DNA of 64,000 bases from an uncultured Candidatus Babeliaceae bacterium (GCA_963704655.1 OY969927.1:448001-512000), one strand, 5' to 3'. Shown: positions 1-64,000, counted from the stretch's first letter. Numbers and translations are program-made. Notes: generated by a model not told the origin, from the letters alone.

Positions 1-1174
1 TACCCATGCAACACCCATAACGCCTTCAGATATAGAACAAAGCCCCTGCTTTCCCGTGACGCCTGCACCATCACCAGCGGCACCGGCACAAACTGCACCA
101 AATGCACAGGCATATTTTTCTGGTAATGTTATTACCGGCGATATTTTACGACCACTTGCCTATAATAAAATAAATTGGTGCCCGTTAAAACGAACAGACC
201 TTGCAGAACTTATTGTACGGCTTGGCCGAAACTTAATCTGCAACGACCGTACCTTTTTAAGTGTTTTTGTTCGTGCCAGCTTTCAAACCGGGAACAAGCC
301 GCGCCCAGAATATCTTTTTTCTCCTATAGTTGGCAACGGACAATTTTTTGAACTTGGATTAGGGACACAAGGGCAATATCGTTTTACTCATCTTGATAAC
401 CCAACCAACGTGACCTTATTATGGGACGGTTCATTTGAACATCTCTTTCAAACAAAGCAGTTACGCACCTTCGATCTTTGTCAGCAGGGACCATTGAGCA
501 GATATTTGCTTTTAAAACGGATTGATAAAGCAGCACTTACATATGCAGATGAACTTATAGAGGCTTCATACGTTACTACGTTTCCTGTTTTAGTCAGTCG
601 TGCAATACAGGGTGATATTGATCTTAAACTCTCTATTGAACACAGGGGCTTTACACAAACATTTGGCTATGCACTTTGGGGGACAACGGCTGAAGATATC
701 TGCCCACAATATGATCAACCAACATGCCCAACAGGCGGCAACAAGTATGGTATCAAAGGAACAAGTGGTGCGTATAACTATGTAACGTATATCACTACAG
801 CAACCATACTCGAGGGCCTTAACGCAACAGAAAATAGTTCAACTATATTTACAGCTGGTGCAATTGACAACCCAGTACCATTGCCAGACACAACCACCTA
901 CGATAATGTCTTGAATGGGCAAGTTATTGACCCTTTAATTGTTGCTATTGCATCAAATTCACCACTTGTTATTGGATGTGGATCATTAAATATAGATTCT
1001 GCACGATCACCCGCGCAACTGACACATGCGTTCCTAGCAGAAACCGGATACACATGGCAAGGTTTTCATACACAACCGGCAATTTTAGTAGGCGCATCAA
1101 TAGAAACCGCTACCAATAACCCTGCAGAGCTACACCAGTGGAGCGTATGGCTAAAAGGCTCAGTTGCATGGTAA
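1..1174 (+). CDS. Putative outer-membrane protein, paralog 1 of tandem array (5' truncated by window edge)
   Basis: Frame is open from nt 2. Shares motifs with downstream paralogs (PIVGNG..ELG.G, LRTFDL, RYLLLK, QW.V...G.V.W) and ends in an aromatic residue. Confidence 0.7.
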   Translation, partial: THATPITPSDIEQSPCFPVTPAPSPAAPAQTAPNAQAYFSGNVITGDILRPLAYNKINWCPLKRTDLAELIVRLGRNLICNDRTFLSVFVRASFQTGNKPRPEYLFSPIVGNGQFFELGLGTQGQYRFTHLDNPTNVTLLWDGSFEHLFQTKQLRTFDLCQQGPLSRYLLLKRIDKAALTYADELIEASYVTTFPVLVSRAIQGDIDLKLSIEHRGFTQTFGYALWGTTAEDICPQYDQPTCPTGGNKYGIKGTSGAYNYVTYITTATILEGLNATENSSTIFTAGAIDNPVPLPDTTTYDNVLNGQVIDPLIVAIASNSPLVIGCGSLNIDSARSPAQLTHAFLAETGYTWQGFHTQPAILVGASIETATNNPAELHQWSVWLKGSVAW

Positions 1175-1488
1175 GAAAAAGTATGGGTACAAAAGGCTTT
1201 TTTAATTTAAAAATGACATATGATTGATCAAATCTTGCATATTTTGATTCTTTTGACTAGATTTAACATCGATAATGAAGATCAGCTTTAGCCTAAGAAA
1301 TAAAAATTTAGAAAAAGGAAAGGAGGCATTCAGTAATCATCCCTTATTCCACCAAGTTCTACTTATGCAACGTCTTGACGACGTTGATTGTATGAGGCTT
1401 TAGGTGCCTAATACCGTGAGTTTTAATCTCACAACGTGTATTACACGTACTTTTTTTTGGTTGTTATCTTTTTAAAAGGAGTACTTTG

Positions 1489-3627
1489 ATGAAACAACTT
1501 TCGCGAATATTTTTAACCCTGGCACTTTTGGTGCCTGCTGTTGCTCTTGCAGACAACTGTAATAGTTGCGCAACAACAACAAACAATTGCAACACCAGTT
1601 GCAATACCAGCTGTAACAACTCTTGCAATACAACATGTAATAACAGCTGCGATAACAGCTGTAACCAATCATGCTGTTTCAATTCATGCACCACAAGTGT
1701 ATGTAACACAAGCTGTGAAAGTAGCTGCTACTGCCCTACTGTGTTCATTAAACGTCCAACATACGATAACACTGTTATCGCTTACGGACTAGAATATCAA
1801 CACCGTTATGACATGGACCAAGTATACGGCGGCATCCAATTGGCTTTCGAATACCAACGTTCATTCAACGGAGCTAACCTTGCACGCGGAATGTTTGGTA
1901 GCAATGTGTTAAACTTTGCCGGTAGCCAAGTAGCTAATCCAGCTGCAAACTCATTGTTAGCTGACAACTTTGGTCTTTCACAAGACTTCCAAGGAAGCAT
2001 TGCTCTTAAACCGCTCATCCAAGATTTCAACCTCCATTTCGATTGGTTCGTTGGACTTGATGAATGGGCACCAGGGCTTTATCTGCAACTTGATATGAAC
2101 TTTGATTATCAAAAACGTCAATTACAATATGATTGCGCATGCACTTCAGTTACCACAACAGGCGCTCCATTCCCTGCTGGTTACATGAACGCATCAACAT
2201 CTGTTGTAGCACCTATTACAGATATCCCAACAGCACTTGGTTTACAAAGTACATTTGGTGACAAGAAATCTGCAGGAACCTTTGGTCGTTTTGATTTCTG
2301 TGACAGAACAGAAAGCGGACTTGCTGGTCTTTCTTTAAACCTTGGTTATGATTTTGTACGTTGTGATGACTACTTCTTGGGAGCATTCTTCCGTGTTGTA
2401 GCTCCAACAGGTAGCAGCGTAAAACCTTGCTACGTCTTTGATGCTATTGTCGGTAACGGCAAGGGCTGGGAAGTCGGTGCCGGTATTTCTAGCCGTTGGG
2501 AAATGTGGAACAACAATGATTGTCAAAAACTTACCGCAATGCTTGATGGTTATGTAACATCAGTATTAAAACACCATTCATTACGCACCTTTGACCTTGC
2601 ATCTACAAACACTGCACTTGCTGTAGATTATACCTGTGTTAATAGCTGCAATAACAGCTGTAACAATAGCTGTAACACAAGCTGTAACAATTCTTGCAAC
2701 ACTGGCTGTTCTGTTAATAGCTGCAATACTGGCTGCAGTATGTCTAGCTGTAACACTGGCTGTTCAACAAGCTGCAACAACAGCTGTAACAATTCTTGCA
2801 ACTCATGCAATGCTCAAAACTGCTTAACACGTTACAACTTATTGAAACAATACAGCGTCAACAACGGTGTTTATACATACGCAAACAACCTCATTACTGC
2901 TGCTGATTTCACCACACGTAATGTTGAAGTACGCACCCCAGTTAAAGGTGATGCTACTTTACGTTTAGTGTATACACATGGCGGATTTGACCTTGGATTT
3001 GGTTACAACGTCTTTGGTATGGTTCGTGAAAAAATCTCATCTGTTGGTGGCGCAAGCAGCTGCTTGTTCACAGTAACAGGTACACAATTTGCGGTTAAAG
3101 GTTGCCAAGGTGTAGCGTATAATAGCTATGCTGTTACCAGCGGCTTAATAGATGCTGGCGCTCCATTTACATCAGAACCATTGATCAACTCTTCTAGCAA
3201 ATCAACAGCATATGTTTCAGGAAGCTGTGGATCTGCATGTGTTACACCTGATTATCCAGTTACTATTGGAAGCACAGTTGATGCATTTAATGTAGCCTAT
3301 AATAGTAATGCCAACAATTCACAAATTGTAGGTGGTGCTTCAGTAGCAGACTTAGAAGCTGCTGCAAACTTTGTTGCTCCACAAGCATCTTTAGTTGGTT
3401 CAACACAGAAACTTGTAACATTACAAGGCGATGTTAATGAATTGGATCTTTGCTCAGGCACAGCTCCACGTCAATTCAGCAACAAAGGTTTCGTGTCGTT
3501 GGATTACACATGGGTTGATAACGATTGGGCTCCATACTTAGGCTTCATCGCTGAAGTTGAAGGTGGCTCACGCAACCTCGATCTCGCTCAATGGGGTATT
3601 GTGATAAGAGGCGGAGTCTCTTACTAA
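1489..3627 (+). CDS. Cys/Asn-repeat putative outer-membrane protein, paralog 2
   Basis: AGGAG RBS before ATG 1489; signal peptide; two (CNNS/CNTS)n tracts; alternating beta-strand pattern; C-terminus QWGIVIRGGVSY. Confidence 0.8.
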   Translation: MKQLSRIFLTLALLVPAVALADNCNSCATTTNNCNTSCNTSCNNSCNTTCNNSCDNSCNQSCCFNSCTTSVCNTSCESSCYCPTVFIKRPTYDNTVIAYGLEYQHRYDMDQVYGGIQLAFEYQRSFNGANLARGMFGSNVLNFAGSQVANPAANSLLADNFGLSQDFQGSIALKPLIQDFNLHFDWFVGLDEWAPGLYLQLDMNFDYQKRQLQYDCACTSVTTTGAPFPAGYMNASTSVVAPITDIPTALGLQSTFGDKKSAGTFGRFDFCDRTESGLAGLSLNLGYDFVRCDDYFLGAFFRVVAPTGSSVKPCYVFDAIVGNGKGWEVGAGISSRWEMWNNNDCQKLTAMLDGYVTSVLKHHSLRTFDLASTNTALAVDYTCVNSCNNSCNNSCNTSCNNSCNTGCSVNSCNTGCSMSSCNTGCSTSCNNSCNNSCNSCNAQNCLTRYNLLKQYSVNNGVYTYANNLITAADFTTRNVEVRTPVKGDATLRLVYTHGGFDLGFGYNVFGMVREKISSVGGASSCLFTVTGTQFAVKGCQGVAYNSYAVTSGLIDAGAPFTSEPLINSSSKSTAYVSGSCGSACVTPDYPVTIGSTVDAFNVAYNSNANNSQIVGGASVADLEAAANFVAPQASLVGSTQKLVTLQGDVNELDLCSGTAPRQFSNKGFVSLDYTWVDNDWAPYLGFIAEVEGGSRNLDLAQWGIVIRGGVSY

Positions 3628-3694
3628 AGACACCATAAGCGTAAGCGTTTAATTTTTTTAAACGTTGATCGCATTAAAAACTCGAACTAACACT

Positions 3695-3732
3695 AAAAGG
3701 GAGGCGGAATTATCCGCCTCCCTTTTTTTTTT
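3695..3732 (+). terminator. Rho-independent terminator
   Basis: AAAAGGGAGGCGGA-atta-TCCGCCTCCCTTTT followed by a T-tract. Confidence 0.85.
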
Positions 3733-3756
3733 ATTAACTTTCGATCTATAATCACA

Positions 3757-3864
3757 AACGAGTAGTCACCATATATCGGCATAATTGCTGAAGTTGAAGG
3801 TGGCACACGTAACACTAATGTTGCGCAATGGGGTCTTGTAGTATGAGGCGGAGTCTCTTACTAA
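3757..3864 (+). pseudogene. Orphan 3'-terminal fragment (36 codons) of the OMP family
   Basis: Aligns to 6121-6228: NE*SPYIGIIAEVEGGTRNTNVAQWGLVV*GGVSY with two in-frame stops, followed by its own terminator copy. Confidence 0.85.
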
Positions 3865-3890
3865 CAAACTTTTAAATTCGAACACAGAAT

Positions 3891-3930
3891 AAAAAAGGAG
3901 CGGCGAAATTATCTGCTGCTCTTTTTTTTT
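3891..3930 (+). terminator. Degenerate copy of the OMP terminator
   Basis: Imperfect hairpin GGAGCGGCGAA...TCTGCTGCTC plus T-tract. The downstream ttattaactttcg.tctataatcacaaac repeats 3731-3759. Confidence 0.6.
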
Positions 3931-4068
3931 ATTAACTTTCGTTCTATAATCACAAACAAAAGAAAGGAGGCCTTGCATAATTCACCTCACTTAAATTAAA
4001 ATTCTATGTAGCGCGTCACAAGGACGTTAATGTTATTAGTTGTTAACTACTTAAAAGGAGTATCTTTA

Positions 4069-6228
4069 ATGAAGCAACTTTCCCGAATATTTTTATCACT
4101 TGCACTTTTGGTGCCAGCACTTGCTGTTGCAGACAACTGCAACTCAACAAGCAGCTGTGCTACCGTTTGCAATAACACTACGTGTAACAACAGTTGCAAT
4201 AATAGCTGCACAAACAAAGTAAGTTGCAATGTTAGCAGTTGTGAAAACAGCTGTAACCAATCATGCTGCTTTAATTCATGCGCAACAAGCGTATGTAACA
4301 CCAGCTGTGACAATGTCTGCGGATGCCCAACACTGCTGATAAAACGGCCAACCTACGATAATACCGTTATTTACTACGGCCTTGATTACCAACACCAATA
4401 TGACAAATGCGAATTTTACGGCGGGTTCCAAGTAGCGTTTGAATATCAACGTTCATTTAACCCAAACAACCTTGCACGTGGCATGTTTGGTAGCACCGTA
4501 TTAAACTTTGCAGGTAGCCAAGTAGCTAACCCTACTCCAAACTCATTGCTTGCAGACAACTTTGGTCTTCCAACAAACTTTGTCGGCAGCATCGCCCTTA
4601 AACCAGTTATTTCAGATTTCAATATGCATTTAGACTGGTTCTTTGGATTTGATAAATGGGCACCGGGCCTTTTCATGCAAGTTGATATGAACTACGATTA
4701 TCAAACACGCGAATTGACCTCAGAATGCGCTTGTGAATTTAACTACACAACAAGCACCGTTTTATTCCCTGCTGGTTATATGAACGCAACAACTACACCG
4801 GTGTACCCAATTTTAGACCTTCAAACCGCACTCGGTTTACAAGGTACTTTTGGTGACAAAAACAGCGCATCACAATACGGACGTTTTGACTTTGGCAATA
4901 GAACAAAAAGCGGACTCGCTGGTCTTTCTATAAACCTTGGTTATGATTTTGTACGTCTTGAAGATTACTTCTTGGGCGCATTCTTCCGTGTGGTTGCTCC
5001 AACAGGAAGCAAAGTACAACCATGCTATGTCTTTGATGCTCTTGTCGGTAACGGCAGAGGTTGGGAAGTCGGTGCCGGTCTTTCTAGCCGTTGGGAAATG
5101 TGGAACAACAACGACTGTCAAAAACTCACCGCAATGCTTGATGGTTATGTAACGTCGGTATTAAAACACCATTCATTACGCACATTTGACCTTGCAACTA
5201 CCAACACTGCACTAAGACGTGATTACACCTGTGCAAATAATTGCAGCAATAGCTGTAATAACAGCTGTAACACAAACTGCAACAATAGTTGTAATAATAG
5301 CTGTAACAATTCTTGCAATACTGGCTGTTCTGTTTCTAGCTGTAACACTGCTTGCAGCGTTGCTAGCTGTAACACTGGTTGCAACAGCAATAACAGCTGT
5401 AACAATGATTGCAATGGCTGCAATGCTCAAAACTGCTTAACACGTTATTCATTATTGAAAGAATTTAGCCTCAATAATGGCGTGTACTCATATGCAAACA
5501 ACCTTATCACAGCTGCTGATTTCACTACACGTAATGTTGAAGTTCGTACACCGGTTAAAGGTGACGCTACAATACGTTTAGTCTATTCACATGGTGGATT
5601 TGACCTTGGATTTGGTTACAACGTCTTTGGTATGGTTCGTGAAAAAATCTCATCGGTAAGCGCACCTAGCAGCTGCATATTCACGACAACCAACTCTGTA
5701 TTTGGTATTAAAGGCTGCAATTGCGTTGCATATAATCAATATGTTGCTGATATTGACCACATAATCACATCAACCCCAGTCTCTTCTATACCATTACAAA
5801 GCACCGCAAGTTTAGCAACTGCTTATGTTTCTGGTAGTTGTGGTAATGCCTGTGTCACTGCAGATAATGCGGTTACGATACCAACATATGTCGAAATTCC
5901 TTCAACCAGCTATCTATACTACAATGCAGCATGCACAAGTGCAGTTCTTGCAGAAGGCACAAGTGTTGAAACCCTACCAGCAGATTATGTTCAACCTACA
6001 AACTCATCAACACCGGTGGTATTAAGTGGCACACCTAATGACTTAGATCTTTGTTCAGGAACAGCTCCACGCCAATTCACCAACAAAGGCTTTATCACTC
6101 TGGATTACGCATGGGTTGATAACGAATGGTCACCATATATCGGCGTTATCGCTGAAGTTGAAGGCGGCATACGCAACACAGATATCGCTCAATGGGGCGT
6201 AGTAATTAGAGGCGGAGTCTCTTACTAA
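4069..6228 (+). CDS. Cys/Asn-repeat putative outer-membrane protein, paralog 3
   Basis: AAGGAG RBS before ATG 4069; highly similar to 1489-3627; CNNS tracts; ends QWGVVIRGGVSY. Confidence 0.8.
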   Translation: MKQLSRIFLSLALLVPALAVADNCNSTSSCATVCNNTTCNNSCNNSCTNKVSCNVSSCENSCNQSCCFNSCATSVCNTSCDNVCGCPTLLIKRPTYDNTVIYYGLDYQHQYDKCEFYGGFQVAFEYQRSFNPNNLARGMFGSTVLNFAGSQVANPTPNSLLADNFGLPTNFVGSIALKPVISDFNMHLDWFFGFDKWAPGLFMQVDMNYDYQTRELTSECACEFNYTTSTVLFPAGYMNATTTPVYPILDLQTALGLQGTFGDKNSASQYGRFDFGNRTKSGLAGLSINLGYDFVRLEDYFLGAFFRVVAPTGSKVQPCYVFDALVGNGRGWEVGAGLSSRWEMWNNNDCQKLTAMLDGYVTSVLKHHSLRTFDLATTNTALRRDYTCANNCSNSCNNSCNTNCNNSCNNSCNNSCNTGCSVSSCNTACSVASCNTGCNSNNSCNNDCNGCNAQNCLTRYSLLKEFSLNNGVYSYANNLITAADFTTRNVEVRTPVKGDATIRLVYSHGGFDLGFGYNVFGMVREKISSVSAPSSCIFTTTNSVFGIKGCNCVAYNQYVADIDHIITSTPVSSIPLQSTASLATAYVSGSCGNACVTADNAVTIPTYVEIPSTSYLYYNAACTSAVLAEGTSVETLPADYVQPTNSSTPVVLSGTPNDLDLCSGTAPRQFTNKGFITLDYAWVDNEWSPYIGVIAEVEGGIRNTDIAQWGVVIRGGVSY

Positions 6229-6260
6229 GCTAGTAATAGTTTGTATATCGAATTAACACT

Positions 6261-6292
6261 AAAAGAGAGGCGGAAAATTCCGCCTCTCTTTT
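6261..6292 (+). terminator. Rho-independent terminator
   Basis: AAAAGAGAGGCGGAA-aa-TTCCGCCTCTCTTTTT hairpin. Confidence 0.8.
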
Positions 6293-6357
6293 TAGATTCT
6301 ATTCATCCCCATCATAAACATGCTAGTATAATTTTAGCACAATGTAAGGGGAGAGTT

Positions 6358-8328
6358 ATGAAAAAAATTTTATATCTATGTATGAGTGTATCAACAACAC
6401 TACTCAGTAATAGTTGCTCAACAAGCACGAGTAATCTTTCACCGTGCTTTAATTTATGCATGCCAAAAGTGTGTACCCAAAATTGCAACCCCTGCTTTGG
6501 ATCAACCGTTTTAATTAAGCGACCAACTTATGATAATACTATGATTTATTACGGTCAAAAATATGCACATCACTATGATGCTGACCATGCCTATGGCGGT
6601 ATTATGTTTGCGTTAGAATATCAGCGTTCATTTAATAGCGGTAAACTTGCACGCGGAATGTTTGGAACTGAAACACTCTTTTTTGCTGGAAGTCAGGCCC
6701 CAAACCCACTACCAAATAGTCTTCTTGCAGATAACTTCGGCCTTTCACAAGATTTCCAAGGCGCTCTTGAGCTTAACCCCGTTATACAAGATGTTAATCT
6801 TCACTTCGATTGGTTTGTGCAAACTAAAAGAGGCTTTTATCTGCAACTTGATATGAACTTCACCAGCGAAAGTCGAAATTTACATGCACAGTATCTATGC
6901 AATAGTATACTCAGCACAACGGCACTCTTTCCTGCTGGTTACATGGCAGCATCTGCAACAGCGCCTATTACAGATCTTAAAACGGCACTCATGCTTCAGG
7001 AACCATTTGGTGACAAAAAAAGTGGAACAACATATGGCCGTTTTGATTTTTGCAACAGAACAAAAAATGGTATTGCAGGCCTTTCATTAAATATCGGGTA
7101 TGATGCCTTACGTTGCACAAATTATATTTTTGGAGGCTTTCTTCGTGTTGTTGCACCAACAGGAACCGCGGTAAACCCTCGGTATGTATTTGATCCGATA
7201 ATTGGAAATGGTAAAGGCTGGGAACTGGGGATAGGTATTGATGGTCGTTGGCACTTGTGGGATAAAGGTGATGATCAACAATTAACGCTTATGCTTGATG
7301 GCTATGTCACCACGGTCTTACCGCACCATTCACTCCGAACATTTGACCTACGCTCAACTAATAGTTTACTTAATTTTAATTGTAGCCAAAGTTGTTCGTC
7401 AGTGGCGCCCTGCCCCGTTAATGTTAATTTCGAATATTTAAACAGTTGCCCATCAATGAATGATTCAGGTATTCAAGGGCCCTATGTTAGTAGCGGCATG
7501 AGCTGCGATATCGATAGCGCACGAAACTTTTTTACACGATATCTGCTTCTTAAAGAGTTTACTCTTTCAAATGGTATATACAGCTACGCCAATAATCTTA
7601 TTACTGCATCAGATTTTACCACACGTAATGTACGGGTAAGCGTTCCTGCAAAAGGTGATGCGACCCTGCGCGTTGTATATACGCATAAAGGTTTTGATGC
7701 GGCACTTGGATATAATATTTTTGGTATGATGCGCGAAAGAATATCACGCGTTTCTGCACCAAATGATTGCTTATTTATGGATCCAAGCAATGTCTATGCC
7801 GTTAAAGGCTGCCAAGGTGTTGCCTATAATAGTTATACCTACGGCACTATAACAGCTGGTGCTATCGACCCGTTAAGTACAACAAATCCAACATCGGTGC
7901 CATTAGTTAACTCTGCCAACTTTTCTACGGCCTACACAATTGGCGGCTGCGGCCCTGTTGATAATGCATTTGATGTAGGCAACACGCCTATGTTATATAA
8001 TGCTACCTGGGACAGCAATGACAATAACTCTTATATCGTCGATGGCGCATTGGTTACCACGCTTGAGCAGTTTCAAATTCTTCCTCAAACTTCTGGCGCG
8101 AATGGCAATCAATTAATGATATTACCAAACGATGCAGGCGCGCTTGACCTGTGTTCAGGAACAGCACCGCAACAAATTGTTCAAAAAGGCTTTTTCTCAT
8201 TAGATTATACCTGGCTCGAACATCGATGGGCACCGTATGTGGGCTTTATGGTTGAAGTTGAAGGGTCCAATTCAGCCGTTGCAGTTAATCAATGGGGCCT
8301 GGTTTTCAGAGGCGGATTCTCTTACTAA
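6358..8328 (+). CDS. Putative outer-membrane protein, paralog 4 (Cys tracts reduced)
   Basis: GGGGAG RBS before ATG 6358; same core (KRPTYDNT, LLADNFGLSQDF, HHSLRTFDL); ends QWGLVFRGGFSY. Confidence 0.8.
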   Translation: MKKILYLCMSVSTTLLSNSCSTSTSNLSPCFNLCMPKVCTQNCNPCFGSTVLIKRPTYDNTMIYYGQKYAHHYDADHAYGGIMFALEYQRSFNSGKLARGMFGTETLFFAGSQAPNPLPNSLLADNFGLSQDFQGALELNPVIQDVNLHFDWFVQTKRGFYLQLDMNFTSESRNLHAQYLCNSILSTTALFPAGYMAASATAPITDLKTALMLQEPFGDKKSGTTYGRFDFCNRTKNGIAGLSLNIGYDALRCTNYIFGGFLRVVAPTGTAVNPRYVFDPIIGNGKGWELGIGIDGRWHLWDKGDDQQLTLMLDGYVTTVLPHHSLRTFDLRSTNSLLNFNCSQSCSSVAPCPVNVNFEYLNSCPSMNDSGIQGPYVSSGMSCDIDSARNFFTRYLLLKEFTLSNGIYSYANNLITASDFTTRNVRVSVPAKGDATLRVVYTHKGFDAALGYNIFGMMRERISRVSAPNDCLFMDPSNVYAVKGCQGVAYNSYTYGTITAGAIDPLSTTNPTSVPLVNSANFSTAYTIGGCGPVDNAFDVGNTPMLYNATWDSNDNNSYIVDGALVTTLEQFQILPQTSGANGNQLMILPNDAGALDLCSGTAPQQIVQKGFFSLDYTWLEHRWAPYVGFMVEVEGSNSAVAVNQWGLVFRGGFSY

Positions 8329-8330
8329 AT

Positions 8331-8362
8331 GGGCGGCGGATTTTTCCGCCGCCCTTCTTTTT
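8331..8362 (+). terminator. Rho-independent terminator
   Basis: GGGCGGCGGA-tttt-TCCGCCGCCC followed by a T-rich tail. Confidence 0.8.
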
Positions 8363-8391
8363 TATCCAAGAATATATATAATTTTAACGTT

Positions 8392-8868
8392 ATGAAAAAG
8401 CAATCACTCATATTAGTCTGTCTTTTTACATTGAGGGTAAACGGCATGATCTCGGAACACTTTTTCTGGGAACTCGTGCATCGTGACTGCTTTACCTTGC
8501 AGAGTGGAACTAACAGGATATCTCAAGGTGAATTACGCCAACGCTTAATAAAACTTGAATCAATGGAAGAGTCACTTGATAGAACGGTTAACATTTTTAA
8601 GATAGGGTTATCAATTTCAGCTTATAGATTTTTTAAGGAACCAGGTTTAATAATCAATATCTGCCAAACGGGGTATGCTGACATTGCATTCAGCACCGCA
8701 CTCGTTGCGGGATACTATCTGTATAGCCGTGATCAAGCATTGAAAGAGGTTAAATCGAATCTATTAGCAGAGCTCAGCAGACTTACGGATGGTCCACCCG
8801 CGGTTCAAATAACAAAAACACTTACGTATTTAAAACAGTTACCAGAAAACCCTTCTAGACAACCGTAA
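8392..8868 (+). CDS. Hypothetical exported/membrane protein
   Basis: MKKQSLILVCLF signal-like start; ORF fills the gap. Confidence 0.6.
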   Translation: MKKQSLILVCLFTLRVNGMISEHFFWELVHRDCFTLQSGTNRISQGELRQRLIKLESMEESLDRTVNIFKIGLSISAYRFFKEPGLIINICQTGYADIAFSTALVAGYYLYSRDQALKEVKSNLLAELSRLTDGPPAVQITKTLTYLKQLPENPSRQP

Positions 8869-9105
8869 TTATTTTACTAACGTAGAAATATATTTAACAA
8901 CGTCACTAACGGTGATTAGTTTTTCTGCCATTTCATCATCGATCTCGATGGTAAAATGATCTTCGAGATTCATCACAATTTCAACCCGGTCAAGTGAATC
9001 AGCGCCAAGCGAATCGAGCGTAGTTTCATCATTAAGAGAATCTACAGGGATAGAAAGCTGTTCTGCAATAATAGTACGTACTTGCTGTGAAACATCATGT
9101 GCCAT
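8869..9105 (-). CDS. acpP: Acyl carrier protein
   Basis: LGADSLDRVEIVM phosphopantetheine motif; acidic, 78 aa. Confidence 0.95.
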   Translation of the reverse strand: MAHDVSQQVRTIIAEQLSIPVDSLNDETTLDSLGADSLDRVEIVMNLEDHFTIEIDDEMAEKLITVSDVVKYISTLVK

Positions 9106-9120
9106 AGATAACCCTTTTAT

Positions 9121-10077
9121 TTAACGTAAGGTGATAATATTTTTTTCAGGATAACGTGCACTAAGCTGTGTCAGCAATGCTTCATCAGCAAAGGGCACAA
9201 TAATAGTTTCGCATGCAGCGTAGCGTTCAATAAGCTGTACACGGTCCTGATATAAAAATGGCTGTTCAATAATAAAATCTTTTATCTGCAGGGCAGTAAC
9301 AAGATCTTCTGACTTATGCGGCGAAAAGCAGACAGTTTCTGCATCTTTAAACTCTACTTTTTCTAAATATTGTTTAAAGGTTAACGTACTTTCTGGTGCT
9401 AAATCTGCATACAAACCACCTTCAAGAGAAAGTTCTACGATCAAGCAATTACCATGTAATTTGAGCAGCTCTTCTTCGCAAAATTCAACTACAGAACGAA
9501 CGCCAGAAACGACAAAGCTATCGTCACTAAGTTTTTCGCTGAGCATAACTTGATGAACATCTAGTGATGATAAAACTTTTTTGAGTTCTTTAAGCGTGAC
9601 GCCTGAAACGGAAATCTTTTTAAAATTCTTTTCTTGTAACAGTTCATAATAAGCCGTTGCCCATTTTGAAACTAAATATAAGCCATCGGCAAAGGTATAC
9701 GCACGTGCGCCATAAAGAGCACCATAGGCACCAAGGCCACAACCACCAACATGCTTAATGGTGATATTTTTTGAACGGATATATTCAACCGCTGATGCTT
9801 GGAGTAAAAACAAAAGCGCATAGGCGTCTGGCATAGAGCGCAATTCAGATTCAGAAGCATTAAATAAAAGACGCGTAACATTTAAACCCGTTATGTGTGC
9901 CGCCTGCTCAAAATATTCTTGCACAACTCGTTCACGATCATATAACTCTTTTGAAGCGCCAGAACGAAGCGATTCATAATCTGGAAATAACAGTGCAGCC
10001 TCTTGGATATTTTCCAACGCTGTTTCACCCATTTCAGTTTCTAATACTTTTACGTCGGTTTCCATGAAAAGCTCCAC
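9121..10077 (-). CDS. FabD-like (malonyl-CoA:ACP transacylase fold) protein with degenerate active site
   Basis: LLFP N-terminal strand; GGCGLGAYGAL aligns to GHSLGEY.AL; VVSG motif; adjacent to acpP. Confidence 0.7.
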   Translation of the reverse strand: MELFMETDVKVLETEMGETALENIQEAALLFPDYESLRSGASKELYDRERVVQEYFEQAAHITGLNVTRLLFNASESELRSMPDAYALLFLLQASAVEYIRSKNITIKHVGGCGLGAYGALYGARAYTFADGLYLVSKWATAYYELLQEKNFKKISVSGVTLKELKKVLSSLDVHQVMLSEKLSDDSFVVSGVRSVVEFCEEELLKLHGNCLIVELSLEGGLYADLAPESTLTFKQYLEKVEFKDAETVCFSPHKSEDLVTALQIKDFIIEQPFLYQDRVQLIERYAACETIIVPFADEALLTQLSARYPEKNIITLR

Positions 10078-10078
10078 G

Positions 10079-11491
10079 TTATAGTGAATAATAGTTTCTT
10101 AATCGAGAAATTGTTTCTTCTTTTCCCAATGCAGCCATAAGGTCATAAATACCTGGAGCATCTTTTTTTCCCGTGAGGGCAACACGAATCAACGGTCCTA
10201 AAGCCCCAAGTTTAATCTCTTGCGTATGACAAAATTCTTTTATTACATGAGAAAGTGTTTCGTGAGTAAATTCAGTACCACTCAAAACAGTTATGAGCGA
10301 ATCTAAAAGTTTTTTTTGCTCATACATTAATTCAGAAATTTCATACTCTGTTGGCTGTTTATACAACAACAGAAGCTCACCATACAGATCTAATAAGTTT
10401 ACACAACGCTGTTTATACAGATCAAGTAAACTTATAATCGTACTATAACTCCATTTTACAAACTGCGTACCAATACGCAAACCCATAACCTGTTTTATAT
10501 AATCAAATAAAGCCGCTGAACTAGCTGCTTTTAGATGCATGCTATTTACCCAGTCTAACTTTTGACTATCAAAAAGCGCTCCTTTTGATGAAATAGCATC
10601 AAGGGTAAACGCTTCGATCATTTGCTGCAAGGTAAAGATCTCCTGATCCCCATGTGACCAACCAAGACGCACTAAATAGTTACATAATGCTTGTGGCAAG
10701 TAACCACGGGCCATATAATCAAATGCGTTAGCTGCAGCATCTCTTTTGCTCATTTTGGTGCCGTCTGGCCCTAAAATAAGGGGTAAATGGCCAAATGTTG
10801 GAACGGTGTATCCGCATGCTTGGTAGAGTAATATCTGTTTAGGGGTATTTATCAGATGCTCTTCACCACGAATAATATGCGTTATACGCATAAAGGCGTC
10901 ATCAATAACTACCACAAAATTATACATGGGTGTGCCATCTGAACGAACTAAAATAAAATCATCAAATGTATCTGATGCAAAGGTAATTTTCCCCTTTATG
11001 GCATCATCAACTACAACTTCTGTGCAACTTTCTGGAACCGCAAAGCGAATAACATACGTTTTTTCTTGATTACGTGCTTGACCAATAAACTTCTTACAAA
11101 AGCCGTCATATTTTGCATAGGCAACACCATCGACCGTTGTTTGACCAACACGGTTTTGCAGTTCCTGGGGTGTGCAGTAACAATAATAAGCTTTAAACTC
11201 TTTAACAAGCTGTTCTGCAACACGAATATGTTCTTCTTGACGTTCTGATTGTATTACAGGTGGCTCATCGGGCGTTAATGAACACCAATTAATCGTGTTC
11301 ATAATCGCATCGGTGTACTGCTGTTGCGAACGCTCTTTATCAGTATCTTCTATGCGTAACAAAAACTTACCGTTATTATGTCGAGCAAAAAGAAAATTAA
11401 AAAGCGCCGTACGCAAGCCACCAATGTGTAACATGCCTGTTGGCGAAGGTGCAAATCTGACGCGCACGTCTGACACACGAACTTGTTGCAT
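10079..11491 (-). CDS. gltX: Glutamate--tRNA ligase
   Basis: RFAPSPTG.LHIGG, LRIEDTD, KMSKR motifs. Confidence 0.97.
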   Translation of the reverse strand: MQQVRVSDVRVRFAPSPTGMLHIGGLRTALFNFLFARHNNGKFLLRIEDTDKERSQQQYTDAIMNTINWCSLTPDEPPVIQSERQEEHIRVAEQLVKEFKAYYCYCTPQELQNRVGQTTVDGVAYAKYDGFCKKFIGQARNQEKTYVIRFAVPESCTEVVVDDAIKGKITFASDTFDDFILVRSDGTPMYNFVVVIDDAFMRITHIIRGEEHLINTPKQILLYQACGYTVPTFGHLPLILGPDGTKMSKRDAAANAFDYMARGYLPQALCNYLVRLGWSHGDQEIFTLQQMIEAFTLDAISSKGALFDSQKLDWVNSMHLKAASSAALFDYIKQVMGLRIGTQFVKWSYSTIISLLDLYKQRCVNLLDLYGELLLLYKQPTEYEISELMYEQKKLLDSLITVLSGTEFTHETLSHVIKEFCHTQEIKLGALGPLIRVALTGKKDAPGIYDLMAALGKEETISRLRNYYSL

Positions 11492-11504
11492 GAGTAAAAC
11501 TTTC

Positions 11505-12140
11505 TTAAGCAGTATAATTTAAAAGACTTTGTGCACGCATGCCCCACATAGAAAGTGGATTTTTTTGTGCATCAAATAATCTACCCCATGCTGTCTGTAC
11601 ACCTTGGCTGTCATTACCTAATAGTGCCTGGTAGCCCATATAGAACCATGCCATATCATGTACGGGGTTTTTACTATCAAGTGCTAATTTTTCTAATGAT
11701 TGACGACCTTTAGTTTGAATCGAAGGGTCCGCAGCATCAAGTTGCATAAGAGCAAGCTTTGTAGCATAGGTATAATACAATACCGGATCAACCGATGACA
11801 TCATGCCCACTGCTTGTGTCATACTACTTAAGGCTTCTTGTTTATTACCTTGAGTTTCTTGGAGTTCTGCTTGTAACGCAAGAAAAAAACCTGCATACGC
11901 GCTATTTTTATACTCTTGGTAACCACGAGCGACAGAATCGATTAACTCTTGGCTTGGAGCTTTATTATCTGCAGATAATTTTTCATACTCAACATACCGT
12001 TGCATAAAAACATCATACGCCTTGGCAGAAAGTGTCCCTTTATAATAGGTAAAACCTACATATGCAAGGCCAAAAACTGCAGCCGCAAAAACTAATGCCA
12101 CTATAACTGTTACTATATTTTTTTCTACTCTCAATTCCAT
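11505..12140 (-). CDS. YfgM-like membrane-anchored helical-repeat protein
   Basis: N-terminal TM followed by TPR-like helices (YKNSAYAGFFLALQA). Confidence 0.55.
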   Translation of the reverse strand: MELRVEKNIVTVIVALVFAAAVFGLAYVGFTYYKGTLSAKAYDVFMQRYVEYEKLSADNKAPSQELIDSVARGYQEYKNSAYAGFFLALQAELQETQGNKQEALSSMTQAVGMMSSVDPVLYYTYATKLALMQLDAADPSIQTKGRQSLEKLALDSKNPVHDMAWFYMGYQALLGNDSQGVQTAWGRLFDAQKNPLSMWGMRAQSLLNYTA

Positions 12141-12161
12141 ACTCTATATCCTTATATAAAA

Positions 12162-12212
12162 AACGAGTTCTTAACACTCGCTGATGATGTGTAAGAACTC
12201 GTTGTCATTTTT
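12162..12212. terminator. Hairpin / probable terminator after rpmF
   Basis: AACGAGTTCTTA...TAAGAACTCGTT inverted repeat flanked by A/T tracts. Confidence 0.55.
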
Positions 12213-12227
12213 TTAATACTTTTTTAA

Positions 12228-12518
12228 TTACTCGTGCGCAGAATGATCATGTCCATCTTCATGGGTATGCTCTTCTTTATTCTTTGCAGCAGCTTTTTGT
12301 GCCGCAGCTGTACGAACTTGGTCGCGTTGAACGCCACGGTCATTTTTGGTAGTTAAAACTTTTCTACCTTTATAGTAGCCACATTCTGTGCATACTTGGT
12401 GCGGAAGATTTGGCTCATTACATTGTTTACAACTGGTAATTGCTTGTGGACGAATAAATTTGGTCGACTGGCGTTGATCGCGGCGTCTCTTACTCGTCTT
12501 ACGCTTTGGTACTGGCAT
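12228..12518 (-). CDS. rpmF: 50S ribosomal protein L32 with His-rich C-terminal extension
   Basis: MPVPKRKTSKRRRDQR, CxxC...HQVCxxCGYYKGR. Confidence 0.95.
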   Translation of the reverse strand: MPVPKRKTSKRRRDQRQSTKFIRPQAITSCKQCNEPNLPHQVCTECGYYKGRKVLTTKNDRGVQRDQVRTAAAQKAAAKNKEEHTHEDGHDHSAHE

Positions 12519-12659
12519 GTGAAGCTCCGTAGTAGGTAACTAATTTAAAACTTAAATTTTCTATTTAATCGACCCAAAAAGGTCTCATATAGTAGCTAGT
12601 TTACAAAAAAATTGGGACTTTGGCAAAAAAATATCTTTATTGTGGGCAAAACTTGCAAA

Positions 12660-13274
12660 CTAAGCAATCGCCTGGTTGTAACCAGCAAAGCCACTTTGCG
12701 CTGCGTTAAGCGCGCTTAGGACGCGCATTTCAGAAATATTTTTTTCAAGTTTTGCAATAAGCTGGTTGCGCTCATCTTCTGTAATTTCTAATCCCTGAGC
12801 TTTTATCAAATCGTTCTCAAGCTTTTGCGCATTTTCATGCAGCTCATCAACATCGCGCAAAAATTGTCTTTCAAGCTCGTTTTTTGTATTTATTATCTCA
12901 CGCTCTGCACGTGTTATTTCTTTTCCTTTTTGTATAAGCAATGCACGATCTCTATTACAAGTTGAAAGAGTACGGAACAAATGACCATAGTGTCCATAGC
13001 CTTCAAAAAAATCCGCACGAGTAAAACGTATCCAACATTCATAGTCTTCAAGCGGAATATCGTATGAAGCCAAAATAGCATCCTCATAGGACTGCTGATC
13101 CTCTATCATTTTTGACTTCAAGACACGCAATGCTTGCTCAGTTTTTTGGCGCACAGAAATCTCTATCTGCATCCTCTTTATAAACTTTTCTGATAGAAAT
13201 TCTGACAAAGCAAATGCCTTCGGCATATGGCTTGTTGCAAAAATCGCCAAAGCTATTTTAAATATATTTTTCAT
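12660..13274 (-). CDS. Hypothetical secreted coiled-coil protein
   Basis: Signal peptide; resembles 13398-13757 (AIL.SY.I, DRA.L). Confidence 0.65.
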   Translation of the reverse strand: MKNIFKIALAIFATSHMPKAFALSEFLSEKFIKRMQIEISVRQKTEQALRVLKSKMIEDQQSYEDAILASYDIPLEDYECWIRFTRADFFEGYGHYGHLFRTLSTCNRDRALLIQKGKEITRAEREIINTKNELERQFLRDVDELHENAQKLENDLIKAQGLEITEDERNQLIAKLEKNISEMRVLSALNAAQSGFAGYNQAIA

Positions 13275-13309
13275 AAATATGCCCCTAGAATTGAATATTT
13301 TCTATACCT

Positions 13310-13381
13310 TTATTTGACTGAGAGCCGCTGGCCGAGCATATTTTGTTCAAGTTTGCCCTCTATTTGTAGCTGCCAGAGGCG
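13310..13381 (-). repeat. Displaced duplicate of the dprA 3' end
   Basis: 13329-13381 matches 13845-13897 with 5 mismatches; reads RLWQLQIEGKLEQNMLGQRLSVK*. Confidence 0.9.
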
Positions 13382-13397
13382 GCTTTATAAGATGCGA

Positions 13398-13757
13398 TTA
13401 ATGATAACAACGAATCATTGCCTCTTTTTTAATTTTTTCATAAAATTCTTCATCTAACGCGTCCCGAGTTTGTTTAAGCTCAAGAGCCGCTCGATCGAAA
13501 TTGCCCGTTAATCCAAGAATTCTTGCAAATAAAGAATTTTCATTATTCTCATAGTAATCATAAAAAGAGGCTGAAATTCCGTAAGAGCCTAAAATCGCCT
13601 TTTTAAAATAACTATAATTCGCTTCGTGTTCAATTTGCAGTATCTTAACAACTCGATCATCAAAAATAGGACCAGCTGCTTCCATTTCTTGTGCGTAAGA
13701 GATTTTTGTAGCGATACACATTAAAATTACGATAAGTTTTTTCATAGATAACATCAT
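13398..13757 (-). CDS. Hypothetical secreted protein (possibly truncated paralog of 12660-13274)
   Basis: MKKLIVILMC signal; shared motifs with the neighbour. Confidence 0.6.
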   Translation of the reverse strand: MMLSMKKLIVILMCIATKISYAQEMEAAGPIFDDRVVKILQIEHEANYSYFKKAILGSYGISASFYDYYENNENSLFARILGLTGNFDRAALELKQTRDALDEEFYEKIKKEAMIRCYH

Positions 13758-13828
13758 ACCTTTGGTAAATATATGTAATATTATGCTTTAATTTTATGGT
13801 TATTCATCAATATTGTCTAGTTTCAATA

Positions 13829-15001
13829 CTAGATCGTGTTCCATTGGCCAAGCACATTTTGTTCAAGTTTGCCCTCAATTTGCAGCTGCCAGAGTCGCTC
13901 TTGAAGAGCATCATAGCTGAAACCTGCTTGCAGAAGCAAATCGTCGGTGCTTTTTGGGGTTATGCAGAGGGATAGAAGTGGATCAGTAGGTAATTCTTTT
14001 GCTTTCGGCGCGTAACCCTTCGACAGGCTCAGGATGAGCGGCGCCGCGGTTTCTGACTTTACTGGTGCACGGGATGTTTTTTGTATTACAGGAGCAGCTG
14101 GTAACGTTTTCGCTTGATGGCCAATCAGCTCAAAGATATCTTGGGATTTGGTAATTGGTCGTGCGCCGTGGACAAGAAGTTCATGGCACCCAGCGCTGAG
14201 TTCATTAAAGATTGAACCCGGAACCACGCCAACATCGCGCCCTTCATCAAGAGCATTACGTGCGGTTAATAACGCGCCGCTTTTAACCGCAGCTTGAATA
14301 ACAATGGTTGCAGAAGAAAGACCCGCTATAATGCGGTTCCGTGCGGGAAAATTGTGCGGCAATGGCTCAAAGTTTAAGGGAAATGAGCTCATAACAAGCC
14401 CGCCTGAATAGATTATCTCTTCAAATAGATTTTTATGTGCCCATGGATATAGCTTTAATAACCCAGAACCTAAAATCGCAACCGTTTTACCGCCTGCTTT
14501 AAGCGTTTCTCGATGTACCATGCCATCGATGCCAAGCGCCCCACCACTAATAGTAGTAAAACCCTCTTTTACAATATCAGGAATAAGCATTTGAGTAACC
14601 TGAGCACCATAATTATCTGCTTTTCGAGAACCAACAAATGCTAATGCTGGCGAAAGTTGTGCAAGTGAACCGCCCTGATAATACAGCACTGCAGGGGGTG
14701 TGTGAATATGGCGTAAAAGTTGTGGGTATTCTGGATCGAGTATCGTAACAACAGAAATCTTATGCTTTTCAATAAGCGTAAGCTCTTTATCAAGAAGTGC
14801 TTTATCTGCAAGCCCAGAAACAACTTTCTCACAAGTTGCCATGGGCAATTTGGCACGATTGCATAATTCATGTGCGTTAAGTATATAAAGCTCATGCAGA
14901 TTTCCAGCAAAAACTTGACTGAGCGTGGCGCAGGCTTGTGAGCCTACGCCATCGATTAATGACATATGTAATATAGTATGTGATGCAGAAACCTGATGCA
15001 T
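13829..15001 (-). CDS. dprA: DNA-processing protein DprA
   Basis: AFVGSR, ISGGALGIDG, FPARNRIIAGLS, KSGALLTA motifs; C-terminal winged-helix-like segment. Confidence 0.95.
   Translation of the reverse strand: MHQVSASHTILHMSLIDGVGSQACATLSQVFAGNLHELYILNAHELCNRAKLPMATCEKVVSGLADKALLDKELTLIEKHKISVVTILDPEYPQLLRHIHTPPAVLYYQGGSLAQLSPALAFVGSRKADNYGAQVTQMLIPDIVKEGFTTISGGALGIDGMVHRETLKAGGKTVAILGSGLLKLYPWAHKNLFEEIIYSGGLVMSSFPLNFEPLPHNFPARNRIIAGLSSATIVIQAAVKSGALLTARNALDEGRDVGVVPGSIFNELSAGCHELLVHGARPITKSQDIFELIGHQAKTLPAAPVIQKTSRAPVKSETAAPLILSLSKGYAPKAKELPTDPLLSLCITPKSTDDLLLQAGFSYDALQERLWQLQIEGKLEQNVLGQWNTI
14014..14041. repeat. REP-like palindrome inside the dprA coding sequence
   Basis: AACCCTTCGACAGGCTCAGGATGAGCG is the exact reverse complement of the arm core at 40260-40286; translated as PLILSLSKG. 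Confidence 0.9.
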
Positions 15002-15019
15002 GATACTTTTTATTCTCTA

Positions 15020-17598
15020 TTATTCTTCTGATTCTTCGTGTGAATTTTCTACAGTATCCACTTCATGCGCTGTTTCTTGTTCAGATTCATGCCCAAGTTC
15101 GGATTCAACGTATGGCTCAATGGTTGGTACGCCGGCTTGACCGGTTTGTTCCATCACAACATCAATTGCAGCTAAACCAGCAAGTTTTTGGCCCTTATCA
15201 AGACGAATCAGACGGACACCTTTTGCTTGACGCCCCATAGTGCGCACTTCTTTTGATGAAAGGCGAATAATTTTACCCGCATTATCTATCAGCAATACAT
15301 CGCTAATATCTGAAACAACAGTAAGCCCAATAACCAGACCGTTACGTGGATCTGTCGGTATAGTACGTACACCTTGACCACCACGGTGTGCAACCCTGAA
15401 GTCGCCTACACGCACACGTTTACCGTAACCCATGGACGTTGCAAAAAGAATATCTTTATCATCTGAAACAACTTCCATGCCCACAACTTTGTCTTCGCCA
15501 ACCAAGCGTATACCAATAACACCGGCAGCTTGACGACCCATAGCACGAACTTCTTGTTCTTTAAAACGAATTCCTTGGCCATGTGCCGTTGCAAGAACGA
15601 TAGAATCGTTTCCTGAACTGACCGCGCAGAATGAAAGATGATCACCCTCATTAAGCGTAATTGCACGAATACCGGTACTTCTAATTTTTGTAAACTCAGA
15701 ACCTTCAGTACGTTTTATGATACCTTGTTGAGTTACCATGACGATATAATTTTCTTCTAGATCACGGGCACATAAAAGTTTAACGACATGCTCACCTTCT
15801 GTGAGAGGCAATAAATTAACAATTGCGCGGCCTTTTGCCATACGTGAAGCTTCAGGAACTTCAAAGACCTGCATGCTATAAATTCTACCCAAGTTGGTGA
15901 AAAATAATAACATCATCATGATTTTTTGCAGCAAAGATATCTTCAACAATATCATCTGAATCATCAAGATCGGCCATGCCCATTTTACCTTTACCACCAC
16001 GATGCTGCACATTATATAAGGTAACAGGAACACGCTTGATGTAACCTTTACGCGTTAAGGTAACGACAACATCTTCATCAGGAATTAAATCTGCTTCGCT
16101 TAAAACATCAACAGCGCCTTCAATGCGGGTGCGTCGTTTATCTGCATACGTGCCTTTAAGCTCATTAAGCTCTTTAATAATCTCTTGCTTAAGTGATTCA
16201 GCATTTTCAATAATTGCTTGTAAACGGGCGATTTCTTGTTTAATATCGGTCAATTTCTGCACGAATTTTATCTTGCTCAAGGCCGTTAAACGTTGCAAGC
16301 GCATTTCTAAAATCGCTTTGCCCTGCTCAAATGAAAGTGCAAAATTTTCATGTAATTTATCAAGTGCTTGGTCATAATTGTCAGATGCTTTAATTAACGC
16401 AATTACTTTATCGATATTATTGCAACGCAATAATAAAACCTGCTAAAATATGCTCACGCGCTTGTGCTTGTTTAAGATCATACAGTGAACGGCGATAAAT
16501 AATCTCTTCACGGTGATGCAAGAAACTCTCTAATTAATGCACGAAGAGAGAATATGCGTGGTTTGTTATCAAGTAGCCCAACATATAAATGGAAATTGAC
16601 GATTGCAAAGCCGTATATTTATATAACTGATTCAATATAACTTGTGGGACTTCACCACTGCGAATCTCAATAACCAAACGCATGCCGCGACGGTCAGACT
16701 CATCTTTAATATTGGTGATACCTTCAATAACTTTATTTTTTACTAAATCAGCAATTTTTATAACTAAATCTGCTTTATTAACTTGATACGGAAGTTCAGT
16801 AATTACTAAGCTTGAGCCCTTTTTGGTCTCTTCAATTTCAACAACACCACGTAATATTAAATTACCACGGCCAGTTGTATAAGCTTTTACAATTCCGGCT
16901 CTACCACAAATAATACCACCGGTTGGAAAATCTGGAGCAGGAATCTTTTTAAAAAGCTCGTCATCAGTAACATCTTGATTTTCTAAATATGCCAAGCATC
17001 CATCAACCACTTCACCAAGATTATGTGGCGGCACAGATGTTGCCATACCAACAGCAATACCCATTGTTCCGTTTACTAACAATGTTGGTAATTTGCTCGG
17101 TAAAATAGTTGGTTCAACGGTAGATTCATCAAAGTTTGGAACAAATGGAACGGTCTCTTTATCTAAATCTGCAAGAATTTCTTGGCTGATACGTTGCATC
17201 CGAACTTCGGTATAACGCATAGCCGCTGCAGCATCACCATCAACAGAGCCCCAGTTTCCTTGGCCGTCTAAAAATGGATACCGTTTTGAAAAGTCTTGAA
17301 CCATGCCGACCATGGTATTATACACAGCGCTGTCTCCGTGTGGGTGGTACTTACCAAGCACTTCACCGACAACACGCACCGATTTATGGTATGGTCTGTT
17401 ATAATGGAAACCAAGTTGATTCATGGTATATAAAACACGGCGATGAACCGGTTTAAGACCATCACGCACGTCAGGAATCGCACGGCTTACAATAACCGAC
17501 ATCGCATAATCGAGGAACGACTGCTGCAACTCATCTTCGATCAAGACCGGCTTAATACCCGATTTAAATACTTTTTCTTCTGACTGTCCTGATTCCAT
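15020..17598 (-). pseudogene. gyrA: DNA gyrase subunit A, broken by several indels (sequence error or pseudogene)
   Basis: [27 protein letters not shown], GyrA-box QHRGGKG and pinwheel repeats are spread over ORFs 16534-17598, 15885-16430 and 15020-16033. Confidence 0.85.
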
Positions 17599-17798
17599 AC
17601 TATGAACCTTCCGTTATACCAATTTCGCGGCATTTAGTTAATTTTTAGATTGTATCTAGTATATCTTAAAACAAGATAATACTAAAGAAATAGAACAAGG
17701 CCCAAGAGATCATGTATAGTTAAAAGCTCTGCTTTATAATTATAGAGTTGTGGTATAATAATTATTCAATTAATCAAACTTTAACAACATAAAATTTC

Positions 17799-18257
17799 AT
17801 GAAAAAAATTTTTTTTACACTTTTGGCCATTTCACTCTGCGCTACACAATTGTTACAAGCTTTTGAAGAGTCAGATGCGCAAGATCACACAATTAAACTA
17901 ACTGCAAATGGCAAAGTTTTTAACCCTCTTTATATTGCATGTATTATTAATAAAGATGGAAAACTTACCCCAGAAGATACGTGTCAGTACGATAGACAGC
18001 TCAATGAGAATTCATATTATTATTTCCATAAGCCCTTAGGTACAGAGTATCTTCTTATATCAACTTCAGAATTTACGTTGGAAGGTGACTTTAGCCTTGA
18101 AAAAATACGCTCAAATAAAAATCTTCTTATACATAAAATTATGAATAGCCAATTTACAGAATTCGAAGCAATAATCTCGATGCAAGAAGAAAATGGTCAA
18201 ATAAATCTTACACTCTATCCATTAACTATTCCTGCGCATAATCACCAAAACCGCTGA
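17799..18257 (+). CDS. Hypothetical secreted protein
   Basis: MKKIFFTLLAISLC signal peptide. Confidence 0.65.
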   Translation: MKKIFFTLLAISLCATQLLQAFEESDAQDHTIKLTANGKVFNPLYIACIINKDGKLTPEDTCQYDRQLNENSYYYFHKPLGTEYLLISTSEFTLEGDFSLEKIRSNKNLLIHKIMNSQFTEFEAIISMQEENGQINLTLYPLTIPAHNHQNR

Positions 18258-18845
18258 ACTGATAAGTGCGGCAAAAAAGCACCAGACCGATACAAAATAA
18301 ACCGTATAAAAAAGATATGCTATCAGGCACGAGCTGCCTATCAAGACACCCATGATTTTCATATATGGACGCGATGAAATGAAAAATGGCAAAATCGTTG
18401 CCGCGCAATATCCGCCTGCTAGAGCCACCCATAAAAACCCATAGGCAAACAATCCTCGCGCTGCGTCATATACTATATGGCAATCTTGTACATAAAAAGA
18501 CAGGTCAGAGCTTACTAAGCCAAATAGTAAACATACCGATACTCCCAAACCGATAATGGTTAAGGCATAGAGCCAACCCTTCCTGGCATTATCAGACTCG
18601 ACCATCAGGCATGAAAAAGGGATATAAAAGGGCCAAACTATAAATGCAAAAAAGAGAAAGGTCAGAGCGGCTATAGGCCACTTATAGACCCACACAAGCC
18701 CTTCAGCAAACTGCTGAATAGCAAAAAATACCGGTATAAGCGCCATGACAAACCATTTTCGGTCTTTTACCGACATTACACTCAATAACCCAATAACACC
18801 TAATACGCCACTGGCAATAAAACTTGCTGATGCTGAAAAACACAT
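18222..18845 (-). CDS. Multi-pass membrane protein (MCFSA.ASF / SVWCFFAA type, DUF6629-like)
   Basis: About 7 hydrophobic segments; QQFAEG.VW and SVWCFFAA motifs. Confidence 0.7.
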   Translation of the reverse strand: MCFSASASFIASGVLGVIGLLSVMSVKDRKWFVMALIPVFFAIQQFAEGLVWVYKWPIAALTFLFFAFIVWPFYIPFSCLMVESDNARKGWLYALTIIGLGVSVCLLFGLVSSDLSFYVQDCHIVYDAARGLFAYGFLWVALAGGYCAATILPFFISSRPYMKIMGVLIGSSCLIAYLFYTVYFVSVWCFFAALISSAVLVIMRRNS

Positions 18846-18863
18846 TTTTAACCCCTTTTTTTA

Positions 18864-19012
18864 ACCGCTTAATACTTCGACTAGCTCAGTATGAGCGGTT
18901 TTTTTGTGATTTTTACGTCCAAGTCGCTCATCCTGATACTTCGACTACCTCAGTACCAGGGGCCCGCCTGCCCGCCGAAGCTTTACGCGAAGGCTGGGTC
19001 GAAGGGTTGGCG
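18864..19012. repeat. Cluster of solo and nested REP-like palindromes
   Basis: TACTTCGACTAGCTCAGTATGAGCGG, then CGCTCATCCTGA[inserted units]GTCGAAGGGTT. Confidence 0.85.
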
Positions 19013-19100
19013 ACTATCTAAGATCTTTGTTTTAAATGTAAAAACTATTCTACTTACACCTTAATATAGTAATACTAATTAACTCAATACTCTGCCGAAA

Positions 19101-19128
19101 TTGACAATTTGCCATTATTGCCTATAAT
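19101..19128 (+). promoter_or_regulatory. Sigma70-type promoter
   Basis: TTGACA-16 nt-TATAAT upstream of 19165. Confidence 0.7.
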
Positions 19129-19164
19129 TAAAGATAACTTAACGTTCGTAAATCTGGAAAATAT

Positions 19165-20070
19165 ATGAAATTAAAAAGCTTTTTTGGCATACTTTTTTGC
19201 GGTTCACTGCTCTTTTTTGGCTATTGTCTCTGGGTATTTGGTGCATTAACCACAATAGACCAGCAGTTTGAGATAAACACCCGTTTTAAAGATAATGACC
19301 TGCATAACTGGCTCGCGCCACAGCGTAAACAAAACTTACTTTCACGTTTTAGTGAAAACCGCGCCTCGGAGACAGAACCACACTATATTAAGCCTTCTGT
19401 TCTGCAAGAATGCATACTTTCAGACAAACCCTGCGTTGATATGCTAGCTTCAATAGCGCCGCAACGCATTTTCTGGAAAACTGCAGCAGATATCTATCTT
19501 GAAAAAGAGCAGATACAAAAAGAGCTTTTTAAAGCATTAAAATCGGGCAAAATCAAAGACCGCTTTGGAAAAAAGATTCAATGCAAAACGCTTGCTGTTA
19601 CTGCATTACAGGAAGAACAAATTTTGCTCACCGCTGCGCTTACAAAGTTGCCGTACCATTACAAATATTTTGGTGGATTATACAACGTGTGGAACTATTC
19701 ACCCGTTACCTTCTTTACCTTTTTACACTATTCTCGCTTTATATCCGGCCTTCCAGAATGGATCAAAAGCCCACTTAATAGCCTTGCTTCATGGTACATG
19801 ACGTCTAAATATCCAGAAATTAAGCACGAAACAAAAAAAATTATTAAAAAGAAAACCTTTTGGTTCTTTCACTGGGTGGTTGAATCACGCGTAGAAAAAA
19901 CGTTTGATAAGATTCAAAGTAAAGCGGAAAAACATTCGTATATTCACGACTATTCACCGTACTATCATAAGCTTCAATACGATTTCGATCTTGAAGCAAA
20001 AAATATTTATAGCGAACTCGTTCGCTTGATTGAGCGCAACAAAGCGTTACAAGAAATTTTACTCAGTTAA
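19165..20070 (+). CDS. Hypothetical protein with N-terminal membrane anchor
   Basis: 301-aa ORF, hydrophobic N-terminus, preceded by a consensus promoter. Confidence 0.7.
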   Translation: MKLKSFFGILFCGSLLFFGYCLWVFGALTTIDQQFEINTRFKDNDLHNWLAPQRKQNLLSRFSENRASETEPHYIKPSVLQECILSDKPCVDMLASIAPQRIFWKTAADIYLEKEQIQKELFKALKSGKIKDRFGKKIQCKTLAVTALQEEQILLTAALTKLPYHYKYFGGLYNVWNYSPVTFFTFLHYSRFISGLPEWIKSPLNSLASWYMTSKYPEIKHETKKIIKKKTFWFFHWVVESRVEKTFDKIQSKAEKHSYIHDYSPYYHKLQYDFDLEAKNIYSELVRLIERNKALQEILLS

Positions 20071-20106
20071 TTTAAAAATAATTAAGAATTATATTTAGGG
20101 ACAAAT

Positions 20107-21078
20107 ATGATTAAAAAGACAGTATTTATACTTATTACATTGTTATGTGTATCACAAGATACGCATGCAGCTGGCTTTTTTAATAAAGCCGCACGCGGAT
20201 TATACCATACCACTAAATGGGGCCTTATAACTGCACCTTTTGTAACTGCCGGAGTGGGTTTTGCAGGCTATAAATATATAGAGCATAAGAACCCTGAATT
20301 GCACTTAGCGTTACAATCAGATCTAGGCTTTGGATTTGCGCTTGATAAAAATACCTTACAAAACTTAATTGAATCATCTTCTGATGAAGAAGCGGCAAAG
20401 TTACGTAACATACATAACTACGTCAGAGAAAAGGCTTCAAAACAGTTGGGCGTCCCCCAAGAAAATATTATTGTAAAGGCTGACTCTAGCCGCCCTACGG
20501 GTTATCGCACGTTTAAAAAGAATAATAACACGTATCATATTATTAATTTAGACTTGAACAATAATGATGGCCTGAATTTACAAGAAAGTTTTTCTAGATA
20601 TCTTGAAAATAATGAATCTACGCCTGCACCATGGATAATAAGTCACGAAATCGGGCATGGATTATTCCAGCATGGTAAATATTCAAAATATCTTGGATTA
20701 GGTTCACTTATAACATCATATGTTGCAGGATGCTTGCTTTTAAAAAAGGGTAATGCACTTTCTATAAACAAAAACAGCTCAACTTTTTCAATTTTAGCCA
20801 AAACTGTCACAGCTACAACATTAGCACCAACCACAATTGCAGTTGCTTATCATGTAAAGACGAAGATAAGTAGAAAAAACGAATGGCAAGCAGACAACTA
20901 TGCTATTAATGATTTAAAAGATCCAGATATTTTTGAAGCCACCGCTGTTATGTTTGATAAGTACCATGAAACCATGCAAAATTCTGGAGCTATGGACCCT
21001 TTACACCCAGAGCCTAAAGATCGCGCACAAAATCTAAGAATTGCTGCAGCAAAACTGCGTAAAGAACAAGCGAAATAA
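20107..21078 (+). CDS. M48-like zinc metalloprotease, exported/membrane
   Basis: HEIGH zincin motif, EWQAD third ligand, HP....R motif; signal peptide. Confidence 0.75.
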   Translation: MIKKTVFILITLLCVSQDTHAAGFFNKAARGLYHTTKWGLITAPFVTAGVGFAGYKYIEHKNPELHLALQSDLGFGFALDKNTLQNLIESSSDEEAAKLRNIHNYVREKASKQLGVPQENIIVKADSSRPTGYRTFKKNNNTYHIINLDLNNNDGLNLQESFSRYLENNESTPAPWIISHEIGHGLFQHGKYSKYLGLGSLITSYVAGCLLLKKGNALSINKNSSTFSILAKTVTATTLAPTTIAVAYHVKTKISRKNEWQADNYAINDLKDPDIFEATAVMFDKYHETMQNSGAMDPLHPEPKDRAQNLRIAAAKLRKEQAK

Positions 21079-21090
21079 TTATAATACCCG

Positions 21091-21146
21091 CCCCTTTTGT
21101 TACATTCTTCTTCGCCACAGGCTCGAAGAATATTCAGGGTGCACGG
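21091..21146. repeat. Degenerate solo copy of the 26.5-kb REP variant
   Basis: TACATTC-hairpin-GAATATTCAGGGTGCACGG resembles 26553-26612. Confidence 0.7.
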
Positions 21147-21203
21147 TATATAAAATTAAGTTAATTTAGAAATAATTAAAAATTATAACTGGGAGGTTAT
21201 ACC

Positions 21204-22118
21204 ATGAAAAAGCATTCAATACTTTTACTACTTACTTTAGTAACGCGCGTATGGGGTTACCAAATAACATCATCACATATCACCCCTATCGCAGATTTTG
21301 ATGCGCTTAAGCAACAGATTATCGCGCAACCAGAACAAATAGTTACCACAACGCATACTCTTTCACATCAAGCAAAAGCTATCAAAAACGCTTCTGCATT
21401 CCAAGATTGGATTAATGCAAACGAACCGAATTGCCCAATAGCATTGTTAAGTGAATGCACCGGCACAGGCTGTGGGTTATCGCGCCTTGATGCTCATCGC
21501 CACAAAAGAAATAAGTTCGATGAATACGCTGCAACACGTTTGGCAGAAACAAAAACTGCTACGGGTATCGTAAACTATGTAAGCTTTGCTGCAGGCGGCG
21601 GATTTACCGACTTACGGATTATAACACTTGCTCATGAATTAGGCTTAAAAAGCGTTACTATTCACTTAATAGATCTTACCTATGCATCATGCATTACTAA
21701 GCTCAAATCACTTCATACTCATGATATCATGGCTGTTGCCAAGACAAGCTCGGTCTATCGTGGACACAGCATGAAAGAGTTTATCACCTATGTTACGCAC
21801 CTTTTTGGCGCTGATAATGTCCAGGTGCATATCTATGGCTCGGGGCAAGAATATTTAGATACCATAAAGACATTGGGTGCATACTCGCCAGATCTTATTA
21901 TTGGTATTGATTTTGACCCGTCAACAAAGATCTATAAAGCGTGTATACATGACTTTGTTAAAATCATAGAAAATGGATCATCCCAGGCGCTGCATTTACA
22001 TGGTAATGGTATATTCCATATCGCACCAAAAGGTTTGCCCATCAAACTCGATTTTCCGCGCGATTTAATAAAAAATCGATATAGTAAGAACTTAATCAAC
22101 CACTGTATATTATTTTAA
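21204..22118 (+). CDS. Hypothetical secreted protein (possible Rossmann/methyltransferase-like fold)
   Basis: GGGAGG RBS; signal peptide; YVSFAAGGG and IHLID motifs. Confidence 0.6.
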   Translation: MKKHSILLLLTLVTRVWGYQITSSHITPIADFDALKQQIIAQPEQIVTTTHTLSHQAKAIKNASAFQDWINANEPNCPIALLSECTGTGCGLSRLDAHRHKRNKFDEYAATRLAETKTATGIVNYVSFAAGGGFTDLRIITLAHELGLKSVTIHLIDLTYASCITKLKSLHTHDIMAVAKTSSVYRGHSMKEFITYVTHLFGADNVQVHIYGSGQEYLDTIKTLGAYSPDLIIGIDFDPSTKIYKACIHDFVKIIENGSSQALHLHGNGIFHIAPKGLPIKLDFPRDLIKNRYSKNLINHCILF

Positions 22119-22178
22119 AAAATTCCCCTATAATAATCACGTAAAAACAGATCCATTATGCATATTACTAGGGGATTC

Positions 22179-22727
22179 ATGAAAAATGTTACAATAAACT
22201 ATAAAAGTTATTTCTTTATAGTTCTTGTATCCAGCTTAATTCAAACATCGCGTATCGTAACTAAACCTATCGTTGCAACTGACTGCACAGCACGCTTTCG
22301 ACAAATCACGGGTTTTAATAACGCTGATTACACTATTGAATCAAGCTATTACCCAGATCATAAAATTACTGAAGTAGAGGTATTTCAAAATAACCCCAAA
22401 ATGCTGGTTGCAGAGGTAATAACAGAAGAAAAAACATTTGAAGATACGCCTTATGGATATATAAGCAATTTAAGAGTTTCCAATAAGCATAATACTATGG
22501 GTATAGACAAAGCCCTTATTAAATACTTGCTCGCTATCAATCGTAAAAAAAGACTAAAATGCACCCTAGTTGTTGCCGAACAGCCCCAACATGCGTTTTA
22601 CAAAAATATCGGGTTTGAACTTTATGGAACTGAAGACGGATTCAGCACTTTAAGATATATACATGCTCGATATGCATTTATTGAAAAAATTTACAATTCA
22701 CGGTTGCTTCAGTATGCTTTAAGATAA
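22179..22727 (+). CDS. GNAT-family acetyltransferase-like protein
   Basis: YISNLRV...MGIDKALI and AFYKNIGF motifs. Confidence 0.7.
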   Translation: MKNVTINYKSYFFIVLVSSLIQTSRIVTKPIVATDCTARFRQITGFNNADYTIESSYYPDHKITEVEVFQNNPKMLVAEVITEEKTFEDTPYGYISNLRVSNKHNTMGIDKALIKYLLAINRKKRLKCTLVVAEQPQHAFYKNIGFELYGTEDGFSTLRYIHARYAFIEKIYNSRLLQYALR

Positions 22728-22778
22728 ACAAACTTTATAAAGCTTATTAGTGCATTAACGCAGCACGCATCAGGAATC

Positions 22779-24617
22779 ATGGACCTAAAAAAAATTAATC
22801 TTAAAGATTTTACACCCGATAGAATTAGAAACTTTTCTGTAATCGCACATATCGATCATGGCAAATCAACGCTGTGTGACAGGCTTCTAGAAATTACCGG
22901 CACCCTTTCAACCCGTAACAAGAATGAACAGTTTCTTGATAAACTGCAAGTTGAAAAAGAGCGCGGGATTACCGTTAAAGCACAATCTGCTTCAATGTTT
23001 TATGAGTATAAGGGCCAAACTTACCTTTTAAACTTAATCGATACCCCCGGCCACGTTGATTTCAACTACGAAGTTTCTCGTTCATTATACGCCTGCCAAG
23101 GGGCATTATTGCTCGTCGATGCTAGCCAAGGCGTGCAAGCACAAACTATGGCAAACTTTTATTTAGCCTTTGACCAAGATTTAACGATTATCCCGGTTAT
23201 TAATAAAATCGATATGGCCCACGCCGAACCAGAACGCGTAGAAGAAGAGCTTAAAACGCTTTTTGATTTTGATAAATCACAAGTATTACGCGCATCAGCT
23301 AAAGCCGGTATTGGGGTTCATGAAATCTTAGCCGCTATTATTGAGCGCATCCCCGCACCCGTAAGCAAGACAGAAGAGCCCCTTAAAGCGCTTCTTTTTG
23401 ATTCATGGTATGACGAATACAAAGGGGTAATCTGTTTAATAGCTGTTAAAAATGGCGCCATTAAAAAAGGCGACCAAATTACTCTTGCTTCTACTGATAA
23501 ACAATACGAAGTTTTAGAAATCGGGCTCATGTACCCGGACCAAATGCCCACTGATGCATTATATGCAGGGCAAGTTGGTTATGTTATTACGGGCATGAAG
23601 ACCGTACGTGAAGCGCGCGTTGGTGATACGATATTTAACGCCCGACTACAAAAGCAACTACACCAAATGCCCGAACCTGGCTTTAAGCCGTCAAAACCGA
23701 TGGTTTTTGCAGGTATTTACCCTGTTGAAGCATCAGATTTTGAATTATTACAAGATGCGATAGAAAAATTAACGCTTAACGACGCCAGTGTTAAAGTTGA
23801 AAAGAAAAGTTCGATTGCATTGGGCCTTGGTTTTCGGTGTGGATTTTTAGGATTGTTGCATATGGATGTCTTTAAGCAGCGTCTTGAGCAAGAATATAAT
23901 ATGAACGTTATTGCAACGGCACCAAGCGTACTTTTCAAAATTGTTATGAAGTACACCAATGAAACGGTTACCATTGAAAGCCCTTCAGATTTTCCTGATG
24001 TTCAACAAATTGATCATGTATTAGAACCGATTATCGATGCAACTATTTTAGTACCCAAAGAATATCTTGGCGCTATTTTAGCCTTGTGTGAAGAAAAACG
24101 CGGCATTCAAAAAGAACTTTCTTACTTAAATGAACAGCGTATTATTTTACGGTACCGGTTACCACTTAATGAAGTTGCCACTGATTTTTATGATCAATTA
24201 AAATCACTCAGCTCCGGTTATGCAAGTTTAGATTATGAAGAAGCTGGCTATCAACCGGCAGATTTAGTTAAAATGGATATCTTGCTTAATGGAAAAGCGG
24301 TTGACGCCCTTTCAAGCATTGTTCATGAAGAAAGTGCTCAACGTGTTGGGCGTGAAATTGCAGAACAATTACGAAAAGCGATCCCGCGCCAGATGTATGA
24401 GGTTGCTATTCAGGCTGCTATTGGTGCAAAAGTTATTGCACGTGAATCGATTTCTGCATTACGCAAAAACGTTATAGCAAAGTGTTACGGTGGTGATATA
24501 ACCCGAAAACGTAAACTGTTAGAAAAACAAAAAGAAGGTAAGAAAAAAATGAAGCAAGTGGGCAACGTAGAAGTTCCACAAGAAGCTTTCTTATCGATAT
24601 TAAAAAAAGAGAGTTAA
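22779..24617 (+). CDS. lepA: Elongation factor 4 (LepA/GUF1)
   Basis: IAHIDHGKSTL, DTPGHVDF, NKID, KCYGGDITRKRKLLEKQKEGKK. Confidence 0.97.
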   Translation: MDLKKINLKDFTPDRIRNFSVIAHIDHGKSTLCDRLLEITGTLSTRNKNEQFLDKLQVEKERGITVKAQSASMFYEYKGQTYLLNLIDTPGHVDFNYEVSRSLYACQGALLLVDASQGVQAQTMANFYLAFDQDLTIIPVINKIDMAHAEPERVEEELKTLFDFDKSQVLRASAKAGIGVHEILAAIIERIPAPVSKTEEPLKALLFDSWYDEYKGVICLIAVKNGAIKKGDQITLASTDKQYEVLEIGLMYPDQMPTDALYAGQVGYVITGMKTVREARVGDTIFNARLQKQLHQMPEPGFKPSKPMVFAGIYPVEASDFELLQDAIEKLTLNDASVKVEKKSSIALGLGFRCGFLGLLHMDVFKQRLEQEYNMNVIATAPSVLFKIVMKYTNETVTIESPSDFPDVQQIDHVLEPIIDATILVPKEYLGAILALCEEKRGIQKELSYLNEQRIILRYRLPLNEVATDFYDQLKSLSSGYASLDYEEAGYQPADLVKMDILLNGKAVDALSSIVHEESAQRVGREIAEQLRKAIPRQMYEVAIQAAIGAKVIARESISALRKNVIAKCYGGDITRKRKLLEKQKEGKKKMKQVGNVEVPQEAFLSILKKES

Positions 24618-24622
24618 TAGTT

Positions 24623-25678
24623 ATGGTCAACGAACAATTCAATGGTAATATCGTTATCTTTCAGGCATTTGATGTGGGTGACGATATCAACTTCTCAAAA
24701 GTTCTTAATGAAAAAATGCTCCCGGTTTTACCGTCCCAGTATTCAAAATACTTTAAGAACTATCATATCCCGTTAACGGTGGCGCCTTCGTTACTTGACC
24801 CAAAAATTACCTGCAATAACGCCAAGTTGCATAATTTTGGTGTTATTACGCTCAGATATCAGATCCCTTTTAGTTCGACCTTTGAAGATTTAAAATCAGA
24901 AATTACTGCTATCGATACGCGTTATGAAACACAAAGTTTAAATGACGCGTTCTTTATTTTTAATAAAATTAAGGGCGCCGTTAAACAATCAAACTTTTTC
25001 CACTTACGTAAGTCGTATACGGTAATCCAAGTTAACCCACAACAAAAATATGATGTGGTAAATTTTAAAGATACGTTTGGCAGTATTATCGCCTCAACAC
25101 TGCGCTTTGAAACAGAGACACTGTCTGAATACCAAAAAAATGAGATCTTAGCATCTGCTTTTGGCTATTACCGTGGTGATCTTATTATTGTCGATACAGA
25201 AGCGGCATGCGTATATGACGACGAATATGAAGACATTTTGGAGCTCTTTGAGTTTGCCAATATGCAGCAGCTTGAATTACAGTATTTTGACCGCGTATTG
25301 GATAAACAGCTCAATACCGTGTATGAACGTCAAGTTAAAGCCCCGCCATTTCGGTCATATCTGCCCTTTATCTCTGCTACAGAAGGCGACCCAATTGGCG
25401 ACCTTGAAAAACTTAAAGTAGATATTTCAGTTATTACTGAAAGGCTTGAAAACAGTATCAAAGTTGCCGGCGAAGCTTATTATTCTGAACTGTACCAGCT
25501 TTTAACTGAAAAGCTTGATCTGCAAAATTGGAAAGAGTCTATTAACCGCAAGCTGTATATTATTCAGGATATTGCTACGGTGTACCAAAACAAAATTGAC
25601 GCCGTGCGTGGTGATATTTTATCAGTTGCGATTATTATCTTAATCGCCCTTGAACTGGTTATTTTGATTATTAAGTAA
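24623..25678 (+). CDS. RMD1/YagE (DUF155)-like protein
   Basis: LELQYFDRVLD and YY..LY...L.L..W motifs; C-terminal IIILIALE TM. Confidence 0.65.
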   Translation: MVNEQFNGNIVIFQAFDVGDDINFSKVLNEKMLPVLPSQYSKYFKNYHIPLTVAPSLLDPKITCNNAKLHNFGVITLRYQIPFSSTFEDLKSEITAIDTRYETQSLNDAFFIFNKIKGAVKQSNFFHLRKSYTVIQVNPQQKYDVVNFKDTFGSIIASTLRFETETLSEYQKNEILASAFGYYRGDLIIVDTEAACVYDDEYEDILELFEFANMQQLELQYFDRVLDKQLNTVYERQVKAPPFRSYLPFISATEGDPIGDLEKLKVDISVITERLENSIKVAGEAYYSELYQLLTEKLDLQNWKESINRKLYIIQDIATVYQNKIDAVRGDILSVAIIILIALELVILIIK

Positions 25679-25701
25679 ATAATGCGCTTTGGCGCACCAC
25701 A

Positions 25702-25734
25702 AAAAAAGGGCCCTGAAGTTTCAGGGCCCCTTTT
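25702..25734. terminator. Bidirectional terminator
   Basis: AAAAGGGCCCTGAA-gt-TTCAGGGCCC hairpin between convergent genes. Confidence 0.8.
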
Positions 25735-25757
25735 ATCAATATCTATCTTCTTTACTA

Positions 25758-26297
25758 TTACTTCTTCTCGCACGTAAAAACTAAATGTCCCGGATAACCG
25801 CCTGAAAAGAATGGTTTAATTTTCTCATCGGTATAAAGTTTTGCATTCAGTGTCCCGCAAGCTTGACTTGCTAAAATATTAATCAAGCCTTCATTTTTTT
25901 TATCTATACCAGGCTTTAAAGGTTCTTGTGTAATAGCATAGAATTTATCAGCCACAGGCTGTATTACCCAGTTTATAGTTGAATCATTCGGATTGCTTGT
26001 CCAACGCGCAACTTTTAATTTTTGAAGCGGCTTTGCGGTAACCTTATTAGCAGAATCAATGCTTACCAATCCAGCACCAAATTGCGCACAGAGTGCACGC
26101 GCATCAGCTTCGGCCATATTTGGCTCCACCACATCAGACTTACTAAGCATCTTTACATGTGTATGATCGACTGTGATAGTAAACTGATCTCCTAACTGGG
26201 GCTGGAAATAATAATCTGCATTGTATACATCAGGCATACCACCAGCCTGCAAACCTACAGCTGCAAACGAACAGAGTAATAAAAATAACTTTTTCAC
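25758..26297 (-). CDS. Hypothetical secreted protein
   Basis: GTG start with AGGAG RBS; signal peptide. Confidence 0.7.
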   Translation of the reverse strand: MKKLFLLLCSFAAVGLQAGGMPDVYNADYYFQPQLGDQFTITVDHTHVKMLSKSDVVEPNMAEADARALCAQFGAGLVSIDSANKVTAKPLQKLKVARWTSNPNDSTINWVIQPVADKFYAITQEPLKPGIDKKNEGLINILASQACGTLNAKLYTDEKIKPFFSGGYPGHLVFTCEKK

Positions 26298-26433
26298 AAC
26301 ATTCTCCTGAATTTATAAAATTAACACTATATATCTATAAATTCAGGTTAACAAAGAATATCGATAAAAATCAAGAGTTTTAATATAAGAGATAATTGAT
26401 TTTATATTAAAAACTTAAACAAAATTATTATAT

Positions 26434-26479
26434 TTACTCATAAACAGCGACTTTTGCCGGGCGGAGGATCACTGTCCCC
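26434..26479 (-). repeat. Displaced duplicate of the grpE 3' end
   Basis: Matches 26985-27030 with 5 synonymous mismatches; both encode GTVILRPAKVAVYE*. Confidence 0.92.
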
Positions 26480-26484
26480 TCAAT

Positions 26485-26975
26485 CCGTGCACCCTGAGTG
26501 TTCACCGCAGGTGAATGTATCGAAGGGTCGGCATTTAATTTTATATGACTTCCGCTATCCTTCGATACATTCTACTTCGCTAAAGCTTCGTAGAACACTC
26601 AGGATGCACGGGATCACAGAATTTCTTTTTGGCGTACTCCGTAAGCAACTTAAAATCCCCTGTAATAAGTGCTTCTTTTTTCTTTCGGGTCCACCCTTTT
26701 AATTTTTGCTCAAGCTTAAAAGCTTCAGTGCGCTCTTCTAACGCTGCATGAAAAACTAATGTAACAGGCAATCTTGTTGAGGTATATCCGCAAATCATCT
26801 TATTTTGATGGTCTATAACACGCTTTTCAAGATCATCAGTTTGTCCAACATAATAAGAATCATCACTGCACTTTAAAATATAAACATAAAAATATTTCAT
26901 ATAACTTGTTAGACATTAATAATCGCTATCCTTCGATACATTCCCCCGCTGGGGGAACACTCAGGATGCACGGGG
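26485..26975. mobile_element. REP-flanked GIY-YIG cassette A
   Basis: Palindromes at 26485-26527, 26553-26612 and 26924-26975 (CCGTGCA.CCTGAGTGTT-hairpin-AATGTATCGAAGG) surround the nuclease gene. Confidence 0.75.
26580..26900 (-). CDS. Stand-alone GIY-YIG nuclease
   Basis: YVYILKCSDDSYYVGQT.DLEKR...H, EAFKLE..LKGWTRKKKEALI. Confidence 0.93.
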   Translation of the reverse strand: MKYFYVYILKCSDDSYYVGQTDDLEKRVIDHQNKMICGYTSTRLPVTLVFHAALEERTEAFKLEQKLKGWTRKKKEALITGDFKLLTEYAKKKFCDPVHPECSTKL

Positions 26976-26984
26976 ATGGGGAAT

Positions 26985-27434
26985 TTATTCATAAACAGCG
27001 ACTTTAGCAGGGCGCAGGATAACTGTCCCCATGCGATAGCCTTTTTGCAATACCTGTGCAATAGCGCCAGAAACAGCCCCTTCAACTAACGGCGTTTGCA
27101 TAATCGCTTCATGTAAATTTGGGTCAAACTGGGTATTTTCGGTAATTTCAGTAACATTAAAGCGACTAAGTACCTTTTTAAATGCTTTATAGATAAGCTC
27201 AAATGCCGGGTTTGATATATCATGCTGTGCACGGTCAAAATCATCAACAATGTCGATCAATTGCGTCAAAACATCTGCTTGTGCAGCCTGTGACCACTGG
27301 CCACGTTGAGCTTCCATGCGCTTTCTATAGTTATCAAAATCAGCCTGCAAATAGGCATATTGTTGCCTACAGCGCACTAATTCGTCGTTATCGCGCACAA
27401 CTGTTTCTTGGTTAAGATTATTATTTTCTTCCAT
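26985..27434 (-). CDS. grpE: Nucleotide exchange factor GrpE
   Basis: ADFDNYRKR, FDPNLHEAI, QKGY....VILRPAKVAV. Confidence 0.95.
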   Translation of the reverse strand: MEENNNLNQETVVRDNDELVRCRQQYAYLQADFDNYRKRMEAQRGQWSQAAQADVLTQLIDIVDDFDRAQHDISNPAFELIYKAFKKVLSRFNVTEITENTQFDPNLHEAIMQTPLVEGAVSGAIAQVLQKGYRMGTVILRPAKVAVYE

Positions 27435-27501
27435 TAAAGACCTTTATTATGTATGATTTATCAACAATATTTTTATTAGTTTAACAAAAATATGAAAAGT
27501 A

Positions 27502-28383
27502 ATGAAAAAGTATCTATATCTTCTTATTATTGTATGCAGCTGGGCCGCACTGTATAGTTTTAATATCCCTAAGTTTTATCACGGCAGAATATTTTTAGAT
27601 GAACCCCGCTTTTCTGAAAAAGGGCTTTTTACTGCCGACATAACCGTAGCAGGCGGAACCAAGCATTTTAGGGCCAGGGGCTACAAAGGCCATTTAGAAT
27701 TTGCTGAAGCGATTTTACAAGGGTACCTGAATTTTAATAAAGGGATTTTTATTCATGCCTATATCCCCATCAGCTGGGTACGCATGAACGATGTCGAACG
27801 GTATGATCTTTCGGTTAAACCGCTGCCCCATTGCATCAAAAAAACTGATATCTATAGCCCGGGAATTTTTGCCGGCTGGACGGTAAACTATGAAGATACA
27901 AAATATCTTGACTATCTGGATGCAACATTTGAGCTGGGCATGCTTTTAAATACACCGAGACATGCCATAAATATACCCCTTTTTCCTATCGGCTATACAA
28001 CGCAACCTGGCTTTGCAGGAGCTGGTTATTTCTCGATGGGTGCCTATGAATGGCTCACGCTTGGAGCGTATACGCAGGCTATCAGTTTTCAACCTGCAAC
28101 CATCTGGAGCGCAGGAAGCTATCTTAAACTCGATCACCTGATACCTAAATTGTCTTTTATGGTAGCAGTATGCGGCGATGGGCAAAATAAACAGATTGAA
28201 TCTATAAGTCCGTGGCAGATGCTTTCAGTATACCTATCTTTTGAGGTTGACTTGGCCACCGATGATCGCCCTTGGTTGCCGCGCTTTAAAGCGCTCTATA
28301 GCAAGCCGGTTGCCGGGTATAATATCTTAAAGGCGGGGATGGGCGGTTTCACCGTTGGCGTCGACGCTCAAATCATTTTTTAA
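27502..28383 (+). CDS. Putative outer-membrane beta-barrel protein
   Basis: Signal peptide, amphipathic beta strands, C-terminal Phe. Confidence 0.55.
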   Translation: MKKYLYLLIIVCSWAALYSFNIPKFYHGRIFLDEPRFSEKGLFTADITVAGGTKHFRARGYKGHLEFAEAILQGYLNFNKGIFIHAYIPISWVRMNDVERYDLSVKPLPHCIKKTDIYSPGIFAGWTVNYEDTKYLDYLDATFELGMLLNTPRHAINIPLFPIGYTTQPGFAGAGYFSMGAYEWLTLGAYTQAISFQPATIWSAGSYLKLDHLIPKLSFMVAVCGDGQNKQIESISPWQMLSVYLSFEVDLATDDRPWLPRFKALYSKPVAGYNILKAGMGGFTVGVDAQIIF

Positions 28384-28794
28384 AAAATAATTGGTATATT
28401 CCAAGATAACATCAATTGCGTGCGTATACCGCGGATCTTTCTCGAAAAACTCTGGCAATGCTCTAAACCGCGTGTGTAAATGGTTAAAAAGTTGTCCAAA
28501 ACAGTTTATTTGTCTTTCTGCAAGCTGGTACCCACTCTCTTTAAGCTGCTGTACCTCTTTACATAATTTTAAAGTAGCTTGACACAGCTCATCATAAAAA
28601 AGGGCATGGTCCGTGATATGCTCATGCTCAGCCAATTCTAACAGTGACCAAACAGCAAGCGCTTCGTTGCTGACCTGTTTACTTATTACATCGGTGATAT
28701 CGCATAAAGAAAATAAAAAATTTCCCGAGATGAACACTAAAAATAGCGTTGAATGCTTAAAAAAAATTCCTATTAAAAAAACATACCTATTCAT
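28327..28794 (-). CDS. Hypothetical protein
   Basis: 155-aa ORF with hydrophobic N-terminus; overlaps the convergent gene end. Confidence 0.5.
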   Translation of the reverse strand: MNRYVFLIGIFFKHSTLFLVFISGNFLFSLCDITDVISKQVSNEALAVWSLLELAEHEHITDHALFYDELCQATLKLCKEVQQLKESGYQLAERQINCFGQLFNHLHTRFRALPEFFEKDPRYTHAIDVILEYTNYFLKNDLSVDANGETAHPRL

Positions 28795-28915
28795 ATTTTT
28801 CTCATTTTTATATAAGTTATTACTTTCAGTATCGCCGAAAAATATTTAAATAGTCAATCAAACAAAGACTATTGCGGCGCAATGCCCTATTGTGTTATTT
28901 TGTATAGTAACAAAT

Positions 28916-28944
28916 AAAAAGGCCCGGAAATTCCGGGCCTTTTT
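28916..28944. terminator. Terminator downstream of ssb
   Basis: AAAAAGGCCCGGAA-a-TTCCGGGCCTTTTT. Confidence 0.8.
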
Positions 28945-28987
28945 AAGTTTTTAAGAATTAAAGAAGCTAACATCACTTTCAATTCCC

Positions 28988-29016
28988 AACCCTTCGACTA
29001 CGCTCAGGGCGAGCGG
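28988..29016. repeat. Solo REP-like palindrome
   Basis: AACCCTTCGACTACGCTCAGGGCGAGCGG. Confidence 0.85.
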
Positions 29017-29055
29017 TACTAGGAGGTCGTGAGTTATCAACAAGAAATTATGTAA

Positions 29056-29514
29056 CTAAAATGGTAATTCGTCATCAAATGGTGGTTCGTCTTTAAAGAC
29101 AGCGGCACCTTTAGTAGTTGCTCCAGTTGTTGGTGCAGAAGCATCAGAAAAACCTTCCATAGAAGTTGTCTCTGCTGCTTGTCCAGTACTAAGAAAGACA
29201 ACATTTTCAGCCATAATAGAATGTTTGCTGCGCATTTTGCCATCGGTAGCATCTTTCCAAGAATCAAACTTCAATCTGCCTTCGATAAGTACCGGTCTGC
29301 CTTTTTGCAAATACTGCGCACAGTTGTCTGCTTGAGGTCCCCAGACTACGATATCAACGTAACAAACTTCTTGAACAACGGCACCTGTTTGTCTGTTTTT
29401 ATATTGACGGTTAGATGCCAAGCTCATGCGGCACACATTTGCAGCGCCAACTTGTTTTAATTCTGGGTCACGGGTTAAGTTACCCACCATAACTACTTTA
29501 TTATATCCTGCCAT
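29056..29514 (-). CDS. ssb: Single-stranded DNA-binding protein
   Basis: NKVVMVGNLTRDPEL; acidic tail DDELPF. Confidence 0.97.
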   Translation of the reverse strand: MAGYNKVVMVGNLTRDPELKQVGAANVCRMSLASNRQYKNRQTGAVVQEVCYVDIVVWGPQADNCAQYLQKGRPVLIEGRLKFDSWKDATDGKMRSKHSIMAENVVFLSTGQAAETTSMEGFSDASAPTTGATTKGAAVFKDEPPFDDELPF

Positions 29515-29516
29515 GC

Positions 29517-29891
29517 TTATGTTCCTTTTAAAAAGTTAAGAAGTTTTGTTAGATGATTTAAATTTTTTTGCGCTTCTGCCACCATGGCATGAGCCTCTTG
29601 CACACTTTGCTGTAATGCCTTGTGCGTAGCGCCAGAAAAAGAGCCTTTGGTGTCACCGTCAACAAGTTCCCGCATGCGATGCAAAAGCTGCTGCTGCGCC
29701 TGGGCCAAAAGCTGAATCTGCTCGGTGATTAAGTGCGCCAACTCTTCAAGTAAAACTCCAAGTTCTTCTTTAAGATGCCCAGAAGTCTTATGATACAAGG
29801 ATTTTTTAGAAACCACAAAAGTTTCTTCAGAATTTATCGGCATGCAAGAAAACATGGTGATAATAATTGCAAAATTAGTTACACGATTCAT
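29517..29891 (-). CDS. Hypothetical helical protein
   Basis: Tightly packed in the mnmA-pgsA-ssb run; signal-like N-terminus. Confidence 0.6.
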   Translation of the reverse strand: MNRVTNFAIIITMFSCMPINSEETFVVSKKSLYHKTSGHLKEELGVLLEELAHLITEQIQLLAQAQQQLLHRMRELVDGDTKGSFSGATHKALQQSVQEAHAMVAEAQKNLNHLTKLLNFLKGT

Positions 29892-29905
29892 GATAATTAT
29901 AAGAT

Positions 29906-30457
29906 TTACGGTTTATACACAATACGATATCCAACTTTAACATAATCGATAAGTGCATACAATGTAACCAGAGTTACTAGTATGGGCACAGCCGTTAAAA
30001 AAGTGGGAATCTGTAGTTCAGTATACCGCGTAAAAAAAAGAAGCAAACAGTAAAATACTTGAAATACCATGGCAACTTTGCCAGAAATGCGTGCCGCCGA
30101 CGGTTTATAATTGCACCAGGCCATTATAGTTGCACCAACAAACATAAGTATCTCTTTTGCCCAGAGAAAAATAATAAACCATGCAGGAACAATACCAGCA
30201 TACTTATACCAAAGCACCGTAAACGTACTCAGTATAAATAGTTTATCGGCTACCGGGTCAAGTAGCGCACCAAGAGCAGACTCTTGGTTAAACTTACGGG
30301 CAATATAGCCGTCAAGCACATCCGAAAATGCAGCTACGGCCGCCACGAAAGCCGCCAATAAAAAATAATTATTAAGTAATAGATAGATAATAGGCACAAC
30401 TAAAATAATGCGCGCGATAGTTATATACGTTGCAAAAGTTATTACAGGAAGCTTCAT
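29906..30457 (-). CDS. CDP-alcohol phosphatidyltransferase (PgsA/cardiolipin synthase-like)
   Basis: DVLDGYIAR....S.LGALLDPVADK signature. Confidence 0.92.
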   Translation of the reverse strand: MKLPVITFATYITIARIILVVPIIYLLLNNYFLLAAFVAAVAAFSDVLDGYIARKFNQESALGALLDPVADKLFILSTFTVLWYKYAGIVPAWFIIFLWAKEILMFVGATIMAWCNYKPSAARISGKVAMVFQVFYCLLLFFTRYTELQIPTFLTAVPILVTLVTLYALIDYVKVGYRIVYKP

Positions 30458-31503
30458 GAAATTATTCCAGAAGCAACACAGCGGTCACCAGAATAAAGCA
30501 CGGCAAACTGCCCTGCTGCGATACCTTGGTCCTGCTCACTTAAAACTATATGTGCACGATTATCCGGAAGATAGGTAATAGTTGCCGGAATTTTTTTTGG
30601 CCCATGACGTAACTTTACCAAGAACTCTGACTTTTTATCTTCACCTGAAAGCCAGGCAAGATCTTCAACCTCAAACGTGTCCCGCTGCTTATCGGGCTCA
30701 TAATATTTTTTAGAGATATACACCGTATGGGTAGCCAAATCTTTTGACACAACATACCAAGGTCCACCAGCAAGCCCAATTCCCTGGCGCTGGCCAACTG
30801 TATAAAACCAAGCACCCTTATGTTTGCCCAAAATCGATTCTGTTTCAAATTCAACTAATTTTCCAGGATGCTCTCCAAGATGAAATTGCACAAACTCAGA
30901 AAATTTAAGTTTGCCTAAAAAACAGATCCCTTGAGAATCCTTACGGGCCTTATTGGGTAAATCAGCAGCATGCGCATAGTCGCGCAACTCGGGTTTTGTC
31001 ATACCCCCGATAGGGAAAAGCGCTTTTTGTAACTGTTTTTGTGAAAGACGGGCAAGGAAATAGGTCTGATCTTTTACTGCATCGGGTGACTGGTACAAAT
31101 AAGTAACCCCGTCAACTACCTGGGTTTGCGCATAATGGCCGGTAGCTATGGCATCAAATTGATCCGCAAACAGCTCATAAAAAGCACCAAATTTTACTTG
31201 CTGATTACACATGATATCTGGGTTTGGGGTTCGCCCCTTTTTTATCTCAGAAAGAGTATAAGAGACCACTCTGTCCCAATACTGTTTTTGAAAAGAAACA
31301 ACTTCAAGTTTAACATTAAGTTTTTCGCAGACAGCACGAACATAAACAAGATCTTCTTCCCAGGGACAAGTTCCCAGGAAAGCAAGTTCATCTTCTAACC
31401 AGATTTTAAGGTAAAAGGCGGTAACGGTATGCCCCTGCTGCACGAGCTTGTGCAAAGCAACAGAGCTATCCACCCCACCAGATATAAGCATTGCGATATT
31501 CAT
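30454..31503 (-). CDS. mnmA: tRNA 2-thiouridylase MnmA
   Basis: SGGVDSSVA, TPNPDIMCN, ATGHYA, KDQTYFL, DSQGICF; likely start at ATG 31503. Confidence 0.96.
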   Translation of the reverse strand: MNIAMLISGGVDSSVALHKLVQQGHTVTAFYLKIWLEDELAFLGTCPWEEDLVYVRAVCEKLNVKLEVVSFQKQYWDRVVSYTLSEIKKGRTPNPDIMCNQQVKFGAFYELFADQFDAIATGHYAQTQVVDGVTYLYQSPDAVKDQTYFLARLSQKQLQKALFPIGGMTKPELRDYAHAADLPNKARKDSQGICFLGKLKFSEFVQFHLGEHPGKLVEFETESILGKHKGAWFYTVGQRQGIGLAGGPWYVVSKDLATHTVYISKKYYEPDKQRDTFEVEDLAWLSGEDKKSEFLVKLRHGPKKIPATITYLPDNRAHIVLSEQDQGIAAGQFAVLYSGDRCVASGIIS

Positions 31504-31631
31504 AGTGCTTTTAGTATAGCAGATTATGCAAAAAAGACGAACCACGACATAATTGAAGTATTGCAAATAGAAATTTATATAAACTATACTTAAAGTAAAT
31601 AGTTAATTATAAAAACAAAAGGGGCACTCAT

Positions 31632-32393
31632 ATGATAAATTGGCACCATTTAATTACTCTGGGTTTATTGTTAATGCCCCTGCTGCAAGCAATCGAAGTC
31701 CCCATTGTGCCGGATATTAATTATCTGCATCAAAGTAAGGATATGGTAAATAATGCATTATTAAACAAGCAACCGGTACCATCTGAAAAAGAACTTGCAG
31801 ATTTACGTGACTACCTGGTTAAAATTGCATTTCATATGACGCCTGCAACCCAAAATGATCGAAAAATACTCAATCTAGCAAAATATATGTTAGCGTTCAT
31901 GATGATAAATGGCTTGGGTGGCCCTCTATATCCTGATGATGCAGTTACCATGCTAGAAGAGATTCTTAACAGCTATTCTCATAATCCAAACGATTTTGAT
32001 GACTACCTACAAGAGAATTTCCTAAAAAAGGGCATCGCTCATCTTACTCATGCAATTGAATTTCATGTGGTGGACAATTGGTATGCGGCACGTCTAACTT
32101 TAGCACACTTCCTGATGAAAAGAGGCTTACCTGAAGACATTGAAAATGCAATAATAGCATTAAACGATATCATTATGCCCCTTCCAGAAAAAGAAATAGA
32201 CATAGCACTTATCAACAGGGCAAAAATCGATCTCGCAGATATATATCTCAGATTATTAAAAAATCCAACCAATCATCAAAAATGGGAAGGCTACTCAAAC
32301 GCTCAATTTGTAAAAAATTACTATGAGCATAACCGTAGCGGCGTTTACGAAGATGATTACCAAAAAGCGCTTCAGTTCTTGGATGCCATATAA
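31632..32393 (+). CDS. Hypothetical secreted helical-repeat protein
   Basis: Signal peptide; Sel1/TPR-like helices. Confidence 0.6.
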   Translation: MINWHHLITLGLLLMPLLQAIEVPIVPDINYLHQSKDMVNNALLNKQPVPSEKELADLRDYLVKIAFHMTPATQNDRKILNLAKYMLAFMMINGLGGPLYPDDAVTMLEEILNSYSHNPNDFDDYLQENFLKKGIAHLTHAIEFHVVDNWYAARLTLAHFLMKRGLPEDIENAIIALNDIIMPLPEKEIDIALINRAKIDLADIYLRLLKNPTNHQKWEGYSNAQFVKNYYEHNRSGVYEDDYQKALQFLDAI

Positions 32394-32420
32394 AAGCAAA
32401 GCTCCACGTAAAAATAATTA

Positions 32421-32449
32421 TTGCAATTTGAAATATTTAAATATATAAT
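32421..32449 (+). promoter_or_regulatory. Sigma70-type promoter upstream of a structured RNA / argS leader
   Basis: TTGCAA-17 nt-TATAAT. Confidence 0.6.
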
Positions 32450-32455
32450 AAAAAT

Positions 32456-32549
32456 TAGATATTAGATTTTGTTCCCGACTAAGAAAGGGTCAGATTCAGA
32501 CGTACTCACTGAATCTATTTTAACAACCAAGCCCTTTCTTAGTTTTTTA
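32456..32549 (+). ncRNA. Candidate small structured RNA or attenuator
   Basis: 12-bp stem 32478-32489/32532-32543 encloses an 8-bp hairpin and is followed by a T-tract. Confidence 0.35.
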
Positions 32550-32644
32550 TATCTCCACATGGACAGTTTTTCATCTTCATGCTACTTTTTAATAAACAGT
32601 TTTTTTAAAAAAATAATGCGCGTAAGCGCACCAAAAGTAATTTC

Positions 32645-34285
32645 ATGAACAGTCTCAATATTCTTATTCAAGCATTTAAAAATCATATTATTCAGTTATA
32701 CCCAAGCGTAAGCATTGCCTGCGACGTTACCCTTAATGTTGATCCACAACGTCAACAATTTGGTGATCTTTCTTGTAATGCAGCAATGCTTTATGCAAAA
32801 GAGCTTAAAGCAAATCCACGCGCTATTGCACAACAGATAATTCAAGATTTTAAACACCCATTAGTAAAAAATGTCGAAATCGCAGGCCCCGGTTTTATTA
32901 ATATCACCGTTACCGATAGTTTCTTTCCCCAACTTCTTACGGAACTGCAAACGCAGGGTGACAATTTTTTTAAACTCGATAAAGATTATTCTTTTAAAAA
33001 ATTTAATATAGAGTTTGTCAGCGCAAACCCAACGGGCCCTTTACATCTCGGGCATGGCCGCGGTGGCATTATTGGCGATGTTCTTGGTACCATTTTACGC
33101 TTTCTGGGCCATACCGTTACTAAAGAGTTTTATATCAATGACGCGGGTAACCAAATAGAAAAACTCGGAGCATCATTTAAAATTCGCTGCCAACAAGAGC
33201 TTGGATATTCTGTAGAAATTCCTGAAGATGGTTACCATGGTGAATATCTTAAAGAACTGGCACAACAGGCTCATGCTGAACTCGGCGATAAACTGGCAAC
33301 ACAACCAGATTCTTTTTATGCTATCTACGCAAAAGAATATTTATTACAAAAAATCAAAGAAACTCTTGCAGCCTATGGCATCGTTTTTGATGTCTGGTTC
33401 TCAGAAAAAACATTACACAATTCTGGCGCAATTACCAAAGGATTAGAGATTATCAAAAAAAATGGTTATCTCTATGAAAAAGATGGTGCCGAATGGCTGA
33501 AGTCAACTGAATTTGGCGATGACAAAGACCGTGTCTTAAAAAAGGCTACTGGCGAGCTGACCTATGTTGCTGCAGATGTTGCTTATTTAGAAAATAAAAT
33601 TGAACGCGGCGCAGATAAACTCATCATAATTTTAGGACAAGACCATCACAGTTATGTAGTACGTCTTAAAGCCGTATTACAAGCGCTTGGCAAAGATCCG
33701 AATATGCTTGATGTTATTTTATATCAACTTGTTACCATTAAAGAATCTGGCCAACAAGTGCGCCTTTCAAAGCGTGCAGGCAAAATAGTTTCACTTGAAG
33801 ATATTACTGAAAATGTCGGCAAAGATGTGGCACGCTTTTTTTACTTACACAGAAAAGCTGATGCACATTTAGAATTTGATATTGCCCTTGCACTTTCACG
33901 CACAGAAGAAAACCCGGTGTATTATATTCAATATGCCTATGTTCGCACACTCAGTATGCTTGAAAAAGCAGAATCACTTTCTATTAAAGATATCACGTGC
34001 GCAGATGCGGAACATATTACAGAAAAAGAAGCACTCTTAATTAAAAAAATAGTAGCATTAAAACTGTTACTTGAAGATATTTCTCAGCATTATCAAACGC
34101 ATTTATTAACCTATTATGTTCATGATCTTGCACAACTGTTTTCAACCTATTATGGCAGCACCAAAGTTATCGATACCAATAATATTCCCGTAACCCGCGC
34201 ACGGCTTTTAGTTGTTATGCAATTACGTGATACCTTTAATCTCTGCCTACGCCTTCTTGGCGTTGGAACACCTGACAAGATGTAG
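32645..34285 (+). CDS. argS: Arginine--tRNA ligase
   Basis: EFVSANPTGPLHLGHGR, LSKRAG, NPVYYIQYAY.R. Confidence 0.97.
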   Translation: MNSLNILIQAFKNHIIQLYPSVSIACDVTLNVDPQRQQFGDLSCNAAMLYAKELKANPRAIAQQIIQDFKHPLVKNVEIAGPGFINITVTDSFFPQLLTELQTQGDNFFKLDKDYSFKKFNIEFVSANPTGPLHLGHGRGGIIGDVLGTILRFLGHTVTKEFYINDAGNQIEKLGASFKIRCQQELGYSVEIPEDGYHGEYLKELAQQAHAELGDKLATQPDSFYAIYAKEYLLQKIKETLAAYGIVFDVWFSEKTLHNSGAITKGLEIIKKNGYLYEKDGAEWLKSTEFGDDKDRVLKKATGELTYVAADVAYLENKIERGADKLIIILGQDHHSYVVRLKAVLQALGKDPNMLDVILYQLVTIKESGQQVRLSKRAGKIVSLEDITENVGKDVARFFYLHRKADAHLEFDIALALSRTEENPVYYIQYAYVRTLSMLEKAESLSIKDITCADAEHITEKEALLIKKIVALKLLLEDISQHYQTHLLTYYVHDLAQLFSTYYGSTKVIDTNNIPVTRARLLVVMQLRDTFNLCLRLLGVGTPDKM

Positions 34286-34338
34286 TCAAGAGCAAAATAA
34301 TATTAACGAAATATAACTAAGCTTTCATCCTCAAAAGT

Positions 34339-35047
34339 GTGTCACCCTGATACTTCGACTGGTGTGTAAACGCACTATTTTTGCTTAGTACTAAAGACCA
34401 GTTGAACTTGCCTGCCTGCCGCCGTTTCATTCTTATGCTTCGACTTGCCTTTAGTATTGAGCTTGTCGAAATATCAGCACGTGGGTTTACTCCTGAGCCT
34501 GACGAAGGGCTCGCTCATCCTGATACTTCGACTAACGCTCAGCAGTAAAGGCTCGCTCATCCTGAGCTTGTCGAAGGGTTAGCGCGAATATTTAAATTAT
34601 ATTTAATAATAAAAATGTTATAATTAATCTAAGTTTAAATTTTATAAAGTGTAAGAAAATGTCGGATCAAGTTTTTTATTTATATATCCTACAATGTAAC
34701 GACCAATCATATTATGTTGGCCATACTGATGATATCGAAAAGCGTATTGCTGATCATGCTGCCGGTCTGTGTGGTTATACTTCAAAAAGATTACCTGTAA
34801 AATTAATTCATATTGATCAATTTCAAGCGCGGGACGAAGCATTTATTGCTGAACATAAAATAAAAGGCTGGACTAGAAAGAAGAAAGAGGCTTTTATGCA
34901 AAAAAAATTTGATGAATTAATTAGGTTATCTAATTTTAAAAAAGAAATTATTTAAACTATATACTTTACGCTAATTCGCTAACCCTTCGACAAGCTCAGG
35001 ATGAGCGAGCCTTTAGTACTGAGTTTATCGAAGTATCAGGGTGACAC
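34339..35047. mobile_element. REP-flanked GIY-YIG cassette B
   Basis: Left arm 34339-34584 and right arm 34977-35047; perfect 39-bp inverted repeat 34546-34584/34977-35015; outer ends GTGTCACCCTGATACTTCGA also inverted. Confidence 0.8.
34659..34955 (+). CDS. Stand-alone GIY-YIG nuclease
   Basis: YLYILQC.D.SYYVGHTDDIEKR...H, EAFIAEHKIKGWTRKKKEA. Confidence 0.93.
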   Translation: MSDQVFYLYILQCNDQSYYVGHTDDIEKRIADHAAGLCGYTSKRLPVKLIHIDQFQARDEAFIAEHKIKGWTRKKKEAFMQKKFDELIRLSNFKKEII

Positions 35048-35115
35048 CTTTAGCGCCACAAGAGCTTAGTACTCCCTACATAAACAAATGGGGTTCTATA
35101 ATACTTTTTTATTAA

Positions 35116-36477
35116 CTAGTTTTGCTGAGTATGATCAAATACTTTTACTGGCTGATATTCACCATGCATTCCGCATAATGCGTGATAAAAATGCGCAACA
35201 TAGAGTATTGGAACCTGCCACTGAATAGCACGGTAGCGAGCGCACATAAGCATTTGATAGCGCATATAATCACGCTTGAGCCAACTATCGTTACAGAATG
35301 CAATTATAGAAGTATTCTGCTGAAGTTCGTGGTCTGGGTAAGTATTAAAAAACAGTTCTGAGCAAATATAGGGCACTATTTTTAAATTTTTGGTAATCTG
35401 CCAAAAGGGGCGCCTGCGGGTGCTTGGGTGTATGCCGATAAAATTTTTAAAAAAATATGCATGTGCCCCACGTTCAGTAAGTGCCATTGCATGCCGTTTA
35501 TCAAATAAATCAATCAAAACACCATCATGAATCCAATAAACGGTATTTCGATATTTGCCATTATCCCATCTAAAGCCGCCAGTAAGTATGGTAACCGACT
35601 TACCAAGCTGTTCTTGGTTTAAAAGAGCAACAACCTGTGGCTCACCGGGTAAAATCGGACACCGAATGGCAGTTTCATGAAAAAGAATCATATCACTTTC
35701 AGGGTACTGCTTTAAAAGCGCTTTACAATAATCACGAATCGCTCTTCCTGTATGCATAACAGAATCATGAGCATTAAAATATTCACGCCCACAGGCAATA
35801 GTAGTATGGTTAATAATATGCGCTCTATGCGTATGCGAAATTATGATACCCATAAGCCACACGCCCACAAAAAACAGAACTGCTAGCCAGTAATATCTTC
35901 CCCAGCAAATGGCAGCGCTTATAAACGCCTGGGTAGCGATAAAAATAAATAATAATAAACTTGAACCGATTTTAGGCAACCAAAACAACATGCCAGAATA
36001 TTCTACTAAGGGGACCAGTGGGTTAAAAAGTAGATACCCTTCAACTGCGCCAAGCATAAACAAAGACCCTCGTTCAAGAAACAAGAAAAATAACCAGGTA
36101 AAAATAGCAGCGCAAAATAAACGTACACCTGGTGATTGCGTAATAAAGCGTAGCGATATAAGCAAAAAAAACCAGCTCAAGCCATAACAATAGGCTACGA
36201 GTAAAACCAATACCGGTGGAATAAGTTTAAAAAAAATATTACCAGATCCGCAGCAATAAAGTCCCTCTGCAATAGCCCAAAACTGCAAAGAAAAAGCAAT
36301 GCCAGACCAAATTACTCCATGGAAAATCGTTACTTTATCATGAATGATAAGATAAAAAAGTGGGATTAAAAAAATGCATGCGGCCCACCAAAAAAATTGT
36401 GGCCATAAAAAGGGCATGATATAAAGACACGAGCTTATACAACACAAGTAAAAACCATCTGCATTACAATATTTCAT
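35116..36477 (-). CDS. lnt: Apolipoprotein N-acyltransferase-like protein
   Basis: N-terminal TM bundle plus nitrilase-fold E-K-C triad (FHET, DKRH, ICSE) and NDSW motif. Confidence 0.75.
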   Translation of the reverse strand: MKYCNADGFYLCCISSCLYIMPFLWPQFFWWAACIFLIPLFYLIIHDKVTIFHGVIWSGIAFSLQFWAIAEGLYCCGSGNIFFKLIPPVLVLLVAYCYGLSWFFLLISLRFITQSPGVRLFCAAIFTWLFFLFLERGSLFMLGAVEGYLLFNPLVPLVEYSGMLFWLPKIGSSLLLFIFIATQAFISAAICWGRYYWLAVLFFVGVWLMGIIISHTHRAHIINHTTIACGREYFNAHDSVMHTGRAIRDYCKALLKQYPESDMILFHETAIRCPILPGEPQVVALLNQEQLGKSVTILTGGFRWDNGKYRNTVYWIHDGVLIDLFDKRHAMALTERGAHAYFFKNFIGIHPSTRRRPFWQITKNLKIVPYICSELFFNTYPDHELQQNTSIIAFCNDSWLKRDYMRYQMLMCARYRAIQWQVPILYVAHFYHALCGMHGEYQPVKVFDHTQQN

Positions 36478-36485
36478 GGTAATTA

Positions 36486-36520
36486 AAAAAAAAGGGTAGA
36501 GAAATTGATTTCTCTACCCT
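36486..36520 (-). terminator. Rho-independent terminator
   Basis: AGGGTAGAGAAAT-tg-ATTTCTCTACCCT with a T-tract on the minus strand. Confidence 0.75.
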
Positions 36521-36558
36521 ACCAAATTGAGTACTATTAATTAAATAAAATTCTTTTT

Positions 36559-37212
36559 TTATTTAACATCGGTCCATTTCCACAAGTCTTTATTTGATTC
36601 ATCCTGTAAAACTAAAGCCCCATTTGCAACTGTCAAAAGTATATTCATAGAGTTACACGCAATGCCAGAACCTCCAAGACCAAAGCTATGGTAATAGGTT
36701 TTAGTGGTCTTAGTTGCAGGCCGAGTACTATACGCATTACCGCCTAAAGTGGTAGTATATTTAAACTCAATACGCTTAAAACATACTGGGTAACCCAACT
36801 GCGAATTAAGGGCAGCTTTGGTAACTTCTTCTGGAATAAGGCCCTCTGATAGTTCCTTCATGCCTTTTCCTAACACTTCACCAGCTGCCTCAACGGACAT
36901 CTTTGATATCATACCTAAACGATCTTTTACCGCACAGCTATGGAGTACCAAGAGATTCCCTTTAGGAATTTCAAAATCAACTTTTTGGTCATCATATCCT
37001 GCTAAAGCAAGATATACTGTCCCACCAATAGCTTGATCTGAAGTATTACGAATGGACATTTGCCATCCCTTATTATCACTATCTTGGCAAGGTTCCATCG
37101 CATCTATGTAATAACCATCTTTAGTTTTTAACATATTTGCTTCTGCATGCAAAATTTCGCATGAAGCGCTTAAAAGTAGTATTAATAATACATAAAAATT
37201 ATAGTTTTTCAT
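36559..37212 (-). CDS. Hypothetical secreted protein
   Basis: Signal peptide; Cys pattern shared with the two upstream genes. Confidence 0.7.
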   Translation of the reverse strand: MKNYNFYVLLILLLSASCEILHAEANMLKTKDGYYIDAMEPCQDSDNKGWQMSIRNTSDQAIGGTVYLALAGYDDQKVDFEIPKGNLLVLHSCAVKDRLGMISKMSVEAAGEVLGKGMKELSEGLIPEEVTKAALNSQLGYPVCFKRIEFKYTTTLGGNAYSTRPATKTTKTYYHSFGLGGSGIACNSMNILLTVANGALVLQDESNKDLWKWTDVK

Positions 37213-37595
37213 TAATGCTTCCCTTCAACTAATTTAAACTGTTTACTGTTACCAGATGCTGGAAAAATCGTTCCTTGGTAATCTCCACATAACATAGAAA
37301 AACCTGTACTTGGTAATGAAACCTCACCTACTGTATCACCAGAGTTGACAGAAACTTCATAAACATATTCACCAGCTTTAATGGTTAGCTTATTCACACA
37401 ACAAGCACCGGTCTGAAATGTAAAAGAAGCGTTCGGTGCAATGGCACCAGAAGGTTGCACATTAGAGCAAACAAATTTAGAAATCTCTAAAAATATCGTG
37501 CCAGGGGTTTTATTATAAAAAGTATAACTATACCCAACTATCTCTGTTGCCATGCCACAAAAGAGCATGAGTAGAGAAATTATTATTTTTTTCAT
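37212..37595 (-). CDS. Small secreted beta-rich protein
   Basis: AAGGAG RBS; signal peptide; YTFYNKT, CC and LC motifs. Confidence 0.7.
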   Translation of the reverse strand: MKKIIISLLMLFCGMATEIVGYSYTFYNKTPGTIFLEISKFVCSNVQPSGAIAPNASFTFQTGACCVNKLTIKAGEYVYEVSVNSGDTVGEVSLPSTGFSMLCGDYQGTIFPASGNSKQFKLVEGKH

Positions 37596-37619
37596 TTTTT
37601 TACTCCTTAATTTAAATAA

Positions 37620-37985
37620 TTATTCAACTAATAAAATTATGAGACCATTTTCATCATATTGTGCCGTTATGTTAAGATCCCTACAAGCCAAATCAGCACC
37701 TGTTGTAGGAATATTACTCCACCCTGGTTTAGTAGCTATTTTACCCAACCTAGCTGTGGTCATTTCAAAACCATCCAAACAATAGATCCCAGTGCCCCAT
37801 TCAATAGTTTTGCCTGGAGCGATATTATCTTGCGAATTCTTTCCAGACCATGCCGCTGACATGGTTACATTTTTTATTGTTTCCTTGAGCCCATTTTTAA
37901 ATTTATAGTTATAAGCTTGGGTATGCGCACCCATCATAAGAGCACATAAGACCACAAAAGCCTTAACTTGACGGTTATTTAACAT
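37620..37985 (-). CDS. Small secreted beta-rich protein
   Basis: AAGGAG RBS before ATG 37985; signal peptide; YKFKN, YC and AC motifs. Confidence 0.7.
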   Translation of the reverse strand: MLNNRQVKAFVVLCALMMGAHTQAYNYKFKNGLKETIKNVTMSAAWSGKNSQDNIAPGKTIEWGTGIYCLDGFEMTTARLGKIATKPGWSNIPTTGADLACRDLNITAQYDENGLIILLVE

Positions 37986-38244
37986 AAAACTCTCCTTGTT
38001 TTTTAATAAAAACTTATTTTTCCTGTAGTACCATGAGTACCATGTCATTTTAAGCATATATATAAATATTTATATTAGTCAATATATATTAAATAAATAC
38101 ATCTTTTATAAGCCCCTTTAAGGTGAAAATACAGGTTTGCGCATTAAATTTATTGACAAATCAGATTAAAATATAGGATCCTGATAATGTATAGGTTTAA
38201 TATAATTAAAATAATTAAAGTAAAAAAAATAAAGGAAATATGGT

Positions 38245-38721
38245 ATGAAAAATACTATTTTACTCAAAGGTGCGCTCGCACTTACTATTATAACAACAGG
38301 TTTGTTACACGCTGGCGCTACGACACAATTAATAGTTAATAAAGCTATTGATCTTGGTACGGCACCTGCTGTAAAAGTTGTATGTGATGCATATGGCAAA
38401 CAAGGTGTTCAGGTAGCTAAAGGTATGAATTCAACGGTAACTGGATTAAAAGATACTGCTAAAAAAGTCTGTTGCCGATTCTCGGGTTTCAGAAAAGATC
38501 ATCCAAATGTTACAAGAGATGTATTTGATGGCTGTAAGGGTATTGAAATTGACAATGCACCTTCTGAAGAAGACGCATGTGCATTTGTTGCGATAGGTGG
38601 AAGCTTACTTACCAATTTACCTAAAGCTGTTAAATCAACCTTAGGCGATCGCTGTTGCATATATGAAGATGTAATGTCAGAAAATCCTAAAGCTGCAAAA
38701 TCGCTCGGATGCGAAATATAA
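38245..38721 (+). CDS. Secreted Cys-rich repeat protein
   Basis: Signal peptide; two repeats C..~20..CC..(H/N)P..C. Confidence 0.7.
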   Translation: MKNTILLKGALALTIITTGLLHAGATTQLIVNKAIDLGTAPAVKVVCDAYGKQGVQVAKGMNSTVTGLKDTAKKVCCRFSGFRKDHPNVTRDVFDGCKGIEIDNAPSEEDACAFVAIGGSLLTNLPKAVKSTLGDRCCIYEDVMSENPKAAKSLGCEI

Positions 38722-38821
38722 TAGATTAATTTATGGCATTATTGACAAATTGAATTAATTTGTGCGATACTAAAATTAGATAGTATAATAACTAATATAA
38801 TATAATAAAAAGGAGATCGTA

Positions 38822-39385
38822 ATGAAATTACGTAAAATACAATTAACTCTTGCACTGCTTGTTGCAGCATTAGGCTCACAAGCTCTTTTTGCAGCCACAG
38901 AACCGGCAAATAAAAGTATTATCGATACTTATGCTAAAGGTGTTGAAAATGCACTTAAAGTCGCTGCTGCTAAACCTGAAACTGGTTGTAACGTTATGGG
39001 TACACTTGCTGGTAGATATTTAAAAACAGCTCTTGTAACTCCAGATAACGTTGCATTGGCACAAGTTTATTGCTGTGAAGATGCTAAATTTAAAGATAAA
39101 CATCCTAAAGCTTATGAATCATTGTGCCTTGGTACTTCAACTAATAAAGTTGTAGAAGGTTTAATCGGTAAAGTAGGTGTAGCACCTGCTAAAACTTGCC
39201 CAGTTATCGGTAAACTTGGTAGAACTTTAAATAGTTTAACTGAAGACCAAAAAACAACATTATGTGTAACTTGCGGTGATTTATGGAAAGATAAACACCC
39301 TAAAGCTCGTGAAGTAGTTTGTTCACATATGCAAGAATCAGCTGAAGACGTATTGTCTGAAGAAGATGTTATAGAAGCTGAGTAA
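38822..39385 (+). CDS. Secreted Cys-rich repeat protein
   Basis: AGGAG RBS; two KDKHPKA repeats with flanking Cys. Confidence 0.75.
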   Translation: MKLRKIQLTLALLVAALGSQALFAATEPANKSIIDTYAKGVENALKVAAAKPETGCNVMGTLAGRYLKTALVTPDNVALAQVYCCEDAKFKDKHPKAYESLCLGTSTNKVVEGLIGKVGVAPAKTCPVIGKLGRTLNSLTEDQKTTLCVTCGDLWKDKHPKAREVVCSHMQESAEDVLSEEDVIEAE

Positions 39386-39398
39386 TATTCGTTATCTT

Positions 39399-39432
39399 AA
39401 AAAAGTGGGGGGGTAAAACCCCTCACTTTTTA
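39399..39432 (+). terminator. Rho-independent terminator
   Basis: AAAAAGTGGGGGG-taaa-CCCCTCACTTTTT. Confidence 0.7.
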
Positions 39433-39457
39433 TTATATAAGATCAGAGAGTCACTTT

Positions 39458-40087
39458 ATGAAAAACAAATTCTTATTAAAAAAAATTTTATCTATCCTGC
39501 CACTCATAGCAATTACCAGCATGTCTATTACAGAAATTATGGCAGATGCAGGAATCCCCGCAACGACCCTTAAAAAAGCACTGAATCTAACTGGAGTTGA
39601 CGAAACAACAGGCTGTACATTACTCAGTTCAGCAGGTGAGCTTCTGAAACCGCTCAGTTCAAGTGAAAAAGGTCGCGCATGTGTTACCTGCGGTGACAAT
39701 TGGGCAAAAGATGAGAAAAATAATGGTAAAGCACTTACCGTAGTTTGTGGAAAAACAGGATCCCCAACAGACAAACAAAAAGAAATTTTAACCAGGGCCC
39801 TTACTGATTGTGAACAATTAGCTTTGCTCTATCGCCGCTTTGATTTACTTTCTAAAGATCAACGAGTTCAAGCAGTATCAACCTGCTTTGGTAAATGGGA
39901 CCAACACCCTAAAGCTCGAAACGCTCTTATGAAACAACCAGTTGATCTGGATGAATCAAAAGAAGTAAAAGGTGATTTGCCAACATGGCAGGAAGTCTCA
40001 CAAATGCAAATTCTTGCTAAGGCTGATGCCAAAGGGCAAGTTACGCAAGAGATTACCGAAGAACAATTTAAAGCAGTTATTAAGTAA
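39458..40087 (+). CDS. Secreted Cys-rich repeat protein
   Basis: CVTCGD.W and HPKAR shared with 38822-39385. Confidence 0.7.
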   Translation: MKNKFLLKKILSILPLIAITSMSITEIMADAGIPATTLKKALNLTGVDETTGCTLLSSAGELLKPLSSSEKGRACVTCGDNWAKDEKNNGKALTVVCGKTGSPTDKQKEILTRALTDCEQLALLYRRFDLLSKDQRVQAVSTCFGKWDQHPKARNALMKQPVDLDESKEVKGDLPTWQEVSQMQILAKADAKGQVTQEITEEQFKAVIK

Positions 40088-40171
40088 TACGTTAATTTAA
40101 TTACAACGTATGCTATCATTCTTGCGACAGCCTCGCACGTCTGAAAATAAAAAAAAGTTGATCTTGTCGCC

Positions 40172-40831
40172 GTGTCATCCTTATGCTTCGACTTGCCTTT
40201 AGTATTGAGCTTGTCGAAATATCAGCACGTGGGTTTACTCCTGAGCCTGACGAATGGCTCGCTCATCCTGAGCCTGTCGAAGGGTTAGCGAGCGCTATTA
40301 AATTTATTACTAAAATGATATAATATGTTGATATGTTTAATTTTAAATTTTAATTTTTATCTCGAATGTTAAACCAGAATTTTTTTGTTTATATACTTGA
40401 ATGCAAAGATAAATCCTATTATGTTGGACATACTGATAATATTGAAAAACGTATTGCAGAACACGCTGAGGGTATGTGCGGATACACATTAAAGCAGCTA
40501 CCGGTAAAATTAATTTATATTGAGCAATTTCAAACTCGAGATGAAGCATTTATTGCTGAACATAAAATAAAAGGCTGGACTAGAAAGAAGAAAGAAGCGT
40601 TAATGCAGAAGAGATTTGATGAGTTAATTATATTATCAAATTTCAAAAAAAAATTTCCTGAAACTCGCTAACCCTTCGACAAGCTCAGGATGAGCGAGCA
40701 TTTAGTGCTGATATTTCGACAAGCTCAATACTAAAGGCAAATCGAAGCATCAGGATGAGCGGCGGCGGGCAGGCCCCTGGTACTGAGCAAAATAGTGCGT
40801 TTACGCACCAGTCGAAGTATCAGGATGACAC
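40172..40831. mobile_element. REP-flanked GIY-YIG cassette C
   Basis: Left arm 40172-40292 and right arm 40664-40831, inverted; arms nearly identical to those of cassette B. Confidence 0.8.
40366..40671 (+). CDS. Stand-alone GIY-YIG nuclease
   Basis: FVYILEC.D.SYYVGHTDNIEKR; close paralog of 34659-34955. Confidence 0.93.
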   Translation: MLNQNFFVYILECKDKSYYVGHTDNIEKRIAEHAEGMCGYTLKQLPVKLIYIEQFQTRDEAFIAEHKIKGWTRKKKEALMQKRFDELIILSNFKKKFPETR

Positions 40832-40882
40832 CCTTTGCAGAAAAGTTTTTTTCTTAAATATATTTCATCGAACTTATGTTAC

Positions 40883-43405
40883 TTATAACTCTTTTAATTT
40901 ACATAAAATTTCATATGCCTGCCGCGGCGAGACCGTATCCAAATCAAGTTCATCAAGCAACTGTAACTTTTTATTATACATAACACTTTGATCACTTTGT
41001 GCAGCTATAAATGGCTTTTGCACAAAATGTGCTGGCGCATGTGCATATTGTGCAAGCAATACCCGCGCGCGCTCTATAACCGTTTTTGGCAAATGCGCTG
41101 CACGCGCAACTTGAATACCAAAACTTCCTTGTGCAACACCCGGCATAATTTTATGTAACAAAATAACCGTATCACCAACAGCTTTACTTGCTGCATGGTA
41201 ACAAATAATACCCGGCATAGTTGCTGATAATGTTGTTAGCTCATGGTAATGCGTGGCAAACAAACAAAATGGTTTAATCTCTTGATGCAGATATTCAACA
41301 ATTGCTTGTGCAAGAGCAAGCCCATCATAGGTGCTTGTTCCACGACCAACTTCATCTAATATAACCAAACTATTTTCTGTCGCATCACGGCAAATAAGCG
41401 CCGTCTCTTCCATCTCAACTAAAAAGGTACTTTTACCTTCAGCAAGATGGTCACCTGCACCGATTCGCGTAAAAATGCGATCAAGCAACGGCAATGTTGC
41501 ACATGCTGCAGGAACAAATGAACCCACTTGTGCCAAAATTTGTATAAGAGCCACTTGGCGCAAATAGGTAGATTTACCGCCCATATTAGGACCCGTAATA
41601 ATCCATGTCTTTTCACCAATACCCAACTGCGTATTATTGGGGACAAAAGAAATGGCCTGCGCCGAGCAGCGCATGCGCTTTTCAACAACCGGGTGCCTGC
41701 CATCAACAATTACCATCTGGTGCTTACCAGTAAATTCTGGGCGCACCCACTGATTATTCAACGCAACGTGCGCTAAACACGAAAATACATCAAGCTCTGC
41801 AAGCTCTTGTGCTAATATTCGCAATAAAGACAGGTACTGTTCAACATCACGAACTAACGCAGCAAAGAGTTGATTTTCAAGCTCTGTGCTACTACTTTCT
41901 GCACGATTAATATCATATTCAAGGTCTTTGAGTTCTTGCGTCGTAAAACGATCTCTATTGGTTAAGCTCTGTATTTTAATATAAGAAGGAGGCAATGCCT
42001 GGCTTTGTGCTTTTGAAACTTCAATGGCATAACCCGCTGCTTGAGAGTACCGAATTTTAAGCGTATTAATACCACTTTTTTGTTGTTCTTGACGTTCGAG
42101 TTCAAAGATTGCTTGCATCCCTTGTGTTGAAAGCAAGCGTAAACGATCAAGTTCAGAATGATACCCAGATGCAATTTTCCATTCGTGGTGCTGGTCAGTA
42201 TTAATTGCACGGGTTAAGAGTGTATATAAACTGGTAAGTAATTGCATATCACATGAAATAAATTTCTGTAATGCAGGAATATCGACAATACTTTCCATTA
42301 AAAAACGGTAATCGATAAACGTTGCACGGCGCAATGCCATGCGCCCAAGTATTCGTTCAAGGTCACCAATTTTTTTTAAATGGGTACGTACTAAATTTCT
42401 ATCAAAAGAATTTTTTACAAAAAATTCAACTCGATCTATCCGTTTTTCAATCGATGCTCTATCGACTAATGGTCGAATGAGCCACTTTTTCAAAAGACGT
42501 GAACCCATGCCCGTAATAGCTTCATCAAGTACTTCAAAAAGCGTATGCTTGCAAGATCCGTCATGCGCGTTACTTATGAGTTCTAAATTTTTTTGAGTTG
42601 CGGCATCAAGCTGTAAAAAATCCTGTGCTTGGTAAATCAGCAAACTTTTTTGCGCTTCAAATGAATGGGGCGCATTTTTTTTTATATACCCACCAAGAAG
42701 TTGTAATACGTTTTTTGCAATAGGCGTAACAGAATTTTCTTCACCCGAAAAACGGCCCATAGTCTGCAACCATTGTTGAAGATCGTTGTACACAAGTTGC
42801 TCATTAGTGAGTGTTGTAATAAATGCCCGCTGCCTACAAAACTGCTCTAACTGTTTACCACTTGGACTTGGCTCTAAAAGAATTTCTTGGGGAATAAATG
42901 CTGCAAGTTCTGCGTCGATTTTTTTTTCATCATACTCAAACTGGGTAAGGTAAAGTGCGCCTGCTAACATCTCGTAAAAGACCATTGCGACCGTGCCATC
43001 AACAACCACTAATGCGGCTATATAATGTGACGATTTACTATCAAGCAGTTTACTATCAACCAGTGTTCCGGGCGTAAAAACCTGCGTAACACCCCGCTCA
43101 ACTATTTTGCCCGGTTGTGGTGCTTCAAGCTGATCACAGATAACCACGCGAAAACCACCCTTTACCAGTTTTACTAAATAATGCTCAACCGTATGGCGCG
43201 GCACGCCGCATAGCGGAATCGGCTCATCGCCCATGGTTCCCCGTTGCGTAAGAACAATTCCCAAAAAAGCAGCAGCTTTACGTGCATCATCAAAGAAAAG
43301 TTCATAAAAATCCCCCACCTGAAAGAGAAGAAGGGCATCAGGAAACTGATTTTTAATATCAAAATACTGCCGCATCAGCGGAGTTAATACAACGTCTTGG
43401 GCCAT
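40883..43405 (-). CDS. mutS: DNA mismatch repair protein MutS
   Basis: TPLMRQY, GDFYELF, ITGPNMGGKSTYLRQ, STFLVEM, DEVGRGTST. Confidence 0.97.
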   Translation of the reverse strand: MAQDVVLTPLMRQYFDIKNQFPDALLLFQVGDFYELFFDDARKAAAFLGIVLTQRGTMGDEPIPLCGVPRHTVEHYLVKLVKGGFRVVICDQLEAPQPGKIVERGVTQVFTPGTLVDSKLLDSKSSHYIAALVVVDGTVAMVFYEMLAGALYLTQFEYDEKKIDAELAAFIPQEILLEPSPSGKQLEQFCRQRAFITTLTNEQLVYNDLQQWLQTMGRFSGEENSVTPIAKNVLQLLGGYIKKNAPHSFEAQKSLLIYQAQDFLQLDAATQKNLELISNAHDGSCKHTLFEVLDEAITGMGSRLLKKWLIRPLVDRASIEKRIDRVEFFVKNSFDRNLVRTHLKKIGDLERILGRMALRRATFIDYRFLMESIVDIPALQKFISCDMQLLTSLYTLLTRAINTDQHHEWKIASGYHSELDRLRLLSTQGMQAIFELERQEQQKSGINTLKIRYSQAAGYAIEVSKAQSQALPPSYIKIQSLTNRDRFTTQELKDLEYDINRAESSSTELENQLFAALVRDVEQYLSLLRILAQELAELDVFSCLAHVALNNQWVRPEFTGKHQMVIVDGRHPVVEKRMRCSAQAISFVPNNTQLGIGEKTWIITGPNMGGKSTYLRQVALIQILAQVGSFVPAACATLPLLDRIFTRIGAGDHLAEGKSTFLVEMEETALICRDATENSLVILDEVGRGTSTYDGLALAQAIVEYLHQEIKPFCLFATHYHELTTLSATMPGIICYHAASKAVGDTVILLHKIMPGVAQGSFGIQVARAAHLPKTVIERARVLLAQYAHAPAHFVQKPFIAAQSDQSVMYNKKLQLLDELDLDTVSPRQAYEILCKLKEL

Positions 43406-43417
43406 AATCTTTTCTTG

Positions 43418-43490
43418 CGTGTCACCTGGATTTAGTTCAGGGTCTTTTTGTTATTGTAAGAGATGCTGAACCACGTTCAGCATGACATAC
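43418..43490. repeat. REP-like doublet, second subtype
   Basis: GTGTCACCTGGATTTAGTTCAGGGTCT...AGATGCTGAACCACGTTCAGCATGACA directly upstream of mutS. Confidence 0.7.
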
Positions 43491-43507
43491 GACAGTATAC
43501 CGTAAAA

Positions 43508-44344
43508 CTAGATTATTGAATACGCAGGTAACGTGCGTAATTCGCGCACGTAATTCTTAAACGCTTCAAGCATTTGCTCATCAAAAATCTTATTATGCGC
43601 TTCAGAAACCATAGATTCTGTGGTATCTGCTAATGCATCATAAATTTTTTGCAATGCGTGTTTTTGATAGATATAACGCGTTTCATACTCTTTTATAAAA
43701 ACAATATGGCTCAAAACCACCCGGGCAGAATCTTTTATAAGGTCTACATCATGGTTCTTATAGGCAAACTCGAGAGATTCAATCTGCATAATACATTCAA
43801 AAAACTCTTGAGTTATCTCAACTTTTTTGTTTTGAGCTTCTTCAGGTACACCTTGATACTGTTCTGCTAAAAACCATGACCGAGTAACGGGAACAGTGAC
43901 CTTTGACGAGAAATAACTTTGAATATTCTTATAAACTGGCTGTAACGCTTGAAAGACCATAGATTGCAAAACCAGTGACCCGGTAAACTTCACAAACCCA
44001 CCAAACGTTGAGTTCGTCCACGTATTTTCATGTGTGGCATACTGTTCAATCGCTTTTTTTATCATCCCAGGTGATTGCTTAAATTCCTGTACAAGCTCTT
44101 CAGACAAGTTAAAGGTAACCGCATGGTTATTTTGTGTATATAAACAGTAGCCGCAATATACAAGATATCCGCACAATGCCGCTGCACCAACTTTTGCAGC
44201 AGTTTCATACATCTGCTGTTTTTTAACCTGCGCTTCTTTCATGCTCTGTGCTTGCGCAGAGATTGCTGCATGATCAACAGCATCATGAGTTTGCAAACAG
44301 CCAAGTGATAAAAGTACTAAACCCAAGAATATTTTATAATTCAT
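43508..44344 (-). CDS. Hypothetical exported/membrane protein
   Basis: GGAG RBS; signal peptide; internal hydrophobic segment. Confidence 0.65.
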   Translation of the reverse strand: MNYKIFLGLVLLSLGCLQTHDAVDHAAISAQAQSMKEAQVKKQQMYETAAKVGAAALCGYLVYCGYCLYTQNNHAVTFNLSEELVQEFKQSPGMIKKAIEQYATHENTWTNSTFGGFVKFTGSLVLQSMVFQALQPVYKNIQSYFSSKVTVPVTRSWFLAEQYQGVPEEAQNKKVEITQEFFECIMQIESLEFAYKNHDVDLIKDSARVVLSHIVFIKEYETRYIYQKHALQKIYDALADTTESMVSEAHNKIFDEQMLEAFKNYVRELRTLPAYSII

Positions 44345-44360
44345 ATTTGCTCCAAAAAAA

Positions 44361-44419
44361 GTGTCATCTCGGACAGGATCCGGGATCTTATGCGTTAATA
44401 AAGAGACCCTGAGACACGC
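44361..44419. repeat. Degenerate REP-like doublet, second subtype
   Basis: GTGTCATCTCGGACAGGATCCGGGATCT...AGAGACCCTGAGACAC. Confidence 0.55.
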
Positions 44420-44434
44420 TCGTTCATAATTTTT

Positions 44435-47002
44435 TTAATTCAGTAAAGGCTTAACAAGCAGTGGCTTAAGATACGCGCCCGTATAACTCTCTTTACATGC
44501 AGCAACTTCAGCCGGGGTTCCATACGCAACAATGGTTCCACCCTTGTCACCACCCTCTGGGCCAAGATCAATAATATAATCTGAAACTTTTAAAACATCT
44601 AAATTATGTTCAATAACAATAAGTGAGTTACCTTTTTCTAATAAACGCTCAAATACGCCAAGTAGACGCTTAATATCATGCGCATGCAACCCCGTTGTCG
44701 GCTCATCAAGAATATATAATGTCTTTGAACCGCGCTTTGCTAGCTCATCAACAAGTTTAATGCGCTGCGCTTCACCACCAGATAATGTCGTTGAAGATTG
44801 CCCAAGCGCAAGATAATCTAACCCAACATCACACATAAGTTTAATACGTTTTGCAATACTGGTATGCGCAGCAAAAAAATCAAGCGCTTCTATGGCCGTC
44901 ATATCCAAAATATCGGCAATCGATTTGCCCTTATACAGTATCTCAAGAACAGATTTAGTATACCGTTTGCCTTTGCAACGGGTACATTCCATCACCACAT
45001 CGGGCAAAAAGTGCATAGAAACGGTTATGGTACCTTCGCCAGAACACTCAGCACAACGGCCAGCGCCCACATTAAAACTAAAGTGACCCATGGTGTACCC
45101 ACGCGCATTACTTTCTGGCATGCTCGCATATAATTTTCTAATATCATCAAATATACCAAGATAGGTTGCCGGATTTGACCGCGATGTGCGCCCTATCGGT
45201 TTTTGATCGATAACAATTAAATTTTCTAATTGATTGACACCCTCTATTTTATCAACTTCAAAAGAAGGGCGCTTATTGCGTGATAACGTTTTTTGTAATG
45301 CGGGAACCAGTTCGTCCATAATTAAACTCGATTTACCTGAACCCGAAACGCCAGAAATTCCGCATAAAACCCCTAAAGGAAATGCAACAGATACATTTTT
45401 TAAATTATGCATAGTGGCATCATGCAATGTGATAAACCCGGTCGGCTTACGTAATGGCACAATACGCTCGATCGTTTCTCTTCCAGAAAGATAGGCACCA
45501 CTCAGTGATTTTTTATTTTTTATGATTTCTGCAGGCGTACCAACTGCAACAACTTCGCCACCAAACTTTCCTGCAGATGGGCCCATATCGATAATATAAT
45601 CTGCCGCCTTCATAGTATCGCTGTCATGTTCAACAACAACAACGGTGTTGCCTTGGTCACGTAATTTAAGCAGCATATGAATAAGTTTGTCATTATCCCG
45701 TTGATGTAAACCGATGCTCGGCTCATCCAAGACATAGACCACGCCACTAAGTGCTGAACCGATTTGCGTTGCTAACCGGATTCGCTGCCCTTCACCGCCA
45801 GAAAGTGTTCGTGCCGTTCTATTAAGCGTTAAATAACTTAAACCAACATCAAATAAAAATTGATAACGCTGCACAATTTCATGTAACAAGCGTTTTGAAA
45901 CGTTAACCTGAAATTCAGAAAGCTTTACGGTATTAAAAAAATGTAATGCATCAACAACAGAAAGTTCACCTACTTGAAAGATATTTTTGCCACCAATAGT
46001 CACGGCTAATGCCAATTGATTTAAACGTTCACCTTTACAGGCTGAACACGTAATCTCCTGGTACACACCCATTTTATCGGCAAACTCCAAACCTGCCATA
46101 GTTGAATTTTTAGCGTTCCAGGGGACAATAATCTCTGCACCCAAACCATGGCATTTTTTACAAGCACCGATAGGTGAATTAAAAGAAAAAAGACGTGGCT
46201 CAAGTTCAGGAATAGAGCTATTACAGGGCACACACATACGTGAAGAAGAGTAAGTAAACGTATTTTCACCAACAATAATCTTTACCTGGCCGGCAGTAAG
46301 TGAAAATGCTTTCTCTAAACTTTCTTGAATACGGTTAGTCTCGTCTAGCGAGACTTCTAGAGTATCAAGAGCAATATCTATCGTATGCTTAAAGGTTTTT
46401 TTAAGATTCAAAAGTTGAATTTCGTCTATAGAACGAAAGTTTACGCGCTCACCATCGATAATAAAGCGATAAAAGCCCTCTTTAAAATATTTTTCTAGTT
46501 CCGCTACAAAGCTGCCCTTTTTTTCATTAACAAGCGGCGCAACAATACTTACGGTTAATCCGGCAAACTCGCGCACAAGTCGTTCGGCAATCTGGTCCGC
46601 AGACGCGGCCTGAATCGGGTTATAACAACTTGGGCAATGAATTTCGCCAATACGCGCAAAAAGAACCCGCAAATAATCATAGAGTTCAGTGATGGTGCCA
46701 ACGGTAGAACGTGGGTTTGCGCCGACTGTTTTTTGCTCGATAGCAATAGCAGGGCAGAGCCCTTCTATAGAATCAACATCGGGTTTTTTTGGCATACCCA
46801 AAAATTGCCGCGCATACGAAGAGAGAGATTCCATATAGCGACGCTGCCCTTCTGCATACAGGACATCCAAAGCCAGAGTGGACTTACCTGAGCCCGAAGG
46901 ACCGGTAACCACGGTTAGTGACTCTTTTGGAATCTCTACGGTAATATTTTTTAAATTATGCTCGCGTGCACCGATGATCTTTATAGAACGAACTGCTTTC
47001 AT
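44435..47002 (-). CDS. uvrA: Excinuclease ABC subunit A
   Basis: GAREHNLKN, two Walker A motifs, two LSGGE motifs, zinc fingers. Confidence 0.97.
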   Translation of the reverse strand: MKAVRSIKIIGAREHNLKNITVEIPKESLTVVTGPSGSGKSTLALDVLYAEGQRRYMESLSSYARQFLGMPKKPDVDSIEGLCPAIAIEQKTVGANPRSTVGTITELYDYLRVLFARIGEIHCPSCYNPIQAASADQIAERLVREFAGLTVSIVAPLVNEKKGSFVAELEKYFKEGFYRFIIDGERVNFRSIDEIQLLNLKKTFKHTIDIALDTLEVSLDETNRIQESLEKAFSLTAGQVKIIVGENTFTYSSSRMCVPCNSSIPELEPRLFSFNSPIGACKKCHGLGAEIIVPWNAKNSTMAGLEFADKMGVYQEITCSACKGERLNQLALAVTIGGKNIFQVGELSVVDALHFFNTVKLSEFQVNVSKRLLHEIVQRYQFLFDVGLSYLTLNRTARTLSGGEGQRIRLATQIGSALSGVVYVLDEPSIGLHQRDNDKLIHMLLKLRDQGNTVVVVEHDSDTMKAADYIIDMGPSAGKFGGEVVAVGTPAEIIKNKKSLSGAYLSGRETIERIVPLRKPTGFITLHDATMHNLKNVSVAFPLGVLCGISGVSGSGKSSLIMDELVPALQKTLSRNKRPSFEVDKIEGVNQLENLIVIDQKPIGRTSRSNPATYLGIFDDIRKLYASMPESNARGYTMGHFSFNVGAGRCAECSGEGTITVSMHFLPDVVMECTRCKGKRYTKSVLEILYKGKSIADILDMTAIEALDFFAAHTSIAKRIKLMCDVGLDYLALGQSSTTLSGGEAQRIKLVDELAKRGSKTLYILDEPTTGLHAHDIKRLLGVFERLLEKGNSLIVIEHNLDVLKVSDYIIDLGPEGGDKGGTIVAYGTPAEVAACKESYTGAYLKPLLVKPLLN

Positions 47003-47088
47003 GTCGGCTCCCTATGATTTAGTATTTGTATATTTTAGCACAAATTCGCCTACTCGTCGACCCACGGGCAGTCCAAAGGCATTAAAAA

Positions 47089-47116
47089 TTGACAGTTTTA
47101 ATTATAAATTTAGAAT
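47089..47116 (+). promoter_or_regulatory. Sigma70-type promoter
   Basis: TTGACA-16 nt-TAGAAT. Confidence 0.5.
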
Positions 47117-47154
47117 TAAAAGTATAATCTATAATTAAAAGCTCAAGGTTTACC

Positions 47155-47970
47155 ATGAAAAAAACTCTATTTTTAGCACTATGCTCAGCGATGAGCGTCA
47201 CATTAGTTCGCGCCGAAACCACAACACCTCAAAGCGCACCAAAGTTCTTTATGCCTGCAAAACCGGTACAAACACCTAAAATTCCAACTATCACAGCCGG
47301 CTGGCTTGATATCACTGACACAATTACCGAGTTTGAAAAAATACTTGTGCCTCTTACGCAGCTTGTAGAAGACCCTACTATCGATATAATTATTATCCGC
47401 ATAAATTCAACAGGCGGTTCACCAGCAGATTCTCAAATTATTGCCGATAATATTCAATCTGCAAAAGCGTTCAAGCCAATTATCGCATTTATCTCCAGAA
47501 TCGGAGCATCCGGAGCTTACTGGATTGCATCAGCTTGCAGCTATATTATCTGCCCAGCAGCTGCAGAAGTTGGAAGCATTGGCGCAGCATCTCAATATGT
47601 TTTTGATAAAGATAAACAATATTACTATATAGCATCTGGGATATTTAAGGGCCCAACTATTAACCAGCATTATGAAATTGACCCTCAATTTTTAGAACAA
47701 CAAAAAAAGACGGGAATGGAATTAGCTCAGATTTTTGCTCAGAACATCAGCACATACCGCGGCATTCCGACTGAGACGATTTTATCATGGCAAGCGGCAT
47801 TATTCACTGGTGCAACGGCCTTTAAGCTTGGCCTAGTCGATCAACTTGGCACCATGCAGGACCTTCTTGAAAAAACAGTTCAACTTGCAAGTGAAAAAAA
47901 CAACACCGAATATCAGCAACTCAAGCTTGTTAATACCGAAAATACAGTAATTAAAACATACCAAATTTAA
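47155..47970 (+). CDS. S49 family peptidase (SppA-like)
   Basis: RINSTGGS, GASGAYWIAS, VGSIG, GLVDQLG. Confidence 0.9.
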   Translation: MKKTLFLALCSAMSVTLVRAETTTPQSAPKFFMPAKPVQTPKIPTITAGWLDITDTITEFEKILVPLTQLVEDPTIDIIIIRINSTGGSPADSQIIADNIQSAKAFKPIIAFISRIGASGAYWIASACSYIICPAAAEVGSIGAASQYVFDKDKQYYYIASGIFKGPTINQHYEIDPQFLEQQKKTGMELAQIFAQNISTYRGIPTETILSWQAALFTGATAFKLGLVDQLGTMQDLLEKTVQLASEKNNTEYQQLKLVNTENTVIKTYQI

Positions 47971-47976
47971 ATAATT

Positions 47977-48004
47977 AAAAGGGCCCGGATTTCGGGCCCC
48001 TTTT
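47977..48004. terminator. Bidirectional terminator
   Basis: AAAAGGGCCCGGA-t-TTCGGGCCCCTTTT. Confidence 0.75.
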
Positions 48005-48356
48005 AATTAGAATCTTGATTTTTTTTCAACCCAGCTTCTCTCTTTTTCTTTTCTAAATTTCTTTGAAATATAAGAAGTGCACTATTTAAATTAAATTCAT
48101 CAAATTGTTTAATGGTCATATAACCCCGTTCTCTTGGGGTATACTTTGAGGCGAAAGCATCAACAAATGCTTCTATAAGTTGATTTCCATACGAAGGGCG
48201 TCTTCTTAAAATATAATTTATTGTTTCCGTTCTAAAAGTCGAATTATTTGCATGCGTAGATACATGAGCATTTTGAATATCAACTTGCTTAGGACAGAAC
48301 AAATCTGTTGATACACATGCAGCTGTCACTAAAAAAAATAGTTTTTTGTAATTCAT
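48003..48356 (-). CDS. Small secreted hypothetical protein
   Basis: MNYKKLFFLV signal, identical to the neighbour's. Confidence 0.65.
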   Translation of the reverse strand: MNYKKLFFLVTAACVSTDLFCPKQVDIQNAHVSTHANNSTFRTETINYILRRRPSYGNQLIEAFVDAFASKYTPRERGYMTIKQFDEFNLNSALLIFQRNLEKKKREAGLKKNQDSN

Positions 48357-48418
48357 ACAATACCTTTTACCGTAATAGTTAAAATTTTTGAATCATATTA
48401 TAAAGGGCTCGGAATTAT

Positions 48419-48706
48419 TTAAAGATTATCAATTATAGAGGATCCAAGACAATTCCGACATTCACCCATTAAATCGGCCTTTTGCATTTTACAAAAACTA
48501 ACATATCTTTCTTTTTGCCCGCGTGCAAAGCTATCAACCACAATAGCAGCCTGATCAATATTAAGAGGTATATTTCTTGCCAACCATCTAATAGCTTTAG
48601 CTCTATTAACACTATCAACTGTAGGTGCAGCCGTATCTTCGACGCACAACACATGGGTTGTTATACACGCAGCTGCCACCAAAAAAAATAGTTTTTTGTA
48701 ATTCAT
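48419..48706 (-). CDS. Small secreted hypothetical protein
   Basis: MNYKKLFFLV signal; upstream region duplicated. Confidence 0.65.
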   Translation of the reverse strand: MNYKKLFFLVAAACITTHVLCVEDTAAPTVDSVNRAKAIRWLARNIPLNIDQAAIVVDSFARGQKERYVSFCKMQKADLMGECRNCLGSSIIDNL

Positions 48707-48872
48707 ACAATAACCTTTTACCGTAATAGTTAAAAAATTTGAATCATAGTATTAATAAAATTAAGTATACATAACGCAATAAAATAGTACATTTAAAGCT
48801 CCTATTGCTCTTATGCAATTTTACTACTATAGTAAAATTTACAGAAAATAGTATGTAAAAAAAAGGGCTACG

Positions 48873-49643
48873 ATGAAAAACTATCTAATTATTTTGATAT
48901 GCTTACTATACAGCGTGTATGTAACCGCTGATGTGCAACTACTCAGAAGCGACTACCAAAGACCTGAAGCAATTAATATCGGTTATCTTTCACTTACCGA
49001 TACCATTACCGATTTTAATGAGACGGTTAAAAAGCTTAAAACTCTTGCCGAAGACCCAACAATTGATATCATCGTTTTAAATATCAACTCCCCAGGGGGG
49101 TCGCCAGGAAGCAGCCAAATTATTTCCGATTTTATTACCTGGGTAAAACAGATAAAACCGGTCATAGCCTTTATCTCTGATTACGGCACTTCAGGCGCTT
49201 ATTGGATCGCCGCAGCATGCACCCATATAATAGCGCCAGAATCGGCCTTTATAGGAAGCATTGGCGTAGTGCATGAACTTCCAAAAAAGAACAAAAGCAT
49301 CTCATTTACTGCCGGCAAATACAAACGTGCGCATTACCTTGCAGATGGCATAATAGACCCTGATGACGTAGAAAAAATTCAAGAACGGCTTGACCTTATG
49401 TATGATATCTTTTGTGCCGCAATTTCTAAGTTACGCTCTATACCCATAGAAACCATTAAAGGACTCGAAGCGCAGGTGTTTCTTGGGGCACAAGCTCTAG
49501 AGCTTGGTTTAATAGACCAAAACGGCACAATACGCGATGTCTTTGATGCGGCGGTCAATCTGACTCGGGAGAAAAAAACTACCCCTGCTACAATGATCCG
49601 AGTAATTGCATCACCAACGGATATATTCGAATTTGCTTTATAG
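48873..49643 (+). CDS. S49 family peptidase (SppA-like), paralog
   Basis: NINSPGGS, GTSGAYWIA, IGSIGV, AGKYK. Confidence 0.9.
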   Translation: MKNYLIILICLLYSVYVTADVQLLRSDYQRPEAINIGYLSLTDTITDFNETVKKLKTLAEDPTIDIIVLNINSPGGSPGSSQIISDFITWVKQIKPVIAFISDYGTSGAYWIAAACTHIIAPESAFIGSIGVVHELPKKNKSISFTAGKYKRAHYLADGIIDPDDVEKIQERLDLMYDIFCAAISKLRSIPIETIKGLEAQVFLGAQALELGLIDQNGTIRDVFDAAVNLTREKKTTPATMIRVIASPTDIFEFAL

Positions 49644-49692
49644 TATTGCTTTTTATTGCATTATCTTTATACTTTTAAGATGAAATAAGCAT

Positions 49693-49745
49693 AAAAAGTT
49701 TATGGTGAATGTAGCTTCCACCTACGCGTAAAGCTTTGGTGGACA
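49693..49745 (+). repeat. Duplicated tRNA-His 5' end interrupted by a palindrome
   Basis: 24-bp direct repeat 49693-49716 = 49776-49799, followed by the hairpin TCCACC...GGTGGA. Confidence 0.8.
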
Positions 49746-49786
49746 GGCAGCAGGCAACTTCGCCTATTATTTGAAAAAAAGTTTAT

Positions 49787-49863
49787 GGTGAATGTAGCTC
49801 AGTTGGCAGAGCATCGGGTTGTGGTTCCGAGGGTCGTGGGTTCGAGACCCACCATTCACCCCA
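49787..49863 (+). tRNA. tRNA-His(GTG)
   Basis: G-1, acceptor GTGAATG/CATTCAC, anticodon loop TTGTGGT, GGTTCGAG T-arm, encoded CCA. Confidence 0.96.
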
Positions 49864-49918
49864 TCTTGCGCTTATCCTTTAGTCCTGAGCAAGGTCGAAG
49901 GGTTCAGATGGCAGGCCA
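49864..49918. repeat. REP-containing tRNA trailer, copy 1
   Basis: TCTTGCGCTTATCCTTTAGTCCTGAGCAAGGTCGAAGGGTTCAGATGGCAGGCCA. Confidence 0.85.
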
Positions 49919-49990
49919 GTTCTTCTAAATTAAATTTCATATTTAATTTGAATTAGCTGAAATTTTATGTACACTTAATGAAAATTGTAT

Positions 49991-50066
49991 CGGGGTGTGG
50001 CGCAATTGGTAGCGCACTCGCTTTGGGAGCGAGGGGTTGTCGGTTCGAGTCTGGCCACCCCGACCA
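49991..50066 (+). tRNA. tRNA-Pro(TGG)
   Basis: Acceptor CGGGGTG/CACCCCG, anticodon arm CTCGC-TTTGGGA-GCGAG, encoded CCA. Confidence 0.96.
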
Positions 50067-50121
50067 TCTTGCGTTTATCCTTTAGTCCTGAGCAGGGTCG
50101 AAGGATACAGATGGCGGGCCA
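50067..50121. repeat. REP-containing tRNA trailer, copy 2
   Basis: Near-identical to 49864-49918. Confidence 0.85.
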
Positions 50122-50215
50122 TCTTTAACAAGTTCGCATAAAACTGCCGCTCGTGGTGAGCGTAGTCAAAACAGTGCGCTTCGCACCATCCATGCGGCCG
50201 AAAAAAGTGTAGTAC

Positions 50216-51151
50216 ATGAAGACAAAATTCTTTTCAATTTTCTTATTCTTCTCTTTATCCCTTTCAGCGTCGCCATTAGCAACGCAAGATTCAACAATCG
50301 ATTATGAACCACAAGCACAGCAGTGGGCAGAAAAAGTAATAAATCGCGTTGATCGCTATTTCTTAACTGATTTACTTGAATTATTACATGCGTCATACAT
50401 GCGTTCATATACGACACTTATCGTGCAGCGTGAGTATGCAGAGCTTTTTAGCCGCGTTGGTTCAGGCTGGAATCATATTATCAGCACACGCCTTGATCCA
50501 AGTAAAGACAGCACATTTGATACTTCAGTAATCAGTATAGATAAAAAGTTTATCCAGCAACTAGAAACATTTCAAAAAAATTGTGCTGCACAAAATGAAT
50601 ATATCCAGCTTGTTAATCGTTTAGCAGATGATACGCATGGAGATTATCCTGGCAAAAATCAACACAACCAAGATTATAGACCCTGCAGACTACTTATTGA
50701 CGAACTACGCGAAAATGCACGCACTGTTGTTGCTGAATCACTTATCGCGGTAATGGATGAAATTCAACAGGAGATTCAAAAAGCTCAACAAGCTATCAGC
50801 CAAGCTGCAGAGCTTTTTAAAAATGAAGGACAACTAAAAAGCGCTGGATTTTCAAATCGCTCTATAACTGAACTTTTGTGGTACTACGCGCCACAACTCA
50901 TGGTTAAATCGTTTGTTAATTTTGATAAGGGGTACACTACTGCAAGTAAGCAGTGCCTTGACGCGTATCTTGAAAGCCAACAGATCGGTAACGAAATTTG
51001 GTGCAGAATAGAAATTGCACGTGCATCATTTTATGCGGCACACTATAATGCACTTTATACGCTGGTTAAGAAAAGATTACCACAAATACTCCGCACGCAG
51101 CACCCATCAATACTCTTACAACAACTTACTGATTATACATGCTCAACTTAG
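50216..51151 (+). CDS. Hypothetical secreted helical protein
   Basis: Signal peptide; overlaps the rodA start. Confidence 0.7.
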   Translation: MKTKFFSIFLFFSLSLSASPLATQDSTIDYEPQAQQWAEKVINRVDRYFLTDLLELLHASYMRSYTTLIVQREYAELFSRVGSGWNHIISTRLDPSKDSTFDTSVISIDKKFIQQLETFQKNCAAQNEYIQLVNRLADDTHGDYPGKNQHNQDYRPCRLLIDELRENARTVVAESLIAVMDEIQQEIQKAQQAISQAAELFKNEGQLKSAGFSNRSITELLWYYAPQLMVKSFVNFDKGYTTASKQCLDAYLESQQIGNEIWCRIEIARASFYAAHYNALYTLVKKRLPQILRTQHPSILLQQLTDYTCST

Positions 51152-52230
51152 ATCGCCGCTACTTACGTTTTTTTGATTGGTACAGTCTTTTTATTACACT
51201 TACACTTACGGCAATTGGCCTTGCTGTGGTTTTATCAGCTACGTATACCTCAGAAGAACCCTATTCATTATTTTTTAAAAAGCAGGTCTTTGGGGTACTT
51301 TCTGGTTTAGTATTATATGCCCTTTTTTGCAGTGCAGACTATCGCATCCTTACCCGCTGGGGATTTTTTATTTATTTTGGTGTTATTGGGCTTTTACTCT
51401 TTACTATGATTAAAGGTTCCATCGGCATGGGCGCACAGCGCTGGATAAATATCGGCTTTATTAAATTTCAACCATCTGAATTGGCAAAACTTTTTTTTCC
51501 TGCATTTTTTGTTTACTATCTTATTTCTGAAAAAAAAAATTTAAAAACTGTGTTCGATTTTTTGCCCATAATTTTGACACTTGGCGTAAGCGCATTATTA
51601 ATTCTTAAGCAACCTGATTTAGGAACCGCGGTTATTATTCTTTTTACCGGTGCAATATTGTTATATATGGCAGGGCTGCCACGCAACTTTTTTATTATGA
51701 TTTTTTGTATCGCGGCTGTTTCAGGGCCCGTTTTATGGCACTTTTTAAAACCCTATCAACGTCAACGTATATTAACCTTTTTAGGCGAGGGCGACCCGCG
51801 CAAAGAACGGTACCAAATTGAACAGTCATGTATTGCAATTGGCTCTGGCGGACTCACAGGAAAAGGATATTTACATGGCACACAAAACAGATTACGTTTT
51901 CTGCCAGAAGGACGAACCGATTTTATCTTTTCGGTATTATGTGAAGAGTTTGGTTTTATTGGTGCACTATTTACTATTGCACTGTATTGCTTATTATTCT
52001 ATCGCTTTTTATTATTACTTTTTTCACTTGAACAGGGGCTCACGCAACTTCTTGCTATGGGGCTCATGAGCCATATAATATTCTCTACCGTTGTTAATAT
52101 CTCTATGGTGCTTGGCCTATTACCTATTGTCGGAATCCCGTTACCATTAATGAGCTACGGCATTACTCATTCATGGATAACCTTTGCATCACTTGGCTGG
52201 CTTAATGGCATCGCCGCACGAAGATTTTAA
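51139..52230 (+). CDS. rodA: Rod shape-determining SEDS glycosyltransferase RodA
   Basis: GAQRWI, QPSELAK, QPDLGT, PEGRTDFIFS...EE.G, GIPLPLMSYG. Confidence 0.92.
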   Translation: MLNLDRRYLRFFDWYSLFITLTLTAIGLAVVLSATYTSEEPYSLFFKKQVFGVLSGLVLYALFCSADYRILTRWGFFIYFGVIGLLLFTMIKGSIGMGAQRWINIGFIKFQPSELAKLFFPAFFVYYLISEKKNLKTVFDFLPIILTLGVSALLILKQPDLGTAVIILFTGAILLYMAGLPRNFFIMIFCIAAVSGPVLWHFLKPYQRQRILTFLGEGDPRKERYQIEQSCIAIGSGGLTGKGYLHGTQNRLRFLPEGRTDFIFSVLCEEFGFIGALFTIALYCLLFYRFLLLLFSLEQGLTQLLAMGLMSHIIFSTVVNISMVLGLLPIVGIPLPLMSYGITHSWITFASLGWLNGIAARRF

Positions 52231-52304
52231 AAATAGAAAAAATTAAAGTTATTTTATATTATAAAGTGTCATCTTATTTCAGATTCTAAACACAAGGCTT
52301 TTTC

Positions 52305-52850
52305 ATGAAAAAAATATTAGCATTAGTACTCACCTCTTGTTCATCGCATTGCATGAGTACTGAATTAGAAATATCAAATGAGCACTTTAAACTCGAAACA
52401 AAAATAGCCGAACTTCTTGATAATCAGGATGTTAAAGATGAGCTATCTAGTAAATCAGATTATCTGACATATCTTAGTCTTTTTACTGAAATGCCAGAGA
52501 TAGCTAACGATGATCTATATGAAATAATTGGGGAAAGGCTGCCCCTCATTAAAGACATAGCTTCAATAATTGAAGATTATGCTCAATGGAATCTTGTTTA
52601 TACTCTGAATCTGCAGAATGAAACCGCGTTATTAGAAATGGATGAAAAAATTCAATTGTTTTCTTTGCCAGTTGAAACTCCACCTCAAGAAAGAATACAG
52701 CTCTCAAAAGCTTATTTTGAAGCTTATTTTAAAAAAATTGAGCAGAGCAGCGGTGAAGATTTAATGAAAATGAAATATTCCGCTGTTAAAAAGTCTGCAA
52801 GTGCCATTCTTAATGCATTAGTCGCTCAGGGGGTAATTTCTAAAAAATAA
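52305..52850 (+). CDS. Hypothetical acidic secreted protein
   Basis: MKKILALVL start; lies between duplicated rodA ends. Confidence 0.65.
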   Translation: MKKILALVLTSCSSHCMSTELEISNEHFKLETKIAELLDNQDVKDELSSKSDYLTYLSLFTEMPEIANDDLYEIIGERLPLIKDIASIIEDYAQWNLVYTLNLQNETALLEMDEKIQLFSLPVETPPQERIQLSKAYFEAYFKKIEQSSGEDLMKMKYSAVKKSASAILNALVAQGVISKK

Positions 52851-52851
52851 C

Positions 52852-52887
52852 AAAAAGAGTGTGTTATGTTGTAACACACTCTTTTTT
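52852..52887. terminator. Terminator (copy 1)
   Basis: AAAAAGAGTGTGTTA-tgttg-TAACACACTCTTTTT. Confidence 0.8.
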
Positions 52888-52899
52888 AAATGTTGCATA

Positions 52900-52930
52900 G
52901 CTTAATGGCATCGCCGCCCGAAGATTTTAA
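52900..52930 (+). repeat. Displaced duplicate of the rodA 3' end
   Basis: Matches 52200-52230 with one synonymous mismatch (LNGIAARRF*). Confidence 0.9.
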
Positions 52931-53005
52931 GCTCCGCTCTTTAGTATAGTTGTTTTTAGAAATCCACGTTTGTTATGCTCATAAAAACAAATTGGGAGTG
53001 TTTCT

Positions 53006-54013
53006 ATGAATCACGAATTTTCTGAAACTATTATCGAACTCATTATTACATGTGTTATTGCACTAGGCGCGTTACTCTATATATATTATTTTAAGCCAGA
53101 CTTTTTTCAAAAAATCAAACAGGGTTTTAGCTCATTTTTAACAACATTGCATTTTGCAAAAGAACATAAAGCAATCTGGTTTTTTGCTCTTTTAAAGACA
53201 TCGATTTGGATAGCACTACTCATATTTTTTGCGATGCTCAAAAAATATAATCTTATTTCAATCGATCTATTTTCAGAATCTTCAAGGCATGCACCGCATG
53301 CCGCATCCCAACCAATTGGGGCCATAGTTAAAGAACTTCTTTTTGTAATGATCACCTTTATGGGCGCTGGGTATCTTACTCACCTTATCGATTTGAGCGC
53401 AATTTCTTACATTTTAAATCTTTTAAACAAACAGGAAGCAAGTATTTCAAACTCATTTTCCAATGCATTTTCACGCGCATGGCTTGTTTTAAAATTCTTT
53501 TTAGTTGATTATCTTATCGCCATTATTACACGCAATAAAAAAGCTGAGTCTTCACGATTTAGCATCGTAAACGCTATCTTAAAGTCTATTATGGGCCTTG
53601 CTTGGTCACTTGCTACGTATTTTATTATGCCTGTTATGGCTGAAGAAAAATTAACACTAAAACAAAGCATTAAAGAGTCAGCTGAAATCATGAAAAGTCA
53701 CTTTGGTAATGTTGTAGGCTTTCAAATTGGAACAGGTTTTCTATTTCTGCCCGCATTTTTCATACTACTGCTTATCGTCCTGTTTGGTGGTATAGTAGCA
53801 CTCATTCAAGGTACAGGAAGAATAACCACCCCGATAATTCTGCATATTATTCTAGTAATGGCCATAGTCGCAATAATATTCCTTTCAATTGCCCTTGTAA
53901 CAAGCATGGTCATTACGTGGATATTCATCTGCGCTGCGTATAACTTTGCACGCGGCAGAAAAACAGGCCCATTTGATGAACATTTTATCACAGCTGCAAT
54001 CGAAAAAAAATAA
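53006..54013 (+). CDS. Multi-pass membrane protein
   Basis: GGGAG RBS; many TM segments; AWSLATYFIMPV..E...SIKES motif. Confidence 0.75.
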   Translation: MNHEFSETIIELIITCVIALGALLYIYYFKPDFFQKIKQGFSSFLTTLHFAKEHKAIWFFALLKTSIWIALLIFFAMLKKYNLISIDLFSESSRHAPHAASQPIGAIVKELLFVMITFMGAGYLTHLIDLSAISYILNLLNKQEASISNSFSNAFSRAWLVLKFFLVDYLIAIITRNKKAESSRFSIVNAILKSIMGLAWSLATYFIMPVMAEEKLTLKQSIKESAEIMKSHFGNVVGFQIGTGFLFLPAFFILLLIVLFGGIVALIQGTGRITTPIILHIILVMAIVAIIFLSIALVTSMVITWIFICAAYNFARGRKTGPFDEHFITAAIEKK

Positions 54014-54014
54014 C

Positions 54015-54053
54015 AAAAAAAGAGTGTGTTATATTGTAACACACTCTTTTTTT
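54015..54053. terminator. Terminator (copy 2, bidirectional)
   Basis: Same hairpin as 52852-52887. Confidence 0.8.
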
Positions 54054-54068
54054 AAATAACTCTCTTAC

Positions 54069-54923
54069 TTAGAGCACACCGAGGGCTTCAAGCTGTCTAC
54101 GTATCTCTTTATAATTTTTGTCTTTTACGTGCAAACCGATCATCCCAAGTTTACGTGCTGCTACAACGTTTTCAAGTTGATCATCAATAAACACACACTC
54201 ACTTGGATCAAAACCGTGTAAGTTAATAATATATAAATAAGCTTGTGGATGTGGCTTATTATACCTAATAAGTGCTGACGCAATCATATCATTTGTATCA
54301 ATAACCTGTTTGAGCGCATGCCCCATTTGTGAATTCTTAAGATCTGCAAAACAAAGTGCATCGATATTAGAAAGTAAAAATTGGCGATGTTTGCCCCCAG
54401 CTTTTATATCTTGGGCCATTTTAAGCATCTGCTTAATCGGTTTTTTATGCTTATTTAAGCGTTTTGGCTGAAAAAACATACAGATAATCAGATTACGGAT
54501 AACACGATATTCGCGGCTATTTTTAAAAAAACCGGTACAATAAAGCTGCTTTAATGCCCCCATAATAAATGGTTTTTCAGCTACAGGGTCAAATCTGCCA
54601 TCCATCCAACGGCACATAAGTTCTGGTAGCTGCTCTAAATCGTTATTAAGCACCACGTGGCCATCAACAGGTTGTTGCGTTCCGCTGATCGCTACAAGCG
54701 TTTGGTGAAGGCGCTTTTCATGGCTTATGTATGCAGGTTTATCAAAAAGATGATAAAATACTGCATCAAAAAATCCTATCTCCTGGGCAACGCCTACGTG
54801 ATCAATCTTGGAAAGGACCCCGTGCAGATCATAAATTACGGCTTTAATAACGGCATTAAGAACACTCTGTGACAAGGCAAAAGCCATTAAAATGGTATAA
54901 TAACCCAATTTTCTTATATTCAC
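54069..54923 (-). CDS. HAD-family hydrolase with signal peptide
   Basis: VIYDLHGVL (motif I variant), LLSN, KP, VFIDD...NV..A..LG. Confidence 0.85.
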   Translation of the reverse strand: MNIRKLGYYTILMAFALSQSVLNAVIKAVIYDLHGVLSKIDHVGVAQEIGFFDAVFYHLFDKPAYISHEKRLHQTLVAISGTQQPVDGHVVLNNDLEQLPELMCRWMDGRFDPVAEKPFIMGALKQLYCTGFFKNSREYRVIRNLIICMFFQPKRLNKHKKPIKQMLKMAQDIKAGGKHRQFLLSNIDALCFADLKNSQMGHALKQVIDTNDMIASALIRYNKPHPQAYLYIINLHGFDPSECVFIDDQLENVVAARKLGMIGLHVKDKNYKEIRRQLEALGVL

Positions 54924-55076
54924 GATAACCCCGAATAATTATTATTTTTTATTTAAATTATGCTATTAATTATATCTGAATACAATTTATTGTCAATTTG
55001 AATATCCGCCAATAAAATTTAAAAAATACGCTCTCAATGCTTGTATTAAAAAGCCATATGTCTTACGCTTATAACT

Positions 55077-56096
55077 ATGGAAAACTTTGATAAACCGCTT
55101 ATGACATTGGCGCTGCATGAAGCGCCAGAAGAGACATCCTACGATTTTCATCCAAAAACATTTGATGATTATCTAGGGCAAAAAGAGCTGAAGACAAAAC
55201 TACAGCTTTATTGTCATGCTGCAAAATTACGTAATGAGCCCCTCGATCATCTGCTTCTTTTTGGGCCTCCCGGCCTGGGTAAAACCACCCTTGCATTAAT
55301 AATGTCACATGTTATGAATGTGGGCATTAAAATCTGTAATGGCCCGATGCTTGAACGCACGGGCGACATGGTTTCATTATTAAGCTCACTTGAGCCACGC
55401 GATATTCTTTTTATCGATGAAATTCACCGTATGCCCACAGCAGTAGAAGAAGTTTTATATAACGCTATGGAACATTTTCGTGTTGATGTTATAGTCGGCC
55501 AAGGGCCCGGTGCAAAATCTATTAATCTTCCCATTCACCCTTTTACGCTTATCGGCGCAACCACCAAAAGCGGCATGCTTTCTGCGCCATTACAAAGCAG
55601 ATTCGGCATTAACGAACGGTTAGATTACTATTCTGACGAAGATCTACAAGCGATCATTTTACAAAGCGCCAAGTATTTAGACCTCAAACTCTCGCCTGAA
55701 TCAGCACTTACCATTGCAGGCTGCGCACGCGGCACGCCACGCATTGCAAAAAAACTATTGCGTAGGGTACGTGATTTTGCACAGATTCATAACAAAAACC
55801 ATGCTACAGACCTACTTGTTGAAGAATCACTCAGATTTTTAGGCATCGATACCCAAGGGCTCACCAAACTTGATCACAAGATTATTAACACTCTTTTAGA
55901 TAATAACGGCGGACCATTGGGCCTTGAAACACTGGCGTCACTTGTTGGCGAAGACAGCCAAACCATAGAAGAAGTCTATGAGCCCTTTTTAATGCGAAAA
56001 GGCTACCTTGAACGCACCCCCCGCGGCCGGCAAATCCCCAACAAAAAATTCCAAAGCTTAATTATCCAGAAAACTGGCCAAAACAGCCTATTTTGA
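55077..56096 (+). CDS. ruvB: Holliday junction branch-migration helicase RuvB
   Basis: GPPGLGKTTLA, LFIDEIHR, RGTPRIA, RTPRGR. Confidence 0.97.
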   Translation: MENFDKPLMTLALHEAPEETSYDFHPKTFDDYLGQKELKTKLQLYCHAAKLRNEPLDHLLLFGPPGLGKTTLALIMSHVMNVGIKICNGPMLERTGDMVSLLSSLEPRDILFIDEIHRMPTAVEEVLYNAMEHFRVDVIVGQGPGAKSINLPIHPFTLIGATTKSGMLSAPLQSRFGINERLDYYSDEDLQAIILQSAKYLDLKLSPESALTIAGCARGTPRIAKKLLRRVRDFAQIHNKNHATDLLVEESLRFLGIDTQGLTKLDHKIINTLLDNNGGPLGLETLASLVGEDSQTIEEVYEPFLMRKGYLERTPRGRQIPNKKFQSLIIQKTGQNSLF

Positions 56097-56127
56097 CGAT
56101 ATACTCTAAATAGAGTACTATGAGTAT

Positions 56128-57903
56128 ATGATTACACTTTCTAAAATTTGTTTACAATTCGGTTCCCGTACTATCTTTGATGAACTTTCAGCTACCCTGC
56201 AAGATGATGACCGCATAGGTCTAGTCGGCAGAAACGGCTATGGCAAGTCAACGCTGCTTAAAGTTATTGCAAAACAGCAAGATATCAATAGCGGCACTAT
56301 TTCAATTGTCAGCGGCAAGCGCGTTGCTTACTTAAGCCAAGAGATAGTCCTTAATTCAGATAAGCCTGCCTTAGAACATGTTGTTGATGGCGCATTACAA
56401 GAATGTGAACATCTTTATTCGTCACCAGCGGCTATTCGAGCAGAAGCAGATAAGATCTTACGTGGCCTTGGGCTCACTGAAGCTATGCTTGTTGCACCGG
56501 TTAATACCCTGAGTGGTGGCTGGAAAATGCGTATACTTTTGGCACAGCTTTTGGTACTCAAAGCAGATTTTTATCTTTTTGATGAACCTACAAACCATCT
56601 TGATATCGTTGCGAAAGATTGGTTTTTAAACTTTATTAGACGATCAGATTCCGGTTTTTTATTAGTGTGTCACGAAAAATACTTCTTAAATTCATTATGT
56701 AAAAAGATTTTAGCGCTTGATACCCCACAAGGTAAATTTTACCAAGGCAACTATGACGCCTATTGTGCACGGTATGAAGCTGATTTAATTGCTATAGAAG
56801 CTGCATACGTACAGCAACAAAAGATGATTAAACAGAAAAAAGAGACGATTGCCCGCTTTGGTGCATCTGCAGCACGTGCAACACAGGCTCAGAGTATGAA
56901 AAAAGAGCTTGAAAAACTAACATTAGTTGTTCCACCACCTAAACCACCTACGATGAACATCCCATTACCAGAGATTAAACCCTGTGGGAACAATGTGCTT
57001 ACCGTTACAGATTTAAGTGCTGGCTACGATAATAAAACTATTTTTTCTGGACTCGATTTTGCACTCAAACGTAGTGAAAAAATCGCTATTATTGCACCTA
57101 ATGGTGTGGGTAAAACCACCCTTTTGCATACTCTAGCAGGTAGCGTTCAAAAATCTACAGGTACGATTGAATATGGCAGCTCTGTATCCACAACACTCTT
57201 TTATCAAGAGCAGGCGCTTGTACTTAATCCTAACCTCACCGTATGGGAAGAAGTTACTCAAAGTGGTGCTGAAACCGTGCATTTTACCGACGGACAAATT
57301 CGCTCTATGCTTGGATCGTTTCTGTTCTCTAATGACGATATTCATAAAAAGATTTCATTTTTAAGCGGTGGCGAAAAAAGCCGCGTCGGTATGATCAAAG
57401 TGCTCTTACAAAGAACTAATCTTTTGCTACTTGATGAACCGACTAACCATTTAGATATCCCTTCTAAAGAAATATTGCTGAAAACATTAAAAAAATATAC
57501 CGGTACCATTCTTTTTGTTTCGCATGATCATGATTTTGTTAATGAACTTGCAACATCAATTATTGAATTAACGCCGACATCGGCGCTCATTTATCCAGGT
57601 AACTATGATTCGTATCTTCAACAAAAAGATTATCAAAACAGCCAATCTGGAAACGCTGAATACCGCAGTGCAAAAACAGAAGCGGCTCCTGAAAAACGCG
57701 TTGTATCATTTTTTGAACAAAAGCAGATCAGAAAATTGGAACAGGCTATCGATAGATTAGGCAAAGAGCGCATTAAGCTCACTGCTGAACTTGAAAATCT
57801 CACCTATGGCACGCCAGAATTTAAAACTCGCTATGATCGACTCCAGAAGATCGACAAAGAAGAGCCTGAGCTTGTTGCTGAGTGGGAAAAATTCCAAAAT
57901 TAG
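56128..57903 (+). CDS. ABC-F family ATPase
   Basis: Two ABC domains (LSGGW, LSGGE, DEPTNHLD), no TM segments, C-terminal coiled coil. Confidence 0.93.
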   Translation: MITLSKICLQFGSRTIFDELSATLQDDDRIGLVGRNGYGKSTLLKVIAKQQDINSGTISIVSGKRVAYLSQEIVLNSDKPALEHVVDGALQECEHLYSSPAAIRAEADKILRGLGLTEAMLVAPVNTLSGGWKMRILLAQLLVLKADFYLFDEPTNHLDIVAKDWFLNFIRRSDSGFLLVCHEKYFLNSLCKKILALDTPQGKFYQGNYDAYCARYEADLIAIEAAYVQQQKMIKQKKETIARFGASAARATQAQSMKKELEKLTLVVPPPKPPTMNIPLPEIKPCGNNVLTVTDLSAGYDNKTIFSGLDFALKRSEKIAIIAPNGVGKTTLLHTLAGSVQKSTGTIEYGSSVSTTLFYQEQALVLNPNLTVWEEVTQSGAETVHFTDGQIRSMLGSFLFSNDDIHKKISFLSGGEKSRVGMIKVLLQRTNLLLLDEPTNHLDIPSKEILLKTLKKYTGTILFVSHDHDFVNELATSIIELTPTSALIYPGNYDSYLQQKDYQNSQSGNAEYRSAKTEAAPEKRVVSFFEQKQIRKLEQAIDRLGKERIKLTAELENLTYGTPEFKTRYDRLQKIDKEEPELVAEWEKFQN

Positions 57904-57978
57904 CGTATCTTGAACTTATCTATTCTTTTTTGATACTCTCGTAAGTAATTATTAATAAAAAAATACTACAGGAATATC

Positions 57979-58863
57979 ATGAAACTATTTAATATTTTAG
58001 CACTCACAACACTCTTATTTAGTATTTGTCTTTATGCAGAAACTGACGAATCAAAAGCAATAGTTTCTTATATTCAGACTCATATAAAAGCATCTGCAAC
58101 CCCACTGCCTGATAAATTAAAAAACCGTGCAAATGACATAAATCTGTTGGAAAATTTTGTAAAGACTTCAACACTCTCTCTTGATAAAATACCAGATGAA
58201 ATTCTTAAAAAATGCAAAGATCTTGTCTTTCGCGAATCGCTTCTTGCACTTGTTCAACTTTTAAAAATAAAAATAGCTTCAGATGACAAAACAATTGAAA
58301 CGATTATTCAAAAGTTTAAAGAGCAAGATGTTTATAAATATCTTTCAGCAAAAATAGATCTTATGCTTTCAAACAATGACGCCTTTAATGCGGCAATCAA
58401 AAGCGCATCACAGGAAGTAAAAGATTTTGTATTACTAGAACTTCTCCTTAATACCGCTTCACAATTTGGTACAACCAAAGATTACCAAAAAACTGACGCC
58501 TTTAAAAAGAATGAAGCCTTTATTAAACTTACTATCGATGCGGGTGCAAAAATCAATGACGTTCTTAATAAACTTCAGGGGCTTGGTCTTTCTGCAAGCG
58601 AACAAGAAACATTTATCAATTCACTTTTAGCGCCACATTTTGATTACATAGAATTTTTAATAAAAAATGGCCTTGATAAAAATCTTTCTCTTCCTGCAGT
58701 AGGTACACAAAAAAAGCGCAGCTTGGTTGAATTTTATGAAGATCAGCTCAAAACAGCCACAGAAAAACTTGAAAAAGTCGTTTCTACAGAGTTAAAAAAT
58801 ACACAAAGCGAATCCCAAAAAATAATTGCGCTTTTAAAGCCCGCTCCTGCACAAAAAGCATAG
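57979..58863 (+). CDS. Hypothetical secreted protein with ankyrin-like remnants
   Basis: Signal peptide; IDAGAKIN and LIKNGLDKN resemble ankyrin repeat ends. Confidence 0.6.
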   Translation: MKLFNILALTTLLFSICLYAETDESKAIVSYIQTHIKASATPLPDKLKNRANDINLLENFVKTSTLSLDKIPDEILKKCKDLVFRESLLALVQLLKIKIASDDKTIETIIQKFKEQDVYKYLSAKIDLMLSNNDAFNAAIKSASQEVKDFVLLELLLNTASQFGTTKDYQKTDAFKKNEAFIKLTIDAGAKINDVLNKLQGLGLSASEQETFINSLLAPHFDYIEFLIKNGLDKNLSLPAVGTQKKRSLVEFYEDQLKTATEKLEKVVSTELKNTQSESQKIIALLKPAPAQKA

Positions 58864-58878
58864 CAGAGCATTGTATAT

Positions 58879-59649
58879 TTACACGGCATGTGTAGAAGCT
58901 TCTTCAAGATTCTGTACTTGCAATTCAATATAATTTTTAATGGCAAGATCACTACAAGAAGGCCAACATGTTTTTTTATTTAAATCTTCTGCAACTGCTT
59001 GAAGATCTTCTTTTGACAAATGCTCTATTGCAAAATAAGTGGCATCATTTTTAAATTTACCCTTTTTTGTTAGATTCACTGCGACACCATACAGATCTAA
59101 AAGTCGACCGCCAATAGCAAATGTCCCAGCAACCCCAAAGCCCAACAACCCAATTCCTGCTTTAAAACTATTTTTACGATGCTCGTCATCATAGGTAAAG
59201 GCACCATCAATAAGATACCCTGCACCAACCACAGCAGTAATAGCACATGCTCCAAGCAAAGCCCATCCAATCTTTTTTTGCGTCGGGCGCACAAGGCGCG
59301 GCTTGGTGGTAACCCAAGTAAATGGCTCATCTTTTTTAATTTCTCTGCCAAATGCTTTTGCTATATCATACCTAATTAATGCGGTTAAACCATTCTGATC
59401 AACATCATCATTTAATTTAGAAGAAACAAATATTTTCCTATTTTCTAAATCAACCACAGGGTTTGAAACAGATTCATCAAGCTCAATAGCAAAATCTTCA
59501 TCATAATTTAGCTTTCTAACAACTTCTTGTTGAATCGCATTCCAGCGTGCAGATGCGCTATTCAAAGTGGTTAAAGGTATATTTTCGCTTGCTTGTAATG
59601 ACACAAAAGTCAAAAATGTTAGCATAAAAATCTGTTTTTTCATAATCAT
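58879..59649 (-). CDS. Exported two-TM protein, paralog family
   Basis: Likely start 59649; similar to 60517-61371. Confidence 0.7.
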   Translation of the reverse strand: MIMKKQIFMLTFLTFVSLQASENIPLTTLNSASARWNAIQQEVVRKLNYDEDFAIELDESVSNPVVDLENRKIFVSSKLNDDVDQNGLTALIRYDIAKAFGREIKKDEPFTWVTTKPRLVRPTQKKIGWALLGACAITAVVGAGYLIDGAFTYDDEHRKNSFKAGIGLLGFGVAGTFAIGGRLLDLYGVAVNLTKKGKFKNDATYFAIEHLSKEDLQAVAEDLNKKTCWPSCSDLAIKNYIELQVQNLEEASTHAV

Positions 59650-59674
59650 CGTAATCCTTGTTTTTTTAAAATGG

Positions 59675-60448
59675 TTAGCCATGTTGCAATTTAAGAATAA
59701 CTTCATCAGAGTATCTGTCACAAAGCACAGGAATAGCTTCGCCTAAAGTCTTTATATCATCGGCAGTAAGATGTTTACACGCATCAAAAGCACATTCTAT
59801 CTGCTCACGTTCTCCTGAAGAGCGGTACCAACGCATGCCATAACTCTTTGCGAACTTTGAAAGGCCATCAAAAAGAAGCATACCCGAGGCGCAACTAAAA
59901 AATAAGGGTATCCAACCGGTATTAATCTGATCAGTACTTTCATCATTCTTATTGGGGTCAGGCATATATTGCTGAGCAACTGCAAGTGACAATAGCCCAC
60001 CAGATACAAGCAGTCTGAGCATTGCCAGTATCTTGTTACTCTTGCTTGATACTTCTGGGTGCCAGCCACAGGGCCAAAAACAACTAGAACGACTAGAATA
60101 GGTAGCCCTAAAATAAGCTCTTGCAAGATTAAATTTTTCAAAGGGGTCTAATTGCTCTGTACGACCAACTTGATGCATATAGTCATTAAACCACGGCGCA
60201 ACATGAAGATTAAACGTTTGCGCACCCCTATCTAATGTGATTGTTAAGGGCGCCACACTATAATTTTCTGACCTGAGTACTTCAATGGCTCCAAAATTAA
60301 AGTTGTTGCCATCGATTTGATTAATAAATGTTTGTATATTCCCCGTGCGTGATCCCCCATGCAAGATATCCATCTGAACTGTATTTTCACCAGCACCGAG
60401 CCTACAAACAAAGAGAGTAATAAAAAGTACCTGTAATGCATGCTTCAT
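59675..60448 (-). CDS. Exported two-TM protein, paralog family
   Basis: Signal peptide plus TM hairpin; KF.L.(R/K)A(Y/F) and KH(L/M)...D motifs shared. Confidence 0.65.
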   Translation of the reverse strand: MKHALQVLFITLFVCRLGAGENTVQMDILHGGSRTGNIQTFINQIDGNNFNFGAIEVLRSENYSVAPLTITLDRGAQTFNLHVAPWFNDYMHQVGRTEQLDPFEKFNLARAYFRATYSSRSSCFWPCGWHPEVSSKSNKILAMLRLLVSGGLLSLAVAQQYMPDPNKNDESTDQINTGWIPLFFSCASGMLLFDGLSKFAKSYGMRWYRSSGEREQIECAFDACKHLTADDIKTLGEAIPVLCDRYSDEVILKLQHG

Positions 60449-60516
60449 AACAACACCTGCTCCGAGTAAAATTTCAGGAACATACTAGCATAAAGCGCAT
60501 TAACTTTCCAGGAAGG

Positions 60517-61371
60517 CTATACCTCATCTGCAGCAAGCTGCTCAAACTCTTTTACTTGAGCCTCAATTAATCTTTTAGGTAACCAATCTCTAAAGAGTGA
60601 GCATTTTTTTCTTCGAAGCTTGTTATGAAGAACTTGCAAATCATGCAATGGCATGTGTTTGACAGCCCATTCAAGCGCATCATCATTACGCTTGCTTTCT
60701 CTGCTGAGATAAAATGATTCTCCATCACTTTCATAAATACCATAAACTACTGAAATTACAGCCAGATTCATTAACGTTAAGCCTATAGTGCCCTGAATGA
60801 AACTTGACGAGCATTCGTCATTTATAGCCTCGCAATCGTAAATGATTAAATCAGTAAGTGCAGAAACAGTCAAGCACGCGCCTGAAATAAGTGGTATCAG
60901 ACAAGCGTAACTTAACATGTCTTTTTCACGAGCAGTATAGGGCCTTGGCCTTTTTACCCAATATGCAAATGGTGCATCTTTTTCGTGAGCATAGCCAAAT
61001 GCTTTATAGAGCTCAAATTTATTCTCGGCATTGATGCCGTGTGTATCTACCGATTTATTGAATAGTGGAGGAATTTTTAATGAATGCTCGCTCAAATCAA
61101 CCTGCGGCTTTGTGATAGTATCATCAAATATTATGCGATACCCATTACTCTCATTAAGATCTTGCCGAATTATCGCATTCAGATTGCTCCAATTTTGCGA
61201 TGCGTTATACAAAGATTCGGATGGTTGACCATAAGAACGCTGAATAGTGCCTTGGCGTAATAAAGCGCGTCGTTCAGAAGCAACATTATCCATACGCTGA
61301 TCAATACCATGAATTGCATAAAATGACACAAAACTTAACATGCTCACTATAAAAATCTGTTTATTCATCAT
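60517..61371 (-). CDS. Exported two-TM protein, paralog family
   Basis: KQIF..FVS signal; P.VDL, KAFG...KD.PF.W..KPR-like motifs shared with 58879-59649. Confidence 0.7.
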   Translation of the reverse strand: MMNKQIFIVSMLSFVSFYAIHGIDQRMDNVASERRALLRQGTIQRSYGQPSESLYNASQNWSNLNAIIRQDLNESNGYRIIFDDTITKPQVDLSEHSLKIPPLFNKSVDTHGINAENKFELYKAFGYAHEKDAPFAYWVKRPRPYTAREKDMLSYACLIPLISGACLTVSALTDLIIYDCEAINDECSSSFIQGTIGLTLMNLAVISVVYGIYESDGESFYLSRESKRNDDALEWAVKHMPLHDLQVLHNKLRRKKCSLFRDWLPKRLIEAQVKEFEQLAADEV

Positions 61372-61520
61372 CCTGAATCCCTAACTTTTCACAATAAAAA
61401 CCTGAAATAGACTAGCATAAAGCGCCATAACGATCTAGATTGAAAAAATTCTATCTTCAGGCTACTCTAAATGGTAAATAACTACTTTCAAAACTTTAGC
61501 ACTCTATAAGGACAATCGGC

Positions 61521-62240
61521 ATGTCAGGGCATTCCAAGTGGTCAACAATCAAGCATAAAAAAGCATTACTCGATGCAAAGCGTGGCAAAAAATTTACTAA
61601 ACTCATAAAAGAGATAACAGTTGCAGCTCGTTTAGGCGGCGGCGACGCAAGCGGGAACCCACGTTTACGTCTTTTGTTAGAAAAGGCAAAAGAGATCAAT
61701 ATGCCTCTTGATAACGCACAACGCGCTATCAAAAAAGGCACCGGCGAGCTTCCGGGCCAGGCATACGAAGCACAAACCTATGAAGGTTACGGCCCAGAAA
61801 ACGTCGCTATGATGATCGATGTTTTAACGGATAACAAAAATAAGGCAATTGCAGAATTGCGCCACGTCTTTTCACGCAATGGCGGCCGCATAGCAGATGC
61901 CGGTGCAGTTGGCTGGATGTTTCAACGCGTCGGTATTATATCCGGAACCGGTAAAACTACCGAAGATACACTTTTAGAAAATTTATTAGATTACGATGTT
62001 ATCGCTATTTCAGTTCAAGATGGCGACACGTTTGAAGTTATCTGTGAGCCAAAAGCACTTGAAGCTATTAAAGAGACACTTACCAAAAAACTCGGGCTAC
62101 ATGTCGAAGAGGCGGAACTTGGCTGGCATGCAGAAAATAAGACCACGTTAAACCAAGAACAGGCAGAACGTGTACTTGAGTTTCTCCAAGCAGTTGAAGA
62201 ATTAGACGATGTACAAAATGTTTACACCAATATGGAGTAA
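61521..62240 (+). CDS. yebC: YebC/PmpR family protein
   Basis: MSGHSKWSTIKHKK, YEGYGP, LDDVQNVYTN. Confidence 0.96.
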   Translation: MSGHSKWSTIKHKKALLDAKRGKKFTKLIKEITVAARLGGGDASGNPRLRLLLEKAKEINMPLDNAQRAIKKGTGELPGQAYEAQTYEGYGPENVAMMIDVLTDNKNKAIAELRHVFSRNGGRIADAGAVGWMFQRVGIISGTGKTTEDTLLENLLDYDVIAISVQDGDTFEVICEPKALEAIKETLTKKLGLHVEEAELGWHAENKTTLNQEQAERVLEFLQAVEELDDVQNVYTNME

Positions 62241-62243
62241 CTC

Positions 62244-63137
62244 ATGATAATGAGTATGACGGGGTTTGGGACCTCAACACTTTCGATTCCCGTTAAAGAC
62301 AATGTTTTGTATATGACATTGAGCCTTAAGACGCTTAACTCACGCTTTTTTGAAAGCACCTGTAAATTACCGTATGCATTAACTGAACTTGAAACAACGG
62401 TGCTGAAAGTCTTTAAAGCAAAACTTTTTCGTGGCACACTCTATTTTTCTGTGCATGTACATAACCCTTCGATACTTAAAGGTGGCGTTACCCCATCGCT
62501 AAATATGATCAAGCAGTACCTTACCGCTATCGAAACTATCAAAAAAGATACGCATATTGAAGGGACCATCTCACTACATGATTTAATCACCCTGCCAAAT
62601 ATCTTTGAAATTCCCGAAGAGATGCTCCCAAAAGATTCTATCGAATTACTTTTGCAAGAAGTAGATAAACTTATAGAACTTGTTATTGCTTCACGCCAAC
62701 AAGAGGGTCAGTCATTGCGTATCGACCTCGAACAGCGCGTACGTATCATGAGTGAATTGATAGCGCAGATTGAGCCACGTGCACAGCAGGTATTGTTTGA
62801 AAAGAAACAGACTATATCAACCGCGCTTGCAGCATTACCCTATCAAGAAGCAAGTGAAAATAAGGAGCAACACCTTTTAATGCTCTATGGTCAACTTGAT
62901 AAAATCGATATCCACGAAGAGATATTCAGATTTAAAACACACTTGGCTCACTTTGATAAAGTGCTTCATAATGCTGACCAAGAAAAGGGCAAAAAACTTG
63001 ATTTTATTTTGCAAGAGATGTTTCGTGAAATTAATACCATGAACGCCAAATGCAGTGATTCACAGATTAGCGAATATGCAATATCGCTTAAAGTTGAACT
63101 TGAAAAAGCCCGCGAACAAGTACAGAACATAGTTTAA
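62244..63137 (+). CDS. yicC: YicC/YloC family endoribonuclease
   Basis: SMTGFG, DIHEE..R, GKKLDFILQEMFREINT, EKAREQVQNI. Confidence 0.93.
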   Translation: MIMSMTGFGTSTLSIPVKDNVLYMTLSLKTLNSRFFESTCKLPYALTELETTVLKVFKAKLFRGTLYFSVHVHNPSILKGGVTPSLNMIKQYLTAIETIKKDTHIEGTISLHDLITLPNIFEIPEEMLPKDSIELLLQEVDKLIELVIASRQQEGQSLRIDLEQRVRIMSELIAQIEPRAQQVLFEKKQTISTALAALPYQEASENKEQHLLMLYGQLDKIDIHEEIFRFKTHLAHFDKVLHNADQEKGKKLDFILQEMFREINTMNAKCSDSQISEYAISLKVELEKAREQVQNIV

Positions 63138-63150
63138 GAAGTTTTGGGTC

Positions 63151-63182
63151 GTGTCACCCTGAACTAGATTCGGGGTCCATCT
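63151..63182. repeat. Solo REP-like palindrome, second subtype
   Basis: GTGTCACCCTGAACTAGATTCGGGGTCCATC. Confidence 0.65.
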
Positions 63183-63212
63183 ACTAAAATTTATCCTAAA
63201 GGGAATAACAAC

Positions 63213-63785
63213 ATGAATTATTTTAAAAAAATCTTTTTTCTCACCACCGCTTTTATTGCCGTTAATACTCAGGCAGAAACAAATCAATCAGAGAAGCCTA
63301 AGATTCAAAAAAAAGTTGATATACCAAAAATTATCGAAACAATTAAAGCTATACCTGAAGACAGAAGATACGAAGCTGAAAAGGCACTTTTGAATTTTTT
63401 AGATGATGGCATTCGCGTTGAAAGAAGGTATTACGGCAATTCTCTAAGAATAAGAATTTGTAATTATGGGCCCTTGGCGGAAAATTGCGATGCTGTACCT
63501 GAAGATTTAATGCGCCATGTGCTTGACAACATAGAACGCAATGATGGGCACGGCGTTGTTCAAGAGCTATACTTTAATTATACTCAAAAACCCAAAGACA
63601 GAGTTGATCGTGCTTTGGAAATTCTAGAGAAAAATAAAAATGTTGATTGCTCATCATGCAAACTTTTTAAAAATTTTCTTGAACATCAAAAAGCGCTTAT
63701 AGAACAACGAGATAAAGAAAAAACAATTGTAGAGTCTATACAAATATCCCAAAAGAGAGAAGAACTTAAAGAACTTTTAAAGTAA
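63213..63785 (+). CDS. Hypothetical secreted protein
   Basis: Signal peptide; 190 aa. Confidence 0.65.
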   Translation: MNYFKKIFFLTTAFIAVNTQAETNQSEKPKIQKKVDIPKIIETIKAIPEDRRYEAEKALLNFLDDGIRVERRYYGNSLRIRICNYGPLAENCDAVPEDLMRHVLDNIERNDGHGVVQELYFNYTQKPKDRVDRALEILEKNKNVDCSSCKLFKNFLEHQKALIEQRDKEKTIVESIQISQKREELKELLK

Positions 63786-63805
63786 TTTTTCTCACAAATT
63801 ATCTA

Positions 63806-63839
63806 AAAAAAAGGCACCGTAAATTGCGGTGCCTTTTTT
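63806..63839. terminator. Bidirectional terminator
   Basis: AAAAAGGCACCGTAA-a-TTGCGGTGCCTTTTT. Confidence 0.8.
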
Positions 63840-63856
63840 ATTAAAAATTAACAAAG

Positions 63857-64000
63857 TTATTTTTCTGTTCTCACATGATTATAAATCATATTAAAGCCGA
63901 TAAAGTGCAGTAACTGCGAATAAGCAAGTGCACATACCGACAATAGGCTGGCAGCATATAATGAACCAAAATAAAATTCTAATCCATAGGCAAGGCCATA
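63857..64000 (-). CDS. C-terminus of a probable membrane protein (truncated by window edge)
   Basis: Open frame YGLAYGLEFYFGSLYAASLLSVCALAYSQLLHFIGFNMIYNHVRTEK* ends at the terminator. Confidence 0.45.
   Translation of the reverse strand, partial: YGLAYGLEFYFGSLYAASLLSVCALAYSQLLHFIGFNMIYNHVRTEK

What the first reader, a model, noticed from the sequence alone, without database searches (positions are those of the whole stretch)
26485..40831. Candidate GIY-YIG/REP system: minimal nuclease genes inside inverted palindromic arms, with solo repeats dispersed across the window
Seen: three ~100-aa stand-alone GIY-YIG genes (26580-26900, 34659-34955, 40366-40671) are each bracketed by inverted copies of a palindrome with core CATCCTGAG...TCGAAGG. 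Cassette B has a perfect 39-bp inverted repeat. The same core occurs solo at ~14014, 18864-19012, 21091, 28988, 49880, 50083 and 50147. No transposase or integrase is present in the window. Established: this layout (enzyme gene between inverted REPs, plus dispersed non-autonomous REPs) is that of RAYT/REP systems, whose enzyme is a Y1 HUH transposase. Inference: here a GIY-YIG nuclease fills that role and propagates the repeats. I cannot tell from the sequence whether this has been described already.
Basis: partly seen in the sequence, partly recalled or inferred. Interest (0 to 1): 0.9.

Follow-up and report, generated by a model that had tools for sequence, protein, structure and literature searches.

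The report
Small nuclease genes framed by hairpins
Three tiny GIY-YIG nuclease genes, each framed by inverted hairpin repeats that also lie scattered through the genome, look like selfish insertion cassettes closely akin to the Ssn nuclease and hairpin system described in 2025.

Summary
Three intact 98-106 aa stand-alone GIY-YIG genes (Pfam E 1e-14 to 4e-17) each sit between inverted hairpin repeats. The 1.3-Mb genome holds two more such cassettes and at least 119 hairpins of three sequence classes.

The idea is already in print. Chenal et al. 2025 (PMC11893778) described single-domain GIY-YIG "Ssn" nucleases flanked by hairpin repeats. These enzymes cut the hairpin strand as ssDNA, and the authors compared them to RAYT/REP.

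This window differs in three ways:
- The proteins are only 37% identical to a canonical Ssn-type gene found in a relative, and score higher against UPF0213 structures.
- The published repeat search motif hits 0 of 62 hairpins here and 0 of 61 homologous loci from many phyla. Those loci instead share a conserved TGAGCYTGTCGAA loop.
- There is direct evidence of insertion, which I did not find in the paper's main text. Congeners have empty sites for four cassettes and most solo hairpins. Two cassettes carry long target duplications of 22 and 48 bp.

That the nuclease itself spreads the repeats remains inferred.

The parts
26431..26479 (-). Relic copy of the grpE 3' end. It is the left member of a 48-bp direct duplication flanking cassette A.
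   Evidence: Local alignment with 26982-27030: 43 of 48 identical, score 71, reached by 0 of 500 shuffles. Both copies translate to the same 14 residues plus stop, and all 5 differences are synonymous.
26485..26535 (+). Variant (TA-type) hairpin: CYGAGTR, inner stem, GTATCGARG. It is the outer arm downstream of gene A.
   Evidence: Inverted-repeat pairs I1-I4; pattern match at genome 474494-474525; folds with an inner stem.
26559..26611 (-). TA-type hairpin overlapping the last codons of gene A. With 26485-26535 it forms an inverted doublet.
   Evidence: genome 474560-474602.
26580..26900 (-). GIY-YIG nuclease gene A, 106 aa.
   Evidence: ORF; PF01541 E 1.1e-14. On the protein tree it groups with other TA-flanked genes, L004 and L009.
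26921..26973 (-). TA-type hairpin upstream of gene A, with the loop motif on the gene's coding strand.
   Evidence: genome 474931-474964.
26982..27030 (-). Functional grpE 3' end, the right member of the 48-bp direct duplication.
   Evidence: The grpE ORF is 26985-27434.
34286..35115 (.). Cassette B as an insertion between convergent argS and lnt.
   Evidence: In G003, G004 and G005 the two genes abut (gaps of 14-27 bp against 847-898 bp here).
34339..34584 (+). Left arm of cassette B, an array of several hairpin modules ending in the CGCTCATCC-TGAGCTTGTCGAA-GGGTTAGCG unit.
   Evidence: It is 123 of 132 identical to the left arm of cassette C.
34659..34955 (+). GIY-YIG nuclease gene B, 98 aa.
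   Evidence: It is 77% identical to C, with dN 0.12 and dS 1.22.
34977..35047 (-). Right arm of cassette B, an inverted copy of the left arm.
   Evidence: I1, I2.
40090..40880 (.). Cassette C as an insertion between a small ORF (39458-40087) and the 3' end of mutS.
   Evidence: In G004 the flanks lie 8 bp apart, against 791 bp here.
40172..40292 (+). Left arm array of cassette C.
   Evidence: I1-I4.
40366..40671 (+). GIY-YIG nuclease gene C, 101 aa.
   Evidence: E 4.4e-17. Tyr, Tyr-Gly, Arg, His and Glu are invariant in alignment A1.
40667..40831 (-). Right arm array of cassette C; it starts at the stop codon.
14006..14046 (-). Solo hairpin just downstream of dprA.
   Evidence: Also present at the matching site in G003.
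18864..19012 (.). Two diverged or compound solo hairpins.
   Evidence: Read directly. Not matched by the strict patterns.
28975..29012 (-). Solo hairpin (loop TGAGCGTAGTCGAA) upstream of ssb.
   Evidence: Absent at the matching site in G003.
49861..49915 (+). Solo hairpin directly after a tRNA gene.
   Evidence: tRNA at 49788-49860; hairpin. Present in G004, absent in G003.
50064..50118 (+). Solo hairpin directly after a second tRNA gene.
   Evidence: tRNA at 49991-50063; hairpin. Absent in G003 and G004.
50147..50195 (+). Solo hairpin of the third class (GTGGTGAGC...TCRAA), the class that flanks the fourth cassette elsewhere in the genome.
   Evidence: Absent in G003 and G004.

Best explanation
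Each gene is the core of a small selfish cassette. A hairpin repeat with its loop motif on the coding strand comes first, then a roughly 100-aa single-domain GIY-YIG nuclease gene, then the same hairpin inverted. The host is probably a member of the Babeliales (Dependentiae).

The nuclease belongs to a widespread family, with homologues in at least eight phyla. It is a relative of the Ssn ssDNA nucleases.

By analogy with Ssn, it most likely binds its own hairpin when the DNA is single-stranded and nicks beside it. The hairpin has a conserved TGAGCYTGTCGAA loop or internal loop and a covarying stem. Because the arms are inverted, the two nicks would fall on opposite strands at the outer edges of the cassette.

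Cassettes and gene-less solo hairpins have inserted repeatedly into intergenic DNA and gene junctions in this lineage. Some insertions duplicated 22-48 bp of target, which keeps both neighbouring genes intact.

Shown: the anatomy, the family-wide link between nuclease and hairpin, stem covariation, insertion polymorphism, long duplications, and purifying selection on the genes.

Inferred: ssDNA hairpin binding and cleavage by these particular proteins, and that their nicking is what drives insertion and spread through host replication and repair.
For: **Anatomy and copies**
- 5 close paralogues in the genome, 4 intact and 1 with a stop, each tightly flanked by inverted hairpins.
- 119 hairpins by three patterns, with 0 in the reversed-genome controls.

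**Family-wide link**
- Flanking inverted repeat in 59 of 75 loci from other phyla, against 3 of 66 displaced controls.
- Loop motif on both sides in 36 of 61 loci.
- Orientation rule: upstream arm '+' only in 29, both in 17, '-' only in 4. Downstream arm '-' only in 24, both in 14, '+' only in 4.
- Hairpin type clusters on the protein tree: 11 changes against 18 for shuffles, and 0 of 200 shuffles are as low.

**Structure**
- The three pairs next to the loop are 86-96% Watson-Crick across 179 units. C-G, G-C and T-A alternate, and pairing collapses when the register is shifted.

**Mobility**
- Cassettes B, C, A and the one at genome 767 kb are absent from syntenic sites in congeners.
- Solo hairpins are absent at 13 of 15 resolvable sites in G003 and 15 of 23 in G004.
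- Target duplications: 22 bp perfect at 767 kb, single-copy in 5 of 5 congeners; 48 bp at cassette A.
- 11 of 80 loci have direct repeats of >=12 nt outside the hairpins, against 0 of 80 in the control.

**No other mobiliser found**
- No Y1_Tnp, rve or DDE_Tnp_1 in the genome.

**The genes are functional**
- dN/dS is about 0.1 between B and C, and catalytic-type residues are invariant.

**Biochemical precedent**
- Ssn nucleases cut ssDNA next to their hairpin, and not dsDNA or RNA (PMC11893778, Results sections 8 and 10).
Against: - No assay exists for this subfamily. Identity to the canonical Ssn-type gene is only 37%, and the hairpin differs from the published motif.
- The hairpins in this AT-rich genome fold no better than shuffled sequence.
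- Hairpins show no replication-strand bias (33 against 29), which an ssDNA lagging-strand mechanism might have produced.
- 7 of 31 genomes without a close nuclease still hold 5-38 hairpins, and 1 of 10 genomes with it holds only 1.
- Cassettes B and C show no target duplication.
- All 5 differences between the two copies of the cassette A duplication are synonymous. This fits import or allele replacement by recombination better than a simple staggered cut followed by decay.
- A hydrolytic nuclease alone does not explain how DNA is joined at a new site.
Confidence: 0.6

Rival explanations
1. This is a domesticated host function rather than a selfish element. As proposed for SsnA in Neisseria meningitidis, the nucleases would cut incoming or exposed ssDNA at the hairpins. 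That would modulate natural transformation and recombination, and the hairpins would be kept as genomic marks.
For: - SsnA lowers integration of hairpin-bearing transforming DNA about 5-fold (PMC11893778, Results section 9).
- This genome has DprA (window 14150-14773, minus strand), a PilB-type ATPase and a ComEC-like match.
- The genes are under purifying selection.
- The synonymous-only differences in the cassette A duplication point to recombination with foreign alleles.
Against: - Distribution among relatives is patchy: 10 of 41 genomes have a close homologue.
- There are several divergent paralogues with different hairpins in one 1.3-Mb genome, and pseudogenes in G000 and G001.
- Insertion polymorphism at many sites looks like turnover of a parasite.
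- Hairpins spread over tandem, convergent and divergent spacers in proportion to their length.
- The ComEC-like match contains 2 stops.
Confidence: 0.2
2. The hairpins are an independent repeat family spread by some other means. The GIY-YIG gene would be a homing-type parasite of them. It would cut at hairpins and be copied by repair into hairpin pairs, without itself spreading the hairpins.
For: - Hairpins occur without the nuclease in 7 of 31 genomes.
- G022 has 143 core hairpins, mostly inverted doublets about 72 bp apart with unrelated spacers. No intact gene flanked by that hairpin type was seen in the loci examined.
- The arms of B and C are 93% identical although the genes have dS 1.22. 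This suggests arms and genes have separate histories or undergo gene conversion.
Against: - No alternative mobiliser was found.
- The cassette at 767 kb entered a naive site between two overlapping genes that holds no hairpin in 5 of 5 congeners.
- The same loop motif travels with the protein family across phyla, which is hard to explain if the hairpins spread on their own.
Confidence: 0.12
3. The hairpins are ordinary regulatory structures such as terminators or mRNA stabilisers, and their position around the nuclease genes is incidental.
For: - Most copies are intergenic (47 of 62 core copies).
- Some follow tRNA genes directly.
Against: - There is no depletion in divergent spacers: 11 of 47 intergenic copies, against 27% of intergenic bases.
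- Folding energy is weak and there is no Rfam match.
- Copies are inverted on both sides of the gene in 59 of 75 loci across phyla.
- Copies are present or absent between close relatives.
Confidence: 0.03

Closest known systems
Ssn nucleases with NTS/SRM hairpin repeats (Chenal et al. 2025, Nat Commun 16:2388, PMC11893778)
   Same: - A single-domain GIY-YIG protein of about 94-106 aa.
- A gene framed by inverted hairpin repeats that are also dispersed in the genome.
- Several nuclease and hairpin pairs with their own specificities.
- Enrichment in host-associated bacteria.
- The authors themselves note the IS-like layout.
   Different: - Only 37% identity to a canonical-type gene in relative G032 (94 aa, Tyr6/Tyr17/Glu64, flanked by hairpins that fit the published motif).
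- The window protein scores 58 bits against UPF0213 protein BH0048, where the canonical type scores 27.
- The published SRM search motif hits 0 of 62 hairpins and 0 of 61 loci.
- Here the loop is conserved and the stem varies.
- The paper's main text has no match for 'target site', and I saw no empty sites in the sections I read. Its supplements could not be read and may bear on this.
RAYT / REP-REPIN-BIME systems
   Same: - A single gene flanked by inverted palindromic repeats.
- Many gene-less copies, inverted doublets (seen in G022) and compound arrays.
- Patchy distribution.
   Different: - The enzyme is a hydrolytic GIY-YIG nuclease, not a Y1 HUH transposase.
- No PF01797 match in the genome.
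- Several paralogues per genome, each with a different repeat class.
IS200/IS605 'peel and paste' elements
   Same: Recognition of imperfect subterminal hairpins in ssDNA is the likely mode (inferred).
   Different: - IS200/IS605 ends are not inverted, both cuts are on one strand, and no target duplication is made (recalled, not from a call).
- Here the arms are inverted and long duplications occur.
GIY-YIG homing endonucleases (I-TevI type) and the GIY-YIG endonuclease of Penelope-like retroelements
   Same: - A GIY-YIG catalytic domain in a mobile element.
- Penelope insertions are reported to carry variable-length target duplications (recalled, not from a call).
   Different: - There is no DNA-binding domain, no intron or intein context and no reverse transcriptase.
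- The only NCBIfam hit is weak (group I intron endonuclease, 16-20 bits against a cut-off of 56).
UPF0213 / YhbQ-type small GIY-YIG proteins (PDB 1zg2, 1ywl)
   Same: These are the closest solved structures by sequence (profile E 6e-21 and 7e-20). They have the same size and a single domain.
   Different: I know of no repeat association for them (recalled), and I did not examine their loci.

Membership tests
GIY-YIG nuclease superfamily (PF01541) | Match to the catalytic domain above the curated cut-off | tested here: met
   54.9, 53.9 and 62.6 bits against a cut-off of 22.6.
GIY-YIG nuclease superfamily (PF01541) | Conserved Tyr (GIY), Tyr-x-Gly (YIG), Arg and Glu | tested here: met
   Y9, Y19, G21, R29, H33 and E65 are invariant in 9 sequences. 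The assignment of catalytic roles is by analogy.
Ssn nuclease family (Chenal 2025) | Single-domain protein of about 94 aa with no separate DNA-binding domain | tested here: met
   98-106 aa, and the GIY-YIG domain covers residues 4-76.
Ssn nuclease family (Chenal 2025) | Gene flanked on both sides by inverted hairpin repeats of 20-50 nt that recur in the genome | tested here: met
Ssn nuclease family (Chenal 2025) | Flanking repeats fit the published SRM search motif | tested here: not met
   0 of 62 core hairpins. There are 4 hits genome-wide, against 1-5 in shuffles. 0 of 61 homologous loci.
Ssn nuclease family (Chenal 2025) | Top CDD hit cd10448, and blastp E<1e-10 to N. meningitidis SsnA | not testable with these tools
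   CDD and that sequence are not on hand. Proxy: 37% identity and 47.8 bits to a canonical-type gene, and a higher score against UPF0213 structures.
Ssn nuclease family (Chenal 2025) | Strand-specific cleavage of ssDNA beside the hairpin, with no activity on dsDNA or RNA | not testable with these tools
   This needs purified protein.
RAYT/REP system | Y1 HUH transposase (PF01797) between the repeats | tested here: not met
   No PF01797 match in the genome, while the control search found it in 6 of 14 known genomes.
Insertion sequence in the broad sense | Occupied and empty sites between relatives | tested here: met
   Cassettes A, B, C and the one at 767 kb. Solo hairpins are absent at 13 of 15 sites in G003 and 15 of 23 in G004.
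Insertion sequence in the broad sense | Target-site duplication of fixed length | tested here: inconclusive
   22 bp and 48 bp; about 12-36 bp in three other phyla; none found for B and C. The lengths vary.
Known structured RNA families (Rfam 15) | Match to a covariance model | tested here: not met
   Only two tRNAs pass at gathering score. Nothing falls on the repeats at E<=1 in 34200-41000.

The most novel reading that the evidence does not exclude
The window would show a second, undescribed branch of small GIY-YIG nucleases, closer to UPF0213 than to canonical Ssn. It has its own hairpin class (conserved TGAGCYTGTCGAA loop, covarying stem) and is present in at least eight phyla.

It would behave as a truly mobile, IS-like element that lacks any transposase. 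It inserts at gene junctions with long, variable duplications (12-48 bp) that rebuild the ends of the neighbouring genes. It also leaves gene-less hairpins and doublets behind.

This would be the first genomic proof that Ssn-like cassettes move, and it would point to a nick-and-repair route of transposition.
Probability: 0.4. Interest if true: 0.75.

Novelty: new variant of a known kind. Interest (0 to 1): 0.5.

Why it matters
The general idea is published: a minimal GIY-YIG nuclease paired with its own hairpin repeats. As a discovery of principle, the finding is therefore a rediscovery.

It adds three things:
- A protein branch and a hairpin consensus that the published search motif does not detect. 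The published counts of nuclease and repeat pairs may therefore be too low.
- Clean empty-site evidence and long target duplications, which turn 'looks like an IS' into a testable claim of mobility by a hydrolytic nuclease.
- Several cognate nuclease and hairpin pairs side by side in one tiny genome. This is a natural panel for studying specificity, and the published work points out that such enzymes are wanted as sequence-specific ssDNA cutters.

Tried and rejected
**Tools and searches that gave nothing**
- Rfam has no family on the repeats.
- NCBIfam gives only a sub-threshold hit to the group I intron endonuclease family.

**Literature searches**
- 'GIY-YIG' with 'repetitive extragenic palindromic': 0 papers.
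- 'GIY-YIG' with REPIN (9 papers, where the word-start match seems to have caught an author's name) or with 'miniature inverted-repeat': nothing relevant.
- COG2827 / YhbQ / UPF0213: only a note on three small paralogues in Caulobacter.
- The repeat's own 14-mers: 0 papers.
- SsnA or Ssn: only Chenal 2025 and papers that cite it.

**Tests that came out negative**
- The published SRM motif does not fit.
- There is no replication-strand bias for the core hairpins (33 against 29). The TA class shows 20 against 9 and the third class 11 against 17, which I treat as no clear signal.
- Folding energy is not significant.
- No target duplication was found for cassettes B and C.
- There is no single homing site: neighbours of related cassettes are a WD40 protein, a RadA-like protein with Ogg, and ThrRS with DUF2207.

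**Method failures and limits**
- A first motif-based gene finder caught only 14 of 93 loci. I replaced it with an HMM search.
- Many hairpin and relative comparisons stayed 'unresolved', because only 4 contigs of G003 and G004 were fetched and repeats cross-match.
- No structure prediction, complex prediction or read mapping was run.

Full report
**1. What is in the window**

The window is part of a single-contig genome of 1,298,077 bases with 38% G+C. Three ORFs of 106, 98 and 101 aa lie at 26580-26900 (-), 34659-34955 (+) and 40366-40671 (+). All three match the GIY-YIG catalytic domain well above Pfam's cut-off, and the domain fills nearly the whole protein.

Each gene is framed by inverted repeats.
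- Cassette B has a 47-nt pair at 96%, whose last 39 nt are perfect, plus an outer perfect 20-mer.
- Cassette C has nested pairs of 77, 54 and 22 nt.
- Cassette A has pairs of 22 and 29 nt.

The core word CATCCTGAG occurs 7 times, against 0.17 expected.

**2. The genome as a whole**

An HMM search of all six-frame ORFs finds five close paralogues: the three in the window, an intact one at genome 767,555-767,908, and one with an internal stop at about 375,500-375,780. It also finds three distant small GIY-YIG ORFs.

The two extra cassettes are also framed by perfect inverted repeats, but of other sequence classes.

Three patterns count hairpins, each with 0 hits in the reversed genome:

| Pattern | Hits |
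|---|---|
| CCTGAGC-N2-6-TCGAAGG (core) | 62 |
| Variant with an inner stem: CYGAGTR...GTATCGARG (TA type) | 29 |
| GTGGTGAGC-N2-6-TCRAA (third class) | 28 |

- 47 of the 62 core copies are intergenic by a crude gene call, although only 11% of the genome is intergenic.
- They spread over tandem, convergent and divergent spacers roughly in proportion to spacer length.
- They show no replication-strand bias (33 against 29).

**3. The same pairing in other organisms**

A scan of one genome per species found 577 relatives of the protein. The best 80 loci come from Sphingomonadales, Beta- and Gammaproteobacteria, Dehalococcoidia, Thermodesulfobacteriota, Nitrospiraceae, Myxococcota, a cyanobacterium, Campylobacterota, Acidobacteriota, Ignavibacteriota and Babeliales.

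- In the 75 loci with enough flank, the 250 bases upstream align to the reverse complement of the 250 bases downstream with a score >=30 in 59. Displaced control windows reach that score in 3 of 66. The median scores are 49 and 19.
- The arms share the window's own core, CCG(C/T)TC..CC-TGAGCYTGTCGAA-GG....
- The loop motif lies within 500 bases in 48 of 61 loci, and on both sides in 36.
- The upstream arm carries the motif on the coding strand and the downstream arm on the other strand: 29, 17 and 4 upstream against 24, 14 and 4 downstream, for expected orientation only, both, and opposite only.
- Across 179 units from 58 loci, the three base pairs next to the loop are 86-96% Watson-Crick with C-G, G-C and T-A alternating. 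Pairing falls from 0.57 to about 0.3 when the register is shifted, and no partner shuffle reaches the observed value.
- Hairpin class clusters on the protein tree: 11 changes against a shuffled mean of 18, and 0 of 200 shuffles are as low. Kin share labels, so this shows clustering, not co-evolution.

**4. Does repeat number track the nuclease?**

Among 41 genomes of the same order, 10 have a close homologue (E<1e-20). The table sums the three patterns.

| Genomes | Hairpin totals | With >=5 hairpins |
|---|---|---|
| 10 with a close nuclease homologue | 1, 5, 13, 17, 26, 38, 81, 87, 119, 197 | 9 of 10 |
| 31 without | 17 zeros, 7 with 1-2, then 5, 10, 12, 14, 22, 26, 38 | 7 of 31 |

The link is strong but not absolute, and the genomes are not independent.

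One relative, G022, has 143 core hairpins. Most are inverted doublets about 72 bp apart, with identical arms and unrelated spacers of 25-30 bp.

**5. Evidence of insertion**

- **Cassette B.** It lies between convergent argS and lnt. In G003, G004 and G005 these genes abut. In G001 the same site holds a cassette with a different hairpin class and a gene broken by four stops.
- **Cassette C.** It is missing from G004, where the flanks are 8 bp apart against 791 bp here.
- **Cassette A.** Together with a neighbouring small gene, it is missing from G003 and G005, which have gaps of 42 and 5 bp.
- **The 767-kb cassette.** It is a 451-bp insertion exactly at the overlap between the stop of a PilB-type ATPase gene and the start of the next gene. 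It carries a perfect 22-bp direct duplication of that junction, and all five congeners have a single copy and no cassette.
- **The cassette A duplication.** It is flanked by a 48-bp direct duplication of the grpE 3' end, 43 of 48 identical, reached by 0 of 500 shuffles. Both copies encode the same 14 residues plus stop, and all five differences are synonymous. I cannot explain this by decay of a dead copy. It suggests that two functional alleles met by recombination.
- **Other phyla.** Similar duplications of gene junctions flank cassettes at an hsdM|hsdS junction in a Geobacteraceae MAG, before hsdS in a Sulfuricellaceae MAG, and at the 5' end of pheT in a Chloroflexota MAG.
- **Scan for direct repeats.** In a scan with the hairpins masked, 11 of 80 loci have direct repeats of >=12 nt across the cassette, against 0 of 80 in the control. 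None was found for B and C.
- **Solo hairpins.** They are also polymorphic. Where the matching site could be resolved, they are absent in G003 at 13 of 15 sites and in G004 at 15 of 23. Many comparisons stayed unresolved because I fetched only four contigs.
- **Other mobilisers.** The genome has no match to Y1_Tnp, rve or DDE_Tnp_1, and has only two tyrosine recombinases, both outside the window.

**6. State of the genes**

B and C differ with dN 0.12 and dS 1.22, so the protein is under purifying selection. Their left arms are 123 of 132 identical, far more alike than silent sites in the genes. The arms are therefore either homogenised or constrained.

**7. What is known**

A full-text search led to Chenal et al. 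2025 (PMC11893778). I read the abstract, Results sections 6-10, the Discussion and Methods sections 17-18, and searched the text for 'mobile', 'transpos', 'target site' and other words.

They report the following:
- SsnA of N. meningitidis is a 94-aa single-domain GIY-YIG protein of CDD family cd10448.
- It binds a hairpin repeat (NTS) only as ssDNA and only on one strand, and cuts a few bases upstream.
- It lowers transformation by hairpin-bearing DNA.
- Homologues in many phyla are flanked by related hairpins (SRM): 71% have at least one and 42% have them on both sides.
- The NTS-ssnA-NTS layout recalls insertion sequences and RAYT/REP.

The paper's main text has no match for 'target site'.

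**8. Is the window a member of that family?**

- The published degenerate SRM motif hits 0 of the 62 core hairpins and only 4 places in the genome, the number shuffles give. It hits 0 of 61 homologous loci.
- Three of those 4 hits do look like true NTS-like hairpins.
- A relative, G032, has a 94-aa GIY-YIG gene with Tyr6, Tyr17 and Glu64, the positions mutated in the paper, next to hairpins that fit the SRM motif. I take this as the canonical type.
- Window protein C is 37% identical to it (47.8 bits).
- C scores 58 and 52 bits against the two solved proteins named UPF0213, whereas the canonical type scores 27 bits against one of them.

The window's family is therefore a relative of Ssn with a different hairpin consensus. 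It may fall outside the clade as the paper defined it. I could not run CDD, so this stays open.

**9. How it most likely works**

By homology and layout, each nuclease binds its own hairpin in single-stranded DNA and nicks beside it. With inverted arms, the nicks fall on opposite strands at the outer edges of the cassette.

Insertion leaves long, variable duplications. This fits independent nicks on the two strands followed by repair synthesis better than a transposase with a fixed stagger. The joining step must come from host replication or repair, because a GIY-YIG enzyme only hydrolyses. All of this paragraph is inference.

The main rival is a domesticated role in handling ssDNA during transformation, as in Neisseria. 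DprA, a PilB-type ATPase and a ComEC-like match (with two stops) are present. Turnover, pseudogenes and several paralogues speak for a parasite, but the two readings are not exclusive.

**10. Verdict**

- The new parts are the distinct protein branch and hairpin class, its breadth across phyla, and the genomic evidence of mobility with long duplications.
- I rate it a new variant of a known kind, with interest 0.5.

Noticed in passing
G000:C1:303629-303967 (outside the window); also G000:C1:358007, 423939 and 959051: A truncated GIY-YIG ORF of the canonical Ssn-like type, flanked by a GTCACCCTGAG...CTCAGGGT hairpin. There are also three hairpins elsewhere that fit the published SRM motif. The genome therefore also carries remnants of the canonical system.
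   Followed up: partly
window 49788-50118: Two tRNA genes are each followed directly by a core hairpin whose outer stem starts a few bases after the tRNA 3' end. One hairpin is shared with G004, and both are absent in G003.
   Followed up: partly
L145, L146, L149 (G022): Hairpin doublets have near-identical inverted arms but wholly unrelated spacers of 25-30 bp. In one doublet, 10 bases of flank on each side are also reverse complements.
   Followed up: partly
L026:1361-2010 and L049:1417-1990: In two unrelated proteobacterial-type MAGs the cassette sits just upstream of a type I restriction specificity gene (hsdS), with the junction duplicated. In L026 the gene upstream is hsdM.
   Followed up: partly
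window 36559-40087: A run of five small ORFs, several with signal-peptide-like starts and many cysteines, lies between cassettes B and C. G003 gave no DNA match to 39458-40087 (the only part of the run queried), and there lnt and mutS lie about 1.5 kb apart; G004 matches 39599-40089.
   Followed up: no
window 25758-26297: A 179-aa lipoprotein-like ORF next to cassette A is missing from G003 and G005 together with the cassette. The whole 1.3-kb block may have arrived, or been lost, as one piece.
   Followed up: no
G000:C1:1045948-1046376: The only ComEC (PF03772) match in the genome has two in-frame TAA codons within the matched stretch. DprA (window 14150-14773, minus strand) is intact.
   Followed up: no
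L112 (G004:C1, just before the grpE 3' end): G004 has a TA-type hairpin directly next to the grpE stop, at the place where cassette A sits in this genome. About 1.6 kb of unrelated DNA lies beside it, so the spot may be a recurrent target.
   Followed up: no
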